Shown here: one piece after another, positions 1 through 64,000 of the stretch | How positions within the stretch are numbered: position 1 is the stretch's first letter | Layout of the letters: each line of letters starts with the position of its first letter | Assembly (NCBI GenBank): GCA_002787095.1 | Contig: PCVW01000010.1 | Location: 7,774-71,773 of the forward strand | Length of the DNA: 64,000 nt | Direction: 5' to 3' | From: Candidatus Omnitrophica bacterium CG11_big_fil_rev_8_21_14_0_20_64_10 | Lineage (GTDB): Bacteria; Omnitrophota; Gorgyraeia; 1-14-0-20-64-10 | The notes under the pieces: model-generated | Told to the model about the DNA's origin: nothing | What the model saw: only the letters and a program-made list of their open reading frames with translations | Database searches by the model: none | Translations under genes and position numbers: made by a program

Positions 1-642
1 GAAGGTCAGAGCAAGCGTTACCATGTTGGGCCGCCCCGCCCCGTCCCGCATTCCGGCCAGGAGCCGGACCGATTCCGGCTCCGGGACGGCTCCGGCTTTC
101 GGGCTCAGCAGATCCAGGCAGAGGGCCAGATCATGCGGGAGGCGGTCCCAAAGCAGATCGGTCTGGCGGCGGAACGGGCCCAGATCCCCCTCCTCGGTGA
201 CGATTGCCCGGATGCCCCCCCCCGCTTTCCGAACGGCCTCCTTGACGGCTTGATAGGCCGGATTGAACAGCTGGATGTGGTTGACCCACACCGGGAGACC
301 GCTTTTCCGGACCGCATCGTTCAGGCGACGGGTGGAGGGCAGATCGAGGGTCAGCGGTTTCTCGACCCAGCAGGGTTTTTTCGCCGCCAGGCAGGCCGAG
401 ACCATCTCGGCATGAAGGGGATCGGGCGCGGCGATCAGGACCGCTTCGCAGTCGGAGGCGATCAGTTTTTTCCAGTCGTCCGTGACGGCAATCCCCGGCG
501 CGGAGGATGCAAGCCGCTCGGGATTCCGGACGGAGATGTGGGTGATTCGGACGATTTCCGGAAGTGCGGCGGCGCTCCGAAGAAGCACCTGTCCCCATCG
601 GCCGGCGCCGATCAACCCCAGGCGCAACGGCTCCAGCGCCAC
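1..642 (-). CDS. Gfo/Idh/MocA-family NAD(P)-dependent oxidoreductase, partial (C-terminus lies beyond the window start)
   Basis: Reverse-strand translation gives VALEPLRLGLIGAGRWGQVLL...DCEAVLIAAPDPLHAEMVSACLAAKKPCWVEKPL, the classic N-terminal Rossmann fold and EKP motif of this family. The GTG start at 642-640 lies 4 nt from the stop of the upstream gene. The ORF is absent from the track because it runs off the window edge. Confidence 0.7.
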   Translation of the reverse strand, partial: MALEPLRLGLIGAGRWGQVLLRSAAALPEIVRITHISVRNPERLASSAPGIAVTDDWKKLIASDCEAVLIAAPDPLHAEMVSACLAAKKPCWVEKPLTLDLPSTRRLNDAVRKSGLPVWVNHIQLFNPAYQAVKEAVRKAGGGIRAIVTEEGDLGPFRRQTDLLWDRLPHDLALCLDLLSPKAGAVPEPESVRLLAGMRDGAGRPNMVTLALTF

Positions 643-646
643 CCGA

Positions 647-1708
647 TCACTCCCCCCGATAGTGGGTCAGCGCCCAGTCCATGAAGCGCCGCAGCCCGTC
701 TTTCAGGGAGACCTGGGGGGCATAGCCCAGCTGCAGGGTCGCCTTGCCGATGTCAGGACAGCGCCGCTGCGGTTCATCCGCCGGATAGGAATCGGGATAT
801 TCAACCTGATCGATCGGGATTGGCCGGCCGAGGGCCTCGGTGATTGTCTGGGCCAGGTCCAGCATCGAGACCTCCGGCTTCGGGTTGCCGATGTTGTAGG
901 CCTGTCCCGGTCCGCCTTGGACGAGGGTTTTTATGAATCCGGTGATCGCGTCGGTCACATAGCAGAAGGTGCGGGTCTGCCGGCCGGTGCCGTAGATCCG
1001 GAGTGGTTTCCCGGACTTGATCCGGCTGGCGAAGTTCGGGAGGACCCGGTAGTCGGTCTCTTTCATGCCGGGCCCGTAAATATTGAACGGCCGGACGATC
1101 TTGGTCGGGACGCCGTCCTGTTCGTGGAAGATCATGCAGAGGGTCTCCCCCAGCCGCTTCGACTCGTCGTAGCAGGCCCGGGGTCCGATCGAGGCGACAT
1201 TCCCCCGGTACGACTCCGGGGTCGGGACATGTTTCGGATCCGGATCGCCGTAGATCTCGCTGGAGCTGAAATAAAGGAACCCCTTGAGGGGATGGTTTCG
1301 GGAGAAGAGCAGCAGGTTCTTCGCTCCCAGAGTTGCCACCTCGAGGGTCTGCAGGGGGTATTTTCGGTAGTAGTAGGGGCTGGCGATGCCGGCGGCGTGG
1401 ATGCAGTAATCGACCGTCTCCGGGACCTGCAGCGGTTGGATCACGTCATGCTCGATGAAGCGGGTCCCCGGCAGATCGGTTTTAAAATCTTCCGGCCGGC
1501 GGCTGGTGATGTGGTTGTCCACGCCGATCAGCCGGATCGGCTGTTTCCGGTTCTCCCGGTTGAAGGCGGCGAACAGCGCGGTGAAATAGGTTCCGAGGAA
1601 TCCGTGGGCGCCGGTCATCAGCACGACATGGCCGGAAAGGGCCTTCAGTTCCGGCTCGGTCTGCCGCAGGATTTCCTGGATGTCGCTGTCGAGATAGGTG
1701 GCGGTCAT
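647..1708 (-). CDS. UDP-glucuronate decarboxylase (UDP-xylose synthase, UXS/ArnA-decarboxylase-like) SDR
   Basis: 353 aa. GxxGxxG (TGAHGFLG); blocks GPRACYDESKR, RPFNIYGPG, TRTFCYVTD and PQRRCPDIGKA closely match UXS-type NAD-dependent decarboxylases. TGA stop at 649-647 checked. Confidence 0.85.
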   Translation of the reverse strand: MTATYLDSDIQEILRQTEPELKALSGHVVLMTGAHGFLGTYFTALFAAFNRENRKQPIRLIGVDNHITSRRPEDFKTDLPGTRFIEHDVIQPLQVPETVDYCIHAAGIASPYYYRKYPLQTLEVATLGAKNLLLFSRNHPLKGFLYFSSSEIYGDPDPKHVPTPESYRGNVASIGPRACYDESKRLGETLCMIFHEQDGVPTKIVRPFNIYGPGMKETDYRVLPNFASRIKSGKPLRIYGTGRQTRTFCYVTDAITGFIKTLVQGGPGQAYNIGNPKPEVSMLDLAQTITEALGRPIPIDQVEYPDSYPADEPQRRCPDIGKATLQLGYAPQVSLKDGLRRFMDWALTHYRGE

Positions 1709-1718
1709 GGAGTTCCCG

Positions 1719-3005
1719 TCATCTTACCTCAAGTTCCGGCAGCGGCACGATGAAATGTCCCCCGGCCGCCCGGAAATCAACCTGTTTGGCGATGATCGGC
1801 TCAGCGAAGTTCCAGGCCAGGATCAAACAGTGGTCCGGCCGGCGGCGGGGATCCCGCAGCACCTCCGAGGAGACGATCGGGATGTGGTGTCCCGGGGAGA
1901 GGAGCCCCTGCTTCCAGGGACTGTCATCGATGATCTGGGGCAGGTCCGCCGGCCCGAGCTCGAACTGGTACATCAGGGTGGTCGCCTTGGCCGGGGCCCC
2001 GAAACCGATGACCCGGCGCCCCTCGTTTTTCAACCGGTCGAGGAGGGTTCGCAGTTCCTCTTTCCGCCGGTGGATCCGGTCTCCCAGCTTTTGGAAGCAG
2101 GCGGCTTTGAACAGGCCGGCCCGCTCCTCCTCCCGGATCAGCCGGTGGAGCCGTTCGGCCGGTTGGATGCCTGCCCTTTTCGGCCGGACCCATCCCCGGA
2201 GGGAGCCGCCGTGCGTCTCCACCTTCTCCGCGTCGGCGAGGACCCATCCCCGGCTTTCGAAAAAACCGGCCAACGGCCGGGCGGTGTGATAGCTGAGGTG
2301 CTCGTGGTAGATCGTGTCGAACAGCAGCTTCTCCACGACCGCCAGCCCGTGGGAAACTTCGAAGAGGAACCAGCCGGCCGGATCCAGCAGTTCCGCGATC
2401 CCCCGGGCGATCCCGTCCAGGTCGTCGGCATGGGCGAAGACATTGTTCGCGGTGATCACCTTCGGCTTCCACCCTTCCCGCTTGAGGGCCCGGGCCAGCT
2501 CCGGGGTGAAGAATTCCGTCCGGGTCGGGATCCCCGTCTTTGAAGCGCTTTCGGCGATTTTGCGGGCCGGATCCAGCCCCAGCACCCGCATCCCCGCTTC
2601 CTGAAAGAAGCGCAGGAGGGTCCCGTCGTTGCTGCCGATGTCGATCACCTGGTCCCCCGGTTTGAGTTCCGCCCGTTCGATCACCGCCCGCGCGTACCGC
2701 CGGAAATGATCCACGAAGGCCGGCGAGGTCCCCGACACATAGACATAGTCCCGGAAGAGAATTTCGGGGGAGACGATCTCCTCCAGCTGCAGGTGGGCGC
2801 AAGCACGGCAGAGCCGCAGGGTTAGGGGGAAGCGGGGCTGCGGCTCGGCGGCCTGCTCCGGCCGGACGAAGGCATTGGCCAGCGGCGTCTCACGCAACGA
2901 CAGGACCGGGTCGGTCCCGGCGCCGCAAAGCCGGCAATCCCGCCGCCGCTTCAGCCAGCCGGCCGCTTCGGCGGTCCGATCGGCCGGCGCCGAATTCGGC
3001 TTCAT
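1719..3005 (-). CDS. NDP-hexose C-methyltransferase (TylC3/NovU family), copy 1
   Basis: N-terminal zinc ribbon CRLCGAG...PLANAFV...CRAC followed by a class-I methyltransferase core (VIDIGSNDG), then the C-methyltransferase C-terminal domain (WNFAEPI). The real ATG at 3005-3003 forms an ATGA overlap with the upstream stop. The track ORF 1719..3467 carries a 154-aa spurious N-terminal extension. Confidence 0.8.
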   Translation of the reverse strand: MKPNSAPADRTAEAAGWLKRRRDCRLCGAGTDPVLSLRETPLANAFVRPEQAAEPQPRFPLTLRLCRACAHLQLEEIVSPEILFRDYVYVSGTSPAFVDHFRRYARAVIERAELKPGDQVIDIGSNDGTLLRFFQEAGMRVLGLDPARKIAESASKTGIPTRTEFFTPELARALKREGWKPKVITANNVFAHADDLDGIARGIAELLDPAGWFLFEVSHGLAVVEKLLFDTIYHEHLSYHTARPLAGFFESRGWVLADAEKVETHGGSLRGWVRPKRAGIQPAERLHRLIREEERAGLFKAACFQKLGDRIHRRKEELRTLLDRLKNEGRRVIGFGAPAKATTLMYQFELGPADLPQIIDDSPWKQGLLSPGHHIPIVSSEVLRDPRRRPDHCLILAWNFAEPIIAKQVDFRAAGGHFIVPLPELEVR

Positions 3006-3418
3006 TGCTCCGGCGAAACCTTCATCGGGGGGATCCGGACGATGTCCGCTTCGTAGTCCGGCGCGTGGCGGTCGTTGCGGGCCACGACGAACAGGACTGA
3101 ATCCTCGGTGAAGACCATCACATGTTCGAACATCGGCGGCGAGTAGAAGAGGGTTCCCGGGGTGATGATCCACTGCTGGGGCGCCTCGGTGGAGCCGACC
3201 GGCCGGTGGGCGTAGATCATCCGGCCGGAATGGAGCCAGGAGTAGTGGAAATCGGTCTTGTGGTAATGGTTCCCCCGCACCGCCCCCTTCTTGGAATGGA
3301 TCACGAGGGCCGAGCCCAGCGGCAGGTCCACGAGGTTCTGGATCATCCCCCGGTCGTCCCGGAAAGGGGCCGGCAGTTGGACCACGGTTTTCGGATCCAG
3401 TTTCTTTGAAGGGGTCAT
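3002..3418 (-). CDS. WxcM/FdtA-like cupin (putative NDP-4-keto-6-deoxyhexose 3,4-ketoisomerase)
   Basis: 138 aa, small cupin. RGNHYHK resembles the FdtA His-x-His block RGFHAHK; size and context (next to a C-methyltransferase) fit. Confidence 0.55.
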   Translation of the reverse strand: MTPSKKLDPKTVVQLPAPFRDDRGMIQNLVDLPLGSALVIHSKKGAVRGNHYHKTDFHYSWLHSGRMIYAHRPVGSTEAPQQWIITPGTLFYSPPMFEHVMVFTEDSVLFVVARNDRHAPDYEADIVRIPPMKVSPEQ

Positions 3419-3423
3419 TCCGT

Positions 3424-4287
3424 TTACTCCTTGTTTGTCTTTTGATGAACGATGAAATTGCCGCCATGTTTGAGGCGCCGGACCACCCGGACCCCGAACG
3501 GCCGGTTCCCGATCCCCGCCTTCTCCAACAGGCGGGAGAGCGGGTCCGGCTTCAGCTGGCCGAGGAACTCCAGCCCGTGCCGATGAAGCAGCTCATTCCA
3601 GACCGGCATGGCCTGGTAGATGAAGTTCTTCTCCAGATGGATGTGGTGCTGCTCCGAGGGGCTGAAGGTGGATTTGCTGATCAGCCATCCCCCCGGCTTG
3701 AGCGTCTTCGCGATCCGGCCGACCGCCTCATCCAGATCGAACAGATGCTCGAAGACATCCCAGGCGATCACCGCGTCGTACCGCTCCTGCGGCAGCGGCT
3801 CTAGGGCGGAGAGGACCTCCGCCTCGAAGCCTTCCCGCTTGAATCGCCAACCGGCGTAGTCCCGGGTGTTGCCCGGCACATCCAGGTGATCGCATCGGAT
3901 TCCCCGCCGCCGCAGGTGCAGAGTGACGCCGCCGACCCCGCCGCCAAAGTCCAGCACCCGCTCCTTGCCCCATCGCCGGCAGGCCAGCGCCAGCACCTCG
4001 AGCCATTTCTGCTTGTCCCGCGTCGCCTCCCAGTAGCTCAGTTCATACAGGTACTGCGGCGTCTGGGCGTAGTAGGCGTCCACCTCCGCGGCGGTTTGGG
4101 CCCGGGCGGCCCGCTTCTGCGCCTCCACATCCTCCGTTTCCTTCTTCTCCCAGTAGGTTTTGGCGATCGCCTCCAGCGGTTCCCGGAGGTACCCGGTCAG
4201 GTGGCCAAAGGCAGTTTCGGCCGCCCGGGGATCCAGCCCCGCGACGCAGAGCTCCTCCTCCAGGGCCGGATCACGATACGGCGTCAT
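3424..4287 (-). CDS. class I SAM-dependent methyltransferase (MT1)
   Basis: Motif I VLDFGGGVGG and post-I acidic residue; ATG at 4287-4285 checked (cat on the plus strand). Confidence 0.75.
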   Translation of the reverse strand: MTPYRDPALEEELCVAGLDPRAAETAFGHLTGYLREPLEAIAKTYWEKKETEDVEAQKRAARAQTAAEVDAYYAQTPQYLYELSYWEATRDKQKWLEVLALACRRWGKERVLDFGGGVGGVTLHLRRRGIRCDHLDVPGNTRDYAGWRFKREGFEAEVLSALEPLPQERYDAVIAWDVFEHLFDLDEAVGRIAKTLKPGGWLISKSTFSPSEQHHIHLEKNFIYQAMPVWNELLHRHGLEFLGQLKPDPLSRLLEKAGIGNRPFGVRVVRRLKHGGNFIVHQKTNKE

Positions 4288-5872
4288 GGTTTTCCGCGAT
4301 CTCCCAGTATTTGGCCCAGAGGGCATGGTGAAAGAAGGCGGTCAGCCCGGCGAAGAGGAACCCGATCCGCCCTTCCCGGAAGCCCCCCTGCTTGATGAAC
4401 GATTTCCAGAAACGGTGGATCGGTTTGAAGACCATCTGTCCCCGCACGACCTGCCAAGGGAGCCGGCCCTTCTCCCGGAAGAGGACCGCCGCCTCGACGT
4501 TCGAGTAATGGTTCTGCCGGTCGATGAACTGCGCGAACGATTGGAACGGATGGTGCTCGATCTCCGCTTCCAGCGGGGCGACCTCCCCGTCCACCTGCAG
4601 GCGGACATGGATCCCCTGCCCCACGCAGCGGGCGTTCTTCCTGCGGAACAGGATCCGGTGCCGGTGCCGCCAGCCCCCCCGCCGCATCGGATGGCCCAGG
4701 AAGAAGTTGAGTCGGATCAGGTCGTAGGCCCGGACCCGGCCGTCGTTGGTCCGCAGCGCTTCATCGATCGCGTCCCGCAGCGCCGGGGTCACGATCTCGT
4801 CGGCGTCGATGTGCAGGATCCACTCGCTCTCGGCCCGGTCGCTGCCGATGTTCCATTGCTGATCGTGGTTGTCCCGGGAGGGATGGACGAACACCTTGGG
4901 GGTGAAACGCTTCGCGATCGCGACGCTGTCGTCGCTGCTTTCATCGTCCACGATCACGATCTCGTCGGCCCATCCCTGGACCTGCTCCAGGCAGTGGGCC
5001 AGCCGGGCCGCTTCGTTCTTCACCATCATCACCACCGCCAATGTCGGGCGCCGCCGGCCCGGGGGCTCCGCCGCCGGCCGGCTCACCGCATCTCCCGCCG
5101 GAACGGTCTCCGTCCGCTGCGTTGCTTCCCAGTATTTGGCGTAGCTGACGAACTGGTAGAGGCCGCCGAGGACCGCGGCGACGAAGCCGATCCAGCCGTC
5201 CTTCCGTCCCTTCTTGCCGACATAAGCCCGAAAGAAGCGGTCGATCGTCCGCTGCATCCCCTTGCCGAACGACATCTTCCGGCCGTCGGTCAGCCACTTC
5301 CGGGTCTCCAGGGTCGTTTGCCGGTTGAGCTTGCCGATGAAATCCCCGATGTCCCGATAGGAGTAGTGGAGGATGTCGCCGGTCAGCGCCCCCGAGGGCT
5401 GGTCGGAGATCGCCCGGCAGTGGACCGTCGTCTCCTCCCAGCGGAAGGCGGACCGCTTGTACAGCTTGACCTGGGCGCTTGGGTACCAGCCGCCGTGCTT
5501 GAGCCAGCGCCGCCCGATGTAGTTCCGGCGGGGAATCGCGTAGACGGCCTTCTCCGGTGTCCCCCGGAAGAGGGTCTGCAGTTCCTCCGCCAGCTCCGGG
5601 GTCACCCGCTCGTCGGCGTCGATGCTCAGGATCCAGTCGTTCCGGGCCTGGGCCGCCGCCCAGTTCCGATGCCGCCCTTCCAGGTCCATCTTCCGGTGGA
5701 CGACCCGGACCCGGGGGCTCTGATTCCTGGCGATCGCGACGGTGTCGTCGCTGCTTTCATCGTCTACGACCAGGATCTCGTCGGCGAACGGCACCGAGTC
5801 CAGGCAGTCCCGGATCCGGCCGGCCTCGTTCTTCGTCAGGACGACGACGGTGAGCGGGAGAGATTCCGGCAT
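4271..5872 (-). CDS. tandem (two-domain) family-2 glycosyltransferase
   Basis: Two consecutive GT-A/GT2 modules: LTVVVLTKNEAGRI...ILVVDDESSDDT and LAVVMMVKNEAARL...IVIVDDESSDDS. ATG at 5872-5870. The first 111 aa of track ORF 4271..6205 are rejected as an extension. Confidence 0.8.
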   Translation of the reverse strand: MPESLPLTVVVLTKNEAGRIRDCLDSVPFADEILVVDDESSDDTVAIARNQSPRVRVVHRKMDLEGRHRNWAAAQARNDWILSIDADERVTPELAEELQTLFRGTPEKAVYAIPRRNYIGRRWLKHGGWYPSAQVKLYKRSAFRWEETTVHCRAISDQPSGALTGDILHYSYRDIGDFIGKLNRQTTLETRKWLTDGRKMSFGKGMQRTIDRFFRAYVGKKGRKDGWIGFVAAVLGGLYQFVSYAKYWEATQRTETVPAGDAVSRPAAEPPGRRRPTLAVVMMVKNEAARLAHCLEQVQGWADEIVIVDDESSDDSVAIAKRFTPKVFVHPSRDNHDQQWNIGSDRAESEWILHIDADEIVTPALRDAIDEALRTNDGRVRAYDLIRLNFFLGHPMRRGGWRHRHRILFRRKNARCVGQGIHVRLQVDGEVAPLEAEIEHHPFQSFAQFIDRQNHYSNVEAAVLFREKGRLPWQVVRGQMVFKPIHRFWKSFIKQGGFREGRIGFLFAGLTAFFHHALWAKYWEIAENHDAVS

Positions 5873-6936
5873 TGGTTGAGCAGTTCCTCGTGTGTCGGTT
5901 GATCCATCAGACGGGCCCGGTGCAGCCACCGGAGCCGGCGCACCCACCGGGACCAGGCGGGGTCGTGGCTGACCACCAGGTCGAACGGTTTCTTCCGCTT
6001 GGTGACCAGGCGCCAGAGCGCGGTCCGGCGCCAGCTTTTCTCCGGCCCTTCGAGAAAGGCCACCTGCGCCTGTCCTTCCGGGAAGGGGTTGCCGTTCCCT
6101 CGCGGTCCGGCGACGCAAAGCCAGTGCCCCGCCTCCACGATCCGGCGCCAGCCGTCGGGATCGCTCTCGGGGGAATCGGTCAGGATCCGGAGCTTCCGTC
6201 CCCATTTCGCTTCGTACCGCCGGCGGTTTTCCTCAAAGGCTTTCTTCCAGCCCGGCATCCGCCGGAAGCTGGCCTTCTCTTCATGGTACACATAGGCGCC
6301 GCAGGCCCGGACGATCGTTCGCCCGCTGTTTCGGACCCGGTGGGAGAGGTCGTCGTCGTCGAAGTTCCCCATCCCGAACCGTTCATCCAGCCCGCCGATC
6401 TCCTCAAAGAGGGAGCGCCGGCCAAGCAGACAGAAGCCCAGCGCGATCGAGAGGGAGGCCGACTTTCCTGACTCGGCCTGGAGGGATCGGGCGACCGCTT
6501 CGGGGCTGCGCCCCGCCGGACTCAGCCCCAGGGAATTGCTGGTGGGATTGACCAGGCCGATCTGTGGGTCCTGATCGGCGACTCGGATCATCTCGGTCAG
6601 CCAGCCGGCGGTGACGACGGTATCGTTGTTCAGCAGGCAGATCCAGGGAGCTTGGGCCGCCGCCAGTCCCTGGTTGATCGCCTTGATGAAGCCGAGGTTG
6701 ACGGTGTTGCGCAGGATGGCCACCGGCACCGGGGCCGCCTGAGCGAATTGATCGAGCATCTCCCGGGTCGGCGCTTCCGAGCCGTTGTCGATCAGGATCA
6801 GCCGGATCGACCGGCCGGTATTTTGAATGACCGATTCCAGGCAGCGGCCGGTCAACTCCGGCAGGTTCCAGATCGGGATGATGATGTCGCAGTCGGGCCG
6901 ATTCCCCCGGCCCGCTGTTCCCTCCGGGCTACTCAA
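5836..6936 (-). CDS. family-2 glycosyltransferase
   Basis: CDIIIPIWN...LILIDNGSEAP...LLNNDTVV, a GT2 fold with DxD. The only available start is TTG at 6936-6934 (the track's 'M'). Confidence 0.75.
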   Translation of the reverse strand: MSSPEGTAGRGNRPDCDIIIPIWNLPELTGRCLESVIQNTGRSIRLILIDNGSEAPTREMLDQFAQAAPVPVAILRNTVNLGFIKAINQGLAAAQAPWICLLNNDTVVTAGWLTEMIRVADQDPQIGLVNPTSNSLGLSPAGRSPEAVARSLQAESGKSASLSIALGFCLLGRRSLFEEIGGLDERFGMGNFDDDDLSHRVRNSGRTIVRACGAYVYHEEKASFRRMPGWKKAFEENRRRYEAKWGRKLRILTDSPESDPDGWRRIVEAGHWLCVAGPRGNGNPFPEGQAQVAFLEGPEKSWRRTALWRLVTKRKKPFDLVVSHDPAWSRWVRRLRWLHRARLMDQPTHEELLNQCRNLSRSPSSS

Positions 6937-7768
6937 TGATCTCGCGTCCGTAGTAAGGGTGGCGCCGCATCACCTCCGGCAGATCGGCCGGGTCCCACGG
7001 GACCGCCCGGGGAAACTTCGGAGGATCCACAGGATGGATGTTCTCCATCTGCCGGTTTTGCGGCCAGGCCTTCCAGACCCGTTCGTACCAGCCGGAGAGG
7101 ATCTCCTGGGCGTGCGGGAAGGTGGAAAGTTTTTCCCGCATCCGGGCCGGTGAGCGGGCGTAGGAGAAGTGGTAATAGACCGCCTCCTCCGGCGGGAATT
7201 CATGGATCGTCCCAATGGAGTTTAGGTCGTTCGCTCCGACAAAGCGGAGCCGGTGCGGAAAGGGGATGCCGAGGATCCGGCGGACCGGGGTGATCTTGAA
7301 GAGACGGCGGGGACGCCAGGAATTGAGCTCCGCGGGGATCGCGTACCGGAAGGAACGCCAAAAAGTGATGCACTTGATGATGAAGGTCCCCACCTCCGGC
7401 CGCACCGACAGGGTCTCTCGGATGTGCCGCAGATGCTCCGCCTTGTACACCTCGTCCCCGTCCACGAGAAAGTGGTAATCCATTCCCAGCTCCAGGCAGC
7501 GCTTCAGCCCCATTTCGCGGTGGGCCAGCTGATCGGCCCAGCGTCCTTCGATCACCTGGACCTGATTCGGGAACTCGTCCGCCAGTTTTCGGACGATCCG
7601 GCCGGTGTCATCGGGGGGGAACTGGTCGATGGACTCGGTGGCGTAAGCGCTGTAGGGGGCGGTCCCCAGACAAAGGATCACCTTCTCCACGGCCGGGAGC
7701 AGCGAGCGGACGGAGTATTCTAAGTACTCTCCCTCGTTGTAGATGCAGTAGACGGCAGCAATCTTCAT
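6929..7768 (-). CDS. putative GT-A-fold glycosyltransferase (GT2-like), function unclear
   Basis: The N-terminus MKIAAVYCIYNEGEYLEYSV resembles the GT2 'IP.YNE' block. ATG at 7768-7766, preceded by GGGGGG, is the first gene after the only intergenic gap. Confidence 0.45.
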   Translation of the reverse strand: MKIAAVYCIYNEGEYLEYSVRSLLPAVEKVILCLGTAPYSAYATESIDQFPPDDTGRIVRKLADEFPNQVQVIEGRWADQLAHREMGLKRCLELGMDYHFLVDGDEVYKAEHLRHIRETLSVRPEVGTFIIKCITFWRSFRYAIPAELNSWRPRRLFKITPVRRILGIPFPHRLRFVGANDLNSIGTIHEFPPEEAVYYHFSYARSPARMREKLSTFPHAQEILSGWYERVWKAWPQNRQMENIHPVDPPKFPRAVPWDPADLPEVMRRHPYYGREIIE

Positions 7769-7870
7769 GGGCCCCCCATTCTACCAGAACCGCCGCCGGA
7801 AAAGGGGGCTGGCCCAAAAGGGGGTCAAAGGGGGCAGGCCTTCAGTACCCCGCACCGGCCAACATTTCGG
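7769..7870 (-). promoter_or_regulatory. only substantial intergenic gap of the locus (102 bp); candidate internal promoter / RBS region
   Basis: The minus strand reads ...cctTTGACCcc...(39 nt)...ggTAGAATGGGGGGcccATG. A -10-like TAGAAT and a G-rich Shine-Dalgarno sit just upstream of the ATG; the -35 spacing is non-canonical. No convincing terminator hairpin. Confidence 0.2.
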
Positions 7871-8971
7871 CTAGGCGTCGAGGAGGGAGCGGGCGGCAGC
7901 CAAGACCGTTTCCGGCGGCAGTTCGGTCAGGCAGCGGTTCTCCCAGGGGCAAGGCGGGATCCGGAAGCCGCGGTAGCAGGGGCGGCAGGCCAGCCCTTTG
8001 GAGAGGATCCGATGTTGGGGGCCCGGCGGAAAAGGACCGTAGACCGATCCGTCCACCGGTCCGAAGATCGTCACAGTGGGGGTCCCGACGGCGGCCGCCA
8101 GATGGAGCGGACCGCTGTCGTTTCCGATCACCAGCCGGCAGCGCCGCAGGATCGCCGCCAGTGTCATGAGGTCGGGGGCCGGCGGCAGGAGAATCGGTGG
8201 CCGGGGTGACCGCCGCAGCAGGTCGCGGCAGATCAGTTCGTCCGTGGGATCTCCAATGAGCGCCAGCGAGCGGCCCTCTCCCTGAAGGGCGTCGATCAGG
8301 GCCGCGTAGTGCCGGACCGGCCACTGTTTCAATGAAGCCCGCTCGCCCCAACTGGCCCCTCCCCCCGGCACCAGGGCGATCATCGGACCGACCGCCGGAT
8401 TCCAGCCGTTGTTTTTCAGGTGGTCTTCCCCGGCCCGGTCGAACGGTTCTGGGATCGGAATCGGTCCGGCGAACTGTTCCGGTCCGGCCGGGGGGTGTCC
8501 GGCGGCCGGCCGAAACTCCGGAAGGAGATTCAGCAGGGCGAAGTAATGAACGGCGACCGGCCGGTCGTCGAATCCATGGATTGGGAGCGAATCGGTCAGG
8601 AATCGCCCCCGGCCCCGGAAGTTCAGGCCGACCCGTCGGGGGATCCCGGCCCAGAGTCCCAGCCCCCCCAGCTGCCAACCGAGCGAGAGGTCCAGCTGGA
8701 GGTCGAACTGCTCCTTCCGAATTCGGTCCGCCAGGGCGCCAATCTCCCGCAGCCCGCCAATCCGGGATCGTTTCCAGGCGGCCCGCAGGGCATCCTTGTG
8801 ATACCGGATCGTCTCATCCACCTCCGGCCAGGCCTGCGCCAACGCCTCGGTCCGTTCGTTGCAGAGCAGGACCAGCCGGCCCTCCGGGAACCGTTGTTTG
8901 ACCGCCCGGACCAGCGGCAGCGAGAAGAGGAGGTCCCCGATACCGAACGGGTGCGTGATCAGGATCCGCAT
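7871..8971 (-). CDS. glycosyltransferase family 9 (LPS heptosyltransferase-like)
   Basis: MRILITHPFGIGDLLFSLPLVRAVKQRFP...LIGNDSGPLHLAAAVGTPTVTIFGP, the GT9 signature. ATG at 8971-8969; TAG stop at 7873-7871. Confidence 0.85.
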   Translation of the reverse strand: MRILITHPFGIGDLLFSLPLVRAVKQRFPEGRLVLLCNERTEALAQAWPEVDETIRYHKDALRAAWKRSRIGGLREIGALADRIRKEQFDLQLDLSLGWQLGGLGLWAGIPRRVGLNFRGRGRFLTDSLPIHGFDDRPVAVHYFALLNLLPEFRPAAGHPPAGPEQFAGPIPIPEPFDRAGEDHLKNNGWNPAVGPMIALVPGGGASWGERASLKQWPVRHYAALIDALQGEGRSLALIGDPTDELICRDLLRRSPRPPILLPPAPDLMTLAAILRRCRLVIGNDSGPLHLAAAVGTPTVTIFGPVDGSVYGPFPPGPQHRILSKGLACRPCYRGFRIPPCPWENRCLTELPPETVLAAARSLLDA

Positions 8972-9957
8972 TGCGCCAGGGTCTCCGCTTGGGCCGTCAC
9001 GGTTTCCGGGCTCGGATCAAACAGGAGCCGGCAGAGGTCCCCCATCGGCCGCCACCGCTTCAGCAGCCGTTCGTGCGTCTTGGGGGCGACGATGATCGTC
9101 GGGGTCCCGACCGCCGACGCGATGTGGGCCGGACCGCTGTCATTGCTGATTAGGAGCCGGCTTCGCTTGAGCAGGGCCCCCAAGCGCTCCAGGGGGACCT
9201 GCCCCACGCCGTCGATCGTTCCGGGCGGCAGCTCCTTTTCAAGGGATTCCATCCGGGGCCGGTTCTCCGTTCCCCCGATCAAGCAGATCCGTTTTCCCTC
9301 CTGGCTCAGGCGCCGGACGACTTCGCAGAAGGATTCCAGCGGCCAACTCTTTTCAGGATTACTGGTCCAGGGATGGATCGTGATCAGCGGTTCCCCCGGG
9401 TTGATCCCCTGCTGTTGGAGCCAGGACTCAATGCCGGCGGCCGCCGCCGGCGGGACCGGCAGCGGTACGGCCGCCGGCGCCTCCGGAAGCGGCTGAGGCG
9501 ACCCAAGCCCCAGCAGTTGGACCAGCTCCAGGTTGTATCGCGACTCATGGAGCTCCCGCTCCGCCTTGGTGTCCTCCAGGGTCCGATTCAGCAGGAAGCT
9601 CCATTTCCGGTGGTAGCCGATCCGGACCGGGATCCCCGCCAAAAAACAGGCGGCGTGAAAAAGCCGGGTGGGATTCAGCACCACGGCGGCACCGAACCGT
9701 TCCGGACGGAGCCGCTTTCCCCATCGCCACGCGGCGCCGAGGTTGTTCCCTTCATCGGGGGACCAGCCGATCAGCCGGTCGACGCCGGGGTAGCCTTCCA
9801 TCAGAGGGCGCACCGGCTGCTGCAGCAGAAGGGTCAATTCCGCCGCCGGGAAAGCGGCCCGAACCCAGGCCAGAGCCGGCAGGTTCATCAGGAGGTCCCC
9901 GATCCGGTCGGTCCGGATCAACAGGATCCGTTCAGGCGGCGCCGGTTGAGCGGTCAT
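8959..9957 (-). CDS. glycosyltransferase family 9 (heptosyltransferase-like), second copy
   Basis: ILLIRTDRIGDLLMNLPALAWVRAAFP...LISNDSGPAHIASAVGTPTIIVAPK; ATG at 9957-9955. Confidence 0.8.
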   Translation of the reverse strand: MTAQPAPPERILLIRTDRIGDLLMNLPALAWVRAAFPAAELTLLLQQPVRPLMEGYPGVDRLIGWSPDEGNNLGAAWRWGKRLRPERFGAAVVLNPTRLFHAACFLAGIPVRIGYHRKWSFLLNRTLEDTKAERELHESRYNLELVQLLGLGSPQPLPEAPAAVPLPVPPAAAAGIESWLQQQGINPGEPLITIHPWTSNPEKSWPLESFCEVVRRLSQEGKRICLIGGTENRPRMESLEKELPPGTIDGVGQVPLERLGALLKRSRLLISNDSGPAHIASAVGTPTIIVAPKTHERLLKRWRPMGDLCRLLFDPSPETVTAQAETLAQCGS

Positions 9958-11209
9958 GGCGAAGGGTTCGGGCGGTCCCCCAGACGGCGCCGGCCAGCGT
10001 CCAAAAGAGAGCCGACTGCCGCAGGGCGTAGAGTTGTGTGTCGAAGGCGATCTGGACCGCGAAAGCGGTCAAGGCCGCCAACCCGGCGGCCAGATCCACT
10101 CGGATCATCCGGGGGTCGTCGGCGGAAGGGGTTCGGATCGCCCGAATCGCGTGGATCGCGCCGGTGATCCCGAAGACCAGGAAGAGGCTCAACCCCACGA
10201 GCCCCGTCTCGGCGGCGATCTGCAGATAGCAGTTGTGGGCGTAGGCCGGACCGCCGGCGGTTCCCTGCCCGACGAACCGGTCGTAATTCGCCATGAAGGT
10301 GTTGAGCCCCTGTCCCAACAGCGGTTTGTCCAGGAACATCTGCCAGGCGGTCTTGAACCAGATCAACCGTTCGATGGACGAAGCATCCCGGAGCGCGGCC
10401 AGTTTCCCCCAGGCGTCGGTTTGAAAGAACATGTAGCCGTTGGCGGCCAACAGTCCGATCCCGGCCGGAATCCAGAACCGCCACCGCCCCGGTTTCAGAC
10501 ACAGGAGCAGAACGGCCGCCGCGGTTAGGCCGATCATCGAAGCCCGGGAGCGGGTTCCGATGATTGCGATCAGCAGCATCGCGAGCAGCAGGGTGAAGCC
10601 GCTGGAGAAGAGGCGGCCGGTCCAGTGGATCCGGACCAGCGCGATCGCCGCCGCCATCATCAGCAGGGTCGCCAGGTCGTTGGGATTGGTGTAGGGCCCC
10701 ATGAACCGCCCGTAGATCAGCGGTTTTCCAAGGACGGGGTCTGCGATGACGAGGCCGGGGTGCGTATTTCCCCAGACCGCCTGCTGCTGCAGGAAGGAGT
10801 GGAGCAGGACCAGGAGCGTCACCGTGACCAGGGCCCGCAGACAGCGGCGCAGCACGCCGGGCGTTTCGGCGATCCGTCCGGCGATGAAAAAGAAGAAGCC
10901 GTATTCCAATGTTTTTCGGATCCATCCGGCGATGCTCAAGCCCGGATGGGTGCTGAAGAAAACGGTGACGCCGCAGATTGTGAGATAGACGATCAGCCAG
11001 AAGCCGACCGGACGCCCCGGCCCCGGTTCCACCGGGAAGTTTCCCGGTCGGGGAATCCCCCAGCCGATCAGCCAGCAGGCAAGCAGGACGAAGAAGAGGA
11101 TTTCGATCGCCGCATTGGAATAGGGGATGACGAAAAAGAGAAGCGGAAGCGCCGACCGGCCGATGGTTCGGGCCGGCGGCCATCCCGCCCCTCGTTCGGT
11201 TTCGGTCAT
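9932..11209 (-). CDS. O-antigen ligase family (WaaL/Wzy_C) polytopic membrane protein
   Basis: About 12 TM segments and the Wzy_C motif AYAHNCYLQIAAETGLVGL. ATG at 11209-11207 forms an ATGA overlap with the upstream stop. Confidence 0.8.
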   Translation of the reverse strand: MTETERGAGWPPARTIGRSALPLLFFVIPYSNAAIEILFFVLLACWLIGWGIPRPGNFPVEPGPGRPVGFWLIVYLTICGVTVFFSTHPGLSIAGWIRKTLEYGFFFFIAGRIAETPGVLRRCLRALVTVTLLVLLHSFLQQQAVWGNTHPGLVIADPVLGKPLIYGRFMGPYTNPNDLATLLMMAAAIALVRIHWTGRLFSSGFTLLLAMLLIAIIGTRSRASMIGLTAAAVLLLCLKPGRWRFWIPAGIGLLAANGYMFFQTDAWGKLAALRDASSIERLIWFKTAWQMFLDKPLLGQGLNTFMANYDRFVGQGTAGGPAYAHNCYLQIAAETGLVGLSLFLVFGITGAIHAIRAIRTPSADDPRMIRVDLAAGLAALTAFAVQIAFDTQLYALRQSALFWTLAGAVWGTARTLRHDRSTGAA

Positions 11210-13023
11210 GGCGGATCTTGCAGGAAGGCCTGTTCGTCCGGAAGCAGGGTGTTCGCCATTCGCCAAGGGAGGGCATGTTCCTCGCAGGTGATTTGGACAT
11301 GCCGCACCAGATCAGCCGGCGGCCGGCGGATTGCGATCCAAACCTCCTGCACCGACCGTTCATGCAGCAGCCGGCCCAGCATCTGCCGGGGGCCGAGGAT
11401 CCGGACCCCATGGATCTGGCTGCCCCGCTTGGCCGGATCGTCGTCCAGAAATCCGACGATCTTCCTTCGGGATTGGGGCATCTGTTTGACTTGGCGGCTC
11501 AGCATCGCGCCGGTGTCGCCGGCCCCGATCACCAGGATTGCCCGGCTTTGGCCGGTTGAGAGCAAGATCCATTCGTCCAACAGCCGTTCGGTGACGCGGA
11601 CCCCTCCGATGAGGATGAAGAGGAGCAGCGCGTCAATGACGAAGGTCGTCCGGGAATACCCTTCGAACTTCCAGAGCATCAGGACGGCGATGGCCGAAAA
11701 GACCGATCCCAGCAGGACCGCCCGAAGAATGTTGACGAGGTCAGGAATGCCGGTGTAGCGCCAGATCCCCCGGTAGAGGCCGCAAGAAAAGAAGCAGAGC
11801 ATCTTGACGCCGATCACCAGCGGCAGCGTTCGGCCGATCAGCTGCTGTGTTTCAGCGGTCAGGCCCCCCTCGTAACGCAGCAGATGGGCGAACACATAGG
11901 CGGCGCAGATCATCGTGAAGTCAATGCCGACCTCAACGATCCGTCGTTTGTGGAGCAGCATCGTCTGGATCAGGGTCACCCGCTCCTGGGGATGAGGGGT
12001 CCAGCCGGCTGGACCGGTATAGACCCGGACCTTGCCGAGATAGATGCCGAAGATCAGGAACCCGCCAACGGCGAGCAGCCAGACGCCGGCAATGGTCAGC
12101 GGCAGCTGACGGGTCATCGCGACGCTGAGGAGGCCGAATCCAATCGAGATCCCGTAGAGGGTGAAGACCACCTGCCGGGTGGTCAGTCCCAGAATACTCA
12201 TCCGGTGGGAAAGATGGTCGGTCCCCCCCTGGAATGGGGAGCGGCCGTGCGTCATCCGCTGCAGGGTGACGAACAGGGTGTCGAAGATCGGCACCGCCAG
12301 CAGCAGCGACGGCAAGGCCAGGATCCCGACCAGCCGGGTAGATTGCTGCCAGGTGCCGGCCAGCGCCAAGGCTCCCAGCCCCAGTCCCAGCACCTGGCTG
12401 CCGGAGTCCCCCAGGAAGACCTTGGCCGGCGGCAGATTGAACCGGAGAAAGGCGAGCGCGCTGCCCCCAATGGCCGCCGCAATCACCGCCACATCCGCCT
12501 GCCCTACTGCGGCGGCGTGCCAAACACAAAAAAAGGCGGCGATTGCCCCGATCCCCGCCGCCAAACCGTCCATGTTGTCGATCAGATTGAAAGCGTTCAT
12601 CATCAGAATCAACCAGCCGATCGTGACCGGGGTTTCAAGCCACGGAACCGGCAGGGAGACCTGGATGCCGCACAGGGGGACCGCGCAGGCGGCGATGATT
12701 TGGGCGACCAATTTCGCATAGGGACTCAGCCGGCGGATGTCGTCCACCATCCCGATGCCCAGCATCAGGATTCCCGCCAGGGCCAGACCGATCAGGGTCT
12801 TGTCCTGGGGGATCTGTGAAGCGATTGCCGCCAGGAAGCTCAGCGCCAGCGGGACCCCTCCCAGGCGGGCGATCACCCGCCGGCCCCAGCGGTCGTTCGA
12901 GGGGTGGGAAACCCATCCCTGTGCAACGGCCAGGCGGCGGATCAAGGGGGTGCTCAGCAGCATGAAAAGGCCGGCGCCCCCTCCCCAGATCAGAATCGAT
13001 GGAAACATGTCAGTCGGATCCAT
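11206..13023 (-). CDS. WecA/MraY-family polyprenyl-phosphate HexNAc-1-phosphate transferase fused to a WbaP-N-terminal-like TM/Rossmann domain
   Basis: The N-terminal half has the PNPT motifs (MVDDIRRLSP, NAFNLIDNMDGLAAG). The C-terminal ~250 aa have 4 TM helices, then ILVIGAGDTG and KIVGFLDDDPAKRG...GVRILG, which resemble the N-terminal CoA-binding-like region of WbaP-type phosphoglycosyltransferases but without their catalytic domain. ATG at 13023-13021. Confidence 0.75.
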   Translation of the reverse strand: MDPTDMFPSILIWGGGAGLFMLLSTPLIRRLAVAQGWVSHPSNDRWGRRVIARLGGVPLALSFLAAIASQIPQDKTLIGLALAGILMLGIGMVDDIRRLSPYAKLVAQIIAACAVPLCGIQVSLPVPWLETPVTIGWLILMMNAFNLIDNMDGLAAGIGAIAAFFCVWHAAAVGQADVAVIAAAIGGSALAFLRFNLPPAKVFLGDSGSQVLGLGLGALALAGTWQQSTRLVGILALPSLLLAVPIFDTLFVTLQRMTHGRSPFQGGTDHLSHRMSILGLTTRQVVFTLYGISIGFGLLSVAMTRQLPLTIAGVWLLAVGGFLIFGIYLGKVRVYTGPAGWTPHPQERVTLIQTMLLHKRRIVEVGIDFTMICAAYVFAHLLRYEGGLTAETQQLIGRTLPLVIGVKMLCFFSCGLYRGIWRYTGIPDLVNILRAVLLGSVFSAIAVLMLWKFEGYSRTTFVIDALLLFILIGGVRVTERLLDEWILLSTGQSRAILVIGAGDTGAMLSRQVKQMPQSRRKIVGFLDDDPAKRGSQIHGVRILGPRQMLGRLLHERSVQEVWIAIRRPPADLVRHVQITCEEHALPWRMANTLLPDEQAFLQDPP

Positions 13024-13858
13024 TATAGCGTACCCGGCGGGCCTGCAGCCGCTGCACCCACCGGTACCAGTCATAGCATCCGGCGGCTCCCTTTCGGATC
13101 TCCTCGGGGTCGTCTCCCCAGCTGAGGCGGATCCGCTTGAGACAAAGGGGATCGGTTCCAGAAGCGGTTTCCACCCCCCAGACGGTTGTGCAGGCGGTTT
13201 GGAACTTGTGCCGTTCCAAGAGGGTTCGGGTCGCGGGGGTGAAGGTGCCGTAGGTACCGTAGGGATAGGCGAAGTGGACCGGTGGGGTCCCGATCCGCTC
13301 CTGAATGATTTGTCGGGAGCGTTCCAGTTCCCGCTCTGCTTCCTCCAGCGGCAGGTGGCTCAGGGGATGGTGGGCATCGGTGTGGCTGCCGATCGTCCAG
13401 CCCGGTTCGGAAGCGAGACGCCGCAGCTCCGGCCAGGTCATCGGACGGCCCAACGCCGGTCCGGTCCAGGAGAAGGCTGGCCGGCCGATCCAGCCGGTTG
13501 CGACGAACAAGGTGGCTGGGACCCGATGCCGCGCCAGAATGGCCTGGGCATGTTCCAGAACGCCGAGGTAGCCGTCATCAAAGGTGACCGCGACCCAGGG
13601 TCCCCCGTCGGCTCCCCGCCGCAGGAGGTTGACCCCCTGCCCCAGCTCGACCGGCGTCAACCCGGCCGGCCGGAGGAGCGCCAGATGGCTTTCCAGCCGT
13701 TCCGCGGAGATGCTCACCTGCAGTGGATCCTCGACCGGTGCGGCGGTGACCGCGTGGTACATCAGAATGGTCAGGGAGCGGGCCGGGATCTGCCGCAGCC
13801 CGAGCCGGTGCAGCCCGGCCCCGACTGCCTGCCGGATCCGGAGCCGAGCCGGCTTCAT
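13010..13858 (-). CDS. polysaccharide deacetylase (CE4/NodB homology)
   Basis: VAVTFDDGYLGVLEHAQAILARHRVPATLFV, then HTDAHHPL. The start is the internal M (MKPARL...) overlapping the upstream stop; the local numbering is uncertain by 1 nt. Confidence 0.8.
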   Translation of the reverse strand: MKPARLRIRQAVGAGLHRLGLRQIPARSLTILMYHAVTAAPVEDPLQVSISAERLESHLALLRPAGLTPVELGQGVNLLRRGADGGPWVAVTFDDGYLGVLEHAQAILARHRVPATLFVATGWIGRPAFSWTGPALGRPMTWPELRRLASEPGWTIGSHTDAHHPLSHLPLEEAERELERSRQIIQERIGTPPVHFAYPYGTYGTFTPATRTLLERHKFQTACTTVWGVETASGTDPLCLKRIRLSWGDDPEEIRKGAAGCYDWYRWVQRLQARRVRYNGSD

Positions 13859-14685
13859 CCCGGCTTCGTCAGCTCCAGGATTCCCTCCCGGCCCCAACCG
13901 CGCAGCGGTCCGTTCGGAAGGGATAGGTTCGCGATCCGGTCCCACGCCCGGGTCAGCGGCGACAGAGCAGGGATTTGGAATGGAAAGTGGTGGCAATGAA
14001 ATTGGGGCGGTCCCTGCGGAGCCAGTCCCGCCTCCCGGGCCAGCCGGGTGACGCTTGCGGCCGAGAAGAACCGGTTGGGGATGTCGGCCCGGAAGGAGAG
14101 CCGCTGCTCATCGGGGCGGCGGAGCAGTCCGAGCCCGGCGCCCAGAGCGGCCGCGATGCGGACCGATTGAACGGCGGCCCGATGCAGGCTGTTTAAGGGA
14201 GCGCGATTGTTTGGAAAGGTCAGGAGGATTTGTCCGCCCGGGCGGAGGGTCCGGGCCATTTCTCTGATTGCCGGTTGGATGTCCGGCAGGTACTGCAGCA
14301 CCCCGCTGCAGAGAATGGCGTCAAAAACGCTGTCGGAAAACGGCAGTCGGCCGATCTCTCCGACCCCGTGATGGGCCCGGGCCGCGGCGGGATGCCCGGC
14401 AAGGGACTGTCGGCCGAGCCGGATCATCTCGCGGGAAAGGTCCATCGTCCAGCATTCGGCGCCGAGCGCCAGGAGCGCTTCCGTGAAAACGGCCGGACCG
14501 GCCCCGATGTCCAGAACCCGGCCCGGAGGTTGCTTCAATCGTTCGAGGAGAAGCCGGCGCCGTTCCCGGAAGATTTCACCGCGGGCCTCGCCGGTCCGCT
14601 CGTAAGCGGCTTGATAGGGGGCGGCATCCCGGTCGAAATAGGTTTTGACGGTTTGTTCGGCGGACGGCAGCGGGCGGCCGGTCAC
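13855..14685 (-). CDS. class I SAM-dependent methyltransferase (MT2)
   Basis: VLDIGAGPAVF motif I and Methyltransf_11-like spacing. GTG start at 14685-14683 forms a GTGA overlap with the upstream stop. Confidence 0.75.
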   Translation of the reverse strand: MTGRPLPSAEQTVKTYFDRDAAPYQAAYERTGEARGEIFRERRRLLLERLKQPPGRVLDIGAGPAVFTEALLALGAECWTMDLSREMIRLGRQSLAGHPAAARAHHGVGEIGRLPFSDSVFDAILCSGVLQYLPDIQPAIREMARTLRPGGQILLTFPNNRAPLNSLHRAAVQSVRIAAALGAGLGLLRRPDEQRLSFRADIPNRFFSAASVTRLAREAGLAPQGPPQFHCHHFPFQIPALSPLTRAWDRIANLSLPNGPLRGWGREGILELTKPG

Positions 14686-15665
14686 TTCACGGAGATCAGG
14701 TCGGGGGTCTTCTGGGTATAGTCGATCACATCCTGAATGATCGACTTCAAGTCCCGGGTCGGTCGGAATCCGACGAACTCCCGCGCTTTCGTGGTGTCGG
14801 GGACCCGCCGCTGCATGTCTTCAAAACCCTCTTCATAGGCTTCGTCGTAGGGGATGTGCGAGATGCGGGAGCGGCTGCGGGTTTGGGCGATCACCTGCTG
14901 GGCCAGGGATTCGATCGTGACCTCCTCCTGCGAGCCGAGGTTGAAGGCCTGCCCGGCCGCCTTCGGCAGATGGATCAGCTTCATGATTGCCTGCACCGCG
15001 TCTTGCACATGCATGAAACAGCGGGACTGCTTGCCGTCCCCGTAGACGGTCAGCTCGGCTCCCTTGAGGGCCTGTTGGACGAACCGGGGAATGACCATTC
15101 CGTAGGTTCCGGTCTGCCGGGGGCCGACCGTGTTGAACAGGCGGACGATCACCGTGGGCAGCCCTTTCTCCCGCCAGTAGGTGTAGGCCAAGATCTCGTC
15201 GACCGCCTTCGAGGTGGAGTAGGACCACCGGCTCTTCAGAGGGGAGCCCAGGATTCGGTCCTCATCCTCTTTCAGCGGGCCGTGGCTGTTCTTGCCGTAG
15301 ATTTCGGAAGTGGAGGTGATCAGCGTCGGCCGCCGGTAGCGGTTGGCCGCTTCCAGGACAATCTCGGAGCCCCGGATGTTGGTCGTCAGGGATTCGAACG
15401 GCTTCTGAACGATCAGTTCCACCCCGACGGCCGCCGCCAGATGAAAAACCACATCACACCGTTCGACGAATTTGTCGACCAGCCGCTCGTCCAGAATCGA
15501 GCCGACCACCAGCGTGAAGCGGGGGTTTTTCTGAAGCGCTTCGACATTCTGGAGCCGGCCGGTGGAAAGATTGTCCAGGGCCACGACCTCATGTCCCTCC
15601 TGAAGCAGCAACTCTCCGAGATGGGATCCGATGAAGCCGGCCCCGCCTGTGATCAGGGCGCGCAT
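14682..15665 (-). CDS. NAD-dependent nucleotide-sugar epimerase/dehydratase (UDP-hexose 4-epimerase-like SDR)
   Basis: MRALITGGAGFIGSHL and catalytic YSTSK; ATG at 15665-15663. Confidence 0.85.
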   Translation of the reverse strand: MRALITGGAGFIGSHLGELLLQEGHEVVALDNLSTGRLQNVEALQKNPRFTLVVGSILDERLVDKFVERCDVVFHLAAAVGVELIVQKPFESLTTNIRGSEIVLEAANRYRRPTLITSTSEIYGKNSHGPLKEDEDRILGSPLKSRWSYSTSKAVDEILAYTYWREKGLPTVIVRLFNTVGPRQTGTYGMVIPRFVQQALKGAELTVYGDGKQSRCFMHVQDAVQAIMKLIHLPKAAGQAFNLGSQEEVTIESLAQQVIAQTRSRSRISHIPYDEAYEEGFEDMQRRVPDTTKAREFVGFRPTRDLKSIIQDVIDYTQKTPDLISVK

Positions 15666-15678
15666 GAGGGGGATTATA

Positions 15679-16890
15679 TCACAGCGTTTTGGAAAGGAGC
15701 TCCCGATACTGCCCGTCCATCTGGTCGAGCAGCCGGTCCTTCGTGAAACGGGCCCGGGCGTCGGCCCTGCCCTGCCGTCCCATGGTCCGGCGCTTATCGG
15801 GATGCTCCAGCAACTGCCAGAGGGCGTCGGAAAAGTGGAGGATGTCCCCCTTCCTAACGAGGCATCCGTTTTCCCCGTCCTGGATCACATCCCGGACCCC
15901 TCCCACATCCGTTCCGACGACCGGCGTCCCGCAGGCGAGCGCTTCGATCAGCGCGACCGGCGTCCCTTCGTTGAGGGAGGTCAGGACCGCCGCATCCAGA
16001 TCGGGATAAATCCGTTCCAACTGGCGCCGCCAGCCGAGGAATTGGACCGATTCCCCGAGCCCCCAAAGGGCGGCGATCTGTTCCAGGCGCGGCCGCAGCT
16101 CTCCGTCTCCGATCACCAGGAATTGGATCGGGTCTGCTCCCTCAGCCCGGACCCGGCGGTGAATTAGCCGGGCTGCTTCCAGGAACATCTGGTGGTTTTT
16201 GATCGGAACGAGCCGACCGACGATCCCGACGAGCCGGGTCCGGGGGTCCGCCCCCAGTTCCTTTCGGAAGGCGCCGGCATGCATGGCGGAGTCGAAAAAG
16301 GGATCCAGGTCCAGCCCCAGGTGGACGGTGCGGACTTTCTCGGAAGGGACGACCCGGAATCGACGGGTTAGTTCCTCCCGTTGGCTGGCGCTGATCACAT
16401 AGATCCGGTTGGAGAGACGGCCGAGGAACCGTTCGATCCCCAGAAAGAGGGCTGTTTTCCATTTCGGGAAGTAGCTGTGAAAGACATGGCCGTGAAAGGT
16501 GTGGACCCGGATCCGGACGCCGCAGGCGACCGAGATCAGGCGGCCGAGGGTCCCCGCTTTGGCCATGTGGGTGCAGACGATGTCGGGCCGGAAGCTCCGG
16601 AAGGTCCGCCACAGCTTCAGGGCTGCGATTGCGTCGTGCAGCGGATGGATCCGACGGTGCAGCTCCGGGATGTAAACCAGCCGGACGCCGGCCTGCTCGG
16701 CGGCGCTGCGCATGTCTCCCTCTCCCGGCTCGACCGATCCGGTGATCAGCAGGGTTTCATAGCCCCGCTCCCCCATCTCTCTCGACATCAGGATCGCGTG
16801 CAGGGCCGGCCCGCCGATGTTGAGGCGGGTGATCACACGCGCGACCCGAATCTTCCGCCGTTCCTTCGCCGGAGCCGCTGATGCTTTCAC
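15679..16890 (-). CDS. family-4 (GT-B) glycosyltransferase
   Basis: Glycos_transf_1-like C-terminal half (GIVGRLVPIKN...FLVIGDGELR...SLNEGTPVALIEALACGTPVV). GTG start at 16890-16888 in a GTGA overlap. The 346-aa upstream extension of track ORF 15679..17931 is rejected. Confidence 0.8.
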   Translation of the reverse strand: MKASAAPAKERRKIRVARVITRLNIGGPALHAILMSREMGERGYETLLITGSVEPGEGDMRSAAEQAGVRLVYIPELHRRIHPLHDAIAALKLWRTFRSFRPDIVCTHMAKAGTLGRLISVACGVRIRVHTFHGHVFHSYFPKWKTALFLGIERFLGRLSNRIYVISASQREELTRRFRVVPSEKVRTVHLGLDLDPFFDSAMHAGAFRKELGADPRTRLVGIVGRLVPIKNHQMFLEAARLIHRRVRAEGADPIQFLVIGDGELRPRLEQIAALWGLGESVQFLGWRRQLERIYPDLDAAVLTSLNEGTPVALIEALACGTPVVGTDVGGVRDVIQDGENGCLVRKGDILHFSDALWQLLEHPDKRRTMGRQGRADARARFTKDRLLDQMDGQYRELLSKTL

Positions 16891-18122
16891 ATCCACCCGT
16901 TGAAACGGTAGTAGGCGACCGCCAACACCTCGTGCAGCAGCCCCTCGATCTGCTTCCAGCGGGGCGGCCGCTCGGTCGGATAGAAAAGACTCTTCTCGAT
17001 CGGCACCGGGATCCAGTCGATCTCGGGGGTTTGCCGGGAGAAGGTGCCGACGGCCCGGCGCATGTGGTAGGGGGAGCTGACCAGCAGGACCTTGCGAGCC
17101 GGGAGTGTTTCCAGCAGGGCGCCGATTCGCCGGGCCTCTTCCAGGGTATTGCGTCCTTCCGATTCCAGCAGGATATTCCGCTCCGGAACGCCGAGCGACA
17201 GGGCGAGCGCCTTCATGACCTCGGTCTCCTGAAAGCGGTAGCTGTAGCCGGAGGCCAACAGGATCTTCGGGGCCCATCCGGCCTGGTACAGGGCCACTCC
17301 CCGGGCCACCCGCTCTTCGTAACCCTGCCCCGGTCGTCCCGATTCTCCGACACCCCCTGCCAGCACGACGATGGCGTCGGCCGGCTGGGGAGGCGCGGCC
17401 TGCTTCAGCGGCTGCGCGAGCCACCAGACCAGCGGGGTGTGAAAGAGAGCGACATAGACCAGGCCGATGGCGAGGGTCACCCGGAAGATTTTTCGGAGGG
17501 AGCGCAGCCAGTCGGCGGCCCACCGCTTCTCCCAATGGTTTTCCCGTTCCCATTGCAGGATCTCCAACTCCCCCTCGATCAGTTCCGTCAACGTCTCCAG
17601 CGGCTGCTGTTCCGGCGCCCAGGTGCAGACCCGGTTGTGCCGCCCGCTCCAGGCGGCCTGACACGCCGGGGTGTCGGCAATGACCAGGTTCACCCGATCC
17701 AGGAGCCGCAATTCCCCCGGCGCTTCGGCGGGCCGGACCGGTCCGGCCGGTTCCGTCAGTTGTTGCCGCAGGATCAGCCGGCTGGCGATCCCCCGGGCGA
17801 GCGCTTCGGCGGGGCGGCCGGCGCCGAAAAGCCAGAGGATTGGCTGATTGAAGTTCATCAGGTGCATCCACCGGCGGAGGATCGGCAGGAAGGTCGGTTG
17901 GGCCATCGCTCCCGGCACCGGCAGGCGGCACCCGTACAAGCGGGGCTCAATTTGGAAGAATCCCCTGCGGGGTTTTCCCGCCGCGATCGGGCCGGCTGTC
18001 TTCGGGAAAATCAGGAGGAGCCGGTTCCCTGCCCGCGCCAGTCGTCGAACCAGGCGGCCGGTCCGGCTTTCCGGATTCCAGGCGGAGGGGATCCAGCAAA
18101 GGATCGTCTGCTGGGTCAGCAT
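16887..18122 (-). CDS. DUF218/YdcF(ElyC)-family domain protein with N-terminal GT-B-N-domain-like extension
   Basis: C-terminal AIVVLAGGVG...YHMRRA is a DUF218 signature. It is preceded by a TM helix and about 230 aa resembling the N-terminal half of the adjacent GT-B enzyme. ATG at 18122-18120. Confidence 0.55.
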   Translation of the reverse strand: MLTQQTILCWIPSAWNPESRTGRLVRRLARAGNRLLLIFPKTAGPIAAGKPRRGFFQIEPRLYGCRLPVPGAMAQPTFLPILRRWMHLMNFNQPILWLFGAGRPAEALARGIASRLILRQQLTEPAGPVRPAEAPGELRLLDRVNLVIADTPACQAAWSGRHNRVCTWAPEQQPLETLTELIEGELEILQWERENHWEKRWAADWLRSLRKIFRVTLAIGLVYVALFHTPLVWWLAQPLKQAAPPQPADAIVVLAGGVGESGRPGQGYEERVARGVALYQAGWAPKILLASGYSYRFQETEVMKALALSLGVPERNILLESEGRNTLEEARRIGALLETLPARKVLLVSSPYHMRRAVGTFSRQTPEIDWIPVPIEKSLFYPTERPPRWKQIEGLLHEVLAVAYYRFNGWM

Positions 18123-19330
18123 CGGACCGCCGTCCGTTCCAGCGCTTCCCCCATCCGTTGCCGCATCTGTGCGATCCGGGTCCCCCAGTCGTGGGTTCGG
18201 GCCGCTTCCTGCCGCCGACGGACCGTCTCGGGGTCGGTCAGGGTTCGGGCCTGCTCAATGGCCTGGAGAAAACCGGCCGGATTCTCCGCGATTTGGACCA
18301 GTCCGTTGAAATCGGCGTTGTAGGCCAGCACCTCCGGCAGCGGCGAGGCCACGACCGGTTTCCCGAGGGCGTGGTACTCGTGCAGTTTGGTCGGATAGAC
18401 CGTCCGGGTGTAGCCGGTCAATCGGTACGGGATCACCCCGACATCAAACGACCGGGCGATCGCCGGAAGCTCCTCGGGCCGTCGGGGGCCGAGCCGATGA
18501 ACGTTCGGAAGGTGCCGGAGAGCGGTCATCGGGGCCAGCTCCGGTCCCACGAGCAGGAAGGACCAGGCCGGCCGGTGGACGGCGGCGTGGGCGATCCAGT
18601 CGATGTCCAGATGCCGGTGGAGGCCGCCGATGTAGCCGATTCTCGGCCGCGGCAGGCCGGCGATCTGAGCCGGTTCGGGACGGTTCGCTGCCTGGGCGTA
18701 GTCATCGTAACGGACGCCGAAGGGAAAAATCTCCACCGACCGGTTGTGGACCCGGCAGCGGTCGGCGAGCGCCCTTCCCTGGGCAAAGACCAGATCGCAG
18801 GCAGTCAAAAGGGCCGATTCGGAACGACGGATCACAGCCGGCCGCGGACTGATCTGTTCGAAGTCGGCGATGCAGTAATAGATCAGCAGCCGCCTCGACA
18901 GATGGCGCAGGGTCGACTGAATCAACGGGGTTGGGAGGAACGACCAGACGATCGGCCGGTTCCCGCCGCCGGCGGACAGCAGCCAGGCTGCAATCGTCCG
19001 GGCCAGGTGGCGGCCGTTCCAGGCCGTGATCGCAGGTTGATAAGGAGAGGGGACCAGCAGCGGGCTGTGCACCCAGAGCCGATCCTCGACCCGGCGCAGC
19101 CGGCTGCGCCGGTTGCCCCCCCGGCGCAGCCGGTCCCGCAGGCGGCCGGCGTCCCGCCAGCCGGGAGTCCGGATGCCGGTGTTCTCAATGAAGAGAACCG
19201 GGTGGCCCGCCCGGGCCAGCGCAGACATGATCTCCTGATGGCCCTGGCGGTTGAAACTCCAGTCGATCGAAGAGAAGCAGACCACCGGCAGATCGGCCGG
19301 TGCTTCCATCTCAAGCGGCCGGGTGTTCAT
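18116..19330 (-). CDS. GT-B-fold glycosyltransferase (GT4-like)
   Basis: 404 aa. C-terminal TKLHEYHALGKPVVASPLPEV resembles the GT4 E-x7-E region. ATG at 19330-19328. Confidence 0.6.
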   Translation of the reverse strand: MNTRPLEMEAPADLPVVCFSSIDWSFNRQGHQEIMSALARAGHPVLFIENTGIRTPGWRDAGRLRDRLRRGGNRRSRLRRVEDRLWVHSPLLVPSPYQPAITAWNGRHLARTIAAWLLSAGGGNRPIVWSFLPTPLIQSTLRHLSRRLLIYYCIADFEQISPRPAVIRRSESALLTACDLVFAQGRALADRCRVHNRSVEIFPFGVRYDDYAQAANRPEPAQIAGLPRPRIGYIGGLHRHLDIDWIAHAAVHRPAWSFLLVGPELAPMTALRHLPNVHRLGPRRPEELPAIARSFDVGVIPYRLTGYTRTVYPTKLHEYHALGKPVVASPLPEVLAYNADFNGLVQIAENPAGFLQAIEQARTLTDPETVRRRQEAARTHDWGTRIAQMRQRMGEALERTAVRC

Positions 19331-20615
19331 GATCCTCCCGCGGCGGGATTTGCCAGGCGGCCAGCAGGCCGAAGCCGATCCAAAGGAAGCGGAAATTCAT
19401 GATGTCGACATGGAGACTGTTGACCAGGAGTCCGATGTTCGCCGCCCACAGGGCGCGGCGCATCCAGAGGAAGGTTTCCTCCGGGCCGGCCCGGGTCGGC
19501 CGTCCGGCGGCCGCGCCGAGGAGGCCGATCCAGAGAAGAATCAGGAAGCCTGTTCCGATCCCGCCCGTTTCGGCGAGCCGGCCGAGCAGCATGCTGTGGG
19601 GATCGATGCGTTCATACGGGTGGTGGATCCGCCCGGCGTCGAATGCCGACTGGGTCACTTCGTGGAATCGGTTCAATCCCCGTCCGATCCAGGGATGCTG
19701 CGCGAAGGTCTCCAGCGAGAATCGCTTCAGCAGACCATAGCTGATCCAGTTGTAGGCGATCCCGACCGACAGCTGTTCGGCCCCTCGCCGGGGATCCTGG
19801 AAACTGTATTGGTCGGTCGGCGCCGGGAGATCCGGCCGGAAACTCCGCTCGATTCGGACCTCCCGGATCAGGACCCAGGAGACCGCTTGGATCGCGAGGA
19901 TCACGCCGATCGTGACGGCCACCCCGGCCGGCTTGAACCAGCGGTTGCGCTCCTGCAGGAAAGGCCAGAGGAACAGCAGGCCGGCGGTGAACCAGCCGGC
20001 CCAGGCATGCGAAAAGGTGCCGATCAGGGCGGCGGCTCCGATCGGGAGGGTCCATCGCCAAAAATGGGCGCGGGGTCCGAAACGGCTCAAGCCCAGCCAG
20101 ACCGGCAGGACAAAGGTCAGGTAGTTTCCGAAATATTCATGGGTGTAGAAGGTCCCCTTGGCTCGGAAAACCTCCCCCAGATAGGGGACCGGCCAGGGGT
20201 TGCCGATCGCGTACAGGTAGCGGCCGCTGACCGCATAGACGGCCGTCGCCCCCAGGGCAATGACCGACACCGCCAGTCCGACCCCGGTCATCCAGGGGAG
20301 GATCCGTTCCCGGAACCGCGGATCCCGGCCGATGACGGAGAAGGCGCCGTACAGGGCGGCCAGGTAGAGCTGTTTGGCGAGCTCCAGCGCGGAAGCGGCC
20401 CGGTTGTCGCTGTTCCAAAATGAGATCAGTCCGCCGAGCAGATATAATCCGACCAGCGCATCCAGCCGGCTCCACCGCCGCCGGGGCAGCTTTCCCAGGG
20501 CGGCGGCCGCGATCAATCCGATCGCGAACCCGTCGGCCGGCAGGATGTTTCCGGGAAACCGGTGCAGGCTGACCGGCAGCAGCAGCAGGAGACCGAGCAG
20601 CAGGGAGCGGAGCAC
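19311..20615 (-). CDS. O-antigen polymerase/ligase family (Wzy_C) polytopic membrane protein, second copy
   Basis: Multi-TM protein with HPHSMLLGRLAETGGIGTGFLILLW (Wzy_C-like). GTG start at 20615-20613. Confidence 0.65.
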   Translation of the reverse strand: MLRSLLLGLLLLLPVSLHRFPGNILPADGFAIGLIAAAALGKLPRRRWSRLDALVGLYLLGGLISFWNSDNRAASALELAKQLYLAALYGAFSVIGRDPRFRERILPWMTGVGLAVSVIALGATAVYAVSGRYLYAIGNPWPVPYLGEVFRAKGTFYTHEYFGNYLTFVLPVWLGLSRFGPRAHFWRWTLPIGAAALIGTFSHAWAGWFTAGLLFLWPFLQERNRWFKPAGVAVTIGVILAIQAVSWVLIREVRIERSFRPDLPAPTDQYSFQDPRRGAEQLSVGIAYNWISYGLLKRFSLETFAQHPWIGRGLNRFHEVTQSAFDAGRIHHPYERIDPHSMLLGRLAETGGIGTGFLILLWIGLLGAAAGRPTRAGPEETFLWMRRALWAANIGLLVNSLHVDIMNFRFLWIGFGLLAAWQIPPREDHEHPAA

Positions 20616-21530
20616 TCAGCCCTGCCCTCCCGCTTTCCGGGCGATCACGAGCAGGATGTCGAAGACGTCCAGCGTGATCGGGAACCCGGTTCCGGTCCAG
20701 CCCCGTTGTCTCAGCCATTCGTAGAAGCGGCGGCGGCGTTCCGGTTTTCGGTCGGCCAGCAGGCGGTACAGCATGCCGTCCAGCGTCCGGGTGACGCCGA
20801 CCGTCGTCCAAACCTCCGGCTCCAGTCCCCGGTCCCGCAGCAGCCGGCCCAGAGTGGCCCGGGAAAAATAGTGGAGGTGATGCGGCGGGTAATAGAGCCG
20901 CCAGCGCTTCCCCTGCAGGCGGGCCATCCAGGAGCCGACATCCCCGGTGGTCAAGGCCAGCCGGCCGCCCGGTTTCAGGATCCGGGCCGCCCGGTCCAGA
21001 TAGTCGCCGGGATTCCGGAGATGTTCGATCGTGTCCCACATCACGACCCAATCGTAATGGGCCTCGGGCAGCTGAACCTTCAGGAAGTGCCCTTCCCGGG
21101 CCGTCACCTTCAGCGTGTTCCGGGCGTGCCGGATCCCCTCCCCATGAATGTCGATCCCCTCCGATTCCCAGCGGCGCTGGGCCAGCTCCAGGAAGAAGCC
21201 GTAGGCGCAGCCGACCTCAAAGAGCCGTCCCGCCGGTTGGATCCGCCTCAGCCGCTCAACCAGCCTCCGAAAATTCCGCTGCAGCGCCGGTTTGTCCCGT
21301 TGGTAGTCGGCATAGGCCCCTTCGGAGAAAAAGTTCTGTTCGTAGGTTTCGAACAGCTTCTGGTCGGTGTCGGTCCAGGGGACGAACCAGTGGCCGCAGC
21401 TTCGACACCGGAGAAAGGGATAGCCGTCCTTTTCGAACCGGAAATCGTGCTGCCGGTTCCCGCAGATTTCACAGGGGACGGCCTGGGAAGCGGCGGATGG
21501 GCCGGCTGCCCCGGCGGTGACGGGAGTCAC
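20616..21530 (-). CDS. class I SAM methyltransferase with N-terminal Cys4 zinc ribbon (MT3)
   Basis: CEICGN...CRSCGH ribbon, then LFEVGCAYGFF motif I. GTG start at 21530-21528 in a GTGA overlap. Confidence 0.75.
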   Translation of the reverse strand: MTPVTAGAAGPSAASQAVPCEICGNRQHDFRFEKDGYPFLRCRSCGHWFVPWTDTDQKLFETYEQNFFSEGAYADYQRDKPALQRNFRRLVERLRRIQPAGRLFEVGCAYGFFLELAQRRWESEGIDIHGEGIRHARNTLKVTAREGHFLKVQLPEAHYDWVVMWDTIEHLRNPGDYLDRAARILKPGGRLALTTGDVGSWMARLQGKRWRLYYPPHHLHYFSRATLGRLLRDRGLEPEVWTTVGVTRTLDGMLYRLLADRKPERRRRFYEWLRQRGWTGTGFPITLDVFDILLVIARKAGGQG

Positions 21531-22276
21531 GACAGCGCCCTCTGCATCCGAACCAGATTCCGGAAGACCTCCGGCATCCGCCGGATGAGGTTGCGGTATC
21601 CGATCTGCCGGATCTCCCGGATCGGAACGGGGATTTCCCGAATCCGGAGGCCGGCCCGCTGGATTCGAAGCACCAGTTCGGTGTCGAAGATGAAGTGGTC
21701 GGTCACGCAGGCGGCCGCCAGAGTCGAGACCGGTTCCCGCAGGAAGGCCTTCATGCCGTGGGTGTCGGTCCCCTGGAAACCGAAGAAAAGCCGGAGGAAG
21801 CCGTTAAAGCTGCGGGTGATCCAGCGCCGCAGGATCGGCCGGCGATCCCAATCGGTCCGGAGCGTCTTGGAGCCGATCACGAGGTCCGCTTCCCGAAGGG
21901 CTTTCAGCGCTTCCCCGAGGAACTCCGGGCTCCAGAAATCGATGTTAAAGATCACGACCGCCTCCCGGCGGCAGGCGGCGATGCCCCCCTGCAGCGCCCG
22001 GCCGTAGTTGGCTTCCGGAAGACGCAGGGTCCGGACCGCCGGATGGTTTTGGGCAAAGGTTTCGGCCATCGGGCCGGTGGCGTCTGTGGAGCCGTTCTCG
22101 GCGATCAGCACCTCGAACGGCAGTCCCTGCCCTTCGGCGGCTTCCAGGATTCCCGGCAGCTGCTTCGAAAGGACCGGCGCATCGTTGTAGACCGGCACCA
22201 GGACGGAAAAGGAGCCGATGGTTTGTTGGGTCGGTGTCATGGTCTGGGGTTGTGCCTCTTGGAATCCGGTTATCAT
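21527..22276 (-). CDS. polyprenol-phosphate glycosyltransferase (GT2, DPM1/ArnC/GtrB-like)
   Basis: FSVLVPVYNDAPVL...VLIAENGSTDAT...IFNIDFW. ATG at 22276-22274 (MITGFQ...) in an ATGA overlap with the upstream stop. Confidence 0.75.
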   Translation of the reverse strand: MITGFQEAQPQTMTPTQQTIGSFSVLVPVYNDAPVLSKQLPGILEAAEGQGLPFEVLIAENGSTDATGPMAETFAQNHPAVRTLRLPEANYGRALQGGIAACRREAVVIFNIDFWSPEFLGEALKALREADLVIGSKTLRTDWDRRPILRRWITRSFNGFLRLFFGFQGTDTHGMKAFLREPVSTLAAACVTDHFIFDTELVLRIQRAGLRIREIPVPIREIRQIGYRNLIRRMPEVFRNLVRMQRALS

Positions 22277-23790
22277 AGCACCCGCCAGGCCTCGTGCGGG
22301 CCGGATTGGAACAGCCGCTCCACCGTCCCCGCCGGCAGGCGCAGATCCTCGATCGCCGCGTACCGCCGGTCCAGCAGCAGGCCGTTGATTCGGTAAGTCC
22401 GGAGGAAATCCTCGACCGGCTTCCGGAAGACCGGAAAGAAGGGGGCCAGCCGATCCCAGCCGGTCCCATGGGCCCCCCAGAGGACCGCCTTGTCGGTGAA
22501 ATGTGCCAGCGCCTCGGATCGGGTCACCGGCAGGCAGAGCCACCGTTTCTCGGGGCGCTCCTGGATTTTTTCAAAGATCAGCCGAATTTCCGGGTCCACC
22601 ACCGCCATTCGGTTCCATTTCTGCCCCCGGATGGCTTGGAGACTGACCGCCGTCTGAGCCGCCGCCAAACCGAGGCAGATCCAGGCCGGAAGGAAGTTGC
22701 CGGCGGTTTGAGCGGCGGTCCCGGCCCAGGTTCCCAGAAGCAGAAACCAGGGGAAGAGGCCGTAGCGCAGATACTTGAACCCTTCCCCGAACCACCGGCA
22801 TCCCGGAATCCATTGGGTCGCCGCGGCGGTGAGGAATACGAGTCCACTCCAGGCCAAGAAGAATGGTTGATCCGCCCCGGCCCCGGTGTCCGGATGAATC
22901 CCCGATTGCGGGAGACGGCCGGTCATCATGCCGGCCAGGAGACCGGCAATCACGATCAGGTGACCAACCGCCAGAAACCGACTCCATCGGGCCGATCGGA
23001 TCCCCTGCACGCCGGCCAGCTCCCGCTTCTTGGCCGGATCCCGATAGAGGGGGGAATCGTACAGGGGGTGGGCGTTTAGGAACGGTCGGTGGGTTCTCCA
23101 GAAAGCGACGATCTCCCGGTGTCCCCGCATCAGCTTCCGGAAACCAGCGGGATGAACCGCCCACGCGCCGGCAAAAATGCCGACCCCCAGGCCGATCCAG
23201 AGGGGACTGCCGGTGAGGCCGGCCAGGCCGAGGAGCATCGCCGTCATCTGCTGGGTCGTCATCTTGTGGGTCCAGAAGATCGCAATCCCGGCCCCGAGGG
23301 CGATCCCTCCTCCGATCCAGCCCGGCTGGAGCCAGAAGATCAGCAGGCCCCACATGAAGATCGTGAAGAGCAGATTGGCCGCCGGCCGGACATTCAGGTC
23401 GGTCGATTGGGCGACCCCGACCGGGCTGGTCGCGAACAGCCCGCCGGCCAGGGCGGCGCCCAGCCAGGAGCCGGTCCCGGCGGCCACGGCTCCGCTGAGG
23501 AGCGCGGCGTGGAGTCCGTCGATCAAGGGAGAAATCACCCAGTGAAAGCGCTCCCGGAGGCCCTTCGGCAGCAGGGCCAGCGCCCGCGGGAACAAAGGGG
23601 GATAAACCTGTTCCGGATCGTCCAGGAGGTATTGCGGCAACTCCACCGGCCGGAACGGCCCTTTGCGGGCGGCCCGGGCGTAATTCAGGTAATACCAGCT
23701 GTCCACGCCGAACTCCGGCTGCCTCAGCCGCGGCCAGATCCGGAAGCCGAAAGCCATGACCGCTGAAAAGAGGATCGCCGCCCCGATCAT
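22273..23790 (-). CDS. polytopic membrane protein, putative GT-C-like glycosyltransferase / hypothetical
   Basis: About 10 TM segments and a first-loop FGVDSWYYLNYA. It lies immediately upstream of a polyprenol-P GT2, the usual pairing with GT-C enzymes. The ATG at 23790-23788 (MIGAAIL...) gives an ATGA overlap; the track's longer start is rejected. Confidence 0.45.
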   Translation of the reverse strand: MIGAAILFSAVMAFGFRIWPRLRQPEFGVDSWYYLNYARAARKGPFRPVELPQYLLDDPEQVYPPLFPRALALLPKGLRERFHWVISPLIDGLHAALLSGAVAAGTGSWLGAALAGGLFATSPVGVAQSTDLNVRPAANLLFTIFMWGLLIFWLQPGWIGGGIALGAGIAIFWTHKMTTQQMTAMLLGLAGLTGSPLWIGLGVGIFAGAWAVHPAGFRKLMRGHREIVAFWRTHRPFLNAHPLYDSPLYRDPAKKRELAGVQGIRSARWSRFLAVGHLIVIAGLLAGMMTGRLPQSGIHPDTGAGADQPFFLAWSGLVFLTAAATQWIPGCRWFGEGFKYLRYGLFPWFLLLGTWAGTAAQTAGNFLPAWICLGLAAAQTAVSLQAIRGQKWNRMAVVDPEIRLIFEKIQERPEKRWLCLPVTRSEALAHFTDKAVLWGAHGTGWDRLAPFFPVFRKPVEDFLRTYRINGLLLDRRYAAIEDLRLPAGTVERLFQSGPHEAWRVL

Positions 23791-24542
23791 TCGGGGCCCC
23801 TCTGCTCGCAGGCGAGATAGAAACCAGCGCATTGCCCGGGCCAGACGGCGGCCAGCCGCTGCATCAGACGCCAGCCGAAGGCCGGCCAATGGCACCAATC
23901 GAACAGCCGGGTATGGGGGATGAAGAAGTTCTCCCGGAACACCGACCGGATCTCAAAGCCGGCCGCTTCGATCTTCCGGCGGAGCGCCGGTTCGGTGAAG
24001 AAATGGAGGTGGTCGGTTTGCTTCAGGATCTTCGGTTGGACCCAGCGGTTCCGGAGGCGGCCGAGACGGCAGCCTTCGTTGGGCACGCCGAGCCAAAGCC
24101 GGCCGCCCGGTTTCAGGATCCGGCGCAATTCCCGGAGCGCCGAATCGGTCTCCCGCACATGCTCCAGCACCTGCGAGGCCAGGACGCCGTCGAAGACACC
24201 GTCCCGGAATCCCAGCGCCCCGATCTCTCCCAGCGCCAGGCGGGCTTCCGGGAAGCCGACCCGGGTCCGCCGCAGACGGAGGAGATTGAGGTCGCAGCCC
24301 CAGAGGTCGACCCCCGGTCGGCGCAGCGGGGTCATCATCAGGCCGTCGCCGCAGCCGATCTCCAGCAGCCGGATTCCGCTCCGGTTCGACAGATGCCGTT
24401 CGACCTCCTCCTCGATCCAGCGGATCCGCTGCTCGATCGTCCGGCGCATCGCCGGCTGCCGCAGGTAATCTTGCTGGGGATCAGTCTGCCACGGGTCCCC
24501 CGCCGCCCGCCGCTCCCGCAGCCGTTCCCAGTCAGTCGGCAT
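23787..24542 (-). CDS. class I SAM-dependent methyltransferase (MT4)
   Basis: LLEIGCGDGLM motif I; ATG at 24542-24540. Confidence 0.8.
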   Translation of the reverse strand: MPTDWERLRERRAAGDPWQTDPQQDYLRQPAMRRTIEQRIRWIEEEVERHLSNRSGIRLLEIGCGDGLMMTPLRRPGVDLWGCDLNLLRLRRTRVGFPEARLALGEIGALGFRDGVFDGVLASQVLEHVRETDSALRELRRILKPGGRLWLGVPNEGCRLGRLRNRWVQPKILKQTDHLHFFTEPALRRKIEAAGFEIRSVFRENFFIPHTRLFDWCHWPAFGWRLMQRLAAVWPGQCAGFYLACEQRGPE

Positions 24543-26271
24543 CCATCCCCTCCAGGCGCCGGGCGGTTCCGCCCGGAAGGTCCCCCAGCGGGAACCGGCG
24601 GCCGTTCCTGGAAGCGGTCAATTTTGGGAAGACCGCTTCCCCGCCGTTGAACAGTTCCCAGCCGGCGGCCGATTTCCGGATCTCCAGCCGGGCCCAGAGA
24701 TTCATTCGCCGGTAGAGATCCTGGGCGCTGGTCAGCCACCAGCGGTCGTTGAGTTTCCGGAGAGCCGCTTCAAAGGCGGCCAAGGTTCCCTCCGGGCGGA
24801 GGATCCAGCCGCGGGTATGGGCGGGATGAAAAACCCAGAGGTAAGCGCCGCCCGGAAAGGCGTCGGCGAACCGGAAAGCGCGGTTTAAGGTCGCTTCATC
24901 CGGCTCGATCATGCCGCCGCTTTCCCATCCCGCCAGGGGCGTCTGCCGCTCTCGGGAGGCGATGACCGGCCGGATCGGAAAGGAGAACGGAACGCCGGCG
25001 CCGGGATGCCGGATCAGGACCGTTTCCGCGCCGCCGTAGCGGAAGATCTGAAAACGGGAGAAGGAACCGGCCCCCAGAATTTCCGGAAGCTCCCGGAAGA
25101 GATGTTCCAGGGCGAAGAGGTGCTCGGGATAGTGGAGGTAGTGGTAATGCCGATGCAGGGTCCGGAGGGTTCCCAGCCGTTTCTGCGCGGCCCGTACCTG
25201 CGCCGCCAGCCCGCGCGGGCTGACCGCTTCCCGATCGGGGCCCGGCAGTCGTTTGAGCCAGCGCATCCGGGCGCTTTCCAGCCAGCCGGTTCGATTCGAT
25301 CGGTAATGAAGGGCCGTTTCCAGATGCGGGGTTCCCCGCAGCCGTTCTCTCCAGAGTCCGGCCCGCTGGTCGTCCAGCACCGCGTAAGTGGCCGGCAGCC
25401 TCCGATCCCGCTCGATCTCCCAAAACTTCGGATCCGCGGAGTCGTCGGTGTCATGCCGCAGGATGACCGCATGATCCCGTTCCCCCCAGGGTGAGATGCG
25501 CAGGGATTCCAGAACCGAGACGCCGGCGGCCGCCAGGGCCCGGGAGAACCATCGGAACAGCCGGTCCAGGTACCAGGGACTCTCCAGGCCGATCGTTTCC
25601 TTCAGCGGCCACCAGTCGGTTTGCCCCTGCAGGAGTCCCCCCCAATACTCAAAGCAGGGGGCCGGAACCCAGAACAGGTTCCCTTTCCGATGCCACAATC
25701 GGCCGGCCGGCCTGGCGGGCCCCGGTGGGGGGGAAGCGGTTCCCGATCCCTCCGCCAGCAGCGGAGTCCCCGGGTCCGGATCGGGCGATTCCGGCCGGCT
25801 TTCCATGAACCGATAGCCGGGCGGGGCCAGGAACAGCGGCGGGTGCTCCTTTTCGCCGCCCGTCAGCCACCCAGCCAGCCGGCGGCTTCCGTTGGCGGCC
25901 GCTCCGAAGAGCCGGGCGGGCAGGTTCGTCACCCCGGTCACGATGATCTCCGTTTGCCCGGCGGCGGCGATTCGCTCGATTGCCTCGAGGGATTGGGAGC
26001 GGAGGGCCTCCCCTTCCGGGATCCAAAGCTGGTCGGCTTCGTTCATCTGCTTCCAATCGATTTGGGATTCCTCGAGGCGGCGGTGCGGCAGGCCGAGCCG
26101 CCAGAGAAAGTGCCGGCATCCGTTGACCGCCAGGTAGGCGTCGTCCCCCCGGATCCAATGTTCCGTTTCTCCCCCGCCGTTGGAGACCGGATAGAGATGG
26201 TGGGCCGCTTCCGCCCGCCGGGCTTTCGCGACCCGGGAGGATTCGCTGAAAAGGAGGGTGATCCGCTTCAT
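24532..26271 (-). CDS. hypothetical protein (approx. 580 aa); possible NodB-like (HDTDD) hydrolase region
   Basis: No confident family. Internal AVILRHDTDDSADP and later His pairs loosely resemble a metal-dependent carbohydrate esterase. ATG at 26271-26269 (MKRITLLF...) in an ATGA overlap. Confidence 0.4.
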   Translation of the reverse strand: MKRITLLFSESSRVAKARRAEAAHHLYPVSNGGGETEHWIRGDDAYLAVNGCRHFLWRLGLPHRRLEESQIDWKQMNEADQLWIPEGEALRSQSLEAIERIAAAGQTEIIVTGVTNLPARLFGAAANGSRRLAGWLTGGEKEHPPLFLAPPGYRFMESRPESPDPDPGTPLLAEGSGTASPPPGPARPAGRLWHRKGNLFWVPAPCFEYWGGLLQGQTDWWPLKETIGLESPWYLDRLFRWFSRALAAAGVSVLESLRISPWGERDHAVILRHDTDDSADPKFWEIERDRRLPATYAVLDDQRAGLWRERLRGTPHLETALHYRSNRTGWLESARMRWLKRLPGPDREAVSPRGLAAQVRAAQKRLGTLRTLHRHYHYLHYPEHLFALEHLFRELPEILGAGSFSRFQIFRYGGAETVLIRHPGAGVPFSFPIRPVIASRERQTPLAGWESGGMIEPDEATLNRAFRFADAFPGGAYLWVFHPAHTRGWILRPEGTLAAFEAALRKLNDRWWLTSAQDLYRRMNLWARLEIRKSAAGWELFNGGEAVFPKLTASRNGRRFPLGDLPGGTARRLEGMDAD

Positions 26272-27407
26272 CGGGGTTTGACGCCCAGGACGACCCACTG
26301 TTTTCTGAACCGCTCCGGCACCGCCGGTTCCAGGAGGCGGAACAGCCGCTGCGGGAGGAGCACCTCGGTGATCCAGGCGGCGGCGCGGGGAAGCCGGGGG
26401 GAGACCCAACCGTGACTCCAGATCGTTCGAATGTCGAAGCCGGCTTCAGTCATCAGCCGCTCCAGTCCCTCCCGGCTGACATAGCCCTGGACCGGTTCCC
26501 CCGGCCAGAGAGGACGGCCGGTGCGGCGGGTCCAGGGATTGTCCCGGTTGGCCGTTTGCGTCAGCAGCCAGCCGCCCGGTTTCAGGATCCGCCGGATCGT
26601 TTTCAGGGTCCCGGCCGGATCGGGCAGATAGAGCAGGACCCCCATTGCCAGCACCCCGTCGAATGATTCGGGACGGAAGCGGTTGAGGTCTTCGGCTGAT
26701 CCCCGGAGGAAGAGGGCGCCGGGAATCCGGTTCCAATCGGCCTCGGCGATCCGGGGATCGATTCCGACCACTTCATGACCCAGCAGGGCCAGCGGGGCGC
26801 TGTATCGGCCCCAGCCGCAGCCAAGATCGAGGAAGTGTTGCGGGGATCCCTTCGAGGGGATCGGAAGCCGGTATCGCCGGCAGAAGGCGCTTCCCCAATC
26901 GGCCCGGGTTAGGATCCGCTGCTTGAGCCAACGGTCCCGGATCAAACGGATCCATTCGAATGGGAGCAGTGGAAGCGTTGCCAGCTGCCGGATCCATCGG
27001 GCCCGTCGATCGGCCGGCTGCCAGGGGGCCCAGGTCTGGACCGGATGATGTTTGACGACGATCCCCCGCCCGGCCCGCAGGGCGATCAGTTTTTGAAGGG
27101 GGGAGAGCCGTCCATCGTCCCCGCAGGGGAGGAGCCACCCTTCGCCCGGCGTCAGCTTGCGGCGCAAGGCTTGAAGCGGCCCGGTCGCGGTGATCCGGAG
27201 ATCCGGCCGCCTGTTGAGCTCCGGCCACCCGTTCCAGGGGGCCGGCTCCCCCGCCCCGGGGCGGGGGGCGACCCAATAAAGGTGTCGAACGGTTGGAGGG
27301 AGACCCGTTTCATTCGCCGCGGCGGCCTTCGGGTGGAGATCGATCCAGCCGTTAACCCGGCGCCAGTCCGAAGGAATGGCGGGATCCCAGACCGTTTCCA
27401 GCTTCAT
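26268..27407 (-). CDS. two-domain protein: unknown N-terminal domain plus class I SAM methyltransferase (MT5)
   Basis: C-terminal FLDLGCGWGRYS motif I. ATG at 27407-27405 in an ATGA overlap. Confidence 0.7.
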   Translation of the reverse strand: MKLETVWDPAIPSDWRRVNGWIDLHPKAAAANETGLPPTVRHLYWVAPRPGAGEPAPWNGWPELNRRPDLRITATGPLQALRRKLTPGEGWLLPCGDDGRLSPLQKLIALRAGRGIVVKHHPVQTWAPWQPADRRARWIRQLATLPLLPFEWIRLIRDRWLKQRILTRADWGSAFCRRYRLPIPSKGSPQHFLDLGCGWGRYSAPLALLGHEVVGIDPRIAEADWNRIPGALFLRGSAEDLNRFRPESFDGVLAMGVLLYLPDPAGTLKTIRRILKPGGWLLTQTANRDNPWTRRTGRPLWPGEPVQGYVSREGLERLMTEAGFDIRTIWSHGWVSPRLPRAAAWITEVLLPQRLFRLLEPAVPERFRKQWVVLGVKPR

Positions 27408-28840
27408 TCCGCGCTGCGCCCGCTCCACCACTTCAACCGGTTCATCCAAAAGGCGGTCGCGATGACAACCGCCCCGGCCGCCGCCAGCCGGCCCGGCCAG
27501 CCGGAGATCCAGAAACAGAGTCCCCAGGTCAGCCACCCCATCGGCGCGCAGAGCCAGGCGGCTCTGAGACGGATTCCGAATCGCCGGGCGCTGATTCGGC
27601 CGTACAGGATCCCGATCCCGGTGTAGCAGAGGGAGGTCGAAAGCGCGACGCCCGGCAGGCCGCCCCACCGGATCCCGATCCAGTCCCCGACGGTGTTGAG
27701 CCCCGCCATCGCGAGGTTAAGTCCCATGACCATCGGCAGGGCGTCAAAGACGGAAAAGAGCGGGGTCACGAGGACCGCGAGCGGTTGGAAGCTCAAGCCC
27801 GCCCAGAGCAGGGCCAACGGCGCGGCCGCCCCGGCGTAATCGGGGCCGCCGAGCCACCGGACCCCCTCCGGGGTCACCGCGATCAGGAAGGCCATCGCGC
27901 TTCCCCAGAAGAAGGCGATCTTGGGGGCGGTGATTTCGATGAAGTTCCGGATCCGGCCGGCTTCCCCCCGGTTTTTCCACTCCATGAACATCGGAAAGAG
28001 GATGATGATCAGTCCCATCAGCCCGGTTGAGGCCATCAGCATCAGCCGGTAGCCGAACTGATAAATACCGACCGCCGTCGTTCCCAACACCAGACGGACC
28101 ACATAGAGATCCACCCAATCCACCCAGTAGCCGGCGAGAAAAGTGATCCCGTTGCTCCAGGCGTATCGGGCCGCCCGGAGCAGACCGGACCGGTCCGGCC
28201 GCAGCCAAAGCATCCGCCCCGCCCCGGCCCGCAGGATCAGCCAGCTGCCCATTCCCAGGTAGGTGGCCGTTTCGATCAGGAGGACGGTGGTGGGTGTCGG
28301 GGGCAGGCCGCCGAGGAGGAGCCAGCCGGCTCCGGCCGCCAACCCGGCTTGCCGAATGACATTGGCCGTCGCGTACCGGGGAATCGCCCCGGTCGCCCGG
28401 CTGATGGACAACCCCAGGTCCCACCAGGCGATCGCCGGCAGCAGGGCCGTCAGCGCGTGGATCGCGTTGGACGACAGTCCCGACCAAACCTCAAGCCAGG
28501 GGCGGGCTGCCTCGATCCCGATCATCGCGATCCCGCAGCAGACCGTCAGGAGGCACATCCGGACGGACACCGCTTCCCGGAGCGGCCGATTCTCTTCCAC
28601 GCCGGCGACGCCGAAGCGGATCACGGTGTCGCTGGCCCAGCCGATCGCGACCCGGAAGAGGAACTGGACGGTCGCCACGCCGATCAGGTAGGAGCCGAAC
28701 GGGCCGGCTCCCAGGACCCGGGCGATCGACCCGAGCCAGATCAGGCTCAGCGGGAGACTGATCCCCTGCGCGGCCACGACCGCTCCGTATTGTTTGAAGA
28801 TGTTCCGGACGCTCCAGCGGTCCCGGCCGGCGGAGTTCAA
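27404..28840 (-). CDS. wzx: Wzx-type O-antigen/polysaccharide flippase (MOP superfamily)
   Basis: About 478 aa with 12-14 TM helices and the typical Wzx organisation. TTG start (LNSAGRDRW...) checked in the sequence; local numbering uncertain by 1 nt. Confidence 0.8.
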   Translation of the reverse strand: MNSAGRDRWSVRNIFKQYGAVVAAQGISLPLSLIWLGSIARVLGAGPFGSYLIGVATVQFLFRVAIGWASDTVIRFGVAGVEENRPLREAVSVRMCLLTVCCGIAMIGIEAARPWLEVWSGLSSNAIHALTALLPAIAWWDLGLSISRATGAIPRYATANVIRQAGLAAGAGWLLLGGLPPTPTTVLLIETATYLGMGSWLILRAGAGRMLWLRPDRSGLLRAARYAWSNGITFLAGYWVDWVDLYVVRLVLGTTAVGIYQFGYRLMLMASTGLMGLIIILFPMFMEWKNRGEAGRIRNFIEITAPKIAFFWGSAMAFLIAVTPEGVRWLGGPDYAGAAAPLALLWAGLSFQPLAVLVTPLFSVFDALPMVMGLNLAMAGLNTVGDWIGIRWGGLPGVALSTSLCYTGIGILYGRISARRFGIRLRAAWLCAPMGWLTWGLCFWISGWPGRLAAAGAVVIATAFWMNRLKWWSGRSAE

Positions 28841-28844
28841 GGGC

Positions 28845-30173
28845 TCAGACTCCGATCAATCGTTGATAGGCCGCCTGCCGGCGTTCCGAGGCGATCGGCC
28901 AATCGTAATGGTCCCGCACCGCGGCCTGGGCCGCCTCCCCCATGGCTTGGGCCCCCTCCGGCTGTTCCAGCAGCCGGCAGACCGCCTGGGCGGCGGCGGC
29001 GATCGCCCCTTCCGGAATCAGGCGGCCGGTCGCCCCGTCCCGGATCAACTCCCGATGCCAGGCGAGATCATAGGCGACGACCGGTTTGCCGGCGGCGGCC
29101 GCTTCCAGCAGGCTGAAGCCCCCCATCAGGCAGATCTGGACATCCGATGCGGCCCGCCACAGGCGGAGCGACTCTCTCGGCAGGAACCCGAGCCAGCGGA
29201 CGCTGTCCGACAATCCCAAACGCCCGGCGGCCGCTTCCAGCGCCCTCCGCTGGGAACCGTCTCCGATGACGACCGCCTGCAGGTCCGGATGGGACCGCTT
29301 CACTTCGGCGGCGATCCGGAGAAAATCTTCGGGATAGTTCACTTTTTCGAGCCGTCCGATGAACAGCAGCAGCGGTTTTCCACTCAAACCGGCTTCCTTC
29401 CGGAAGCGGACCGCGTCCGTTTCCGGCGTTTTCCAAAAACTGAGATCCACTCCATGCGGCAGCACGGCGATCCGGTCCCGGTCGGCTCCCCGCCGCGTCA
29501 CCCATTCGGTGAGACTGGGTCGGACCACCCAGACCGCTTCGGCCCGCCGGAGGACCCAACGCTGCGCCGTCTCGGCCAGCCGGCGGGAACGGCCCCACCG
29601 GGCGGTCTCTCGGTCATCGAGTCGACGGGAGAGGTCCGGGTCTCCGTGCAGGGAGACCCCCCAGCGGACTCCGGTCAAACCGGCCAGCCAGGCGGCCAAG
29701 AGTCCCATCGGAAAGGGGTCCTGTCCCCGGATCACGGTGACCTCCCGCCGGATCGACAGCGATCGGCTGAGTCCCCAGACCGCCAGCCTCAGACCGTTGA
29801 GGGTGTGGTGGCAGGCGGTCCAGCCGGCGCCTTTCAGAAATCGGGCAATGGGCCGGAGGGTCCGGATCGTTTGCACAGGGCTCCAGCGGGTTCGGCGATT
29901 CTGTTCCGATGGGAAGTAAAGGGTTTCGACCCCGTCCCAGAACCCGGCCTCTTCCCGTTCTGAAATCAGGGAGCCGACCCCCTTGGTTAGGATCGCTTCA
30001 AAACCGGCGGGGACCAGACAAAGCAGCCTCCGTCCGGGCTTGCGGGGGATCCCCCGCAACAGAAGGGCGGTCGGCAGGGCCAGCAGCCCGAGGAGCGCCC
30101 CGCCGAGGAGAGCGATTCCGGCCGCGACGCAACCGTCCGCCCAACGGCTTCCCGGGGAGTTTGAGGCGGCCAT
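28845..30173 (-). CDS. family-4 glycosyltransferase with N-terminal TM anchor
   Basis: KPLLLFIGRLEKVN...VVIGDGSQRRALE...EAAAAGKPVVAYD, a Glycos_transf_1 signature. ATG at 30173-30171. Confidence 0.8.
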   Translation of the reverse strand: MAASNSPGSRWADGCVAAGIALLGGALLGLLALPTALLLRGIPRKPGRRLLCLVPAGFEAILTKGVGSLISEREEAGFWDGVETLYFPSEQNRRTRWSPVQTIRTLRPIARFLKGAGWTACHHTLNGLRLAVWGLSRSLSIRREVTVIRGQDPFPMGLLAAWLAGLTGVRWGVSLHGDPDLSRRLDDRETARWGRSRRLAETAQRWVLRRAEAVWVVRPSLTEWVTRRGADRDRIAVLPHGVDLSFWKTPETDAVRFRKEAGLSGKPLLLFIGRLEKVNYPEDFLRIAAEVKRSHPDLQAVVIGDGSQRRALEAAAGRLGLSDSVRWLGFLPRESLRLWRAASDVQICLMGGFSLLEAAAAGKPVVAYDLAWHRELIRDGATGRLIPEGAIAAAAQAVCRLLEQPEGAQAMGEAAQAAVRDHYDWPIASERRQAAYQRLIGV

Positions 30174-30183
30174 GGCCGTCGGG

Positions 30184-31278
30184 TCAACTGCGGGCCGCAG
30201 CGTCGTCCGCTGCCGGCGGTTGGGAGGCCCTCAGGGCCGGGACCTGGTAGCTGGAGCAGAGCCGGCAGATGTCCACCGTTCCCTGATCGGAGCGGATCTG
30301 TTTCCGAAATGCCCGGTACTTGGGGCCGTTCCATATTTTTCCGAAATCCTCCCGGAAGACATTTCCCATGATGTGGTGGGCCTTTGGGTCCCGGCAGCAG
30401 GGAACGACGTTCCCGTTCCAGGTGATCACCGAGGAGAAGTAGATCCAGTCGCAGCGGTTCTCGGGGAGAACCTTCGGCCGCAGGATCCCCTTCCGGAAGG
30501 CCGCTTCATCGTAGAACCAGTACCGCTTGTCTTCCGGAAGCATCTGGATCGCCTGGGCCATGTTCCGCACGCAGGGATCCACAACATGGACCCGGTCCAC
30601 CCCCCACCCCGAAACGGTCCGGACGAATTCCTCCACCTCATGCTCGTTGTGCTTCATGACGATGAACCCGACATTGATCTGAGGTGTCTTGAGTGGTCCC
30701 CGGGTGCCGGATCCGCCGAGCCGTTTCCGGGCTTCCACGAGTCCCCGGATGTTGGCGCAGACACGGTCAAAGCTGCTGTTGATCCGGTAGGTTTGGTGGG
30801 TTGCCTGGGTCATGCCGCCGATGTTGAAGTTGATCTCGTCCAGGCCCGAACGGACCGTTCGTTCGGGGTCCAGAACGGAACCGTTTGAATAGATCGTCAC
30901 ATAGATTCCCTGGTCCTTGGCGTGGCGGATCATGTCGTAGATGCGGGGATGCCAGAAAGATTCCCCCATGAAGTAGAGCTGAATCGAGTTGGTGTGGTGC
31001 CGCACCTGAGCGATCACCCGCTGAAAATTCTCGAAGGACATCTGTCCCACCGGCCGGTCAATGATCTTAGCGCCGGTCTCGCAGACCGGACAGCCGAGGT
31101 CGCAGGCACTGGTCGGTTCGATCGTCAGGAAAGCGGGCCGGCCGGCCGCCCGTTCGGTCCGGAGCCAGGCTGAGGGGATCGTCCGGCAGAAGGCCCAGAA
31201 TCCTTTGGGGCGCTGCGAAGCCATCCAGGCGAATTTCTTCAGCTTGTGGAGGATCGGTTTCCGGATCGGTTCGCTCAC
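30184..31278 (-). CDS. radical SAM / SPASM-domain protein
   Basis: CDLGCPVC is a CxxxCxxC cluster; the C-terminus NGNVVPCCRDPKAHHIMGNV...CRLCSS is a SPASM-like Cys cluster. A GTG at 31278-31276 gives a GTGA overlap with the asnB-like stop. Alternative ATG at 31224. Confidence 0.75.
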   Translation of the reverse strand: MSEPIRKPILHKLKKFAWMASQRPKGFWAFCRTIPSAWLRTERAAGRPAFLTIEPTSACDLGCPVCETGAKIIDRPVGQMSFENFQRVIAQVRHHTNSIQLYFMGESFWHPRIYDMIRHAKDQGIYVTIYSNGSVLDPERTVRSGLDEINFNIGGMTQATHQTYRINSSFDRVCANIRGLVEARKRLGGSGTRGPLKTPQINVGFIVMKHNEHEVEEFVRTVSGWGVDRVHVVDPCVRNMAQAIQMLPEDKRYWFYDEAAFRKGILRPKVLPENRCDWIYFSSVITWNGNVVPCCRDPKAHHIMGNVFREDFGKIWNGPKYRAFRKQIRSDQGTVDICRLCSSYQVPALRASQPPAADDAAARS

Positions 31279-33107
31279 GATGTCCCCTTCCTGCTTTCGG
31301 CCGGAACCGGGAGGATCTCGCCGGCCGATTCCATGAAGCGGCGCAGCCACCATTCGAAAGCCGCCAGCGACCAGATCAGCAGCCGGTGATCGGCGCGGCC
31401 GTTCTGGTGGGATTCGAGGATTTCCTGAAGCCACGCCGGCTGGAAAACTTCGTTGACTCGGCTGTTCGGTTGAGCCAGCAAGGTTCGGACGGTTGCCATC
31501 CGGTCGGCCCGCAGCCAGGCCGATTCGGGGGGGCTGAATCCCTGTTTCGGACGCCGGCAGGTCCGTTCCGGGAGGAGGGGCGCCAGCGCCCGGCGCAGCA
31601 GCCGCTTTCCTTCCGGCCCGGGGTCCTTTTGTTCGACCGGCAGCCCCCGAACCCAATCGGACAATTCCAGGTCCAAAAACGGCACCCGGCTCTCCAGCCC
31701 ATGAGCCATGCTCAGCTTGTCCTCCACCATCAGCAGTCCCTGCAGAAAGGTGTCGGCTTCGAACCGAACCGCTTTCTCGACCGGCGGCAGCGCCCGATAG
31801 GGGGCGATCCGCTCCCGGTACCGCTCCCAAGGGGAATGGGAGCGCATCCGTCTCCAGACCTCCGGAAGGAAGGCATTGGCCTGCTCGTCTGGAGGGATCA
31901 GCCGGCACCAGGCGGCGAACTGGATCCGATCAAACTGCTCCGGGTCGTTCGCCTCGGCGATTGCCGCGTAACGCCAGGGGTAGCCGCCGAACAGTTCGTC
32001 TCCTCCGACGCCCGAGAGGACGACGGTCACGTCCCGGCGGGCCAGTTCCGCGGCGAAGAAATTGGGGTAGGACATCCCGACCCGAAGTTCTTCCAGGTGG
32101 GTCACGAGGCGGGGCAGCAGATCCCACCCGTCACCCGGTCCGATCGTCCGTTCATGATGCCGGGTCTTGAGCCGGCGGCTCAGCCACCGGGCCTCTTCCC
32201 GTTCGTCGAACCGGGCTTCGGGCCCGGTCACTCCCGAGACATCGAATCCGGCGGTAAAGGTATCGAGCTCGGGCAGCCGCCGCTGAGCCAACGCGACCAA
32301 AGCCCCGGAGTCCATCCCTCCGCTCAGGAAGGCGCCGACCGGCACGTCACTGATCAGGTGGCGGTTTACCGCCGCAGTCAGCCGTTGGAGCAGCTCTTCC
32401 TCCGTCCGCCCGGCCGGCTCGCTCCGGTTGACGGGGATGCCTTCGGCGATCCGATGGGTTCGGATCTTCCCCTCCGCCACTTCGAGCAATTCTCCGGCCG
32501 GGAGCAGTTCGATCCCGTCGAAAAGGGTCTGCCGGCCGAACAAATTCTGAAAGGTGAAGTACTCCCGAAGCGCTTCCCAACAGATCCGGCGGGGAGCTCC
32601 ATCGGCCTGCAGCAGCCCTTTGACTTCCGAAGCGAAATGAAGCCGATTTCGGAAGCGGCCCAGGTACAGCGGCTTGATTCCGAACCGGTCTCGGGCCAAC
32701 CAAAGGGTTTGGGAGCGGCCATCCCACAGGGCGAAGGCGAACATCCCGTTGAGCCGGGCGAAAGCCGCCGGTCCCTGCGCCTCGTACAGGTGGAGGATCA
32801 CCTCCCCATCGGTTTGGGAGGCGAAACGGTGCCCGAGCCCTTCGAGCTCCCGGCGCAGTTCCCGGAAGTTGTAGATCTCGCCGTTGAAAATCAGCTGCAG
32901 GCGGCCGTCCTCGTTGCCCAGCGGTTGGCGGGCCGTGTCGCTCAGGTCAATGATGGCCAGCCGCCGATGCCCGAGTCCGATCGGTCCTTCGAGGAAGAAG
33001 CCTTCCCCGTCGGGTCCCCGATGAGCGAGGGCCCGCGTCATTCGGATCAGCCCCGCCCGATCGGCCCGCCCGCCCGACAGGTCGATCATCCCGGCGATCC
33101 CGCACAT
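31275..33107 (-). CDS. asnB: asparagine synthase (glutamine-hydrolysing) family amidotransferase, copy 1
   Basis: N-terminal MCGIAGMIDL (Cys2 nucleophile), a GATase-2 domain, the PP-loop SGGMDSG and AsnB C-terminal blocks. The ATG at 33107-33105 forms a TGATG 1-nt overlap. Confidence 0.9.
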   Translation of the reverse strand: MCGIAGMIDLSGGRADRAGLIRMTRALAHRGPDGEGFFLEGPIGLGHRRLAIIDLSDTARQPLGNEDGRLQLIFNGEIYNFRELRRELEGLGHRFASQTDGEVILHLYEAQGPAAFARLNGMFAFALWDGRSQTLWLARDRFGIKPLYLGRFRNRLHFASEVKGLLQADGAPRRICWEALREYFTFQNLFGRQTLFDGIELLPAGELLEVAEGKIRTHRIAEGIPVNRSEPAGRTEEELLQRLTAAVNRHLISDVPVGAFLSGGMDSGALVALAQRRLPELDTFTAGFDVSGVTGPEARFDEREEARWLSRRLKTRHHERTIGPGDGWDLLPRLVTHLEELRVGMSYPNFFAAELARRDVTVVLSGVGGDELFGGYPWRYAAIAEANDPEQFDRIQFAAWCRLIPPDEQANAFLPEVWRRMRSHSPWERYRERIAPYRALPPVEKAVRFEADTFLQGLLMVEDKLSMAHGLESRVPFLDLELSDWVRGLPVEQKDPGPEGKRLLRRALAPLLPERTCRRPKQGFSPPESAWLRADRMATVRTLLAQPNSRVNEVFQPAWLQEILESHQNGRADHRLLIWSLAAFEWWLRRFMESAGEILPVPAESRKGTS

Positions 33108-34006
33108 CAGGCCTTCCGTCCGATCGCCGAGATGCCGTTCGGGTTCGGGGTCAGCAGGCGGATTTCCTTCAGGCCGGCCGCTTCGAACCATCCCCGCACT
33201 TCTTCCGGGGTATGACGGAAGGCGTGGGCGGGATGGTACCAGTCAAAGTTCACAAGGGTGTTTTCGTCGAACTTGAAATCGGGGTTCCAGAAACACTTGA
33301 AGAAATGATCGTAGATCAGCCGCTGCAGGTCATACCGGCCGGCCGGGATCCCCAGGCCCGGCAGGTCCTGCGGCACGTCAACGGTCGCCTGCATCTCGGA
33401 GAGCGCCTTTCCGAACCGGGTGAAGGCTTCGCTGAAGGCCCAGCAGGCTTCCGGCTCCATCCGGGTTGCTTCCGCTCGGAGCAAGTCATCGCAGAATTCC
33501 CGGGCCGGCCCCATCTTGCGGTAGACATGGATCGCGATCAGGCCGCCCGGCGCCAGGAACGGCAGCAGCGCTTCGAAGGCCCGGCGGGTATCTGGAGGGT
33601 GATGCAGGACCCCGTCGCTGACGATCAGATCGAACTGTTCTTTCCGGAATGGCATGCGGAAGAGGTCGGCTCGAAGAATCCGGGCGTTGGCGTGGTGCCG
33701 CACGTTTTGCCATGCTGGGACGACCGATTCCGAGAAATCGATGCCCACTGCCGGGGCGGTCCGGTTGAACCGGCAGAAGGTGTCGATCTTGGCCCCCAGC
33801 CCGGTCCCAACGTCGAGAAAGGAGCGCCGGCCGGACAAGAACGCAGGAAGCTGTTCGGGGGCCGGCAGTCCCAGTTTTCGGCTGAACCAGTCGTCGTAGA
33901 ACTGTTTTTGGCGCTCGTCCTGGAAACCGAATCCGGGCAGCCGGTTCCATTTGAACGAGAAACTGCTTTGGACCTGCCGGCGCCGGTCGGTCAATTCCGG
34001 AGTCAT
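33107..34006 (-). CDS. class I SAM-dependent methyltransferase (MT6)
   Basis: FLDVGTGLGAKI motif I; ATG at 34006-34004 in an ATGA overlap. Confidence 0.75.
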   Translation of the reverse strand: MTPELTDRRRQVQSSFSFKWNRLPGFGFQDERQKQFYDDWFSRKLGLPAPEQLPAFLSGRRSFLDVGTGLGAKIDTFCRFNRTAPAVGIDFSESVVPAWQNVRHHANARILRADLFRMPFRKEQFDLIVSDGVLHHPPDTRRAFEALLPFLAPGGLIAIHVYRKMGPAREFCDDLLRAEATRMEPEACWAFSEAFTRFGKALSEMQATVDVPQDLPGLGIPAGRYDLQRLIYDHFFKCFWNPDFKFDENTLVNFDWYHPAHAFRHTPEEVRGWFEAAGLKEIRLLTPNPNGISAIGRKA

Positions 34007-34581
34007 CGGGTTTGTTCCCGGTCGTAGACCAGCCGGACCCCGCCTTCGGCATCGGTCTCCACTCGGCCGACGATCCGGGCCGGGGCGCCGACGGCGATCG
34101 AATGCGCAGGAAGGTCTCGGTTCACGAAACTGTGGGCTCCGATCGCGCAGTGGTCTTCGATCGTCACCCCTTTCGCAATCGTGGCTTGAGGGCCGATGAA
34201 GCAGGCGTCGCCGATCCGGACCGGCGCATGGGCGTAGGGAGCTTTCCCGCCGCTCAAGGCCCAGGCGACGGTATCATGGGAGTAGATCTGAACGCCCGCC
34301 GAGATGCTGCAGAAATTTCCGATTCGGAGCTTTCCGGTTCCGTCGAGGATGACCAGGGGGCCGATCCAGGCGTTCTCTCCCACCGTCACATCGCCGTAAA
34401 CATAGCTGAGCTGGTAGATGCTGCTCCCCTTCCCGAAACCGAGCGCTTGCGCTCGTTCCTTCCGGTCAAACAGGGATTCTTCAAAAGGAAGGGAGCGGTT
34501 CCACTTCCGGCGGATTTGGAGATCCAGTTCCTGTCCGAGGCGCTTGAGCTGGGCGTGAAGGGGGTGGGGCAGCTTCGTCAT
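34003..34581 (-). CDS. hexapeptide-repeat (left-handed beta-helix) sugar acetyltransferase
   Basis: Repeated [LIV]G-x4 hexapeptides (GENAWIGPLVILDGTGKLRIGNFCSISAGVQIY...); ATG at 34581-34579. Confidence 0.8.
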   Translation of the reverse strand: MTKLPHPLHAQLKRLGQELDLQIRRKWNRSLPFEESLFDRKERAQALGFGKGSSIYQLSYVYGDVTVGENAWIGPLVILDGTGKLRIGNFCSISAGVQIYSHDTVAWALSGGKAPYAHAPVRIGDACFIGPQATIAKGVTIEDHCAIGAHSFVNRDLPAHSIAVGAPARIVGRVETDAEGGVRLVYDREQTR

Positions 34582-35741
34582 CGGGCGCTCAACTCCTTGC
34601 GGATTGTCTCGATCACCTGGTCCTGGTCGGCGGCGCTGAGTGCCGGATAGAGCGGCAGGGTCAGCGATTCCTGATCGGCCGTCCAGGCGTTCGGGAAATC
34701 TTCCGGACGAAAGCCGTATTTCCGGGCGTAGTAGTCCAGCGCATGGACCGCGTGGGTCCCCTGCCGGGTGGCGATCCCTTCCCCTTTGAGTTGTTCCGCC
34801 AGTTCATCCCGGGAACAGCGGGCCGCCGGCGTGATCCGGATGACATAGGATTGGAAGGGATGGACCTCCCCTTCCGGGATCGCCGGGGTTTCCAGTCCCG
34901 GCACGCCCCGCAGCCCTTCGGCATACCGCCGGGCCAGCCGGAGGCGGGCCTCCAGCAGCGCCGGGAGGCGCTTCATCTGGACCGCGCCGAGGGCGGCCTG
35001 GAAGTCTGTCATCCGGTAGTTGTAGCCGGCCAATCCGAATTGAGGCAGCCGGGCGCTCTGATCGCCGTGCCGGCTCCAATCCGACCGGGATTCCCCGTGC
35101 GATCGCAGCTGCCGAAGCCGTTCGGCGAGCGTTCCGTCGGCGGTGACGATCGCTCCCCCCTCCCCGGTCGTGATCACCTTCCGGGGGTGGAAGCTGAAGC
35201 AGCCGCTTGTCCCGAAGCTGCCGGCCGCCCGGGACCCGCTCCGGGCGCCGATGGCGCAGGCGGCATCCTCGATCACCCGCAGGTTCCGGCGCTCAGCCCA
35301 CGGCATCAGCCGGTCCATCGGGGCCATGCGGCCGAAGAGATGCACCGGGATCACGGCGCGGGTTTTCGAAGTGATCCGGGCCTCCCAGGCGTCGGGATCG
35401 ATGTTCCAGCTGTCGAGCCGGATGTCCACGAAGACGGGGCGGGCCCCGGTCTGCTCGACCGCGTTGGCGGTGGCGACATAGGTCAAGGCGGGGACCAGCA
35501 CCTCATCCCCCGGTCCGATCCCGCAGGCAACCAGACTCAGATGAAGGGCGGCGGTGCAGGAGGAGACGGCAATCGCGTGGGGGACGCCGCTCGATTCCGA
35601 CAAGAGGGTTTCGAACCGCCGGACCTGCTCCCCCTGGACCAGCCAGCCGCTCCGGAGGACCGCGGCGACCGCCTCCAGTTCCTCCGGACCGATGTTCGGT
35701 CGGGTGATCGGAATGGTCCTGGAAGCGGAGGCCGGGTTCAT
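34578..35741 (-). CDS. DegT/DnrJ/EryC1/StrS-family PLP-dependent sugar aminotransferase
   Basis: IPITRPNIGPEELEAV...AIAVSSCTAALHLSL...VPALTYVATANAV...FSFHPRKVITTGEGG. ATG at 35741-35739 in an ATGA overlap. Confidence 0.9.
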   Translation of the reverse strand: MNPASASRTIPITRPNIGPEELEAVAAVLRSGWLVQGEQVRRFETLLSESSGVPHAIAVSSCTAALHLSLVACGIGPGDEVLVPALTYVATANAVEQTGARPVFVDIRLDSWNIDPDAWEARITSKTRAVIPVHLFGRMAPMDRLMPWAERRNLRVIEDAACAIGARSGSRAAGSFGTSGCFSFHPRKVITTGEGGAIVTADGTLAERLRQLRSHGESRSDWSRHGDQSARLPQFGLAGYNYRMTDFQAALGAVQMKRLPALLEARLRLARRYAEGLRGVPGLETPAIPEGEVHPFQSYVIRITPAARCSRDELAEQLKGEGIATRQGTHAVHALDYYARKYGFRPEDFPNAWTADQESLTLPLYPALSAADQDQVIETIRKELSAR

Positions 35742-37435
35742 CGGCCGGCTCCGAAAGGAAAACGGTACCGGAGGCGCAGTTCCCCGTTCCGGTTCCAATC
35801 ATCCGACAGGTCGGGAGAGCTTCCCTTGATGCCCGACAGGTCCGTCGGCTGGAAGTAGCGGGAAGAACCCATGTGGCGGACCGAGAATTTTCCGGGACGC
35901 CGGAGCCATCGCATCGGCAGCGGCCGGGAGGCGGTGGAGATCAGATGGTCCACGACCTCGATCCAGTCCGGCTCCAGGGCGATCGTCCGGGTCAGCGCGA
36001 TCGGCGCCGTCCGATGTCGGTACAGCAGGGCGCCGACCAGCAGCCGCTTCAGCCACAGGGCGGCGGCCGGCAGCCGGCCGATCGTCAGGTTGAACAGCCG
36101 GAACAGGAAGAATGGGCCCGGCGAGAAGGTTTTCCTCGGCAGCCGGCGGAATTGTTTTTGGATCCGCCAGCTGTTGCCGGCATTCTCGATCCCCGCTTCG
36201 CCGGGATGCTGCAGCCACAGAGAGGAAACCAGTTCCCCGCCCCGGGTCAGGCCGGCGTAGCCGCCGTCGGCGATCACCGGCTGTCCGGTCGTCCGGTCCC
36301 AGGCTTTCAAGACCCCTCCCTTGGAGAGTCCCAGGATCGCGAAATAGCGCGGGGTGCTCTTGACCAGCAGCCCGGCTTCCGCGAAATGGCGCTCCCCTTC
36401 CCGCTCAAAACCGAAGGCCGGGCGCTGCGCGGGGATCGGACCGGCCGCTTCCTGCGCGAACAAGTAGTTGTTCAGCATCGGAAAGAAATTGTAGGGATCC
36501 ATCGCCGCCAATCCCGCCGCTTGCTGGTCGGCGACCGCCGGCCGCATCCAGGCGGCAATCGCGGCGGCCTGCGGGTCGTGGGGGGCCAGGATCTCAAAGG
36601 CCGCCGGAAAGAAGAATTCGGTGTCCCGGCTGCCGGTTTCGCCGCCGAGCGTCCGGTCGGGGTGGATCACCTCCAGCAGGAAGGCGCTGGCCCGTTTGAG
36701 CGTCGTCAGCAGCCGGCCCTCCCGCGACTGCTGCCAGATGCGGGCCAGGTAGAACATCCCCAGCGTCTGGTAGCCGGGATCGGCCCCGCCGTACTCATGC
36801 AGCCAGCCTTCGGCTGATTGGTGCTTCAGGATGATTTCCAGGAAGTGGTCCCGCCGCTGCAGGAAATCCCGTTCCGCCAACAGCTCTCCGGCGTGGTGAA
36901 GGGCGCCGGCGGCGGCGGCGAGGTGGTTGGTCAGGATCCCATGGGTTTCTCCCGATCGGCAGAGCCAGCGTCCCGCTTTCCGGAGGGCCGACTCAACGGT
37001 GTTCCGTTGGGGGACCGAGAGCCGGCCTTGAAGGCGCCGGAAGGCTTCGGCGGCATGAAACGCAGAGACCGCAGTGGCGGCCAGGCTCTGTTCGTGGGGG
37101 TAGGCCTCATCGAAGGAGCCGTCGGCGTGTTGAATCCGGCTCCAATAGAGCAGCGCGGCGGTCGCCCAGGCTTCGGCCTGAGGGAGGCCGGCATACCGGT
37201 TGCCGGGAAACGGCAGTGTCGCCACCGCGGCGAGGGCGTAGGCCCCTTCCTGGAAACGGGCTCCCGGGAAATCGGTGAACTTCCAGCACCAATGGGTCCG
37301 GTCCAGACAACCGTAACTCTTGGAATGCTCCTGACGGTCCAGCATCGAGAAGAGGCGGGGCAGCTCCGCCGTGATCCGGGCGGCGTACGGCGAAGCCAGC
37401 GCCTGCGAATCCGAAACGGCCGGTTGAGTCGGCAT
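35738..37435 (-). CDS. hypothetical protein (approx. 565 aa), possibly alpha/alpha-toroid carbohydrate-active fold (heparinase II/III-like?)
   Basis: No motif recognised with confidence. A helical N-terminal region rich in Trp/His (SYGCLDRTHWCWKF, HEQSLAATAVSAFHAAEA) and a beta-rich C-terminus. ATG at 37435-37433 (MPTQPAV...) in a TGATG overlap with the upstream stop. Confidence 0.4.
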   Translation of the reverse strand: MPTQPAVSDSQALASPYAARITAELPRLFSMLDRQEHSKSYGCLDRTHWCWKFTDFPGARFQEGAYALAAVATLPFPGNRYAGLPQAEAWATAALLYWSRIQHADGSFDEAYPHEQSLAATAVSAFHAAEAFRRLQGRLSVPQRNTVESALRKAGRWLCRSGETHGILTNHLAAAAGALHHAGELLAERDFLQRRDHFLEIILKHQSAEGWLHEYGGADPGYQTLGMFYLARIWQQSREGRLLTTLKRASAFLLEVIHPDRTLGGETGSRDTEFFFPAAFEILAPHDPQAAAIAAWMRPAVADQQAAGLAAMDPYNFFPMLNNYLFAQEAAGPIPAQRPAFGFEREGERHFAEAGLLVKSTPRYFAILGLSKGGVLKAWDRTTGQPVIADGGYAGLTRGGELVSSLWLQHPGEAGIENAGNSWRIQKQFRRLPRKTFSPGPFFLFRLFNLTIGRLPAAALWLKRLLVGALLYRHRTAPIALTRTIALEPDWIEVVDHLISTASRPLPMRWLRRPGKFSVRHMGSSRYFQPTDLSGIKGSSPDLSDDWNRNGELRLRYRFPFGAGR

Positions 37436-39003
37436 CAGGAATAGCGGGAACCCCGCCCCCGGTAGGTCCGGACCTCTTCGACCCAGGAAGCGAACAGAAA
37501 ATAGTAGAGACCGCTCCAGAGGAAGCGGAGGAACCGGCCAAACGGCATGTGCGGGAGATTCCGCAGCCAGGTCCAAACGGTCTTGGGCCGCAGATAGAAC
37601 TTCCGGAAGGCCTCCCGGGCGACCTGCTCCAGCTCCTCCCTGCTTCGGTGGGCGGGAACCCAAATCTTGTCGAAGTTGGTCAGCAGATGGTTCTGGTGTT
37701 CCCCGGACTGGATGAAGGAGCCGTTTTCGACCGCGTCTTTCCAGATCTCCGTCCCCGGGTACGGTTCGAAGATCGGGAAGACCGCGTAATCGAGGCGGCT
37801 GGTGACCGCGAAGGAGATCGTCTTGCGGGACTGCGCCGGGGTCTCGGTCGGCAGTCCCAGCATGAAGGAGGAGAGGGTCCGGATCCCGGCGGCGTTGGCG
37901 ATCCGGATCCCCTCGTAGTTCCGTTCGACGGTCAGCTTCTTCCGAATCAGGTTGAGCAGCTGCTGGTCCCCCGATTCGCAGCCGAAGACGATCAGGTAGC
38001 AGCCGGCCCGCTTCATCACCCGGCACAGTTCGGGATCCACCAAGTCGGTCCGGGTGAAGCACATCCAGCGGAACTGGTGCTTGTTGGACGCCAGCTTCTC
38101 GCAGAGGGCCAGCACCCGCTTCCGATTGGTCGTGAAGATGTCGTCGTAGAACTGGAAGCTGTCGAACCCGTAGGTTGTGTGGAGCCGGTTCAGGTCCTCC
38201 ACCACGCGCTGCGGCGAATGGTGGCGGAAGGTCCGGCCGAAGGTCATCTTGGCTTCACAGAAGGTGCACTCGTAGGGACAGCCGCGGGAGGTCACGTAAT
38301 TGGCGACCCGCCGGCCCCAGATGTGAATCGCCGGGTAGTAGCGGTCCATCGGGTAGAGATCGAGCGCCGGCATCGGGATGGAGTCCAGGTTCTGGATCAG
38401 CGGCTGTCGGGGAGTCCGGACGATTTGGCCGGACCGGTCCTTGACCCAGATCCCCGGCACCTGGGTCAGGGCCTTCGGGTCGTCCAGCGCGGCGGCAAGT
38501 CGGCAGAAGGAGATCTCCGCTTCGGAGATGATCACCGCGTCCACATGGGGGTTCTCGATCGTCCGTTCGGGGAAGATCGTCGCCTGCGGTCCCCCGAGCA
38601 CGACGCGGGCTTTGGGGGAGATCCGCTTGACCAGTTCCGCGACCTTCAGGCAGCGGTCGATGTTGTTGATGAAGACCGCCATGGAAACGATGTCGGGGCC
38701 GAACTCGGCCAGGTCCCGGGCGAGGGTGTCGTACCCCTGCCGGAGGATTTCGTAATCCACGAGGCGGACGGTGTGACCGACGCTGCGGGCGGCCGAGGCG
38801 ACATACGCCATCCCCAGCCAGGGCAGTTCGGTCGCCGCCACCGCGAGACGGCCATAGTTCATCTCAACCGATCCGGGAGGGACCAGGAAGAAGATTTTCC
38901 GCCGGGGGCCGCCCCGGAAATCATCGGCCCGGAAGAGGACGTCTTTCTGCAGGAGTTCGGAGGCCTTCGGGGCCTCCGGCGCGATCAGGAGGGATTCAAC
39001 CAT
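37435..39003 (-). CDS. B12-binding-domain radical SAM enzyme (class B radical SAM methyltransferase-like)
   Basis: N-terminal cobalamin-binding-like Rossmann (KARVVLGGPQAT), then TSRGCPYECTFCEA (CxxxCxxC). ATG at 39003-39001 (MVESLL...). Confidence 0.85.
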   Translation of the reverse strand: MVESLLIAPEAPKASELLQKDVLFRADDFRGGPRRKIFFLVPPGSVEMNYGRLAVAATELPWLGMAYVASAARSVGHTVRLVDYEILRQGYDTLARDLAEFGPDIVSMAVFINNIDRCLKVAELVKRISPKARVVLGGPQATIFPERTIENPHVDAVIISEAEISFCRLAAALDDPKALTQVPGIWVKDRSGQIVRTPRQPLIQNLDSIPMPALDLYPMDRYYPAIHIWGRRVANYVTSRGCPYECTFCEAKMTFGRTFRHHSPQRVVEDLNRLHTTYGFDSFQFYDDIFTTNRKRVLALCEKLASNKHQFRWMCFTRTDLVDPELCRVMKRAGCYLIVFGCESGDQQLLNLIRKKLTVERNYEGIRIANAAGIRTLSSFMLGLPTETPAQSRKTISFAVTSRLDYAVFPIFEPYPGTEIWKDAVENGSFIQSGEHQNHLLTNFDKIWVPAHRSREELEQVAREAFRKFYLRPKTVWTWLRNLPHMPFGRFLRFLWSGLYYFLFASWVEEVRTYRGRGSRYS

Positions 39004-39850
39004 GCGAGGGCCTCGAGGCGATCGCAACCGGCGCTCCGGCCGCTTCCCAAAGAGTTCGGCGCTCTCCCAAAACCAGCTGGAGCGCGGTCAAACGGCTGAT
39101 GGGCCGGTGCCGGCGGCGGTTGTCCGAGAAAGGGGAAAAACGGGTTGGCGCCGCCGGTCCTTCCAGGAGATAGGCGGTCTCTCCGACCACGGAGAGAGCC
39201 ACCGCCTGCCCGGCAATCCCCTCCCGGATCGGGGTGAGCCGGCCGGCCGGATCCAGCCGGCTCAAGCGGCCGGTCGTTCGGTCGGCGACCAGCAGGGTCC
39301 CGTTGGTTCCCCAGGGGGTCACACCGACTGGATTCGATAATTCCGTTTGTTTCCACAGCACTTGTCCGCTCTCCATTTCCCAGGCGACCACCGCCCCTCG
39401 AACGCCGTCCAGACAAATGGCGGCCATCACTCGTTTTCCATCCGGCGTCAGAACCAGCCGCCGGACACCCGGCGACAGACAAAACAAAGCTTTCGGGACC
39501 GCCTTGAAATTTTCCCAACAAAGAAGGCGGCCCGAAGTAGACTCCACCCCATAGATTGACCTGGACTTCAGGTCTAACCCTATGGCGCATAATTTGTTAC
39601 GGCCATGATACACCATTTGGAGGGGGCCGTCAGCCGATTTCATGAAGGCGATCCCCTCTTCGACGAGGAGCCACAGTCCCTCGGGGCTCCAGAGAAGGTC
39701 CAGCAGGGTTGAGGGGAGGGGGCGGCCGAGGCGGCGGATCGGGCCAGCGGCATCCCCGCCCCAAAGCCGAGCAAAGGATCTCCCCAGCCAATTGCGGCGA
39801 CGCAGAAGACAGAGAAGCGGTGGAAAGGAGTTTTTAGCGGGCGCCGGCAT
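38996..39850 (-). CDS. hypothetical protein, beta-propeller-like repeats (putative)
   Basis: It is the only open frame across 39003-39834. Repeated hydrophobic/Gly/Trp strands (YGVESTSGRLLCWE, GAVVAWEMESGQVLWKQT, GTLLVADRTTGRL) resemble PQQ/WD-like propeller blades. ATG at 39850-39848. It spans an AT-rich patch. Confidence 0.35.
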   Translation of the reverse strand: MPAPAKNSFPPLLCLLRRRNWLGRSFARLWGGDAAGPIRRLGRPLPSTLLDLLWSPEGLWLLVEEGIAFMKSADGPLQMVYHGRNKLCAIGLDLKSRSIYGVESTSGRLLCWENFKAVPKALFCLSPGVRRLVLTPDGKRVMAAICLDGVRGAVVAWEMESGQVLWKQTELSNPVGVTPWGTNGTLLVADRTTGRLSRLDPAGRLTPIREGIAGQAVALSVVGETAYLLEGPAAPTRFSPFSDNRRRHRPISRLTALQLVLGERRTLWEAAGAPVAIASRPSHG

Positions 39851-41051
39851 CCCGCCCGTCCAGCCAGCCGCTCTCTTCCAGCAACCGGGCAATCGCTTCG
39901 GCCACCGCCTGGTTGCCGACGGCATTCGTATGCTGCCAATCGATCGGAAAGCGGGTGTCGGCGGTTGCTTCGAAAGTTTCGGAGAGATCTGCCCAGCGGG
40001 CCGTCCCGTTCCGGCGGGCATCGGCTGCTTCGGCGATCCGGTTTCGAATCCGGTCCCGGATCCCCTCCCACAGCGGCCGGTAGGCGGGATTCGGAACACC
40101 TCCCGAAAGGCCCTGTTCCAGGACGGCCCGCTCCTGGGAACTTAAGGCCGGTTTGTCGAAGAGGGTCGGCTGCCAGAGAAAGAGGGTCTTGAATCCGTAC
40201 CGCTCCCCGAGGGCCGAGGCGATCCGGAAGTTCTGGAGATAGATGGAGGCGGCCGCCGCCTCCATCGATTCCAGCTGTTGGGGGTCCTGCCCGAACGGGC
40301 GGCCCGACGGGCCGCTCGTTCCCGAACGGTTTCCGGTCCCGATCAAACGGACCAGATGGGTTTCCTGAAATCGTTCCCGCACCCGGACGGCGAGGTGTCG
40401 GATCAGATCTCCGAAGCCGAGACTGTACCCGATCTTCTGCGCGTCTTCGTAGATGCCGGCGATTCGCTTCAGGTTGTGGTGGTCGCCGGGGGATCCCTGC
40501 GCGACCGCCACCGTCTCGTTGATCCCGTCGTAGAAGATTACGATGTCGGGCGCCGCGCCCCGTTCGAGCTGGTAGATGAGGTCGATCAGCTCCTGCGAGT
40601 TCACATAGCCGCCGATCCCGAAATTCACGCACTCGACCGGCTCCAGTCCCCGGTTGGCTCCGAGACGCTCGGCCAAGCGGGCCGGAATAGTCCAAGCGTC
40701 GGAGGCCCCCTGCCCCAGCATCGTGGAGCCTCCGAACAGGAAGATCCGCCGGGCCCCCGGCTGAACGGTTTGCGGGGTCCGCCGGCGTCCTTCCGAATCG
40801 ATGTTGATATGGCGGCCGACATGCGGCGCGTATCCCCAGACCCGGTACGGCAGATAACGGGCCCGGTAGAAGGCTTTCTGTTCGGAGGAGATCCCCGGAA
40901 AATCTTTCTCCGGGGTTTCCTGGAACCGATTCACCCGGGCCGCCTCCCGCCGGTCGAGGATCACCTTGGCCCCCACTTCCAGCAGACAGCCGGTGCCGCC
41001 GATGATCCCGGTCCAAACGGCCAGGAGCAGAACCAGCCGGCGGCCGCTCAT
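39834..41051 (-). CDS. SGNH/GDSL-like hydrolase (putative glycan O-acyl esterase / acyltransferase) with N-terminal TM
   Basis: TM helix, then RIFLFGGSTMLGQGA (block I), NFGIGGYVNSQE and VIFYDGINE blocks. ATG at 41051-41049 in an ATGA overlap; TAA stop at 39836-39834. Confidence 0.55.
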   Translation of the reverse strand: MSGRRLVLLLAVWTGIIGGTGCLLEVGAKVILDRREAARVNRFQETPEKDFPGISSEQKAFYRARYLPYRVWGYAPHVGRHINIDSEGRRRTPQTVQPGARRIFLFGGSTMLGQGASDAWTIPARLAERLGANRGLEPVECVNFGIGGYVNSQELIDLIYQLERGAAPDIVIFYDGINETVAVAQGSPGDHHNLKRIAGIYEDAQKIGYSLGFGDLIRHLAVRVRERFQETHLVRLIGTGNRSGTSGPSGRPFGQDPQQLESMEAAAASIYLQNFRIASALGERYGFKTLFLWQPTLFDKPALSSQERAVLEQGLSGGVPNPAYRPLWEGIRDRIRNRIAEAADARRNGTARWADLSETFEATADTRFPIDWQHTNAVGNQAVAEAIARLLEESGWLDGRDAGAR

Positions 41052-42937
41052 GCGGGGAGGATCTCCCGATCGATGAAGATCATGTGCCACCACTCCAGGA
41101 TAGCCAAGGCGAAGACCCGCTTCAAGCTCAGGAAATCGTCCGTCGAGGAGTGGGCCAACAGCATTCGGACCGCTTCCCATCGGAAGTAGCCCCGCCGCCG
41201 GACCCGCTGTTCGGTCAAAGTGGTCCCGATCAGCTCCCGCCAGGCGGCGCTCTGCGCGTACCGCTCGAGCGGGACATAGAAGGTCTGCTTCGGCCGGCGG
41301 ACCACGCGGCGGGGCAGCCAGCGGGCCGCCAACCGCCGGGCCGCGATCTTGTCCCGCCAAGCGGTCAGCTTGAGCGTTGTGGGGCAAGCGGCCAGATGTT
41401 CGACGAGGCGGTGATCCAGGAACGGGACCCGTCCCTCGATCCCGACCGCCATCGTCATCCGGTCCAACCGCAGAAGCAGATTGTCCGGCAGCCAATCCCG
41501 ATACTGCAGACGCAGGATCCCTTCAATCGAGTTGATTCCCGGTTCTCCCGCGGCGGCCCCCTCGGCCGGCGCAAGGGCCGGTTCGCAAAGCGCCTGAAGC
41601 TGCTGCGCGTCGAACAGGGAGCGCAGGTGAAGATTCCAGGCGGCCGGGTCGTTCCGTCGGGTGAGCTCAAGGTAATCCAGCAGTTTCCGCTTCCCGCTCT
41701 CCCCGAGGCCGGCCGGATAGCGGAATCCCCGACTCAAGCATTCCGCCGGGAGCCGACGGATCACCGCGGGAGCGATCCGGGTGAGCAGTCCCGGGGTTCG
41801 GCGCCGAAGCCGCAGCGTCCAGAAGAGGACCTGATGGAAGAGATAGCCGCCGAGCACCTCGTCTCCCCCCTCCCCGGTCAGGACCACTTTGACCTGCTTG
41901 GAAGCTTCCCGAGCGAGCAAAAACATCGGCAGAATGATGGCATCCCCCATCGGCTGGTCCAGATTCCAGATCAGCCGGGGGATTTGCTCCAGATCGGCCG
42001 CTTCGCATCGGAGGGTGTGATGGGGAGCGGCCAGCGCGGCGGCGGTCTCGGCGGCCCGGCTCGATTCGTCCCAACGGTCCCCGAACCCGATGCTGAAGGT
42101 GGGGTGGCCGGCCCGCGCTTCCCGGGCAATGGCCGCCAGAATCAGTCCGGAATCCAGCCCGCCGCTGAGGAAGGTGCCGACCGGCCGGTCGCTCATCAGC
42201 CGAAGCCGGACCGCCGTTTCGAACCGGCGCTCAAACTCCTCCTGGTACCGCGCCGCGCCGGCCTGGGACGCCGGTTCCTCCGGCAGGCGCCAGTAAGGCC
42301 GGAGGGTCAGCCGCCCGTTCTCAAACCAGCCGGCATGGGCCGGCGGCACGGAACGGATTCCCTCCAAGAGGGTGTCGGGACCCGGCACATAGCGGTTCCG
42401 CAGATACGGCAGGATTTTGTCCCGGCGGACCGTTCGGGAGACGGCGTCGGCTTCCAGGATCGCCTTGATCTCGGAGCCGAACAACAGCCGGCCGCCCCGT
42501 TCCCAGACATAAAGGGGCTTGATCCCGATCCGGTCCCGGGCCAGGAAGAGGCGGTCCCGTTTCCGGTCATGAATCGCGAAGGCGAACATGCCGTTGAACC
42601 GCTCCAGACAGGCCGGTCCCCATTCGGCAAAGGCCCGAAGGACCGTTTCGGTGTCGCACCGGCTCTGGAAACGGTGTCCCTTCACCCGAAGCTGTTCGGC
42701 GATCTCGGCGTGGTTGTAGATCTCGCCGTTGAACGCGATCCAGAGAGAACCGTCCTCGCTCGAACGGGGTTGGTGCCCCCCTTCCAGGTCCACGATGCTC
42801 AAGCGGCAGGCGGCCAGACCGATTCCCCCGTGGCGGGCCTGCCCCTGCCCGTCCGGCCCTCGATGGGCGATCACCCGGATCATCCGGTCAAGCGGATCGT
42901 TCCCGCTCCAGCCCGAATAGCCGGCGATTCCGCACAT
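41048..42937 (-). CDS. asnB: asparagine synthase (glutamine-hydrolysing) family amidotransferase, copy 2
   Basis: MCGIAGYSGW..., SGGLDSG and AsnB C-terminal blocks. The ATG at 42937-42935 sits in the same TGATG context (cgcacatcag) as copy 1. The 204-aa track extension is rejected. Confidence 0.9.
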   Translation of the reverse strand: MCGIAGYSGWSGNDPLDRMIRVIAHRGPDGQGQARHGGIGLAACRLSIVDLEGGHQPRSSEDGSLWIAFNGEIYNHAEIAEQLRVKGHRFQSRCDTETVLRAFAEWGPACLERFNGMFAFAIHDRKRDRLFLARDRIGIKPLYVWERGGRLLFGSEIKAILEADAVSRTVRRDKILPYLRNRYVPGPDTLLEGIRSVPPAHAGWFENGRLTLRPYWRLPEEPASQAGAARYQEEFERRFETAVRLRLMSDRPVGTFLSGGLDSGLILAAIAREARAGHPTFSIGFGDRWDESSRAAETAAALAAPHHTLRCEAADLEQIPRLIWNLDQPMGDAIILPMFLLAREASKQVKVVLTGEGGDEVLGGYLFHQVLFWTLRLRRRTPGLLTRIAPAVIRRLPAECLSRGFRYPAGLGESGKRKLLDYLELTRRNDPAAWNLHLRSLFDAQQLQALCEPALAPAEGAAAGEPGINSIEGILRLQYRDWLPDNLLLRLDRMTMAVGIEGRVPFLDHRLVEHLAACPTTLKLTAWRDKIAARRLAARWLPRRVVRRPKQTFYVPLERYAQSAAWRELIGTTLTEQRVRRRGYFRWEAVRMLLAHSSTDDFLSLKRVFALAILEWWHMIFIDREILPA

Positions 42938-44670
42938 CAGCCGGTTCCCCCGTGGAGGCGATAGACCGTGAAATGCCGGTTCTGATGGACCGGTTTCAAT
43001 GTCGGATGGGGGGCCGCAGCGGCCGGCAGGATCGCGTAATCGGCCCCGAACCGTTCTCCCAACCGGAGCAGCTCGGCGTCCGAGAGGGACCGGTACTGCT
43101 CCGCGAGTCCCCAGAAGGCTTCCCGCCGCCACGGGAGCGGTTCCGGTCCCAGGTGGTAGCGAAGATAGTGGTCGATCTCCGATCGGGCGGTTTGACTGGA
43201 GTAGATCGACCGCCCCAGATCCTGCCAGCTGATCGCCGGCGTCCGGCGGGAGAAAACCTCGAAACCGGACCAATCCGGCGGATTGAGGAAAACCGCGTCG
43301 GGCCGGCTGTTTTCCCGGGCCCAATCCTGGGTCTCTTTCCAGTCGGCGTTTTCCGAAGCGAGTCGGAGCTGCAGCCTGGGATTCGCCGCAAAGAGGGGTG
43401 GGAGGGCCTGAACGAAAATGTTGCAGGCCGCCAGCCCAAGCAGTCCGGTCCGGACGACGGCGGCGAATCGCCCGCCGGTTCCCTCCGGCAGCCGCCAGGA
43501 CCGGCCGGCCAGGAACGCGGCCGACAGGAAAACCAAAGGGAGGGTCCACCGGATCGCGTAATCAAGGAATAGGAGTCCGATCGCCAAGGCGATGCCGCTC
43601 CATCGCCGGACCGGTGCCGGATCGGAAAGGGCCGATTCCACCGAGGCGCACAGATAAAGGGAGAGCAGCAATAGGAGATAGTCGGAGGCGCGCAAGAGGG
43701 TCAGTTTGGCCAGAAGCACCACCGGCCGGATCTCGCTGAAGAAAACTCCCGCGGCGCACAACACTCCGGCGCCGGCCGCCAGGAGCCCCGCCCCTCGATC
43801 CCGGAGCCGTTGTTCTTCCGATCGCTCCATGCGATGGCGGACCCATCCCCCGGCGGCGGCGTATGCCAGGAGCCCGCCCCAGAGATATCCCCCCCAGGAA
43901 AAGGGAAAAAGATGATGGTTTTTCCGGATCCGCATCAGCGCCCACCAGGTTTCCGGATCGAGTCCGGCGGAAGCGTAGATCTGCCAGCGGGGGAGAAAAT
44001 AGATGACTGCCGGAAGCAGCGCCAGCAGGAACCAGGCGGCGCACCGGAGCCGGCGGGCGCCGGTGGGGCGGTTGGGAGCCCACAGCAGCAGCGGCGCGGC
44101 CAAGCCGCAGAGAATTACCGCGTGGGTCGGATGGATCGAAAAGAAGAGCCCCAGCCCCGCGGCCGCCCATTCCCAGCGGCCCCGCAGCAGCGCGGCCAGG
44201 ATCCAGAGGCCGCAGGAGAAAGCGACGAAGTGCCAGGCGTGGTAGACGCCGATCTTCCAGGCAAACCCCATTCCGAGGGCTCCCGCCCCGCCACCAATCA
44301 GGAGAATCACGGCTAGCAGGCTTACCCGCCGGTTTTTAAAAAGGGCCTGCGCGACGGTCCAGACTCCGCCGACCGCCAGACCGCAGAGGAGCGCCAGGCG
44401 GAGGGTCTCGGCGATGCCTTCCGGCCAGTCGAACAGCGCCCATCCCCGGGCCCAGATCCACTGCAGCGGGGAGAGGGTCGTCGTCATCGCTTCCCGCAGG
44501 GGATGTCCGACCAGCCATTCGGGATGGGCGAACAGTTGAATCGGGACGATCAGGTCGGAACCTTCGACCGCCACCGCCCAGGGGTGCCGCCAAACCCTCA
44601 AGAGGAAGAGGCCGACGGCGATCGCCAGCGGCAGAAGCCGGTCGGCTCCTTTCCCCCTTTCGAGGGTCAC
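42937..44670 (-). CDS. polytopic membrane protein with C-terminal soluble domain (hypothetical; polymerase/GT-C-like?)
   Basis: At least 12 predicted TM segments and no confident motif. GTG start at 44670-44668 in a GTGA overlap. Confidence 0.45.
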   Translation of the reverse strand: MTLERGKGADRLLPLAIAVGLFLLRVWRHPWAVAVEGSDLIVPIQLFAHPEWLVGHPLREAMTTTLSPLQWIWARGWALFDWPEGIAETLRLALLCGLAVGGVWTVAQALFKNRRVSLLAVILLIGGGAGALGMGFAWKIGVYHAWHFVAFSCGLWILAALLRGRWEWAAAGLGLFFSIHPTHAVILCGLAAPLLLWAPNRPTGARRLRCAAWFLLALLPAVIYFLPRWQIYASAGLDPETWWALMRIRKNHHLFPFSWGGYLWGGLLAYAAAGGWVRHRMERSEEQRLRDRGAGLLAAGAGVLCAAGVFFSEIRPVVLLAKLTLLRASDYLLLLLSLYLCASVESALSDPAPVRRWSGIALAIGLLFLDYAIRWTLPLVFLSAAFLAGRSWRLPEGTGGRFAAVVRTGLLGLAACNIFVQALPPLFAANPRLQLRLASENADWKETQDWARENSRPDAVFLNPPDWSGFEVFSRRTPAISWQDLGRSIYSSQTARSEIDHYLRYHLGPEPLPWRREAFWGLAEQYRSLSDAELLRLGERFGADYAILPAAAAPHPTLKPVHQNRHFTVYRLHGGTG

Positions 44671-45626
44671 CGACTGCTCCGGGAGGCCACCAATTTCTTC
44701 AAGCCGGTTTCCAGGGAAACCGCCGCCCGAAACCCCAGTGCCCGCTGAGCCGCTTCGGTAGAGCCGACCCGGTGCTGGACGAATGAGACCGCTTCCGATT
44801 GGAAGATCGGCGTGAGGGTGCTTCCGGTCGCCTCCAGCAGCCGCTCCACGAGCTCCCGGATCGTCGTCCGACGACCGGTCCCCACGTTAAACGCTTGATC
44901 GTTTGCCTGAGCCCGGGCGGCCAGCACATTGGCCCGGGCCACATCGGTGACATCCACGAAATCGTAGGATTGGGAGCCGTCCCCGTGAATCACCGGCGCT
45001 TCCCCCCGCTCGATCCGTTCCAGCACCTTCATGATGACGCTGGTGTAGGCCCCCTTGTCGTCCTGGCGGGGACCGTAGACATTCATGTAGCGCAGCGCGG
45101 CGTAGTCGAGTCCGTAGCGGTGGTGGTGGGCCCGGCACATCTGCTCTCCGGCGATCTTCGTGGCCCCGTAGAAGGTGGTGTTGTTCAGGGGATGGCCCTC
45201 CCGCATGGGGAACTCCACCGCGTCGCCATAAACCGACGCGGAAGAGGAGAAGACCAGGCGGGGGGTCCGGTGCTGGACGCAGGCCTGCAGCACATTGAAG
45301 GTCCCCCGGATGTTCACCTCAAACGCCGCTTCCGGGTGTTCCTGGCAGTGCAGCAACCAGAGGGCGGCCAGATGAAAAACGACCTCCCTGCCCCGGAAGG
45401 CCCGGTCCAGCCGGTCGGTCTCCAGGATGCTGGCCTCCTTTTCGAAAACTGAAACCCGGGGGTCCCGAAGGGCCGATTCCAGGTGGGCCGGTTTCCCCCG
45501 GCTGAAGTCGTCGTATACGAGGATCTCGGCCGGGGATTCCCCGAGCAGCGCCTCGACCAGATGGGAACCGATGAAGCCGGCCCCGCCGATCACCAGCAGC
45601 CGTTTGTTCCGGAGCGAGCGGCTCAT
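44667..45626 (-). CDS. NAD-dependent nucleotide-sugar epimerase/dehydratase (SDR)
   Basis: RLLVIGGAGFIGSHLVEAL and catalytic YGATK. ATG at 45626-45624 in an ATGA overlap; the 81-aa track extension is rejected. Confidence 0.85.
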   Translation of the reverse strand: MSRSLRNKRLLVIGGAGFIGSHLVEALLGESPAEILVYDDFSRGKPAHLESALRDPRVSVFEKEASILETDRLDRAFRGREVVFHLAALWLLHCQEHPEAAFEVNIRGTFNVLQACVQHRTPRLVFSSSASVYGDAVEFPMREGHPLNNTTFYGATKIAGEQMCRAHHHRYGLDYAALRYMNVYGPRQDDKGAYTSVIMKVLERIERGEAPVIHGDGSQSYDFVDVTDVARANVLAARAQANDQAFNVGTGRRTTIRELVERLLEATGSTLTPIFQSEAVSFVQHRVGSTEAAQRALGFRAAVSLETGLKKLVASRSSR

Positions 45627-46717
45627 CGCAGTCCCAGGAGGCGCCGCATCCAGCGGTTGGGGGCCGCCTGCAGCAGCCGGGCCAGGCCGCCGATCGCTGG
45701 GGTTTGGGAGATCAGTTCGAGCAATCCGAAGAGCAAGCGCTCTCCCCAGCCCCGCCGAAGGCTCTCGAGCAGGACCCAGGCTTCCTGCACTTCGACCGGA
45801 CTGAGCCGGTAGCTGCCCATGTCGAAGATCGTTTGTCCCCGCCGTTTCCCGGGCCGGCCATGGCGGCACAACTCATAGATCAGGGACCAGAACAGGTAGC
45901 GCCGGACATTCTCCCGAAAACATTTCGCCCGGGCCGCCCCCCGCGGATCAGCCTGTTCGAGGCGGTCCAGGTAGCTCCCGACCGCTGTTTGGAAGTCCCG
46001 CGCCATCTCCAAGATGGAGCGGTCGCTGAGCGCCTCGGAGTGGATGCGATACCGCCAGAGCCGCTCTCCGAGGTGACCGATCGACCAGCGCTCCGCGATC
46101 CGAAACCAGACGATGAAGTCCCCGAAGCCCAGCGGGCTTTCCGGATCGAAACGGATGCCGTTGAGCGCCTCCCGGCGGATCATCGTGCCCGGGCAGTTCA
46201 GGGAGGAGCGGCCGGAACGGGTCGTCTGCGCGACATAGGCGTCCCCCGTCTGCAGCGGCGGGGCCTCGGCTTGCCGAACGGCGACCACCCGATCGGCCTC
46301 ATCGATCAGTTCCCAATCGGAACAGAGCAGCCCGGCTTCCGGATGGGCCTCCATGAAGGCGACATACCGATCGATCATCTCGGGGGTGTACTGCTCGTCA
46401 TCGTGAAACAGGCAGAGGTAGCGGCCTCGGGCCGCTTCCAGACAGGCGTTGTGGTTCGGATAAAGACCGATGTTCTTCGGGTGCCGGAGGAGCCGGATCC
46501 GGCTGTCGCGCGAAGCCCACTCGCTGCAGAGGGCCTGCGTTTCGTCTTCCGAGGCATTGTCGCTGATCAGGATCTCCAGGTTCCGGTAGGTTTGATTCGA
46601 GACCTGCGGCAGCATTCGTTTCAGGAAGCGGGCTCGGTTGAAGGTGGGGATGCCGATCGTGACCAGGGGCGGCTTCAGCCGCCCGGAAGGAGCGCCGGCG
46701 GTCGTTGGAGGGTTCAT
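45623..46717 (-). CDS. family-2 glycosyltransferase
   Basis: LVTIGIPTFNRARFL...ILISDNASEDET...CLFHDDEQY. ATG at 46717-46715 in an ATGA overlap. Confidence 0.8.
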   Translation of the reverse strand: MNPPTTAGAPSGRLKPPLVTIGIPTFNRARFLKRMLPQVSNQTYRNLEILISDNASEDETQALCSEWASRDSRIRLLRHPKNIGLYPNHNACLEAARGRYLCLFHDDEQYTPEMIDRYVAFMEAHPEAGLLCSDWELIDEADRVVAVRQAEAPPLQTGDAYVAQTTRSGRSSLNCPGTMIRREALNGIRFDPESPLGFGDFIVWFRIAERWSIGHLGERLWRYRIHSEALSDRSILEMARDFQTAVGSYLDRLEQADPRGAARAKCFRENVRRYLFWSLIYELCRHGRPGKRRGQTIFDMGSYRLSPVEVQEAWVLLESLRRGWGERLLFGLLELISQTPAIGGLARLLQAAPNRWMRRLLGLR

Positions 46718-47283
46718 GAAGCGGCCGGCGGGGCCGGAAAGGGATAGGTTTGACCGCAATCGGGACAGCGCCAGGCGCCCGGCTTCCCCTCCAGCCGCCG
46801 CCCGCAGCGGCAGACCCATCCGACCGATCGGCCCGGCGCGCCGATCACCAGCCCGTGCTCCGGGACATCCCGGGTCACGACCGCGCCGGCGCCGATCAGC
46901 GCGTAGGCCCCAATCGTGACGCCGCACAGGATGGTCGCGTTGGCGCCGATGGAGGCCCCCCGCCCGACCCGGGTGGCTTGAAATCCGTCCTTCCGCTCGA
47001 TAAAGCTGCGGGGGATCTCGATGTTGGTGAAAACGCAGGCCGGCCCGCAGAAGACCTCCTCCTCCAGGGTGACGCCGCGGTAGACCGACACATTGTTTTG
47101 AATCTTGGTCCGGTCGCCGATCCGGACCCCGTCGGCGACGAAAACATTCTGGCCCAGGATGCAGTCGGACCCGATCACCGCCCCCTGCATGACATGGGTG
47201 AAGTGCCAGATCCGGGTCCCCGCGCCGATCTGCGCGCCGGGATCCACAACCGCGGTCGGATGGACCTGTGCCGCTGCGCTCAT
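46714..47283 (-). CDS. hexapeptide-repeat acetyltransferase (WbpD/PglD-like LbH N-acetyltransferase candidate)
   Basis: Hexapeptide repeats (IGAGTRIWHFTHVMQGAVIGSDCILGQNVFVADGVRIGD...) and a C-terminal Cys4 cluster (CRCG...CPDC). ATG at 47283-47281 in an ATGA overlap. Confidence 0.75.
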   Translation of the reverse strand: MSAAAQVHPTAVVDPGAQIGAGTRIWHFTHVMQGAVIGSDCILGQNVFVADGVRIGDRTKIQNNVSVYRGVTLEEEVFCGPACVFTNIEIPRSFIERKDGFQATRVGRGASIGANATILCGVTIGAYALIGAGAVVTRDVPEHGLVIGAPGRSVGWVCRCGRRLEGKPGAWRCPDCGQTYPFPAPPAAS

Positions 47284-48314
47284 GCGGCGGCGATCGCCTC
47301 CTCCGCTCCCGCCCGGTCGAGGGAGCGCTGGGCCGCCTCCAGAACCCGGATCACCTGAAGCCCTTCCTGGCCGCCGCTTCGGGGCGTTTGCCCGCTCCGG
47401 ATGCAGCCGAGGAAATGAGCGCATTCGATCCGGAGCGGTTCAACCGCCGGCAGCCGGGGGGCCTGAATCTCTCCGAAACGGAGGGTCAGGGCGTCGACCG
47501 TCCCGGCGCCCGGAATCGGCTCGCTGACCCCCTTGTCGTAGATGCGCAGTTTTTCGGCCGGTTCCATGTCGTCGAAGACCGCCATCTTCCGCCGCCCGAC
47601 GAGGGTCAGCCGCCGGATCTTGTTCGGATCCAGCCAGCTCAGATGGAGTTGGGCCATTCGGCCGGACGCAAAGGAGAGCCAGACGAAGACCACATCGACG
47701 ACCCCGTCCCGCAGAAAGGAATGTCCGAAGGCCTGCACCCGGACCGGGGATTCTCCGAGCAGGTGGAGGGCCATCGAAACATCGTGTGGTCCGAAACACC
47801 AGAGGGCGTTCTCATCGGTTCGAATCGTCCCCAGGTTGACCCGCTGCGAGTAGAGATACAGGATCTCCCCCAGTTCTCCGGCCCGGACGAGGGTCCGGAG
47901 CCGTTCGATCGCCGGGTGGTAAAGCATCAAATGGCCGACCATCAGGAGCCGGCCGGTCCGCTCGGCCAATTCGACCGTCGCTTCGGCGTCGGACAGATTC
48001 AGCGCCAACGGTTTTTCGACGAAGACCGCCTTGCCCCGGTTCAGCGCCGCCTGCGCCAGCGAAGCGTGCGCGCCGGCGTGGGAAGCGATCACGATCCCTT
48101 CGATGGTCCGGTCGTCCAGCAGGGTCTCCGCCTCGCCGGTCAGCCGCAGTTGGGGGGCCCGCCTCCGAAAAGGGGTCAGCCGCTCGGGCCGTTGATCGCA
48201 GAGGGCGACCACCTCGGCCCCTTCTATCTCCAGGAGGGTTCGGGCAATGTTGCTTCCCCAGGGGCCCAGCCCCACGCAGCCGATCCGGACGGTCCGGGCC
48301 GATTCAGGCGGCAT
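47280..48314 (-). CDS. Gfo/Idh/MocA-family oxidoreductase (WbpB-like NDP-sugar dehydrogenase candidate)
   Basis: VRIGCVGLGPWGSNIARTL...AVFVEKPLALNL; ATG at 48314-48312. Confidence 0.85.
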   Translation of the reverse strand: MPPESARTVRIGCVGLGPWGSNIARTLLEIEGAEVVALCDQRPERLTPFRRRAPQLRLTGEAETLLDDRTIEGIVIASHAGAHASLAQAALNRGKAVFVEKPLALNLSDAEATVELAERTGRLLMVGHLMLYHPAIERLRTLVRAGELGEILYLYSQRVNLGTIRTDENALWCFGPHDVSMALHLLGESPVRVQAFGHSFLRDGVVDVVFVWLSFASGRMAQLHLSWLDPNKIRRLTLVGRRKMAVFDDMEPAEKLRIYDKGVSEPIPGAGTVDALTLRFGEIQAPRLPAVEPLRIECAHFLGCIRSGQTPRSGGQEGLQVIRVLEAAQRSLDRAGAEEAIAAA

Positions 48315-49200
48315 CGCGGCCCTGCTCCCATTCGAACAGCGCGGTCAGGCCGGCCTCCAGATTCCGAAATGGGGGCACGCTGGCTTGGCGGAGTTTCCGG
48401 CAATCCATCCGGACCTGAAGGGGCCGGGCGGCCCGCTGCTTAAGTTCAACGGTCTTCAACGGTTTCAGCAAGTTGAGGTCCAAGTTAAAGCGGCGACAGA
48501 CCTGTTCCGAGAGGGTTCTCCGATCGACGAAATCGGGTCCCGCCGCGTGAAAGATTCCCGTATCCCCTTGTTGGAGTAAGAATTGCGTTGCTTTTGCGAC
48601 ATCCTCAGTATAGGTGGGGGTCCCCCATTGGTCAATGGGGATCGAGGCCGGCTCCCCCGCCCGCAGCCGATCCACCAGCCGAAGGATGAAGTTTTTTCGG
48701 ACCGGGTCCGGTCCGAACAGCCAGGCGGTCCGGAGGATCAGATGCCGGTCCGGCAGGAGCGTTCGGATCGCGGCCTCCCCATCCGCTTTGGAGCGGGCAT
48801 ACTGATTGAGCGGAATGATCGGATCGGTTTCCCGATAGGGTTCCCCCTTCCGGCCGTTAAAGAGGTAGTCGGTTGAAAAATAAACCAAACGCTTCAGCCG
48901 GTCCCGGCCGGCTTCGGCAATGCGCCGGGGGGTGCCGGCGTTGATCTGATGACAAACAGTCGGCTCCGATTCGGCGCCGTCCACATTGCAATAGGCCCCC
49001 GCGATCAGGATCTGATCGGGACGCAGCATTTTGACGGCCCGAACGGCTCCCTCCGGGTCCCGCAGGTCGATGGGGTGCTGACCCGGCGCCCGGTGATGGC
49101 AGGCCGATTCCAGGACCTCCTCTCCGGCCGCCCGCAGCAGCCGGACCAGTTGCCGGCCCAATTGGCCGGAGGCGCCGATGACCAGCGAACGCCCCGGCAT
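48304..49200 (-). CDS. RmlD-like NDP-4-keto-6-deoxyhexose reductase (dTDP-4-dehydrorhamnose reductase family)
   Basis: LVIGASGQLGRQL...YFSTDYLFNG...PLNQYARSK (YxxxK). ATG at 49200-49198 in a TGATG overlap. Confidence 0.75.
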   Translation of the reverse strand: MPGRSLVIGASGQLGRQLVRLLRAAGEEVLESACHHRAPGQHPIDLRDPEGAVRAVKMLRPDQILIAGAYCNVDGAESEPTVCHQINAGTPRRIAEAGRDRLKRLVYFSTDYLFNGRKGEPYRETDPIIPLNQYARSKADGEAAIRTLLPDRHLILRTAWLFGPDPVRKNFILRLVDRLRAGEPASIPIDQWGTPTYTEDVAKATQFLLQQGDTGIFHAAGPDFVDRRTLSEQVCRRFNLDLNLLKPLKTVELKQRAARPLQVRMDCRKLRQASVPPFRNLEAGLTALFEWEQGRDAA

Positions 49201-50438
49201 CAGATCACCCGGGGAGCGGGAATCGGGATCAGGAACCGGCCTCCTCCGGCCCGGAAGGATTCCATCTGCCGAACGATCTCCTCCTGAAAGTTCCAGGCCA
49301 GAATCACCAGATGGGTGATGCCGTTCGGATTCCAGCCTTCGGGAGAGCGGACCGGCAGATGGGTTCCGGGGGTCCATAGTCCCTGCTTGTGGGGCGAGCG
49401 GTCCAGCACACAGACCAGCCGGGCGGCCGCTTCGGGGCAGAAATTGAGGAGGGTGTTCGCCTTGGCTGCCGCCCCGTAGCCGGCCAGCCGCCCGCCCGAC
49501 TCGGCGATCCTCTGAACCAGCGATTCAAACCTTCCCTTCCAGCGCCGGACGCGGCCCGCGAAACGATTGAAGGCGGCCGGATCGGTCAGTTTGAGTTTCC
49601 TTTCCGCCGCCAGCAGGGTCTTGAGATTCGAAGTGGGACGGCCGCTCCCTTTGCGCTGCAGGGTCATCAGGATCGACCCGCCGTGCAGCGCCACCGGCTC
49701 CGCCTCGATCAATTGGAAGCCGGTCATCTCGGCCAACCGGGCGATCGGCGCCAGGGCGATATAGGAGAGGTGCTCATGGTAGATCGTGTCGAATTCGTCC
49801 GCTTCCAGCAAGTTCTTCAGGTACGGCACCTCGATCAGGAGGACCCCATCCGGGGTCAGAAAATGGTCGGCGGCGGCCATGAAATCGTGCCAGTCGTCGA
49901 TGTGGGCAAAAACATGGCGTCCCAGCAGGACCCGGGCCTGCTTCCCTTTTTCCTTCCCGGAGAGGATCTTCCGGACCGTTTTGGCGCAGAAGAATTCCGA
50001 GACCGTCGGAACGCCTCGGGCCTGCGCGATCCGGGCCAGGTTCCGGGCCGGCTCGATCCCCAGCACCTGGGTCCCGAGCCCCTGAAAGGCCTTCAGGATC
50101 AGGCCGTCGTTGCTCCCCAATTCGGCGACCCGGTCCTCCGGGCCCAACCGATAGCGGGCGCAGATGCGGGCCGCCAGCGTGCTGGCGTAGACCCGGACCG
50201 CGTCGGAGGTGGAGGAGACATACAGGTAATTGCGGTACAGCTGCTCCGGAGGAACTGTTTCGGTCAGCTGGACCAGTCCGCAATCGGGACAGCCGGCAAC
50301 CGCCAGCGGGAAACGGGGCTCCTTCTTGAAATCGGATCGGTTCTTGAGAAAGGCATTGGCCAACGACATCGGTCCCAGATCCAGGAACGGTTCGGGGAGT
50401 TGGGTTTGGCAGATGCGGCAACGGGTATGGGCAGACAC
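49200..50438 (-). CDS. NDP-hexose C-methyltransferase (TylC3/NovU family), copy 2
   Basis: Zinc ribbon CRICQT...LANAFL...CPDC; ELGSNDG motif I; C-terminal C-methyltransferase domain (LAWNFQEEI). GTG start at 50438-50436. Confidence 0.8.
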   Translation of the reverse strand: MSAHTRCRICQTQLPEPFLDLGPMSLANAFLKNRSDFKKEPRFPLAVAGCPDCGLVQLTETVPPEQLYRNYLYVSSTSDAVRVYASTLAARICARYRLGPEDRVAELGSNDGLILKAFQGLGTQVLGIEPARNLARIAQARGVPTVSEFFCAKTVRKILSGKEKGKQARVLLGRHVFAHIDDWHDFMAAADHFLTPDGVLLIEVPYLKNLLEADEFDTIYHEHLSYIALAPIARLAEMTGFQLIEAEPVALHGGSILMTLQRKGSGRPTSNLKTLLAAERKLKLTDPAAFNRFAGRVRRWKGRFESLVQRIAESGGRLAGYGAAAKANTLLNFCPEAAARLVCVLDRSPHKQGLWTPGTHLPVRSPEGWNPNGITHLVILAWNFQEEIVRQMESFRAGGGRFLIPIPAPRVI

Positions 50439-50446
50439 GGATCGGC

Positions 50447-50896
50447 TCAGCGGTGCTGGATCCGCCAGTCGTACGGGATTGCGCCGCTCGCCGGATCGAG
50501 GCGCTCGATCTCATCCGGATCATGGGGAATCGTCGCGCAGTTGGCCACGATCGCCGGGGTCGTTCCCATCCCCTTGAAGCCGTTCCAGATGAAGGGGGGG
50601 ACCTGCACCAGCTGGTATTGGGACTCCCCGAGGAAGACCTCCTGGATCTCCCCGCGGCTCCTGGAGTCGGGCCGGTCGTCGTACAGCGCCAGCTTGATCA
50701 TCCCGACCGGCACCGCGTAGTTGATCGTCATCCGGGAATGTTTGTGCCATCCCTTGACGACCCCGGGATAGACGGAGGAGAAATAAATTTCCCCGAATTT
50801 CTCAAAATGGGGATCGGTCGCCTTCAGCATGTGCATGACCCGGCCCCGTTCGTCCGGGATCACCTTGAGCGGGATGATCCGCACCCCCTCGATCAT
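50447..50896 (-). CDS. RmlC-like cupin (NDP-4-keto-6-deoxyhexose 3,5-epimerase family)
   Basis: [18 protein letters not shown]...KGWHKH, an RmlC-type fold. ATG at 50896-50894 in an ATGA overlap. Confidence 0.7.
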
Positions 50897-51930
50897 CGGG
50901 TCTCCCGGGCCTCGCTGGCCGATTCCTCGGCGGCGAAGAAGCGTTCGTACCAGGTGATCGTGCGGCGCATCCCCTGCTCCAGCGAGAAGAGCGGTTCCCA
51001 ACCGAGCCGCTTCCGGGCTTTTTCGGCGTCCAAATACTGATGGGGAATCTCGTGCGTCGCCTCGTTGCGGATGTCGAGGGAGAGGTCGCGGCGGTCCATC
51101 CATCGAGCGATTTGCTCCGCGATTTCCAGGACCGACAGCGGCTGCTCGTTGCTGAAGTTGAAGGCCTCCCCCGCCAGCGCGCGGTCCTGAATCAGATGCT
51201 GGGCGAGCGTCAGGTACGCGGCCGCCCCGTCTTCAACGTAAAAATAGTCCCGGGTCATCGTGCCGTCCGATCGGATCACCGGACGCTCCCCGCGGATCAG
51301 GGAGCGGATCGTTCCGGGAACGATCCGGTTCCAGTTCAGGTCTCCGCCCCCGTAAAGGTTGCCGCAGCGGGCGATCGCGACCGGCAGCTTCCAGGTGGCC
51401 GCGTAGCTTTGCGCGATCAGGTCGGCGCAGGACTTGCTGACATCGTAGGGATGCCGGCCGGCCATCGGAGCGTCTTCCCGGTAAGGCAGTCCGCTCTGTT
51501 CCCCGTAGGCTTTGTCGGAAGAAGCCAGGACGATCCCTTCGATCCGGGGGGAGCGCCGGGCCGCTTCCAGCAGGGACCAGGAGCCCCGAATGTTGCTCTC
51601 GAAGGTGGAGACGGGGTTCCGGTTGGCGATCGGGACGATGGTTTGGGCCGCCAGATGAAAGACCGCGCTGACCTCGTACTCCCCCAGGACCCGCTCCATC
51701 AAGGGTTGGTCCTGGAGCTGCCCGCGGACCACCCGAACCCGGTCCAGAAGCCCCTCCCGAACCAGCGGGCTTTGCGGCACCCAATCCCGGATCAGCGCCA
51801 CGACATCGGCGCCGGCTTCCAGCAGGCGCCGGACCAGCCACCCCCCCTGCAGGCCGGCCCCGCCGGTCACGAGGACCGAACGGTCCCGCCAGAAGGTTTT
51901 GGAAGAAGGGGTCGGGGCGGCCGGCGGCAT
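50893..51930 (-). CDS. rfbG: CDP-glucose 4,6-dehydratase-like SDR
   Basis: [20 protein letters not shown] (compare FWxGKxVFVTGHTGFKGSWL), SDKAYG, YDVSK and [10 protein letters not shown]...RIVP blocks typical of RfbG/DdhB. ATG at 51930-51928. Confidence 0.8.
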
Positions 51931-51933
51931 CGT

Positions 51934-52767
51934 TCAATCCGGAAAGTGGCTCAGCCCGATCGGCTTGAAGGCGACACAGAACAGTTCCTCTGAAAGATAG
52001 TTTCGGATTCCCCACGCCTCGGTGGAGAGGAACTCCATCAACGCGCCGTCGCCGAAGCGGCGCAGCGGCGCGTAATAAAAGCGGTAGTTGAGAAAGCCGG
52101 CCGACAGCAGCGTTCGGGTGAGGCGCCGTTTCGTCGTCAGCCCGATGTGCTGGGGATCGTCCGAACCGGGCCCCTGGGAGATGCAGTAGCGCATCGGGTT
52201 CTGAAAACGCAGGAGCCCCCGCAGCCGTTTGAACCCAAGGGCCAGCTCGAGATACGCGAGGTTCGGCGTCTTGATCACCAGCGGCGCGCCGGGCTTGAGG
52301 ACCCGCAGCGCCTCCTGAAAGGCGGGAAGCTTCTCGGCGTCGGTGATGTGTTCCAGGAAATCGCCGGAGATGGCCGCGTCGAAATGGTTGTCCGGGAAGT
52401 CCAGTTTCCGGACATCGGCGCAGCGGGCCTCCCCGGTGATCCCGAACCGCCTGAGGTTCCCGTTGGCCTTCTCGACCTGCTTGGGATCCAGGTCGGCCCC
52501 GTAAACGGCCGCTCCCTGGAGGCCGCAATAGATCATCATCGCGCCGTCGGCGCAGCCCATGTCGAAGATCTGCTGTCCCGGCCGGGGATTCAGCAGATGG
52601 AGGGCGAAATCCTTGAGCCGGAGGAAATCCAGGTTCTTGCGGCACTTCCCGTGCTTGTGGTCGGCCCCCCGAACATCGGTGTCGTTGAGATAGAAGTAGC
52701 CCTTCAGCCAGCCGTCTTCCGGATAGCGGTCCCGGGGGGGCGGAGGGTTCAGCAGGGTACCCGGCAT
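51934..52767 (-). CDS. class I SAM-dependent methyltransferase (MT7)
   Basis: IFDMGCADGAMM motif I; ATG at 52767-52765. Confidence 0.75.
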   Translation of the reverse strand: MPGTLLNPPPPRDRYPEDGWLKGYFYLNDTDVRGADHKHGKCRKNLDFLRLKDFALHLLNPRPGQQIFDMGCADGAMMIYCGLQGAAVYGADLDPKQVEKANGNLRRFGITGEARCADVRKLDFPDNHFDAAISGDFLEHITDAEKLPAFQEALRVLKPGAPLVIKTPNLAYLELALGFKRLRGLLRFQNPMRYCISQGPGSDDPQHIGLTTKRRLTRTLLSAGFLNYRFYYAPLRRFGDGALMEFLSTEAWGIRNYLSEELFCVAFKPIGLSHFPD

Positions 52768-52768
52768 C

Positions 52769-53562
52769 TCAGCGCCACCGTTTCCAGGGAGCCCGCCCCG
52801 AGTCCCACAGATCGTTCAGCAGCTTGTATTCCCGGTAGGTGTCCATCGGCTGCCAGAAGCCGGTATGGGGATAAACCATCAGCTCTCCGTCCTGGGCCAG
52901 CCGCTGCAGCGGCTCCCGCTCCAGGACCAGGTCGGCGTCCGGCCGGATGTAGTCGGTCAGGAAGCGGCGGTTGAAAACGAAGAATCCGCCGTTGATCATT
53001 CCCTGCGTGGTCTGGGGTTTCTCATTGAATTGAACGACCCGTCCGTCGGCGCTCATCTCCATCTCGCCGAACCGGCCGGGCGGCCGGACCCCCGTGACGG
53101 TCGCGGTCTTGCCGTGCCGGCGGTGGAACGCCAGCAGGGCGGCCAGGTCGATGTCCCCCAGGCCGTCCCCGTAGGTCAGGCAGAAGGTCTCCTCTTGGAG
53201 ATACGACCCTCCCCGTCCCACCCGGCCTCCGGTCTGGGTGTTCAGGCCGGTCTCAACGAGGGTGACCTCCCAATTCTCCTCCGGGGGATTGCCGTGGTAA
53301 ACCGGCGGTTTCCCGTCCCCGAGGGTCAGCGTCATGTCTGACTGATGGGACCGGTAATTCAGAAAGAACTCCCGAATCACCTGCCCCTTGTACCCCAGGC
53401 AGAGGACGAACCGGGTCCATCCGAAGCTGGCGTACAGCTTCATGATGTGCCAGAGAATCGGCCGTCCTCCGATCTCCAGCATCGGTTTGGGCCGGAACTC
53501 CGTCTCTTCGTGCAGGCGGCTGCCGAGCCCCCCGCAAAGAATCATAACAGCTGGTTTGGACA
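52769..53562 (-). CDS. rfbF: glucose-1-phosphate cytidylyltransferase
   Basis: MSKPAVMILCGGLGSRLHEETEFRPKPMLEIGGRPILWHIMKLY...TYGDG...ATVTGVRPPGRFG...MINGGFFVF...GFWQPMDT is near-collinear with RfbF/DdhA. ATG checked at about 53562. Confidence 0.9.
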
Positions 53563-54750
53563 TGATTTGGCGCTTTCGATGAGCTGCCGGTAGACAGACT
53601 GGTATTTTCTCACACCTTGCCCCAAATCGAAACAGGACTCTGCGGCCCGCCGGCAGCGGGCCCAGAGCGTTTCCCCTTCCGCCAGCAGGGCCAGCAGCTC
53701 TCGGGCGGCCCGGTTCAGAGCGGCCTCCGAGCAGTCGGAGAGGACCACCCCCACCCGCCCTTCCCCGATCAGGCGGTCGCAGTCGCCGATCCCGGCGGTC
53801 ACCACGACCGGCAGGCCGCAGGCGAGGGATTCCCCGATTTTGGTGGGGCAGGAAGCCGTTTTGGAGGAGACCGGCCGAATCAGGCAGAGGGAGGCGTCCG
53901 CGCCGGCCAGCGCGCCGGCCACCTGATCGTGCGAGAGGATCCGCACCGTCACCGCGCTTGAGTCCAGACCGGCGATCGCCGTTTCGATCTGCGGGTCCGG
54001 ACGGGGAGAGAGGATCTCCCATCGGGTGTCCGGCCGAAGTCGTCGGACCGCCCGAAAGAAATCGGCCATTTCCGGCAGCAGGTAGGCTCCCCCCGCCGAT
54101 CCGGCATAGACCAGCCGCAGGGGCCCGCCGGCCCGTTTTTGAGCGGGCCTAAAACGCTCCAGGTCGGCGCAGGTCGGAATCACGGTGATTGGCCGGCGGA
54201 TCCCTTCGGTTTGAAACCGCTGCTCCAGGATCTCCCGGCTGCGATCGGTGAGGGTCACGATGTGATCGGCCGCTTCGAAAAAGCGCCGTTCCAGCCGCTT
54301 CGTGATCCGATAGAGCCAGCCGCCGGCTTTCCAGAATCCCCCCTCCACCTTCTCGTCGGGCCAGAAGCCTCGGATGTCGAACAGGAACTTCGACTCAAAC
54401 GGCCGCTTGAGCCAAAGGGCCAAGAGGGCGGCCACATAACTGCGGGCATGCAGAACTTCCGGCGGCCGGTTCCGGCAAGCCCGCCGGACCGTCCACCAGC
54501 CGGCCGCCAGATCCCAGACCGTCGACCCGATCGGGGGCCGCCGATGGTACCGAAGCCGAATCCAGCGGATTCCGGCCTCCCGCAAACGGCGCTCCAAGGA
54601 TTCCGCCTCCGGTTCCCTGCCCGGTTTCTCGAAGCTCACAACGGTCCATCTCCGATCAGGGCCGGTCAGGCGGAACAGATAGGGGAGAATCTGCGACTGG
54701 CCCAACGGATCCAGCAATCCGTCGTAAGAGAGATAAAGCAACCGGGTCAT
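53542..54750 (-). CDS. family-4 glycosyltransferase
   Basis: MTRLLYLSYDGLLDPLGQSQ..., then RLVYAGSAGGAY...KIGESLACGLPVVV. ATG at 54750-54748 in an ATGA overlap; the large track extension is rejected. Confidence 0.8.
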   Translation of the reverse strand: MTRLLYLSYDGLLDPLGQSQILPYLFRLTGPDRRWTVVSFEKPGREPEAESLERRLREAGIRWIRLRYHRRPPIGSTVWDLAAGWWTVRRACRNRPPEVLHARSYVAALLALWLKRPFESKFLFDIRGFWPDEKVEGGFWKAGGWLYRITKRLERRFFEAADHIVTLTDRSREILEQRFQTEGIRRPITVIPTCADLERFRPAQKRAGGPLRLVYAGSAGGAYLLPEMADFFRAVRRLRPDTRWEILSPRPDPQIETAIAGLDSSAVTVRILSHDQVAGALAGADASLCLIRPVSSKTASCPTKIGESLACGLPVVVTAGIGDCDRLIGEGRVGVVLSDCSEAALNRAARELLALLAEGETLWARCRRAAESCFDLGQGVRKYQSVYRQLIESAKSCPNQLL

Positions 54751-56177
54751 CCGTTCAGCGATCGATGGGGAGCCGGCACTGTCGCCGCAGCGGCCGCCGG
54801 GTCTCTCGGAAGCCCGATCATCACCAAAAAGAAGAGCAAGGGCCAGAGAGCGGAACGGTGGCGGAAGAGGGTCCCGACGTTCCCCTCCAGCAAAGCGATC
54901 ATCGTCAGGAAGACGGCGGAGGTGATCGGAATCAAAATCAGTCGGGGGGGGCCATTGCAGCTGCGCCAGAATCCCCGAAAGAGGAAAAAAAGCATCGGGT
55001 ACCAGAGAAGCATCTCCAGCGATCCGGCCAGCTCCCTGGCGGAACGGGCCAGCCACGGGGCCGGCAGGATCAGGGCGGACAGGAGCCCCATCGGAAGGAA
55101 GCCGAGCACCTTTCGCCAACTGTCGATGCGGTATGCCTCGAGGAACGGGGTCTCCGCCTCCATCATCCGGACCCGCCGCAGGTATTCGATCCGTTCGGCA
55201 AGCTGGTCCGGATTCACCGCCAACTCGGCCGCCGGCCGGCCAAACAGCCAGCGGTCCAGCTGCCGGCCGACGCCCGCAGCAACCGATTGAACAGGTCCGT
55301 TCGACCAAAGAAGAAGGGCCGAGAGGCACAAGACACCGGATATCGCCAAGGCCGTCCGGCTTTTCAGCAGCAGCCGCAAGAAAAGATAGCAGCCGAAGGA
55401 GAAAAGCAGCAGAGGGCCGATGAACATGTTGAATTGCTGCAGCAGCCCCATGAACAGCGCGCCGAGCGGCCAGCCCCACCATCGGTTCCTCCCACGGGCC
55501 AGGAGAAAACAGCAGATTCCGGCCAGCACCAGAAAAAGGGAGACCGGTTCCTTGAGGTTCTGCGTCGACCAAAGAAAGAGAGAGGGCCAAAAGGCGGTCA
55601 GGAGGGCCGTCCATCGGGCCTGCCGCTCCGGAAGGAATCGCCGGGCGAGCCAGTAGCTCAAGAGGGCCGACCAGGCGCCGAACAGACAGTTGACAAAGAA
55701 AAGATTCAGCGGATGGTATCCCCCCAGGTAGGTCAGCCAGCCGTTCCACCAGTCGAAGGAGGTCGCCGCCTTCGACATGCTGAAATCCCGCAGCATGGCG
55801 GCGTCCGGAAAGATTCCCCGCCGCCAGTTCTCCGCCAGCCAGTAGCCGTTGTGGGCGTAGACATAACCGTCTCCGACCAGGAAACCGCCGTTTTGAAATT
55901 CGCCGGCCGGACCGGAAATCCAATGGCGGGAACCGGTGCAGTAGAAAAGAAGGGAGGCGAGGACCCGAAGCCCCAGGGCGGCGCCGAAGAGCTTCGGAGA
56001 CCAGGCATCGGAATCGACCCGGCGAATGAGGCCGAAGGAAATCACCGCCAGCGTCGCCAGCCCGATCCAGCCGATCCGGAGGGCCGGCGCGCTGATCCCG
56101 ATCAGCAGAATCAGGAGCAGAAGGGCCGGGATCGCCCGCCGGGCGGCCGGCGGAAGGCTAACCTTTGTCGGGTTCAA
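54747..56177 (-). CDS. polytopic membrane protein, GT-C-like (PMT/ArnT-type) glycosyltransferase candidate
   Basis: About 12 TM segments; first periplasmic loop GDGYVYAHNGYW; large hydrophilic loops. TTG start at 56177-56175 is the only in-frame start. Confidence 0.5.
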   Translation of the reverse strand: MNPTKVSLPPAARRAIPALLLLILLIGISAPALRIGWIGLATLAVISFGLIRRVDSDAWSPKLFGAALGLRVLASLLFYCTGSRHWISGPAGEFQNGGFLVGDGYVYAHNGYWLAENWRRGIFPDAAMLRDFSMSKAATSFDWWNGWLTYLGGYHPLNLFFVNCLFGAWSALLSYWLARRFLPERQARWTALLTAFWPSLFLWSTQNLKEPVSLFLVLAGICCFLLARGRNRWWGWPLGALFMGLLQQFNMFIGPLLLFSFGCYLFLRLLLKSRTALAISGVLCLSALLLWSNGPVQSVAAGVGRQLDRWLFGRPAAELAVNPDQLAERIEYLRRVRMMEAETPFLEAYRIDSWRKVLGFLPMGLLSALILPAPWLARSARELAGSLEMLLWYPMLFFLFRGFWRSCNGPPRLILIPITSAVFLTMIALLEGNVGTLFRHRSALWPLLFFLVMIGLPRDPAAAAATVPAPHRSLNG

Positions 56178-57480
56178 GAGGTTCCATCTTGGAGATGGTT
56201 CCGTTGAGCTGCGCCCTTTTCGTGATCAACGGGATCTCCTGTCCAATCCGGTCTTTTTCCGGATTCATCAGCAGTTCGGCGACGACCTTCAGATCGAAGC
56301 GGCCGTCCGTTTGGCGCAGGCGCAGCGCCCCGTCCGGAGATCCCTCCACGACGAAGAGATTGGCCGGGGGTTTCGATTCGACCGAGATGATTTTCCCAAT
56401 AATGGGGAACTCTCCGGCAAACGGCCAGCCGCCCATCGGACCCAAGATGGCATCCTCGGGATGAATGGCTTCAACCAGATAGCAGGGCAGGTCCGCGGCA
56501 TGCAGCGTCACCCGCCACGGCCGTAGGGAAACGACCCTTTCCTCGCCCACCGTCTCCTGCTGCTCCTGTTTCGGCGCAACAGAAGTCACCTGAACCGTCC
56601 GCTCCGAGAAATCAACCACCTCCCCCGAAAAGGCGTATTCGTCGCTCTCCAGGGAGAGGGGCTGTCCGGCGATCAGCGGTTTCCCTTCGTAATAGATCCG
56701 GTTCGCCCCCTGGTGGGCGTTCAAGGCGATCCAAATGTCCACCCGGGAGAGCCGGTCCCTGCTGGCGGGGGTGATCCGCAGCAGTCCCTGTTCGTTGATC
56801 GGATAGGCCAGCAGCTGCTGAGATTCCTCGGAACCGTTCTCCGGGATCAGGGCCCCTCCGATCAGGCGTCCCACAGGGCTTCCGGACTTGTTGTAAAGTT
56901 TGTCCCCCTCGCTCATCCGCCTGACGATCTCCGGGATCAAGTCCACGCTTCTGAGTCGAATGTAAACCTCAACCGGTTTTCCGGACAGGATGACGCCGGA
57001 GACGCTGTAAACCGGTTTTCCCTGCTCCGTCTTCTGGAAAGAGATCTCTCTGTGTTGGGCCACCGGCTGTCGGCGGAAAAGAAAATCTCCCTCCTGCTCG
57101 AAGGTGCCGTGGAGGCGCAGTTTGACGAGGACCTCATAGCGGGGATCCTGAAAACGGATCAGGGCGGACAATCCTCCCCCCAGGGAAGCCTGTTCCGGGA
57201 GGGGGCGGGTGGAAAGGATCTCCAGCAGTTCGGCGACCATCCGGCCGGCGGGATCCGACTCGCTGTCTCCGGCCTTCAGCCGGTCCATCTGCGCCCGGGT
57301 CATCGGGTGGAGGCGGACATAAACCTCCATCGAGTCCTCCACCTGCCAGGGGACCATTGGGATCTGCGGGACGATCAGCAGCCGGTAGCTGGAAACCGCC
57401 AGGACCATCAGGACCGCCACACCCAGTGTGACGCCCCAGGTTTCCCATCGCCTGGGCCGCGGGGAAGTCGGATCGCTCAT
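56158..57480 (-). CDS. hypothetical exported/periplasmic protein with N-terminal signal anchor
   Basis: A single N-terminal TM (WGVTLGVAVLMVLAV); the remaining ~400 aa have no recognised family. ATG at 57480-57478 in an ATGA overlap; TAG stop at 56160-56158. Confidence 0.4.
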   Translation of the reverse strand: MSDPTSPRPRRWETWGVTLGVAVLMVLAVSSYRLLIVPQIPMVPWQVEDSMEVYVRLHPMTRAQMDRLKAGDSESDPAGRMVAELLEILSTRPLPEQASLGGGLSALIRFQDPRYEVLVKLRLHGTFEQEGDFLFRRQPVAQHREISFQKTEQGKPVYSVSGVILSGKPVEVYIRLRSVDLIPEIVRRMSEGDKLYNKSGSPVGRLIGGALIPENGSEESQQLLAYPINEQGLLRITPASRDRLSRVDIWIALNAHQGANRIYYEGKPLIAGQPLSLESDEYAFSGEVVDFSERTVQVTSVAPKQEQQETVGEERVVSLRPWRVTLHAADLPCYLVEAIHPEDAILGPMGGWPFAGEFPIIGKIISVESKPPANLFVVEGSPDGALRLRQTDGRFDLKVVAELLMNPEKDRIGQEIPLITKRAQLNGTISKMEPLEPDKG

Positions 57481-58286
57481 CTGCCAGCTCCTTTGTCGGT
57501 TGATTTTGTTCCGACCGCGAAAAAATTCAGGCGGAACGGAAAACTCAAGAACAGGCGCCGCACCTCAAACGGGCCCTGCAGCAGCCGCCGCAGGGTGCCG
57601 GCGCTGAACAACTGGATGTGTCCCATCGCCAGGTCGTCGCTGAGCGGACCCAGGAAACCGCGCAGCCCCAGCCGCTTCAGCATCGTCTTGATCGCCACAA
57701 TCCATCGGTCGTTGGGAACGGAGACGACCAGCCGGCCGCCCGGCGCCAGCACCCGGGCCAGCTCTCCGACCGCTTCTTCCGGCCGCTCCAAATGCTCCAG
57801 CACCTCGGTGCAGAAGATCAGGTCGAGCGAGCCGTCCCGGAACGGCAGCCGGGTCACATTGGCGGCCATCGCCGGAATCGCGGCCGCCGAACCGTTTTTC
57901 CGGCGATTCTCCCGAAGCATCCCCGAATCCAAATCGGCCAGCAGCGACAGACCGGATCCGCCGAGCCGCCGGGCGGTCACCTGCCCTGACTCGCACCCGA
58001 TGTCCAGAATCCTTCGGGCGGGACAATCCCCCAGCCGTTCGGTGATCCGGAACCGCTGCCGTTCGACCCATCGGATCAGCGGATTGGGATGGGCCGATTT
58101 CTGCGCCATCGGATGCGCCCGATTGACCGCCTGATTCCATTCGGCGACGGAAACCGGCTGGTCGTTCTTGAAAAGGAGAAAGCGGCCCCGCGCGTCATCC
58201 CAACGCTTGAGGAAACGGTCCGAACCGACGCGGTAAAGGTGTTCCCCTTCGTTCCAGCTCACGATTGGGACTCCCGTTGGGCCCAT
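57477..58286 (-). CDS. class I SAM-dependent methyltransferase (MT8)
   Basis: ILDIGCESGQV motif I; ATG at 58286-58284. Confidence 0.75.
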   Translation of the reverse strand: MGPTGVPIVSWNEGEHLYRVGSDRFLKRWDDARGRFLLFKNDQPVSVAEWNQAVNRAHPMAQKSAHPNPLIRWVERQRFRITERLGDCPARRILDIGCESGQVTARRLGGSGLSLLADLDSGMLRENRRKNGSAAAIPAMAANVTRLPFRDGSLDLIFCTEVLEHLERPEEAVGELARVLAPGGRLVVSVPNDRWIVAIKTMLKRLGLRGFLGPLSDDLAMGHIQLFSAGTLRRLLQGPFEVRRLFLSFPFRLNFFAVGTKSTDKGAGR

Positions 58287-59230
58287 TTTCGCTGCAGACG
58301 AATGTTCTGCCGTCTGAGCTCCAGCAATTGGGCTGCCAGGAAGGCAAACAACAGGATCTGCAGGCCGAAAAGGAGGCAGAGCAGCGTGACGGTCAGGAGC
58401 GGCCGGCCGGCCACCGGCGTTCCGCCGATCGAGAGCCAGGCGGCATACCCGCCGCAGAGGGTTCCCAGTCCCATCAGGCCCAGGCCGGCAGTCCCGAACA
58501 GCAGGAAGGGGCCTTCCTGAAAACCGAACAGGAGATGGGTCCAGGCGAAACGAAGCAATTTCGCAGAAGGGAATCCCCGCCGTTTCCGTTCCGGCTCCCA
58601 GCGCAGCACCGCCGGGACATCCACTGATCGAAAACCGAGCGCGTAGGCCTTCGAGAGGATCTCCAGATGGATCTCCTTGTCATCCGATTCCAGATCGAGC
58701 GCCCGCAGCACCTCGGCCCGGTAGCAGCGGGTCATCCCCGATGCCATCGTGGTCCGGCGGCCGAGGGCCAGGCAAAGCAGCCGGTTGCCGTACCGGCTGA
58801 GGAAGACCCGCAGCCCCGGAACATTCTCCAGCCGGCCGCCCGGCATGTGCGGGGAGGCGATCGCAAAATCGACCCCGGCGGTTTCCAGGGCGGCCGGGAG
58901 GCGCTCCAGGACGGCCTCCCCCCAGGTCAGATCGGATTCGGTCGAAAGAATCCATTCCCCGCGGGCTTTAGCGAATCCCCGCCGCAGGGCATACCCGCGT
59001 CCCCGGTTCGGGGAATAATCGATCAGATGAATCGCCGGATCGCCGCCGATCGCCTGCCGGGCCGCCTCCCCGGTCCCGTCGGTGGAGCCGTCGTTGACCA
59101 GGATCAGCTCCCAGGAGCGGCCGAGCCGCTGGAGGACGGCACGCAGACGGCCGATGCTCTCGGCGATCTTCGCCGATTCGTTGTACATCGGGCACACCAC
59201 CGACAGTTCAGGTCGCGGAGAGGGAGACAT
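58259..59230 (-). CDS. polyprenol-phosphate glycosyltransferase (GT2, ArnC/DPM1-like) with C-terminal TM helices
   Basis: LSVVCPMYNESAKI...LILVNDGSTDGT...STESDL; two C-terminal TM helices as in ArnC/GtrB. ATG at 59230-59228. Confidence 0.8.
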   Translation of the reverse strand: MSPSPRPELSVVCPMYNESAKIAESIGRLRAVLQRLGRSWELILVNDGSTDGTGEAARQAIGGDPAIHLIDYSPNRGRGYALRRGFAKARGEWILSTESDLTWGEAVLERLPAALETAGVDFAIASPHMPGGRLENVPGLRVFLSRYGNRLLCLALGRRTTMASGMTRCYRAEVLRALDLESDDKEIHLEILSKAYALGFRSVDVPAVLRWEPERKRRGFPSAKLLRFAWTHLLFGFQEGPFLLFGTAGLGLMGLGTLCGGYAAWLSIGGTPVAGRPLLTVTLLCLLFGLQILLFAFLAAQLLELRRQNIRLQRKWAQRESQS

Positions 59231-60308
59231 GTTGTTTCTTCATCAGGATTTTGGCGATCCGTTCGGCCGCCTTCCCGTCCCAAAGCGGAGGGATCTGTCC
59301 CTTCGGCGGCGTTTTCAGCGCCTGGTCGGCCGCCGCGGCGATCCGGTCCGGGTCGGTGCCGACGATCCGGTTGGTTCCCAGGCGGGTGGTGATCGGCCGC
59401 TCGGTGTTTTCCCGCAGCGTCAAACAAGGGATCCGCAAGGCGGTGGTCTCCTCCTGGACCCCGCCGGAATCGGTCAGGAGCAGGGCGGCATGCCGCATCA
59501 GCTTCAGGAAATCAAGATAACCGAGCGGCTCCAGCAGGGTGATCCGATCCTGCTCGGAGGGAAAGCCGGCCGTCCGGAGACGGGCCTGCGTTCTGGGATG
59601 GACCGGGAAGAACAGCGGGAGACGCTTTGCCGCCCGCCGCAGCCCCTCCAACAGCCGGCCGAGGACCTCGGGGCGGTCCACATTCTCCGGCCGATGCAGG
59701 GTGATCAAGCCGTATCCTCCGGCGGGAGCAGTGGTGCGCTCCAGAATGTCGGATCGTTCCGCCAAAGCCAACGAAGCCTGCAGCGTGTCGATCATGACAT
59801 TGCCGACCCGATGGATGCCGGCGGCCGCGACCCCTTCCCGGGCCAAATTCTCATCGGCCTCCTCGCAATGCGTGAAGAGCAGATCGGAGAGGTGGTCGGT
59901 CAGCAGACGGTTCAATTCCTCCGGCATCCCCCGATCCCCGCTGCGCAGGCCGGCCTCCACATGGGCGACCGGAATCCTCAATTTCGCCGCCGCCAGGGCC
60001 GCCGCCAGGGTCGAGTTGACATCTCCGAAGACGATCACCCGATCCGGCCGATCCTGAAGCAGAAAACGCTCGACGCCGACCAGCACGCCGGCGGTCTGCT
60101 CCGCGTGGCTTCCGGAACCGATCCCCAGATTGAAGTCCGGTTTCGGGAGGGCCAGGTCCCGAAAGAAGAGGTCGGACATCGCCGGATCGTAATGCTGGCC
60201 GGCGTGAAGCAGCTTGGCCTGAACCTCCGGCCAACCGCTCAGGGCCCGGATCACGGGGGCCGCCTTCATGTAGTTCGGCCGGGTGCCGACCACGCAGAGG
60301 AGCTTCAC
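59208..60308 (-). CDS. wecB: UDP-N-acetylglucosamine 2-epimerase (non-hydrolysing)
   Basis: KLLCVVGTRPNYMKAAPV...HVEAGLRS...TDSGGVQEE, WecB/MnaA hallmarks. GTG start at 60308-60306 in a GTGA overlap. Confidence 0.85.
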   Translation of the reverse strand: MKLLCVVGTRPNYMKAAPVIRALSGWPEVQAKLLHAGQHYDPAMSDLFFRDLALPKPDFNLGIGSGSHAEQTAGVLVGVERFLLQDRPDRVIVFGDVNSTLAAALAAAKLRIPVAHVEAGLRSGDRGMPEELNRLLTDHLSDLLFTHCEEADENLAREGVAAAGIHRVGNVMIDTLQASLALAERSDILERTTAPAGGYGLITLHRPENVDRPEVLGRLLEGLRRAAKRLPLFFPVHPRTQARLRTAGFPSEQDRITLLEPLGYLDFLKLMRHAALLLTDSGGVQEETTALRIPCLTLRENTERPITTRLGTNRIVGTDPDRIAAAADQALKTPPKGQIPPLWDGKAAERIAKILMKKQHVSLSAT

Positions 60309-61993
60309 GGCCCCGGCTCCAAGGCGTACAGCTCGATGACCGGACCGGGCCGTTTCAGGCGCCACAGATCAATCAAGGGGGTGTGGGAGGAGGGCAGCTG
60401 GCGCCGGTCGGTCTGCCCATCGTAGGGGGTGAACCGGACGACCGGCCGGCCGCCGGCCCGGAGGCGGGCATAGAAAGCGTCCTGCTTCGGCGAATCGGCC
60501 GTTTCAACGAAAGATTCCACAAAATCGGACAAGATCACCCAGGTCACTCCTTGCCGCTGCAGGCGGTCCAGATCGTAGCCATTCTCCATCTCGGGGATCA
60601 GATGCTCCCTCGGGATCAGTTCGATCAACCGGTACCGGGGCCGGGCCGCCGCCTGATTAGCCCGCGCCGACCACCAGAGACCGCTTCCCTTTCCGGAGTT
60701 CCGAGTCGCCGCGGCCAATTGCGCCGACTGTTCGGCGGTCTCCAACAACTGGGGCACCCAGGCCTGAAAGGTCCGACCGTGATCCACCGCCAGCATCGTG
60801 CCGGAGGGAACATGCGCCTCCACCCATTCCCGGGCCAGCCTCCGGGTATCCGGCCGGGTCAGCAGCCAATCGTGCCGGACCGCGGCGGCTCCGTTCGACA
60901 GGAACAACCCCGCCAGAAGCAGCGCCCGCAGCCGGACCGGCCGGCCCTCCATCCAACGGACCGCATAATAAAGCACAAACGGCGCCAGCGGAAGGATGTA
61001 GGCGGCCCGAACCGACCGGGTATAGCTGCCGATCAACAGGCCGTAAGCCAGCATTCCGGCGGTCAGCCAGAGATCCGGCTTGGACGGCTTCCGGAGCGAC
61101 CCTACCCAACCGATCCCTCCGGCCAGCAATCCGATCCAGCTGACCCCAACCGGAAGGTAGACAATAAGATACCGCCACCACCCCCCGGCCGTCCAGGGGG
61201 TATCCGGTTCCCGAAGGACGCCGCCGGCCCCTTCGGCCAGCCGGCCCAGCGTGCCGGCAGTCTCCCCGGCATGGAGGAGGATCGCCGGGTTGACCAGGGC
61301 GAAACAGGCCAGCGCGATCCCCACCGCTTCCAGCGCCGGTCGAAGCTTCGGCGTTCCCTTGGGCTTCAGCCCATGGGCCAGCAGCAGCCCCGGCAGCCAA
61401 AGGGCGAAGTTCCAGTTCATCCCCATCGCCAGACCGGTCCACAGCCCGGCTCCCCAACTGTCCCGCCGCCCGCCTCGAAGCATGGCCCGGAGGGCGAACC
61501 ATGCGGCTCCCACTCCAAAAAAGAGGGCCGGAATGTCCTGCCGGCAATAGTGGGAATCCCGAACATGGAGGAAACAGACCGCCAGGGCCGCCGCGCTCCA
61601 AAGGGCCGTCTTCTCCCCGGCGCCGGTCTCCCGGACGGTCCGGTAAAGGAGCCAGGGAGTGGCCGCGCCGAACCCGGCCGCCATCAGGCGGCCGCCGAGG
61701 ACCCAGGGGGCCGGATTCTGCAGAAATTGCTGCAGGTAAGCGGCGCTGGAGGACCAGAGACCCAACCCCTTCCCCACCAAAAAAGCCGCGGCATATCCGA
61801 CGAAAAGGAGTTCGTGAAAGAGATGCGGGTGGTGGGGGTAATCGACCGCTCCGATCCCCTGCCCGAAGCTGAGAGCGGTCTTGACGGTCATCAACTCATC
61901 CTGGTGGAAAAGATCGGGAAGGCCGAAGGCGATTCCCCAAAGCCGAAGCCCCAAGGCGGCTCCGAAGATGATCCACAGCCAATGCCCCGTCAT
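60305..61993 (-). CDS. GT-C family membrane glycosyltransferase (ArnT/PMT-like, GT39/83)
   Basis: About 12 TM segments, a first-loop HQDELMTVKTALSF (Asp/Glu motif) and a C-terminal periplasmic domain. ATG at 61993-61991. Confidence 0.7.
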   Translation of the reverse strand: MTGHWLWIIFGAALGLRLWGIAFGLPDLFHQDELMTVKTALSFGQGIGAVDYPHHPHLFHELLFVGYAAAFLVGKGLGLWSSSAAYLQQFLQNPAPWVLGGRLMAAGFGAATPWLLYRTVRETGAGEKTALWSAAALAVCFLHVRDSHYCRQDIPALFFGVGAAWFALRAMLRGGRRDSWGAGLWTGLAMGMNWNFALWLPGLLLAHGLKPKGTPKLRPALEAVGIALACFALVNPAILLHAGETAGTLGRLAEGAGGVLREPDTPWTAGGWWRYLIVYLPVGVSWIGLLAGGIGWVGSLRKPSKPDLWLTAGMLAYGLLIGSYTRSVRAAYILPLAPFVLYYAVRWMEGRPVRLRALLLAGLFLSNGAAAVRHDWLLTRPDTRRLAREWVEAHVPSGTMLAVDHGRTFQAWVPQLLETAEQSAQLAAATRNSGKGSGLWWSARANQAAARPRYRLIELIPREHLIPEMENGYDLDRLQRQGVTWVILSDFVESFVETADSPKQDAFYARLRAGGRPVVRFTPYDGQTDRRQLPSSHTPLIDLWRLKRPGPVIELYALEPGP

Positions 61994-61994
61994 C

Positions 61995-63284
61995 TCACCA
62001 GCCCCGCCAGCGGGCGATCATCCCCGCTCCAACCGCCTGCAGCAGCCCCCATCCGATGCCGAGCCCCGCCTTCCATCGGACCGGCCGGCGCTCTCCCCAA
62101 AAAGCGATCCATCCCAATGCCCCCAGCAGCAGCAGAAACGGCTCGAACGGAAGCCGGAAGCGAGGGGAACCATAGAAAAGAAGGGTTTGGAGCAGCAGAA
62201 CCCCCAGGGGGATTCCGATCAACACGACAGCGTGGCCGGTCCGGCGGATTTGCCACGCCCCCCAAAGGATCCAGGGGAACAGCAAGCCGTAGAGCCAATT
62301 GTACCGGGCGGTTCCATCCCGGGCGATGATCTCCCAATCCCAGGGAACCAACAGCGTGCCGAGCCGCAACCCCAGGATCGCCGGCAAACGCCCGGGCGCC
62401 CGCCGGAGCCGGTCCCAAGCGGCCCGGCGGTAGGCCCGGTCCCGATCCACCTCGTCCGGGAGCCGATCGATTCGACGGGCCGCCGCATCATCGGCCGAGA
62501 AGCCGTACCGAACGCCGTCCAGCGGGATCACCGCCGAATAGAGGGCCCTCCCCCCGTCGGTGGAAATCGGCACCCAGCGACCCAATTGTCGATGGTTCCG
62601 GATCGTCCAGAGGCCGATCAAGCTGCAGGCGATGACGCCGGCACAGAGGACCTGCCGCAGCAGCCGGCCGGATTCGGGGCCGGGCCGGCGCAGGCGGTGC
62701 CACGCCGCGGCGGCGGCAGCCGCCGGAACCAGCAACCCCATCCCCGGTCGGGTCAGGACCAGAGCGGCGCAGAGGATTCCCCAGACTATTGCCCGGAGGA
62801 GATGCCTTCGGTCCGCCCAGACTCCTCCCAGCCATCCCATCAGCATCAAGAGGAAGAGGGCCAGATTTTCGGTCAGCAGGGTCCCGCTGAGTCGAACCAG
62901 CGGCGGAGAAACGGCGATCAACAGCCCCGTGAGCCAGCCGGCCGGACAGCCGCCGATCCGCCGGCCGAGGGCGGCCCCGGCCAGGACGACGATCCCCCCC
63001 AGCAGGGCCTGGATCCAGACCACCGCCCGGTGATTTTGGCCGAACAAGCGATAGATCCCGGAGAGGAAGAACGGGTAGCCCGGCGCCTTGAAGGCGGTCG
63101 GTCGGCCGTCGGCATCCAGATAACCCCGCCCGGCCGACAGATCAACCGCCCGCTGGTGGTAGCCCGCCGCGTCCCCGGCCAAGGTCGCCGGCTCGGGGTT
63201 GCAGACGATTCGAAGCCCGACGGCGAGGAGAAACAGGCCGGCCAGCGCCCACCCGGAACGGTTCAAAACGGGAGGAACCTCCAC
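61995..63284 (-). CDS. GT-C family membrane glycosyltransferase (ArnT/PMT-like), second copy
   Basis: AGDAAGYHQRAVDL...GRPTAFKAPGYPFFL, a typical PMT_2/ArnT N-terminal loop. Candidate starts are GTG 63284, ATG 63323, or TTG 63266 (TTGA overlap with the upstream stop); TGA stop at 61997-61995. Confidence 0.65.
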   Translation of the reverse strand: MEVPPVLNRSGWALAGLFLLAVGLRIVCNPEPATLAGDAAGYHQRAVDLSAGRGYLDADGRPTAFKAPGYPFFLSGIYRLFGQNHRAVVWIQALLGGIVVLAGAALGRRIGGCPAGWLTGLLIAVSPPLVRLSGTLLTENLALFLLMLMGWLGGVWADRRHLLRAIVWGILCAALVLTRPGMGLLVPAAAAAAAWHRLRRPGPESGRLLRQVLCAGVIACSLIGLWTIRNHRQLGRWVPISTDGGRALYSAVIPLDGVRYGFSADDAAARRIDRLPDEVDRDRAYRRAAWDRLRRAPGRLPAILGLRLGTLLVPWDWEIIARDGTARYNWLYGLLFPWILWGAWQIRRTGHAVVLIGIPLGVLLLQTLLFYGSPRFRLPFEPFLLLLGALGWIAFWGERRPVRWKAGLGIGWGLLQAVGAGMIARWRGW

Positions 63285-63970
63285 TTGATGATCGCCCAGA
63301 TCACCGCGAAGCCGTGATGCCATCGGATCTTCTTGCCGGCTTTGTAGGAGCGGGGGTTGTATTGAACCGGCACCTCGACGATCTGCGCCCCCCGGCGCAG
63401 GAGCTTGCAGATAATCTCGTTGTCGATGTCGAACCGGTTGGATTGAAGATTCAGTCCCAGGAGCATCGAGCGCTTGCACACCTTGTAGCAGGCCTCGTAG
63501 TCGGTCGCGTAGAAACCGTACAGGCCGTTGGTCAACCCGATCACGAGCAGGTTTCCAAGATAATGGGTCAGGAAGGGGTCGCCATCCTTGGTGAAGAAAC
63601 GGGGTTTTTCCTTGAGGAACCTCGACCCCATCGCGACATCGGCATGCCCGCGGACCACCGGGCCGACCAGCGCCGCGTAGTCGTTCGGATCGTACTCCAA
63701 GTCGGCGTCCTGCACCAGGAACAGCTCCCCGGTCGCCTCCCCCAGGCCGGTCCGGACCGCGGCCCCTTTGCCGCGGTTGCGGGGATGGTCGATGACCCGG
63801 ACCCGGTCGGCCCAACGCTTCAGGCGCTGCCGGGTGTCGTCCGTTGAAGCATCGTTGACCACCAGCACCTCTTTTTCGAGCCCCGGCAACGGGGCGGCCA
63901 GCACCCGCTCCAAGAGGGTGTCCACATTGCCCGCCTCGTTGTAAATGGGAATCACGACGCTCAGCTTCAT
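63263..63970 (-). CDS. polyprenol-phosphate glycosyltransferase (GT2, DPM1/GtrB-like, soluble form)
   Basis: MKLSVVIPIYNEAGNV...VLVVNDASTDDT...LVQDADLEYDP. ATG at 63970-63968. It is the first gene of the window's transcription direction. Confidence 0.8.
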   Translation of the reverse strand: MKLSVVIPIYNEAGNVDTLLERVLAAPLPGLEKEVLVVNDASTDDTRQRLKRWADRVRVIDHPRNRGKGAAVRTGLGEATGELFLVQDADLEYDPNDYAALVGPVVRGHADVAMGSRFLKEKPRFFTKDGDPFLTHYLGNLLVIGLTNGLYGFYATDYEACYKVCKRSMLLGLNLQSNRFDIDNEIICKLLRRGAQIVEVPVQYNPRSYKAGKKIRWHHGFAVIWAIIKWRFLPF

Positions 63971-64000
63971 CTTGAAACAGCCGCTCCGGCCGGCGTTTCC

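Follow-up and report, generated by a model that had tools for sequence, protein, structure and literature searches.

The window, the whole 64,000-nucleotide stretch of DNA that was analyzed, holds the larger part of a ~70 kb surface-glycan cluster of operon-like layout, in which all genes lie on one strand and most gene junctions overlap. The source is an uncultured groundwater bacterium, with its MAG labelled Candidatus Omnitrophica by NCBI, and the closest syntenic genome to the cluster is a Planctomycetales MAG (locus L011). Gene boundaries in the calls stored for the source contig matched those of the original prediction. Because it includes 2 GT9 genes, a WaaL-like ligase, a WecA-like initiator, and Wzx-like and Wzy-like genes, the cluster has an LPS context; it is an LPS/O-antigen-type envelope glycan cluster of a diderm PVC-group bacterium. 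Its main genes are as follows:

7871-8971, minus strand: GT9 heptosyltransferase-family gene (Pfam on gene calls, NCBIfam)
8959-9957, minus strand: second GT9 heptosyltransferase-family gene (Pfam on gene calls, NCBIfam)
9932-11209, minus strand: Wzy_C/WaaL-like ligase (Pfam on gene calls, NCBIfam)
11206-13008, minus strand: WecA/MraY-family initiating transferase fused to a WbaP-N-like region (Pfam, NCBIfam)
13010-13858, minus strand: CE4 polysaccharide deacetylase (Pfam Polysacc_deac_1)
19311-20615, minus strand: Wzy-like polymerase candidate (Pfam Wzy_C 26 bits, weak)
21527-22276, minus strand: GT2a, divergent DPMS-clade GT2, 249 aa (Pfam Glycos_transf_2 63 bits; clade assignment weak)
22273-23790, minus strand: M1, GT-C_A-fold membrane glycosyltransferase by modelled fold, 505 aa
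24532-26271, minus strand: X579, 579 aa soluble protein, member of the M1 module (conserved in M1-family loci)
27404-28840, minus strand: MOP-superfamily (Wzx-like) flippase, neighbor in the M1 module (Polysacc_synt 27.6 bits, weak)
30184-31278, minus strand: radical SAM/SPASM enzyme (Pfam Radical_SAM and SPASM)
34003-34581, minus strand: hexapeptide acyltransferase, after the DegT gene (gene neighbor)
34578-35741, minus strand: DegT-family sugar aminotransferase (Pfam DegT 388 bits)
42937-44670, minus strand: M2, GT-C_A-fold membrane protein of the DUF6798 family, 577 aa (sole Pfam/NCBIfam match DUF6798; modelled fold)
44667-45626, minus strand: SDR epimerase/dehydratase (NCBIfam scores)
45623-46717, minus strand: GT2d, TuaG/PglI/EpsE-like ordinary GT2 (NCBIfam TuaG 81 bits)
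54747-56177, minus strand: M3, GT-C candidate, 476 aa (PMT_2 26.9 bits against a cutoff of 26.1)
56158-57480, minus strand: 440 aa protein with 1 N-terminal TM helix (weak DUF4330 match)
58259-59230, minus strand: GT2b, GtrB/ArnC-like GT2, 323 aa (Pfam Glycos_transf_2 83.5 bits)
59208-60308, minus strand: UDP-GlcNAc 2-epimerase (Pfam Epimerase_2 354 bits)
60305-61993, minus strand: M4, GT-C membrane glycosyltransferase, 562 aa (PMT 39.1 and PMT_2 39.0 bits)
61995-63284/63323, minus strand: M5, GT-C (PMT_2) membrane glycosyltransferase, 429-442 aa (PMT_2 42.5 bits)
63263-63970, minus strand: GT2c, DPMS/AglJ/PpgS-like polyprenyl-phosphate glycosyltransferase candidate, 235 aa (Glycos_transf_2 115 bits)

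The 3 GT2s that had been predicted as DPM1/ArnC/GtrB-like all match Glycos_transf_2 at the positions proposed. They align with one another over the whole catalytic domain, whereas the other GT2s of the window do so by the N-terminal part only, and all 3 appear to belong to the DPMS/ArnC/GtrB clade. GT2c has the canonical DAD motif, an amphipathic C-terminal helix, and no TM helices; its top PDB match was DPMS (5mlz, E 5e-19, residues 1-209), followed by ArnC and GtrB, and it aligned full-length with the NCBIfam models AglJ (94 bits) and PpgS (58 bits). GT2b carries ESD as a noncanonical DxD variant and 2 C-terminal TM helices (242-260 and 281-299), an anchor typical for GtrB and ArnC, and matched DPMS (E 1e-16) and ArnC (E 4e-14) in PDB and ArnC (56 bits) and AglJ (51 bits), full-length, in NCBIfam. 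Its originally proposed start at 59230 is better than the gene caller's 59188, which cuts off the conserved first beta-strand. Full-length NCBIfam alignments of GT2b and GT2c took in AglJ, PpgS, Dol-P-hexose transferase, and ArnC. GT2a, with NID as its DxD variant and no TM helices, is the weak assignment (PDB E ~1e-6), matching 6yv7 (E 9e-7), DPMS (5e-6), and ArnC (3.5e-5), and aligning over ~200 aa with GT2c (E 7e-11) and GT2b (E 9e-9). The 3 enzymes probably make lipid-linked sugar donors for the GT-C enzymes.

At 54.7-64 kb, the gene order is GT2c, M5, M4, the 2-epimerase, GT2b, a methyltransferase, the 440 aa protein, and M3. M5, with ~9 TM helices and the first-loop motif GDAAGYHQRA, overlaps the 3' end of GT2c by 22-61 nt. 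M4 combines a first-loop HQDEL with a C-terminal soluble domain of ~190 aa, and its sole PDB match by sequence was yeast Pmt1 (6p25, E 3e-5); the 2-epimerase gene lies in the 1075 bp between M4 and GT2b. The 440 aa protein had no NCBIfam match, the body of the protein is presumably periplasmic, and its gene overlaps the start of M3. M3 has ~10-11 TM helices and a first-loop GDGYVYAHNGY and is a probable GT-C, its Pfam PMT_2 match being borderline. The PMT/PMT_2 matches (that of M3 just above cutoff) agree with the original description of M4 and M5 as ArnT/PMT-type and of M3 as GT-C-like. Neither M4 nor M5 had a close relative in the genome or metagenome collections searched. The proposed adjacency of GT2s to membrane proteins was also borne out by GT2c and M5, by GT2b and M4 at their 1075 bp distance, and by GT2a and M1, with genes overlapping by a shared ATGA.

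M1 and M2 had been named as candidate GT-Cs, and structure prediction with fold searches models both as GT-C folds. M1, which had no match in Pfam or NCBIfam, is a member of a rare family not placed by sequence searches; D30 in its first loop is kept in 12 of the 12 sequences covering that site, and its C-terminus forms a small globular domain superposing on the AglB-S2 domain. The conserved module to which M1 belongs as a core member also has Wzx-like, rSAM-SPASM, GT4, AsnB, X579, and methyltransferase genes, and it recurs without an adjacent DPMS-like GT2. The radical SAM/SPASM enzyme is its most conserved partner (7 of 9 loci, 39-64% identity). X579, with no Pfam or NCBIfam match, reaches 54% identity in L017, 46% in L011, and 34% in L007 and L009. 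The Wzx-like protein (~10 TM helices) is 52% identical to its L011 ortholog, with further homologs in L007, L009, L014, and L015. The L011 ortholog of the Wzy-like candidate (39% identity) directly follows the M1 homolog there. A GT2a-like gene stood beside the M1 homolog in 0 of 9 related loci (L007-L011, L014-L017), none of which has a GT2a homolog, and GT2a is therefore a lineage-acquired accessory, not an obligate M1 partner; the GT2a-M1 pair originally proposed is not supported.

M2 gave ArnT as its best Foldseek match and has an AglB-like globular domain at its C-terminus. The first-loop Asp is present in 26 of 36 DUF6798-family members and replaced by His in M2, which may thus be catalytically atypical. 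M2 is a stand-alone GT-C of this family and has no adjacent GT2. M1 and M2 represent 2 GT-C families not placed by sequence searches.

The cluster thus counts 5 GT-C enzymes against 3 candidate polyprenol-phosphate synthases, and we consider it reasonably likely that these 5 GT-C_A enzymes and 3 DPMS/GtrB/ArnC-clade GT2s act via lipid-linked donors, on putative donors and acceptors. Going by family membership, GT2a, GT2b, and GT2c would, on the cytoplasmic side of the membrane, load polyprenyl phosphate with single sugars from nucleotide sugars. A flippase, for which the MOP/Wzx-like protein is one candidate and an 8-TM LPG_synthase_TM protein encoded 2 genes upstream of GT2c, just beyond the window, is another, would then move these lipid-linked sugars across, and the GT-C enzymes would add them periplasmically to the O-unit or polymer, the LPS core, or envelope proteins. 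For an LPS-type envelope glycan cluster in a diderm, the most reasonable reading is that lipid-linked donors are used at the periplasmic face, as first proposed. It holds especially for GT2c-M5-M4-GT2b-M3, and not for GT2a-M1, a pair that is not conserved. The block from GT2c through M5, M4, the epimerase, and GT2b to M3 convincingly fits the known synthase/flippase/GT-C scheme of 3 components, in which the flippase can be of MATE/MOP type and the GT-Cs can carry additional C-terminal domains (PMC11127046).

The prototype of such 3-component periplasmic modification is GtrA/GtrB/GtrC of Shigella/Salmonella O-antigen glucosylation, which the cluster resembles in its GtrB-like GT2b with a C-terminal TM anchor, its GT-Cs, its LPS/O-antigen context, and the adjacency of synthase and GT-C genes. 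In contrast to Gtr, no small (SMR-type) flippase of the GtrA or ArnE/F type was found in the cluster, 2 of the GT2s lack TM helices, as do DPM1, PpgS, and AglJ, and 3 synthase candidates and 5 GT-Cs sit inside the main cluster rather than in a single phage-borne gtr cassette. The cluster is an unusually well-equipped yet recognizable case of a known decoration system.

A different donor for M1, and possibly M2, is conceivable but unlikely: a Wzx-flipped polyprenyl-diphosphate oligosaccharide in place of a polyprenyl-monophosphate sugar, with M1 as an OST-like or polymerase/ligase-like enzyme moving glycan en bloc to protein, lipid, or polymer. M1 and M2 share with PglB/AglB/STT3 (GT66) a 13-TM-like GT-C_A architecture and a small C-terminal domain superposing on AglB-S2, but this domain is much smaller than in GT66, the WWDYG and DK/MI motifs are absent, and no sequence link to GT66, family profile included, appeared at E<=10. 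A small alpha/beta periplasmic domain occurs in ArnT too. By Z score, M1 came closest to Pmt4, which uses a monophosphate donor, with ArnT, ALG12, and AftA about level with OSTs. Further, Wzy-like and WaaL-like proteins in the cluster already cover polymerization and ligation, and Und-P-sugars can be flipped by a MOP/MATE protein (PMC11127046). The closest analogy for the Wzx-like and M1 pairing is the Citrobacter youngae ORF15/ORF14/ORF12 pentofuranose system (GT136; PMC11127046), in which a GT-C likewise carries an additional extracytoplasmic domain at its C-terminus and adjoins a MOP/MATE flippase in an O-antigen cluster; its PRPP-dependent polyprenyl-phosphoribose synthase (UbiA-like), however, was not seen here, and GT2s are the candidates for the synthase role. 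M1 and M2 had no sequence similarity to the named families compared, GT136 not being among these.

That M4, perhaps with M3 and M5, is a PMT-like protein O-glycosyltransferase acting on envelope or secreted proteins seems rather improbable to us. The Pfam PMT match of M4 (39 bits), its sole PDB relative by sequence, and the DPMS-like character of GT2c speak for it, as do the very long surface proteins encoded by Omnitrophota (preprint 10.64898/2026.06.07.730766). Against it, PMT_2 is broad and takes in ArnT-like lipid and glycan transferases, and the M3-M5 genes sit inside an LPS/O-antigen cluster. Compared with Dol-P-Man synthase with PMT and with archaeal AglJ/AglD-AglS, the context is bacterial LPS, MIR and PMT_4TMC domains were not detected by Pfam, and a protein acceptor is hypothetical.

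We give little credence to an Arn-like pathway placing aminopentose on lipid A or core through a UXS/ArnA-type decarboxylase, DegT/ArnB, GT2/ArnC, CE4/ArnD, and GT-C/ArnT. The top solved relatives for GT2b and GT2c include ArnC, and the top fold matches of M1 and M2 include ArnT. A CE4 enzyme is present, DegT scores 290 bits against ArnB, and an SDR at 14682-15665 gives full-length alignments to UXS (138.5 bits) and to the C-terminal domain of ArnA (135.6 bits). However, the PseC model outscores ArnB for DegT (328 bits), whose gene precedes one for an N-acyltransferase, GalE, LegB, or 4,6-dehydratase models give the higher scores for both SDRs, and the CE4 enzyme weakly resembles PgaB/IcaB/NodB in NCBIfam; all pathway scores are far under equivalog cutoffs. 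The genes are spread across >30 kb amid deoxy-sugar pathway genes, ArnE/F is absent, and no UDP-glucose dehydrogenase (Ugd) was found on the contig. The lack of a formyltransferase noted originally was upheld, as the Formyl_trans domain is absent from Pfam results for all genes of the contig. The "UXS-type decarboxylase" of the original prediction was probably the SDR at 44667-45626, which is better as GalE (158 bits; LegB 137) than as UXS (66) or ArnA (53), all under cutoffs, and that identity was not confirmed. The deacetylase is real, although it lies outside the interval given (21527-63970) and 20-30 kb from the SDR and DegT genes, and the suggested echo of arn is not supported.

A transporter or polymerase identity of the large polytopic proteins, in place of GT-C, has a negligible probability, and the original prediction, which had named transporter families as its refutation, stands on this point: Pfam GT-C matches are absent for M1 and M2, and 2 M2-family members weakly match EpsG (a Wzy-like family), but fold searches rule this out for both, and none of the 5 is a transporter.

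GT2d aligns with GT2c across the N-terminal ~97 aa only, which places it outside the polyprenyl-phosphate clade. The original prediction had not listed ordinary glycan-extending GT2 genes in the window at 45623-46717, 4271-5872, and 5836-6936, along with a GT4 gene at 53542-54750.

A continuous map of approximately 60 genes was obtained by combining stored gene calls from ERZ27293412:k141_715396, a 75,728 bp metagenome contig in ENA whose record coordinates equal window coordinates plus 7744, together with its precomputed Pfam hits, and direct Pfam and NCBIfam scans; exact protein matches to the window were also identified on Logan SRR6240784 contigs. The GC content of the window is 65%, and the minus strand holds almost all real genes, with junctions that overlap or abut. 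The region is an LPS/O-antigen-type envelope-glycan supercluster, in which we identified the following features:

11206-13008, initiating transferase, a 600 aa fusion with ~13 TM helices
21527-22276, GT2a, candidate DPMS/GtrB/ArnC-clade GT2 enzyme
22273-23790, M1, polytopic GT-C candidate
27404-28840, MOP/Wzx-like flippase, with a separate Wzy-like protein also on the map
42937-44670, M2, polytopic GT-C candidate
54747-56177, M3, polytopic GT-C candidate
58259-59230, GT2b, candidate DPMS/GtrB/ArnC-clade GT2 enzyme
60305-61993, M4, polytopic GT-C candidate
61995-63284/63323, M5, polytopic GT-C candidate
63263-63970, GT2c, candidate DPMS/GtrB/ArnC-clade GT2 enzyme
~65914-66879 (L001 1106-2071), LPG_synthase_TM protein, MprF-flippase-domain-like with 8 TM, two genes upstream of GT2c and past the right end of the window
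Two GT9 heptosyltransferase-family genes
A Wzy_C/WaaL-like protein, a CE4 deacetylase, and several GT4 and GT2 enzymes
A deoxy-sugar pathway (nucleotidyl-transferase, 4,6-dehydratase, RmlC-like, and RmlD-like) with two sugar C-methyltransferases
A DegT aminotransferase and two hexapeptide acyltransferases
Three amidotransferases of the AsnB type, one of them shortly past the window end
Two radical SAM enzymes, one B12-radical-SAM and one radical-SAM/SPASM
Approximately 11 SAM methyltransferases

The eight proteins GT2a-c and M1-M5 named in the original prediction are real, and their boundaries agree with independent gene calls; that prediction did not list a GT4 (53542-54750) or three GT2s of the ordinary kind. 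The N-terminal half of the initiating transferase is of the WecA/MraY type (Glycos_transf_4), and it is joined to a region similar to the membrane/CoA_binding_3 portion found N-terminally in WbaP/WcaJ-type phosphoglycosyl transferases. The sugar C-methyltransferases (Methyltransf_13/14, TylC3-like), at 1719-3005 and 49200-50369, each adjoin 4,6-dehydratase/epimerase genes, and from the presence of two separate enzymes the glycan should contain two branched-chain deoxy-sugars. Only one syntenic region was identified in reference genomes, in an uncultured Planctomycetales MAG, and from this synteny and the NCBI name Candidatus Omnitrophica we take the host to be a diderm of the PVC group. As the NCBI copy carries the Candidatus Omnitrophica label and the closest synteny is to Planctomycetales, the binning or taxonomy is possibly worth checking.

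GT2b and GT2c are well supported by sequence as members of the DPMS/GtrB/ArnC polyprenyl-phosphate clade, and the placement of GT2a there is plausible, in line with the DPM1/ArnC/GtrB-like character that had been proposed for all three. Pfam Glycos_transf_2 scores are 63, 83.5, and 115 bits for GT2a, GT2b, and GT2c, respectively. The closest solved relative of GT2c is the Pyrococcus Dol-P-Man synthase 5mlz (E 5e-19), followed by ArnC and GtrB; the best PDB matches of GT2b are the Pyrococcus Dol-P-Man synthase (E 1e-16) and ArnC (E 4e-14), and the archaeal membrane GT2 6yv7 and GtrB are among the best solved relatives of both. Whole-protein NCBIfam alignments of GT2b and GT2c were obtained with AglJ, PpgS, a haloarchaeal Dol-P-hexose transferase, and ArnC. 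PDB matches of GT2a are weak (E 1e-6 to 1e-4) and include the same families plus chondroitin synthase. Within the window, mutual alignments of GT2a, GT2b, and GT2c cover the full domain, with GT2a matching GT2c at E 7e-11 and GT2b at E 9e-9, both over ~200 residues; matches of GT2d (45623-46717, TuaG/PglI/EpsE-like) and two upstream GT2s are confined to the first ~90-130 residues, which correspond approximately to the nucleotide-binding half. The three-way alignment has the motifs YNE, (N/D)GSTD, and xxD in common; the DxD metal-binding motif reads DAD in GT2c, ESD in GT2b, and NID in GT2a, with the second Asp alone invariant.

Enzymes of this clade are anchored to the membrane either by a TM hairpin at the C-terminus, as in GtrB and ArnC, or by amphipathic interface helices, as in the DPM1 and PpgS types. 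GT2b ends in two TM helices, like GtrB and ArnC, and GT2a and GT2c have none, their C-terminal tails being basic and amphipathic when read by eye. We infer that the acceptor of the three enzymes would be a lipid phosphate, the product expected of the clade being a polyprenyl-monophosphate sugar. In the stored call, GT2b begins at 59188 (309 aa), which cuts off the first beta-strand with its conserved 'LSVVCP'; an ATG at 59230 (323 aa), the start that had been proposed originally, is therefore the more likely one. A 533 aa protein at 4271-5872 carries tandem GT2 domains, with residues ~5-125 and ~278-373 each matching the N-terminal half of GT2c.

Among the membrane proteins, Pfam matches were identified for M4 (PMT and PMT_2, 39 bits each), M5 (PMT_2, 42.5 bits), and M3 (PMT_2, 26.9 bits, barely over the curated cutoff of 26.1). 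The hydropathy scan gave ~9-11 TM segments in M1, M2, M3, and M5 and at least 7 in M4, and first-loop motifs read by eye are 'HQDEL' in M4, 'GDAAGY' in M5, and 'GDGYVY' in M3. Pfam, topology, and these motifs together point to M3-M5 being probable GT-C enzymes. M4 shares the PMT N-terminal domain with GT39 protein O-mannosyltransferases but differs from them in its C-terminal part, where no MIR or PMT_4TMC match was found by Pfam. No close relatives of M5 were identified in the genome collection, nor of M4 in the metagenome collection.

No Pfam or NCBIfam match was found for M1, and the sole match of M2 is to the C-terminal DUF6798. Single-sequence searches of M1, M2, M3, and M5 against PDB chains returned nothing meaningful; the M1 family profile had no match to PDB sequences at E<=10, and the M2 family profile had chance-level matches only (E ~0.6), to an unrelated enzyme. 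Since neither sequence nor profile yielded a solved relative for M1 and M2, the fold searches alone are informative here, and they place both proteins in the predicted GT-C_A fold. Transporter identities for M1 and M2, on which the GT-C proposal could have failed, were ruled out by the same searches. Comparison of the M1 and M2 families by hhalign gave a probability of 7.7%, and single-sequence M3, M4, and M5 against the M1 and M2 profiles gave <10%, the method being too insensitive to link or separate them in either case.

GT-C_A enzymes are expected to have a conserved acidic catalytic residue where the first extracytoplasmic loop begins, and the M1 and M2 families differ at this position. 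D30 of M1, the first-loop Asp ('GVDxWY'), lies at the N-terminus of the first juxtamembrane helix and is present in 12/12 members covering the region, and D91, N133, R135, SPxY, and WGxH are likewise invariant in the M1 family. Homologs of M2 were collected by exhaustive HMMER search, as a word-indexed search returned M2 itself alone. The usual first-loop Asp of DUF6798 ('LYPxDYL', 26/36 members) is His in M2 and three other aligned members, and E36 and D39 of M2, near the first-loop position, are unconserved in the family. Distant DUF6798 proteins (L012, L013) are encoded by stand-alone genes in unrelated neighbourhoods.

The best-supported reading of these enzymes is three-component extracytoplasmic glycosylation, in which a synthase of polyprenyl-phosphate sugars works together with a flippase and a GT-C; Gtr and Arn are its prototypes, and there is a recent extension to a MATE flippase with a GT-C carrying a C-terminal carbohydrate-binding domain (PMC11127046). 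The GT2 synthase would load a sugar on polyprenyl phosphate, the flippase would move the lipid-linked sugar, and the GT-C would then glycosylate outside the cytoplasm. The 54.7-64 kb block, with two candidate synthases and three GT-Cs of the PMT_2 type, fits this scheme best. The gene adjacency originally described was recovered, with an ATGA overlap of M1 and GT2a, an overlap of GT2c and M5, and 1075 bp between GT2b and M4, where a UDP-GlcNAc 2-epimerase gene is located.

No small multi-TM GtrA/SMR or ArnE/F-type protein was identified in the cluster, and flipping is accordingly the least defined step of the scheme. Candidates for this role are the MOP/Wzx-like protein at 27404-28840 and the LPG_synthase_TM protein, the latter being a candidate lipid-linked-sugar flippase in view of the lack of a GtrA-type protein in the cluster. 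Past the right end of the window, the LPG_synthase_TM gene is accompanied by the third AsnB-like amidotransferase and a methyltransferase.

The pairing of GT2a with M1 as a synthase/GT-C unit, originally read from their adjacency, is not conserved. We compared nine M1-homolog loci (28-45% identity; L007-L010, and, located with a four-sequence alignment as query, L011 and L014-L017) by tblastn with all window proteins, and a GT2a-like gene was identified in 0/9. The radical-SAM/SPASM enzyme was present in 7/9 loci (39-64% identity) as the most conserved member of the module, and the MOP/Wzx-like protein in 6-7/9. GT4, AsnB, methyltransferases, and X579, a domain-less 579 aa protein, were also recurrent, and in many cases DegT and a hexapeptide acyltransferase accompany the module. 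As the module recurs and none of the loci has GT2a, we regard GT2a as an accessory gene of this lineage and M1 as a core component of the Wzx-containing module. Adjacency in a single genome can thus mislead, and the comparative context ties M1 to the Wzx/rSAM-SPASM module.

The recurrent module (window 22273-35741) was found across PVC-type metagenome contigs, the loci compared being L007, L009, L010, L011, and L014-L017. L011, the locus in the Planctomycetales MAG, is collinear with the window over ~13-31 kb, with identities of 64% for rSAM-SPASM, 52% for Wzx, 46% for X579, 44% for M1, 39% for the Wzy-like protein, 49% for CE4, and 70% each for the NTP-transferase and the dehydratase, and with the GT4s and DUF218 also collinear; GT2a is absent, and ~160 bp separate the M1 homolog from the next gene, which is Wzy-like. 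In L017, a GT87-family GT-C lies between two 315 aa GT2 genes (4814-7910), of which one shares 32% identity with GT2c, so that this GT2c-like GT2 flanks a GT-C other than M1. This is a further synthase/GT-C arrangement in a cluster of similar type. The best scores of the rSAM-SPASM enzyme are to metalloenzyme-maturase-type SPASM models, which is odd in a glycan cluster. X579 (24532-26271) is soluble, has no Pfam or NCBIfam match, contains an 'ILRHDTDDS' stretch, and is conserved beside M1 homologs (46% in L011, 54% in L017, and 34% in both L007 and L009).

Two readings of M1 are available. By analogy with the Citrobacter system, M1 may be a monophosphate-donor GT-C whose donor would be flipped by the neighbouring MOP protein. 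Alternatively, M1 could act as an OST-like or ligase-like enzyme on a Wzx-flipped diphosphate-linked glycan, which we consider unlikely. The conserved pairing with Wzx, superposition on STT3, AglB, and PglB over long stretches at low rmsd, and an AglB-like C-terminal domain favour an OST-like role; against it stand the higher Z to Pmt4, the missing WWDYG, no sequence link to GT66, and separate Wzy-like and WaaL-like proteins in the cluster. The WWDYG motif is found neither in M1, which reads 'VLWGAHG', nor in M2, and the resemblance of both to GT66 OSTs (PglB/AglB/STT3) is limited to the fold and a small domain at the C-terminus. In a more specific form, which we hold to be distinctly improbable, M1 would found a new GT-C family and would also transfer a Wzx-flipped, heavily tailored oligosaccharide as a whole to an acceptor such as an envelope protein. 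The MOP flippase, M1, radical-SAM/SPASM, GT4, AsnB, X579, and methyltransferases would then form a self-contained module and, if true, a new bacterial glycoconjugate pathway in place of side-chain decoration. The M1 family has about a dozen known members, mostly on PVC-type metagenome contigs.

We also followed the suggestion that a UXS-type decarboxylase, a DegT aminotransferase, and a CE4 deacetylase echo the arn pathway. No match to Formyl_trans or UDPG_MGDP_dh (Ugd) was identified in direct Pfam scans or among the contig's precomputed Pfam hits, which bears out the earlier remark that a formyltransferase is missing and the decision to withhold an arn identity; the echo itself is not sustained. 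What is probably the supposed decarboxylase, an SDR at 44667-45626, scores 158 bits for GalE, 66 for UXS, and 53 for ArnA in NCBIfam. Another SDR, at 14682-15665, aligns with UXS and ArnA-C (~136-138 bits), with LegB and dTDP-glucose dehydratase scoring higher. DegT scores 328 bits for PseC vs. 290 for ArnB and is followed by an acyltransferase gene, and the CE4 deacetylase, which exists but at 13010-13858, outside the interval in which it had been placed, is PgaB/NodB-like in NCBIfam. All these scores of the SDRs, DegT, and CE4 are far under equivalog cutoffs. With better GalE/LegB, PseC, and PgaB scores and neither Formyl_trans nor Ugd found on the contig, an arn pathway identity was rejected.

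The system type and its mechanism (lipid-phosphate sugar synthase, flippase, and GT-C) are already well established, and no current concept is challenged. The main practical outcome is annotation, with two sequence-orphan membrane families, the M1 family (no Pfam model) and DUF6798 (about 480 representatives; not mentioned in the searched literature), now assignable to the predicted GT-C_A fold. A modest novelty is the definition of a conserved Wzx/M1/rSAM-SPASM module. The density of GT-Cs in one cluster is unusually high, and five GT-Cs, three lipid-sugar synthase candidates, and tailoring enzymes document elaborate envelope-glycan tailoring in an uncultured PVC/Omnitrophota-type bacterium; an Omnitrophota genome preprint covers LPS/capsule glycosyltransferases in generic terms only.

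Some of the remaining genes have features of their own. Within the glycan biosynthesis operon (window 35738-39003), a protein of 565 aa has a precomputed Ulvan_lyase_N match; a direct Pfam scan of the longer ORF 35741-38062 gave no match. This protein adjoins the B12-binding radical SAM enzyme (ApyD/HpnJ/BchE-like, 217-188 bits, below cutoffs). A 279 aa protein at 6929-7768, without a Pfam match, has the N-terminus MKIAAVYCIYNEGEYL, similar to the GT2 first beta-strand/YNE motif, and, adjoining the GT9 genes, may be an unrecognised glycosyltransferase.

Follow-up and report, generated by a model that had tools for sequence, protein, structure and literature searches.

Results

Pfam searches across the 64-kb window, by which we mean the whole stretch of DNA analysed here, revealed an LPS/O-antigen-type locus with minus-strand genes for GT9 heptosyltransferases, a Wzy_C ligase, a WecA-like transferase, a flippase and many glycosyltransferases and methyltransferases. 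Within this locus lie two radical-SAM (rSAM) genes (30184-31278 and 37435-39003), which a preceding sequence-only reading had located correctly; both are on the minus strand and encode Pfam domains scoring above cut-off. Between them, in the order of transcription, are genes for a 565-aa protein, a DegT aminotransferase, a hexapeptide acyltransferase, a methyltransferase and a first AsnB copy, all of which the earlier reading had listed except AsnB copy 1. Neighbouring genes overlap by 1-17 nt or sit 10 nt apart, so that a precursor-peptide gene cannot fit, as that reading had also held.

The first rSAM gene (30184-31278) is the last gene of a set that we call cassette A. Its product has a BtrN-like twitch (Pfam SPASM) auxiliary-cluster domain, and both Pfam models were passed (Radical_SAM 36.1 bits, cut-off 29.5; SPASM, PF13186, 57.9 bits, cut-off 21.5). 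Since an identical 364-aa protein was independently called in JGI metagenomes (P0121), the start is fixed at 31278. The three cysteines of the radical-SAM motif, C59-x3-C63-x2-C66 (sequence SACDLGCPVCETG), are invariant in a 30-sequence alignment, and the structural model predicts a partial TIM barrel. Within the C-terminal domain C276, C294/C295, C338 and C341 are invariant and C236 is nearly so. Their spacing, C276-x18-C295-x42-C338-x2-C341, matches the approximate C-x18-C-x43-C-x2-C pattern of the BtrN-type twitch, a truncated SPASM with four cysteines for one auxiliary cluster. A full SPASM domain carries a seven-cysteine motif including a CX2CX5CX3C block, for two auxiliary [4Fe-4S] clusters. 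This block is absent from the window protein, which has no cysteine after C338-x2-C341, and the TIGR04085 (SPASM) score of 24.0 lies under the cut-off of 27; we therefore assign a twitch-type SPASM with a predicted single auxiliary cluster. That is, the SPASM label given before was right at the level of PF13186 but too broad for the twitch type found here.

Profile comparisons agreed with this assignment. Positions 3-70 of the NF033640 twitch model match residues 274-342, the twitch segment of the family profile aligns to the BtrN twitch at 44 bits, and a search of the whole profile against the PDB returned BtrN first (E=1.3e-17), and the alignment brought the PCC...GN and CxxC ligand segments into register. 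BtrN, the 2-deoxy-scyllo-inosamine dehydrogenase of the butirosin pathway, is the founding twitch-domain rSAM enzyme. The nearest solved structures are BlsE, BtrN and DesII, all of which act on sugars. The wider clade also includes GT2-rSAM fusions and one rSAM-methyltransferase fusion.

Upstream of this gene, cassette A comprises an AsnB-like glutamine amidotransferase (copy 1, 31275-33107; Pfam Asn_synthase 290 bits plus GATase), a class I SAM methyltransferase (33107-34006; Methyltransf_11), a 192-aa hexapeptide-repeat acyltransferase (34003-34581; Hexapep), a C4-type DegT-family aminotransferase (34578-35741) and a GalE-like SDR (44667-45626; Pfam Epimerase), the last being split from DegT here by the B12 set described below. 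Immediately downstream follow a GT4 glycosyltransferase (28845-30173; Pfam), then a Wzx-like flippase (27404-28840; weak match to Polysacc_synt) and, further on, a 541-aa membrane protein with at least three transmembrane segments (22273-23898), for which Pfam and NCBIfam gave no family match. Judged by sequence, both AsnB copies of the window are of the AsnB type, each starting MCG with the putative nucleophile Cys at the N-terminus and combining GATase with an Asn_synthase PP-loop domain. Copies 1 and 2 scored 431 and 432 bits against TIGR01536 (cut-off 267) but stayed below the cut-off for XrtA/PEP-CTERM amidotransferases (442 and 420 versus 817). The PF01041 score of 388 bits places the aminotransferase in the DegT family; among PDB entries it comes closest to ArnB (1.6e-71) and perosamine synthase (2e-69), with WbpE behind (1e-44), and its equivalog scores were 327 for PseC (cut-off 423) and 289 for ArnB (cut-off 631). 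The SDR has a 4-epimerase-type motif (SSSASVYG...YGATK), GalE as best NCBIfam match and 4-epimerases, including MoeE5, WbpP and a UDP-GlcA 4-epimerase, as closest structures.

To describe the conservation of this set we used 16 loci in which a twitch-rSAM orthologue is flanked by 6 kb or more on both sides. AsnB adjoins the orthologue in all of them (16/16), and the SDR is present in 15, DegT in 14, GT4 and a 541-aa-like membrane protein in 13 each, the methyltransferase in 12, the acyltransferase in 10 and the flippase in 9. Across these loci the partners lie on one strand in a fixed order. Cassette A consists of the SDR, DegT, methyltransferase, AsnB, N-acyltransferase and twitch-rSAM enzyme, followed by GT4 and flippase; it is spread over many phyla of uncultured bacteria. 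The SDR (43-63% identical in related loci) adjoins DegT in 15/16 loci. Identities are 50-64% for the acyltransferase, 52-53% for the flippase (L006 and L007) and 23-44%, mostly 25-30%, for the relatives of the 541-aa protein, which come after the twitch-rSAM gene in most related loci. A formyltransferase takes the place of the acyltransferase in L006, and the methyltransferase is fused to AsnB in L008. The 565-aa protein was found in 0/16 of these loci, and a B12-rSAM orthologue likewise in none.

The second rSAM gene (37435-39003, or to 39027 if an upstream TTG is used) encodes, as the earlier reading had recognized, a B12-binding-domain enzyme with the motif CPYECTFC. It scored 76.2 bits against PF02310 (cut-off 32.1, residues 61-177) and 74.1 bits against PF04055 (cut-off 29.5, residues 244-406), and the predicted arrangement of an N-terminal Rossmann-type B12-binding domain and an rSAM core is that of class B. 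C250, C254 and C257 are invariant (30-sequence alignment), and the orthologues, 45-76% identical, come from MAGs or metagenomes only. None of the named B12-rSAM equivalogs (ApyD, HpnJ, BchE, PhpK, HpnR, BzaD, AprD4, ladderane rSAM) was reached in NCBIfam: the scores were 217 for ApyD (cut-off 750), 192 for HpnJ (578), 188 for BchE (481), 150 for PhpK (600), 144 for HpnR (650) and 130 for AprD4 (500), and are thus similar for non-methylases (HpnJ, BchE, AprD4) and methylases (ApyD, PhpK). The closest solved structure is AprD4 (E=6e-32), with a match confined to the rSAM core (residues 162-440). AprD4 is not known to use cobalamin, and we found no sequence motif that distinguishes cobalamin binders from AprD4-like non-binders.

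Directly downstream lies the gene for the 565-aa protein (35738-37435), for which neither Pfam nor NCBIfam gave anything above threshold. Structure comparison matched its predicted fold, an (alpha/alpha) toroid plus C-terminal beta-sandwich, to dermatan-sulfate epimerase 1 and heparinase II/III, families in which catalytic His/Tyr residues act at C5 of a uronate; identity to these enzymes is about 10-14%, and unlike them it is without a signal peptide and thus cytoplasmic. On the other side follow a beta-propeller-like protein of about 284 aa with an uncertain start (38996-39850; weak PQQ_2 match of 21 bits, below cut-off), an SGNH/GDSL-like protein with one N-terminal transmembrane segment (39834-41054; weak Pfam match), AsnB copy 2 (41048-42937; Pfam) and a polytopic DUF6798 membrane protein with at least seven transmembrane segments, a candidate GT-C-type transferase (42937-44670; Pfam). 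The propeller-like protein is 27% identical to the gene product upstream of the B12-rSAM gene in L001, and DUF6798 homologues were found in L001 and L009. Three further genes lie about 19 kb away from the B12-rSAM gene as regards the GT2 and GT-C: a polyprenyl-phosphate glycosyltransferase-like GT2 with two C-terminal transmembrane segments (58259-59230; top PDB matches DPMS, ArnC and GtrB), a UDP-GlcNAc 2-epimerase family protein (59208-60365; Epimerase_2, 354 bits), which may be a partner, and a PMT/PMT_2-like GT-C membrane glycosyltransferase (60305-61993; Pfam). Aligned from end to end, the GT2 is 41% identical to those of L009 and L004; it is orthologous to the GT2 found next to B12-rSAM orthologues in other loci. 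Epimerase_2 proteins adjoin GT2 and B12-rSAM genes in L004, L010, L026 and L117.

For the B12-rSAM enzyme, 21 non-redundant loci were compared. AsnB and large polytopic membrane proteins (YfhO/DUF6044/DUF6798/PMT_2) occur in 17 each, a GT2 resembling ArnC, GtrB and DPMS in 13, and a homologue of the 565-aa protein in 11; in five loci a DprE1-like FAD oxidase (E=2e-37) is joined by an adh_short protein, the two resembling DprE1/DprE2. L001 combines propeller, B12-rSAM, 565-aa homologue, GT2, DUF6798, methyltransferase and AsnB. The GalE-like SDR accompanies cassette A in 15/16 loci versus the B12 set in 5/21, and a twitch-rSAM orthologue was found in none of the 21.

Discussion

Domain content, gene order, conservation of each set, folds and the lack of a peptide substrate suggest that one very large co-directional LPS/O-antigen-type locus accommodates two glycan-tailoring gene sets independent of each other, a reading to which we assign a probability of roughly 85%. 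The sequence-only reading had proposed one self-contained amino-sugar module and had suggested looking for both rSAM genes together with asnB, DegT and hexapeptide genes in other genomes. This proposal was not supported by the comparison, as the two families occur without each other in the 16 + 21 loci and each has its own partner set. One pathway, made up of both enzymes plus the intervening genes, with the two radical steps following each other on a single unusual amino sugar, would agree with the contiguous, co-directional and translationally coupled genes of the window and with one contig that holds both sets. It would also agree with a distinct B12-rSAM paralogue (21-29% identity) near the twitch-rSAM gene in a few related loci, immediately downstream (about +1.2 kb) in L040, L042 and L043 and several kb off in L089 and L113. 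However, the mutual absence of orthologues (0/16, and 0/21 in the reverse direction) argues against it, and on that contig, the 142-kb contig_16415, the two sets are about 40 kb apart. Moreover, the SDR-DegT adjacency that is kept elsewhere is interrupted in the window by exactly the B12 set, which points to an insertion. We consider a shared pathway improbable; the twitch-rSAM and B12-rSAM enzymes, which have separate AsnB partners, are better studied as distinct systems.

Far less probable still is that one or both enzymes mature peptides or proteins (as RiPP, anSME-like or metallo-cofactor maturases) and lie in a glycan locus by chance. Their best NCBIfam matches are nominally maturases (tungsten-cofactor oxidoreductase maturase, 106 bits; ApyD, 217 bits) and SuiB, SkfB and anSME are near structural neighbours, but these scores are far under the cut-offs of 380 and 750, an RRE domain is absent and the intergenic space is too small for a precursor gene. 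Neither protein reached any curated-family cut-off in NCBIfam, be it anSME, the assignment named beforehand as speaking against a glycan role, or another non-glycan family, and both fell outside the maturase equivalogs for anSME, PqqE, sactipeptides and the W-cofactor (TIGR04317). Both families sit within glycan gene sets across phyla, GT2-rSAM fusions occur in the clade, and we saw no conserved small ORF and no sulfatase or oxidoreductase partner beside the rSAM orthologues. The earlier reading had favoured a carbohydrate or lipid over a peptide as substrate; a glycan or sugar is supported, in line with the nearest solved relatives (BlsE, BtrN, DesII) and the type of locus. Such enzymes had been called rare in LPS-type loci; this holds for characterised loci, whereas in metagenomes both families are specific to them.

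Because both rSAM families are uncharacterised, we infer every chemical step and all substrates of both sets, and for the two-set reading plus all of the chemistry that follows we see slightly less than an even chance. Cassette A may modify a nucleotide sugar, which the GT4 encoded next to it would then add to the repeat unit. The GalE-type SDR would set the C4 configuration of a UDP-hexuronate-type sugar, AsnB1 would convert the carboxylate to a carboxamide, the C4-type DegT would aminate a 4-keto intermediate, the hexapeptide transferase would N-acylate the new amine and the methyltransferase would add a methyl group. The uronate is an assumption, as no UDP-sugar 6-dehydrogenase was found within the 64-kb window. 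The twitch-rSAM enzyme would perform a step beyond ordinary enzymes, most likely a radical oxidation like that of BtrN, turning a sugar C-H/OH into the ketone for DegT. Against a need for the rSAM enzyme, DegT could also receive a keto sugar by way of a GFO/WbpB-like oxidoreductase together with a second hexapeptide transferase (46714-48314), and the SDR itself might be the source of the 4-keto product.

Module B consists of the genes for DUF6798, AsnB2, SGNH, propeller-like, B12-rSAM and 565-aa proteins (from 44670 down to 35738); its probable partners are the GT2, 2-epimerase and GT-C encoded at 58259-61993. The module may decorate a polyprenyl-phosphate-linked sugar that a GT-C-type membrane enzyme would then transfer. 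AsnB2 would amidate a uronate, the 565-aa protein may act on the uronate C5 as an epimerase or lyase-type enzyme, and the B12-rSAM enzyme would most likely C-methylate an unactivated sugar carbon, by analogy with MoeK5, which stands beside MoeF5 in moenomycin biosynthesis. That cassette A makes an undescribed surface-glycan sugar by radical C4 oxidation of a uronamide (for example a 4-acylamino-4-deoxy-hexuronamide) and module B at the same time represents the first case of an LPS-type glycan being C-methylated by a radical enzyme on a polyprenyl-phosphate-linked sugar is, as a joint claim, a rather unlikely one. In this scheme, amidation ahead of the oxidation would keep the pathway from passing through a 4-keto-uronate, which decarboxylates spontaneously.

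Other reactions can be envisaged for each enzyme. On a nucleotide sugar, the twitch-rSAM enzyme could be a BlsE-like decarboxylase or C4-epimerase, or a NeoN/HygY-like epimerase, instead of a dehydrogenase feeding DegT. Decarboxylation would leave AsnB, whose co-conservation is strict, without the carboxylate it is expected to amidate, and the best alignment of the auxiliary-cluster domain is to the dehydrogenase BtrN; we give these reactions a minor yet appreciable share. A comparable share falls to the B12-rSAM enzyme being no methylase but catalysing a radical rearrangement, ring contraction, cyclisation or diol dehydration, as known for HpnJ, BchE and AprD4. HpnJ (192) and BchE (188) are near its top NCBIfam score, and the closest solved structure, AprD4 (E=6e-32), is a sugar 1,2-diol dehydratase, but that match leaves out the B12 domain. 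A published similarity network (PMC9204698) places HpnJ together with MoeK5 and Fom3, which we count for the non-methylase; ApyD, the top NCBIfam match, is a proven C-methylase (PMC10635010), which we count against it. The rest of the locus is heavy in methylation, and AsnB together with a B12-rSAM methylase has its precedent in MoeF5/MoeK5.

For cassette A, the resemblance to known systems is distant. BtrN is about 21% identical to the twitch-rSAM enzyme, shorter by about 100 residues and without two of its N-terminal helices. It acts on an aminocyclitol, whereas the presumed substrate here is a nucleotide sugar of a polysaccharide pathway. BlsE (cytosylglucuronate decarboxylase, blasticidin S) and DesII (TDP-4-amino-4,6-dideoxyglucose deaminase) are about 15-19% identical, both lie far under the NCBIfam cut-off (38 bits versus 400 for the BlsE model), and their pathways, unlike cassette A, lack AsnB, methyltransferase and acyltransferase.

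The closest known analogue of module B is the moenomycin trio MoeE5/MoeF5/MoeK5. Unit F is made by the same three enzyme types: a UDP-GlcA 4-epimerase (MoeE5), an AsnB-like amidotransferase (MoeF5) and a cobalamin-rSAM C-methylase (MoeK5, listed as such in PMC9204698). Moenomycin is however an actinomycete phosphoglycolipid antibiotic and not an LPS-type glycan, identities to the window proteins are low, and the moe cluster is without the 565-aa epimerase/lyase-fold protein, the DUF6798/GT-C proteins and the ArnC-like GT2. Across the compared loci, the window SDR groups with cassette A and not with the B12 set. MoeF5 and MoeK5 act on a lipid-linked uronate, in agreement with the polyprenyl-phosphate signature of module B. 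Similarly, Arn (ArnC/ArnT), Gtr (GtrB/GtrC) and DprE1/DprE2 modify glycans through single polyprenyl-phosphate-linked sugars, and share with the B12 loci the ArnC/GtrB/DPMS-like GT2, large polytopic proteins and, in five loci, a DprE1-like oxidase plus SDR; we know of no radical-SAM enzyme or AsnB in these systems.

To our knowledge, radical-SAM chemistry on sugars comes almost exclusively from antibiotic pathways (butirosin, blasticidin, desosamine, gentamicin, moenomycin). Here, two uncharacterised rSAM families are fixed members of conserved gene sets in cell-surface polysaccharide loci of many uncultured lineages, including Gemmatimonadota, Omnitrophota, Acidobacteriota, Alphaproteobacteria, Thermodesulfobacteriota and Leptospirales. 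If our reading is true, oxygen-independent C-H functionalisation (oxidation, C-methylation) would join the known routes of LPS/O-antigen diversification, and defined enzyme sets and candidate substrates would be on hand for reconstitution.

A related arrangement lies on a Streptomyces clavuligerus megaplasmid, where a GalE-like SDR, AsnB, a degenerate AsnB and a B12-rSAM enzyme are encoded together; the record is unannotated, and we take the locus to be moenomycin-like from its gene order. Its SDR, AsnB and B12-rSAM proteins are 31, 35 and 30% identical to the window SDR, AsnB2 and B12-rSAM, respectively. The window B12-rSAM enzyme matched that of the moe-like locus, named by gene order, with 30% identity over 80% of its length (189 bits), while BchE (about 150 bits) and HpnJ (about 129 bits) scored lower in the same search. 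The NCBIfam ranking ApyD > HpnJ > BchE > PhpK is common to the window and Streptomyces clavuligerus proteins.

Two gene sets around the radical-SAM genes

Pfam domains and motifs confirmed both radical-SAM genes. The first (30184-31278, minus strand; hereafter twitch-rSAM) encodes a 364-aa protein in which Pfam recognises Radical_SAM (36.1 bits) and SPASM (57.9 bits); its cysteine motif is C59-x3-C63-x2-C66. The second (37435-39003, minus strand; B12-rSAM) encodes a 522-aa protein that matches B12-binding (76.2 bits) and Radical_SAM (74.1 bits) and contains CPYECTFC. A protein identical to the 364-aa protein was independently called on two contigs from JGI metagenomes, where, as in the window, it is accompanied by a hexapeptide transferase (192 aa), a methyltransferase (299 aa) and an AsnB (610 aa). 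With corrected starts, for which MCG was taken as the start of both AsnB copies, all neighbouring genes from 28845 to 46720 overlap by 1-17 nt or stand 10 nt apart, so that no precursor-peptide gene fits, as the sequence-only reading had argued. The genes it listed between the two radical-SAM genes are present, but AsnB copy 1 had been left out.

That reading had also taken the pair and the genes between them as one self-contained module, a view that comparison with other loci did not support. We fetched 23 loci around B12-rSAM orthologues and 83 around twitch-rSAM orthologues, then set them against the window proteins using tblastn and unbiased ORF clustering. The homologues (45-76% identity for B12-rSAM, 43-69% for twitch-rSAM) all derive from metagenomes or MAGs that span many phyla; none of them is named. 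Among the 16 twitch-rSAM loci whose flanks reach at least 6 kb in both directions, the conserved same-strand neighbours were AsnB (16/16), a GalE-like SDR (15/16, 43-63% identity), DegT (14/16), a GT4 (13/16), a relative of a 541-aa membrane protein (13/16), a methyltransferase (12/16), a hexapeptide acyltransferase (10/16, 50-64% identity) and a flippase (9/16); neither a B12-rSAM orthologue nor the 565-aa protein encoded at 35738-37435 was found in any of them (0/16 each). The 21 non-redundant B12-rSAM loci contained an AsnB-like protein in 17 cases, a polytopic membrane protein of at least 450 aa in 17, a GT2 of about 330 aa in 13 and a homologue of the 565-aa protein in 11, and again the other radical-SAM orthologue was never present (0/21).

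The usual order in loci related to the twitch-rSAM set is SDR, DegT, methyltransferase, AsnB, acyltransferase and rSAM, then GT4 or membrane protein. SDR (44667-45626) and DegT (34578-35741) are adjacent in other loci and apart in the window, where exactly DUF6798, a second AsnB (AsnB2), an SGNH protein, a propeller-like protein, B12-rSAM and the 565-aa protein lie between them. One 142-kb ENA contig carries both gene sets about 40 kb apart. Because of this split and this separation, we read the region as one gene set (cassette A, with twitch-rSAM) into which another (module B, with B12-rSAM) is inserted.

Other combinations were seen as well. Two loci (L040 and L042) carry a different B12-rSAM paralogue, 27-29% identical to that of the window, directly downstream of twitch-rSAM (at about +1.2 kb), and several B12 loci have two B12-rSAM genes in tandem (paralogues were noted in L001, L003, L004 and L026-L028). 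Glycan loci of this kind thus contain radical enzymes repeatedly and in differing combinations. In ENA contig_16415 (L117 1-3122) the B12-rSAM homologue, possibly a truncated copy, is just 320 aa long and has no B12 domain; an rve-family integrase/transposase gene is found about 0.9 kb away.

Family assignment of the two enzymes

Judged by profile scores, neither enzyme is a member of any curated family. The top NCBIfam match of twitch-rSAM was a tungsten-cofactor maturase model (106 bits versus a cut-off of 380), and those of B12-rSAM were ApyD (217 versus 750), HpnJ (192 versus 578) and BchE (188 versus 481). Since all scores lie far under the cut-offs, the assignment to anSME-like non-glycan families that had been set beforehand as counter-evidence was not seen. 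Instead, both enzymes belong to large, glycan-locus-specific families whose members are so far uncharacterised, and the nearest characterised relatives of both are antibiotic sugar-tailoring enzymes. The earlier proposal of a glycan substrate is supported. Literature searches that combined radical-SAM or SPASM proteins with asparagine synthase, O-antigen, LPS or nucleotide sugar found no relevant paper; searches on gougerotin enzymology and on PDB codes 8VR2/8VR3 were fruitless, and the gougerotin analogy was kept out of the evidence.

The gene sets of cassette A and module B are well defined, widespread and directly testable, and the chemistry that we infer for them is a proposal in its entirety.

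Proposed chemistry of cassette A

The SPASM label of the first enzyme is borne out by the Pfam match only; its TIGR04085 score is under the cut-off and no Cys follows C341, so that it should read "twitch-type". Invariant Cys residues of the C-terminal domain are confined to C276, C294/C295, C338 and C341, with C236 near-invariant. BtrN is the best solved relative of the family profile (E=1.3e-17), and its auxiliary-cluster ligands align with the PCC...GN and CxxC segments. The wider clade comprises about 3,000 cluster representatives (50% identity) at E<=1e-30 and includes GT2-rSAM/SPASM fusions of 632 and 615 aa and an rSAM/SPASM-methyltransferase fusion of 645 aa (among P0436, P0486 and P0509). 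Together with a 976-aa methyltransferase-AsnB fusion in a cassette A locus (L008, 5522-8452), these tie rSAM, methyltransferase, AsnB and glycosyl transfer functionally to one another.

The closest PDB matches of DegT are the C4 aminotransferases ArnB (1.6e-71) and perosamine synthase, with the C3 enzyme WbpE well behind. Those of the SDR are 4-epimerases, including MoeE5, WbpP and UDP-GlcA 4-epimerase, and we take its motif SSSASVYG...YGATK to be GalE-type, without the dehydratase acid/base pair. In one related locus (L006) a formyltransferase replaces the acetyltransferase, as expected if the latter N-acylates the DegT-installed amine. AsnB-type enzymes of glycan pathways make uronamides (WbpS, WbtH, MoeF5). 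Taken together, these points suggest as the most economical scheme that a UDP-hexuronate-type sugar would be 4-epimerised, amidated, C4-oxidised, transaminated, N-acylated and methylated. Twitch-rSAM would carry out the C4 oxidation in a BtrN-like manner; in butirosin biosynthesis, the BtrN oxidation precedes a DegT-family aminotransferase step. Every step that we infer here is conditional.

The main alternative is that twitch-rSAM catalyses a BlsE-like decarboxylation or epimerisation. Possibly, the keto sugar could also come from a non-radical source, the GFO/WbpB-like oxidoreductase at 47280-48314, whose top NCBIfam match is a UDP-GlcNAc 3-dehydrogenase (134 bits, under cut-off). This GFO/IDH/MocA oxidoreductase adjoins a 236-aa hexapeptide transferase, and the two (46714-48314, minus strand) form a WbpB/WbpD-like pair that is also present in L003 and L008; no WbpE-type aminotransferase belonging to the pair was found in the window.

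Two minus-strand proteins, the 541-aa (22273-23898) and a 625-aa protein (24532-26409), match nothing in Pfam or NCBIfam. In 13 of 16 related loci twitch-rSAM is followed by a relative of the 541-aa membrane protein, and L006 and L007 encode relatives of the 625-aa protein, about 593 aa long.

B12-rSAM and the lipid-linked sugar signature of module B

Moenomycin biosynthesis is the best-documented precedent for an AsnB-type amidotransferase beside a cobalamin rSAM acting on a lipid-linked uronate. A review (PMC9204698) counts MoeK5 among the single-methyl cobalamin-rSAM C-methylases, and in a similarity network given there MoeK5 groups with Fom3 and HpnJ. Among plasmids searched with tblastn, a megaplasmid of Streptomyces clavuligerus has a locus whose B12-rSAM aligns to 80% of the window protein at 30% identity, with a score (189 bits) above those of the BchE (~150) and HpnJ (~129) hits. 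Annotated by hand, as the plasmid record has no annotation, this locus reads ABC transporter, GalE-like SDR, AsnB, 411-aa protein, degenerate AsnB, B12-rSAM. We take this order to match moeE5-F5-GT1-H5-K5. Precedent and locus together favour a reading in which B12-rSAM would C-methylate a uronate-derived residue. A non-methylating rearrangement or dehydration of the HpnJ, BchE or AprD4 kind is a serious rival, as these models score nearly as well on B12-rSAM.

The GT2 flanking B12-rSAM orthologues matches ArnC over its full length, as well as GtrB and dolichol-P-mannose synthase, and has C-terminal TM helices. Its orthologue in the window (58259-59230, 41% identity; matches to DPMS, ArnC and GtrB) adjoins a UDP-GlcNAc 2-epimerase-family gene and a PMT-like GT-C. 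The nearest GT2 in the window (45623-46720) was rejected as the ArnC-like partner; its similarity is to soluble chondroitin/heparosan-synthase-type GT2s, and it lacks TM segments. Five B12 loci (L012, L014, L016, L017 and L021) encode, beside the B12-rSAM orthologue, a DprE1-like FAD oxidase of ~440 aa (E=2e-37 to the M. tuberculosis/M. smegmatis DprE1 structures) and an adh_short short-chain dehydrogenase of ~243 aa, which together resemble a DprE1/DprE2-type pair that epimerises a polyprenyl-P sugar, here outside Actinobacteria. Large membrane proteins of the B12 loci are of the YfhO, DUF6044, DUF6798 and PMT_2 types. By analogy with the Arn, Gtr and decaprenyl-P-arabinose systems, which share this partner signature, module B would build and modify a single sugar on polyprenyl phosphate for subsequent GT-C transfer. 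For the 565-aa protein, which has no sequence match in PDB, Pfam or NCBIfam, the fold search alone was informative.

The surrounding locus

Scans of the other ORFs with Pfam and NCBIfam show that the entire 64 kb (65% G+C, nearly all genes on the minus strand) is one LPS/O-antigen-type biosynthetic locus. It encodes two GT9 heptosyltransferases, a Wzy_C ligase, a WecA-like initiating transferase, a Wzx-like flippase, many GT2 and GT4 enzymes and two PMT-like GT-C proteins. At least 11 class I SAM methyltransferases (among them 3424-4326, 13855-14685, 20616-21530, 23787-24542, 26268-27668, 33107-34006 and 51934-52767) suggest a very heavily methylated glycan. A pseudaminic or legionaminic acid route, raised by a PseC match, was rejected because PseC scored under its cut-off, no PseB-type dehydratase was among the proteins scanned with NCBIfam and no sialic-acid-synthase-type family was among those scanned with Pfam. 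A PEP-CTERM/XrtA system was likewise discarded (TIGR03108 and TIGR04063 far under cut-off, no exosortase seen).

By third-position G+C, sizeable stretches that lack a convincing minus-strand gene are limited to 15665-16887, 48314-49200, 54022-54747, 57480-58259 and 61993-63263, which may hold promoters or genes of atypical codon usage. A separate CDP-sugar branch lies on the minus strand at 49200-54022, with a glucose-1-phosphate cytidylyltransferase (passing TIGR02623, 345 bits versus 300), a methyltransferase, a CDP-glucose 4,6-dehydratase-like SDR and a TylC3-type C-methyltransferase (Methyltransf_13/14), and at 1719-3467, with a second TylC3-type C-methyltransferase that has a long N-terminal extension. 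Given these C-methyltransferases, the locus may also make branched-chain sugars by a non-radical route.

Follow-up and report, generated by a model that had tools for sequence, protein, structure and literature searches.

In O-antigen, A-LPS and N-glycan pathways, AsnB homologues of the WbpS type (WbpS, WbqG and PGN_1234) convert HexNAc uronic acids to uronamides, as has been established genetically (PMC7468200, PMC6025236). The family assigned to these three enzymes is TIGR03108 (PMC7468200). For the related asparagine synthetases, the human enzyme ASNS has Glu364 as the equivalent of the residue numbered Glu348 here, and its E364A and E364Q variants are inactive (PMC6748925).

We analyzed a stretch of 64,000 nucleotides (the window) on a 75.7 kb contig of the uncultured Candidatus Omnitrophica bacterium CG11_big_fil_rev_8_21_14_0_20_64_10. 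The window covers most of a ~70-kb, almost unidirectional cell-envelope glycan operon. A first-pass annotation of the window described two AsnB-type genes in a polysaccharide locus. The type of enzyme and the type of locus stand, but the count does not, since the contig carries three paralogues, which we call AsnB1, AsnB2 and AsnB3. As with WbpS, WbqG and PGN_1234, these are full-length AsnB-type enzymes inside a glycan locus and adjoining Wbp-type genes; WbpB-like, WbpD-like, WbpI/WecB-like and DegT genes also lie within the window. We consider it probable that the paralogues are glycan-tailoring carboxylate amidotransferases of three different clades, AsnB1 and AsnB2 each in its own cassette, and that the start sequence shared by two of them arose independently. 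The features that bear on this reading are:

647..1708, minus strand: UDP-glucuronate-decarboxylase-like SDR (motifs SSSEIYGDP and ACYDESKR; human UXS1, 198 bits)
30184..31278, minus strand: radical SAM/SPASM enzyme, 364 aa (Pfam); its GTG start and the AsnB1 stop share 4 nt
31275..33107, minus strand: AsnB1, AsnB-family amidotransferase, 610 aa (translation, Pfam, NCBIfam, residue mapping)
33101..33110, minus strand: junction 1, CTGATGTGCG, with one A common to the methyltransferase stop TGA and the AsnB1 ATG
33107..34006, minus strand: class I SAM methyltransferase, 299 aa (Pfam, synteny)
34003..34581, minus strand: hexapeptide-repeat N-acetyltransferase (Pfam, synteny)
34578..35741, minus strand: DegT-family aminotransferase of the C4 type, ArnB-like or perosamine-synthase-like (Pfam, PDB matches)
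35738..37435, minus strand: 565-aa protein with a precomputed Ulvan_lyase_N match
37435..39003, minus strand: B12-binding radical SAM enzyme, 522 aa (Pfam, NCBIfam)
38996..39850, minus strand: 284-aa protein with a weak PQQ_2 match
39834..41051, minus strand: 405-aa protein downstream of AsnB2, matching GDSL/SGNH weakly
41048..42937, minus strand: AsnB2, AsnB-family amidotransferase of another clade, 629 aa (translation, Pfam, NCBIfam, residues); 100% identical to a protein of the Candidatus Omnitrophica MAG
42931..42940, minus strand: junction 2, CTGATGTGCG, with one A common to the stop TGA of the DUF6798 gene and the AsnB2 ATG
42937..44670, minus strand: DUF6798 polytopic membrane protein, 577 aa, probably GT-C-like (Pfam, sequence), the upstream partner of AsnB2
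44667..45626, minus strand: GalE-like SDR, 319 aa (motifs SSSASVYG and YGATK; no Asp-Glu pair)
63967..64000, minus strand: 3' end of AsnB3; the remainder lies beyond the window, to ~65910, and the protein has 647 aa

The two genes first described were found as reported: the AsnB1 and AsnB2 ORFs both encode an N-terminal MCGIAG, and in both the ATG overlaps the upstream stop TGA by one base within the same decamer. AsnB3 also starts MCGIAG, after an upstream TAG stop and a 3-nt gap, with no overlap. The GATase_7/GATase_6 and Asn_synthase domains of AsnB1 and AsnB2 score above the Pfam gathering scores (for Asn_synthase 290.8 and 284.2 bits, for GATase_7 149.5 and 158 bits, respectively). This is the two-domain architecture of E. 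coli AsnB and human ASNS, with which they share Cys1, Arg49, Asn74, Glu76, Asp98, the PP-loop, Asp351, Glu352 and Lys449, but the identity is only ~32%, and the C-terminal third of AsnB1 and AsnB2 is divergent and carries long insertions. The best solved relative of both is TsnB9 (PDB 7YLZ; 199 bits for AsnB1 and 202 for AsnB2), an enzyme of the long AsnB type that we take to be a secondary-metabolite enzyme transferring hydroxylamine. The likeness to TsnB9 is modest, and its genes lie in an unrelated genomic context.

In all three paralogues, the glutaminase and ATP-binding (PP-loop) sites are intact. AsnB1 and AsnB2 and their clades keep the shared residues listed above, including the SGGxDS loop, together with Lys429; among the best 120 relatives of each, Cys1 is kept in 120/120 of the AsnB1 type and 114/120 of the AsnB2 type. 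AsnB2 retains Glu348, Asp351, Glu352, Arg387 and Lys449, and every residue linked to aspartate binding is present in both AsnB2 and AsnB3. AsnB1, by comparison with the E. coli and human enzymes, has Val at Glu348 and at Arg387, and Arg for Thr322. Within the same sets of 120, every AsnB1-type relative has A, T, V or G at position 348, while 119 of those of the AsnB2 type have E or D. Of the 150 nearest cluster representatives at 50% identity, approximately 85-90 show the full AsnB1 signature (Glu348 to Ala/Thr/Val, Arg387 to Val, invariant Arg322). Because Glu348 and Arg387 are replaced throughout the clade, we infer that AsnB1 is not an asparagine synthetase; the role ascribed to Glu348 here is carried over from the enzymes of human and E. 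coli.

By family models, all three paralogues stay below the cut-offs of housekeeping AsnB and of the WbpS type. For NF006949, the housekeeping AsnB model (cut-off 499; E. coli AsnB scores 1050 as a control), AsnB1, AsnB2 and AsnB3 score 295, 278 and 279. The expected separation of AsnB1 and AsnB2 from housekeeping AsnB thus holds, both by these scores and by the position of E. coli AsnB outside their two clades in the tree described below. Both proteins exceed the TIGR01536 cut-off (431 and 433 against 267.1 bits), but a pass on this model indicates the superfamily rather than a function, because the Glu348-less AsnB1 and a true TIGR03108 member also reach it. Scores for TIGR03104 (N-acetylglutaminylglutamine amidotransferase) are 377 and 389 bits, under its cut-off of 570.1, and those for the lasso-peptide cyclase model NF033535 are 203 and 219 bits, under 525.

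The label WbpS-like given in the first-pass annotation could not be upheld for AsnB1 and AsnB2. On TIGR03108 (WbpS / eps_aminotran_1, cut-off 816.9 bits) they reach 442 and 422 bits, which is the level of generic AsnB-like proteins (424-453), compared with 888 for a true member (L013). AsnB3 is the paralogue most similar to WbpS, WbqG and PGN_1234, with 565 bits against the same cut-off of 817 and with 41% of its full length identical to a true member. Unlike the known systems, the contig has no 6-dehydrogenase of the WbpA/WbpO type, the UDP-HexNAc enzyme that provides the uronic acid. No NDP-sugar 6-dehydrogenase was detected on the 75.7-kb contig or in nine homologous neighbourhoods, and the UDPG_MGDP_dh domain and the GGxCxxKD motif are absent from the window and the rest of the contig, so uronic-acid substrates have no support from the local context. 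The neighbours themselves do lean towards uronic acids, since the locus contains an ArnB-like DegT, a BlsE-like radical SAM and the UXS-like SDR, and the last of these suggests that the organism has a UDP-uronic acid pool.

The three paralogues come from three deeply separated clades. Their pairwise identities are 36-41%; AsnB1 and AsnB2 are 41% identical in the N-terminal part and 31% in the C-terminal part, while each is 52-53% identical to its best foreign homologues, and their lists of best 120 homologues do not overlap. A simple NJ tree was computed from 34 sequences with 50 bootstrap replicates. The AsnB1 clade was recovered in 50/50, and so was the core clade of AsnB2. The smallest clade containing both window copies always held at least 22 of the 34 taxa, and the two were sisters in 0/50 replicates. 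The WbpS-type family is represented in this tree by the true TIGR03108 member, which together with its near relatives makes up a separate third clade.

Each of the two AsnB genes had been said to lie beside a different tailoring set, and we found two separate conserved cassettes. The first runs in the order GalE-like SDR, C4 aminotransferase, N-acetyltransferase, methyltransferase, AsnB1, radical SAM/SPASM, and it recurs in contigs of other metagenomes and MAGs whose AsnB proteins are labelled Actinomycetota, Chloroflexota or Acidobacteriota. The methyltransferase is the constant direct upstream partner of AsnB1-clade genes (orthologues 44-59% identical in L122, L126 and L129), and the SDR is 56-65% identical to the SDR beside DegT or AsnB1-type genes in L021, L122, L126 and L129. 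In L122, a 45% identical orthologue of the radical SAM/SPASM enzyme also adjoins the AsnB1-type gene; the only PDB matches of this enzyme are BlsE, a cytosylglucuronate decarboxylase, and BtrN. The aminotransferase scores 244 bits with ArnB, 237 with perosamine synthetase, 228 with 8VR3 and 156 with WbpE. The cassette also resembles the set Pcryo_0617-0619 of Psychrobacter cryohalolentis K5 (PDB 8VR2, 8VR3/8VR5, 8VR6/8VR7/8VRM), presumably enzymes of a triacetamido-arabinose pathway that starts from UDP-diacetamido-glucuronic acid. The likeness is closest in the aminotransferase and especially in the N-acetyltransferase, whose nearest solved relative is Pcryo_0619 (8VR6, 160 bits; next match 58), but the cassette SDR is GalE-like and matches 8VR2 weakly (110 bits). 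The O-antigen of P. cryohalolentis K5 contains 2,3,4-triacetamido-2,3,4-trideoxy-L-arabinose (PMC8040287).

In this genome the second cassette is situated between the SDR and the DegT gene of the first. Its order is GT-C-like membrane protein, AsnB2, 405-aa SGNH-like protein, B12 radical SAM, 565-aa protein. In L124 and L133, PMT_2 membrane proteins hold the position of DUF6798 upstream of the AsnB2-type gene, and L124 also has orthologues of the SGNH-like protein (35% identical, same position) and of the B12 radical SAM (68% identical), for which the PDB matches are AprD4 and TokK. For the 565-aa protein, neither PDB nor NCBIfam gave a match; its homologues accompany AsnB2-type genes in L127 (45% identity) and L040 (32%). 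Two AsnB genes of different clades lie within 8-18 kb in L036, L126 and L132.

Within the window there are exactly two copies of the decamer CTGATGTGCG (plus strand CGCACATCAG), both at an AsnB start. This would be unusual for random sequence, in which we would expect 0.15 occurrences, and two were reached in 1 of 100 shuffles. The first-pass annotation had proposed that an old within-lineage duplication copied the gene along with its overlapping stop/start coupling signal, preserved ever since, and the confinement of the identical decamer to these two starts and the MCGIAG beginning of both proteins speak for this proposal. The comparison of the genes contradicts it, and we regard it as highly improbable. 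At 41% and 31% protein identity, unconstrained DNA would not be expected to remain identical, and AsnB1 and AsnB2 are never sisters, each being nearer to homologues of other phyla. The genes upstream differ by Pfam (class I methyltransferase for AsnB1, DUF6798 membrane protein for AsnB2), and of the 27 nt upstream of the CTG only 8 are identical between the two junctions, which we take to be about the level given by unrelated sequence of 65% GC. Only one of nine orthologue junctions reads CTGATG, the other eight lacking it and most orthologues having gaps instead. Conversely, among 84 unrelated AsnB-like genes, TGATG is at the start in 15 and CTGATG in 14 of those, and CTGATGTGCG precedes 14 of the 84.

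The decamers are identical because the genes are tightly packed and must start with Met-Cys-Gly; an old duplication is not the cause. It is no free coincidence, because seven of the ten bases (ATGTGCG) code for the invariant Met-Cys-Gly and CTGA is standard for one-base overlaps here. Within the operon stretch, 16/20 junctions overlap, nine as ATGA/GTGA and four as CTGATG. The stop is TGA in 18/19 cases, and CTGATG is the form of each of the four one-base overlaps, including two at non-AsnB genes. With the catalytic Cys directly after the initiator Met, ATG-TGC-GG is fixed and the start has no room to drift. The Met-Cys start is also incompatible with the usual ATGA overlap of the operon, leaving TGATG as the sole compact junction, and the near-universal TGA stop with C as the usual wobble base before it turns this into CTGATG. 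By these steps, CTGATGTGCG would have arisen independently at the AsnB1 and AsnB2 starts.

As to function, each paralogue combines an N-terminal Cys1 glutaminase domain with a PP-loop adenylating domain. We infer that the substrate in each case is a carboxylate of a nucleotide-sugar or glycan intermediate, which the enzyme would adenylate and then convert to a carboxamide using glutamine-derived ammonia. The chemistry of AsnB1 could differ from simple carboxamide formation, for example by making an amidine on an acetamido group, then N-methylated by the adjacent methyltransferase, or by transferring another nitrogen nucleophile. The clade-wide loss of Glu348 and Arg387 and gain of the invariant Arg322, the methyltransferase as constant partner, and a hydroxyamidotransferase (7YLZ) as best solved relative of both AsnB1 and AsnB2 would all fit, and there is a precedent in Campylobacter, where the amidotransferase partner of PtmH forms an amidino group. 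PtmH is an N-methyltransferase (PMC3766260). We nevertheless judge this chemistry unlikely, given that the sequence offers no pointer to the acceptor and that the known acetamidino-forming enzymes, of the PseA, WbpG and PtmG type, are members of a different family and are not known to carry a glutaminase domain.

For AsnB2 (or AsnB3), the question is whether the organism's working asparagine synthetase is merely housed in a glycan operon. AsnB2 keeps Glu348, Asp351, Glu352, Arg387 and Lys449, scores above the TIGR01536 cut-off (433 against 267 bits), and the contig has no asnB besides these paralogues. However, it is under the NF006949 cut-off, and TIGR01536 does not discriminate. Its start overlaps the upstream stop, which is consistent with translational coupling, and in unrelated contigs it is syntenic with the GT-C-like membrane protein, the 395-405-aa protein and the B12 radical SAM. 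We therefore give a housed asparagine synthetase a low probability. Maturation of a peptide (RiPP) by lasso-cyclase-like pairs of AsnB and radical SAM is far less probable still: the matches to the NCBIfam lasso cyclase are weak, and although the RiPP enzyme ApyD is the best NCBIfam match of the B12 radical SAM, all of these scores are far under their cut-offs. AsnB1 and AsnB2 both have a complete Cys1 glutaminase site, their genes are interleaved and overlapping with those for a sugar aminotransferase, an acetyltransferase, an SDR and a glycosyltransferase, and the only solved relatives of the radical SAM/SPASM enzyme act on sugars. Amidation of a carboxylate in glycan tailoring is the reading we prefer.

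A coupling signal fossilized by duplication would have been an unusual conserved intergenic architecture, and it does not hold. Rather, the junctions call for caution, because a Met-Cys-Gly start rules out the ATGA overlap and any two Ntn-amidotransferase genes packed in a high-GC operon may therefore share the TGATGTGCGG start. In uncultured bacteria, giant glycan loci take in several enzymes of the AsnB family from different clades, three in the present case, and for such enzymes the annotation 'asparagine synthase' is uninformative. AsnB1 would represent a large, unnamed AsnB subfamily, and tentatively, it may with its cassette partners make an undescribed 4-acetamido sugar bearing an amide or amidine. 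With its systematic loss of a residue that asparagine synthesis requires and with a fixed sugar-tailoring set as its companion, the AsnB1 clade offers a concrete cassette in which to look for new sugar chemistry.

Translation and Pfam domains support both of the AsnB genes named in the first-pass annotation, each starting MCGIAG; its count of two copies is right as to these genes, but the contig carries three, since AsnB3 lies past the right edge of the window. The source genome was confirmed as Candidatus Omnitrophica bacterium CG11_big_fil_rev_8_21_14_0_20_64_10, and in the ENA copy of the contig the record position minus 7744 gives the window position. The principal features are:

31275-33107, minus strand: AsnB1, 610 aa, starts MCGIAG, GATase_7/GATase_6 and Asn_synthase domains (Pfam)
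41048-42937, minus strand: AsnB2, 629 aa, starts MCGIAG, GATase_7/GATase_6 and Asn_synthase domains (Pfam)
63967 to about 65910 (mostly flanking contig DNA, L134:2075-4018), minus strand: AsnB3, 647 aa, starts MCGIAG
42937 down to 35738, minus strand: AsnB2 cassette, from the DUF6798 protein through the 565-aa protein
44667-45626, minus strand: SDR of the AsnB1 cassette
647-1708, minus strand: UDP-glucuronate-decarboxylase-like SDR, motifs SSSEIYGDP and ACYDESKR, best PDB match human UXS1 (198 bits)

The minus strand carries almost all genes of the window, which has a GC content of ~65%. As the first-pass annotation had noticed, the ATG of AsnB1 and that of AsnB2 each have their A in common with the TGA of the preceding gene, and the minus-strand decamer CTGATGTGCG is found in the window solely at these two starts. 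Shuffling the window predicts 0.15 occurrences, so the repeat, with 2 observed, is not random noise. We also noted that CTGATG is over-represented across the window (47 seen vs 32 expected, 38/47 on the coding (minus) strand), a count that mixes stop/start overlaps with Leu-Met codon pairs. The proposal that an ancient duplication carried the coupling signal to both genes does not survive comparison of the junctions and of the proteins.

Seven of the ten bases of CTGATGTGCG are ATG TGC G, coding Met-Cys-Gly. In the AsnB enzyme class the catalytic nucleophile is the Cys right after the initiator Met, so the start site cannot drift, and at 65% GC, TGC and GGN are the codons expected for Cys-Gly. 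Based on gene calls and junction sequences, 16 of 20 consecutive junctions in the operon overlap, nine of them by ATGA or GTGA and four by one base, and TGA is the stop codon in 18 of 19 operon genes. All four one-base overlaps have CTGATG, including two unrelated to AsnB, one between the C-methyltransferase and the reductase and the other between the B12 radical SAM gene and that of the 565-aa protein. Where a gene begins with Met-Cys, the ATGA option is closed because T comes after ATG, and reading the 15 coding bases after that start gives zero possible out-of-frame stops; T(G/A)ATG is therefore the sole compact junction for AsnB genes.

When ATGTGCGGNATCGCNGG was scanned in one genome per species, 120 loci were returned, 84 of them coding AsnB-like proteins. 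TGATG is present at 15 of these 84 genes, 14 of which have the identical decamer, and TAATG at six. In the 27 nt that precede CTG, the AsnB1 and AsnB2 junctions agree at 8 positions; both have purine-rich Shine-Dalgarno-like runs that differ in sequence and spacing, and the preceding gene encodes a class I methyltransferase for AsnB1 but a DUF6798 membrane protein for AsnB2. Among nine orthologues for which DNA was fetched, CTGATG is found in L132 alone, the remaining junctions having gaps of 1 to about 530 nt and assorted stops, and AsnB3, in the same operon, has TAG and a 3-nt gap. Judged from these sequences, the identical AsnB1/AsnB2 junction is convergent, and the shared start is the ordinary outcome of coding constraint and operon compaction.

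The proteins also argue against a duplication. Identity between AsnB1 and AsnB2 is 41% in the first 380 residues and 31% in the C-terminal remainder, while each has 52-53% identity to foreign homologues, and their best-120 match lists have zero overlap (MAG labels Thermoleophilia, Chloroflexi, Gaiellaceae and Acidobacteriota for AsnB1, and Deltaproteobacteria, Planctomycetota, Omnitrophica and archaeal for AsnB2). An NJ tree built from 34 sequences with 50 bootstrap replicates recovered the clade of AsnB1 and the core clade of AsnB2 in 50/50 each, and the two proteins were sisters in no replicate. A true member of the WbpS-type family TIGR03108, taken from the genome scan as the WbpS-type stand-in, formed a third clade, with E. 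coli AsnB outside all clades.

Against NCBIfam, AsnB1 and AsnB2 pass the broad asparagine synthase model TIGR01536 (431 and 433 bits vs a cut-off of 267). They fail the E. coli-type AsnB model NF006949 (295 and 278 bits vs 499; E. coli AsnB control 1050) and TIGR03108 (442 and 422 bits vs 817), for which the true member scores 888 and generic AsnB-like proteins 424-453. Both are below cut-off for TIGR03104 (N-acetylglutaminylglutamine amidotransferase) and for the lasso-cyclase model. A RiPP-maturation reading for AsnB/radical SAM pairs was rejected. The WbpS-like function suggested earlier is plausible in kind, but these scores and the separate clade do not place the two proteins in the WbpS family. 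AsnB3, preceded by genes for an LPG_synthase_TM protein and a methyltransferase, has 36-37% identity to AsnB1 and AsnB2, and is the most WbpS-like of the three paralogues because its full-length TIGR03108 score is 565 bits and its identity to the true member 41%.

The entire window is a glycan locus, with sugar-coat genes for heptosyltransferases, two Wzy_C proteins, a WecA/WbpL-like initiating transferase and a flippase. Glycosyltransferases and methyltransferases are numerous, and WecB is present, as are genes resembling WbpB and WbpD and a pathway for a 6-deoxy C-methyl sugar. Two NDP-hexose C-methyltransferases (Methyltransf_13/14) are located in the 1719-3002 region and at 49200-50369 (minus strand); one has as partners a nucleotidyltransferase, 4,6-dehydratase, cupin isomerase and RmlD-like reductase, and this gene set (48304-52769) points to a pathway for a branched 6-deoxy sugar with a C-methyl group. 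Several GT-C/PMT_2-type membrane proteins (54747-61993 and 42937-44670, minus strand), which adjoin two of the three AsnB genes, and a small DPM1/ArnC-like GT2 at 63263-63970 suggest that glycans are decorated in the periplasm from polyprenyl-phosphate sugars. Two large ORFs with coding-like GC3 (22273-23898 and 24532-26409, minus strand; 541 and 625 aa) had zero Pfam matches.

The first-pass annotation placed each AsnB beside a different tailoring set, and we saw two conserved cassettes in the fetched homologue neighbourhoods. Near AsnB1-type genes there is a class I methyltransferase directly upstream (L122, L126, L129), a hexapeptide acetyltransferase and DegT aminotransferase (L122, L126), and a GalE-like SDR (L021, L122, L126, L129, L131, L132). 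The radical SAM/SPASM gene adjoins the AsnB1-type gene in L122 and is two genes off in L126; these partners have 44-65% identity to the window proteins. AsnB2-type genes have a PMT_2 or DUF6798 membrane protein upstream (window, L124, L133). Their other partners are a protein of 395-405 aa together with a B12 radical SAM enzyme (68% identity) in L124, or the 565-aa protein in L127 (45% identity) and L040 (32%). In the window the whole AsnB2 cassette parts the SDR from DegT (34578-35741), so it looks nested inside the AsnB1 cassette. In L126 and L129 the AsnB1-type cassettes have the SDR and DegT side by side, unlike window 35738-45626, and yet both boundaries of the nested cassette are 4-nt overlaps.

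Multi-AsnB glycan loci are a recurring pattern, since three loci from unrelated MAGs each carry two paralogues within 8-18 kb: L126 (2217-4157 and 8001-9833), L132 (8001-9827 and 16245-17827) and L036 (two AsnB matches). FemAB/Acetyltransf_6 (VimA-like) genes occur near AsnB1-type and AsnB2-type genes (L122:11027-12046 and L133:7953-8996) and recall the Wbp/Vim pathway of Porphyromonas; none was seen in the window.

E. coli AsnB served as the reference for aligning AsnB1, AsnB2 and the two clades, and residue roles were taken from work on human ASNS (PMC6748925). Glutaminase and adenylating activity are expected in both, because Cys1, Arg49, Asn74, Glu76, Asp98, SGGxDS, Asp351, Glu352, Lys429 and Lys449 are kept in both proteins and both clades. 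Glu348 corresponds to human Glu364, of which the variants E364A and E364Q are inactive (PMC6748925). This site is Val in AsnB1 and A, T, V or G in 120/120 of its nearest relatives, which also have Arg387 replaced by Val in 119/120 and Arg at position 322 in 120/120. The superfamily totals 27,079 representatives of 50%-identity clusters at E below 1e-30; the signature was read in the nearest 150, and about 85-90 of these have it. Asparagine synthesis by AsnB1 is very unlikely, because its clade has replaced Glu348 and Arg387. In the AsnB2 clade position 348 is Glu or Asp in 119/120 and position 387 is Lys or Arg, and AsnB3 has Asp at 348, so the residues of AsnB2 and AsnB3 may be compatible with asparagine synthesis.

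Among the PDB matches of the AsnB1 neighbours, DegT hits ArnB at 244 bits and 8VR3 of Psychrobacter at 228 bits, Pcryo_0619 stands out for the acetyltransferase (160 bits, against 58 for the runner-up), and the radical SAM/SPASM enzyme has as its only PDB matches BlsE cytosylglucuronate decarboxylase and BtrN. These nearest solved relatives lean towards uronic-acid-derived substrates. A fold search with a mediocre AlphaFold model of the hexapeptide transferase (pLDDT 76), which superposes badly on its own homologue (TM 0.28), served to recover the titles of PDB entries 8VR2-8VRM. The cassette SDR has the motifs SSSASVYG and YGATK without the Asp-Glu pair, and on established motif knowledge we read it as a 4-epimerase or 4-oxidase type, not a 4,6-dehydratase. 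No NDP-sugar 6-dehydrogenase was found on the contig or in nine foreign neighbourhoods. UDP-uronic acids are probably available in the cell, because the SDR at 647-1708 is UDP-glucuronate-decarboxylase-like.

We have three divergent AsnB-family genes with intact catalytic machinery and two conserved cassettes, and the overlapping start/stop junctions are consistent with translational coupling. Each AsnB may act on an intermediate, either a nucleotide sugar or a lipid-linked glycan, by adenylating its carboxylate and amidating it with ammonia channelled from glutamine. Such amidation would parallel WbpS, WbqG and PGN_1234, whose knock-outs abolish uronamide formation (PMC7468200, PMC6025236). 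AsnB1 would probably have as its acceptor a 4-acetamido sugar made by its own cassette and keeping or acquiring a carboxylate. Other chemistry by AsnB1, such as amidine formation, is possible by analogy with the acetamidino group and N-methyltransferase of Legionella/Campylobacter, but that analogy rests on another enzyme family. A by-product of moderate interest is an uncharacterised AsnB subfamily that lacks Glu348 and has a fixed gene cassette.
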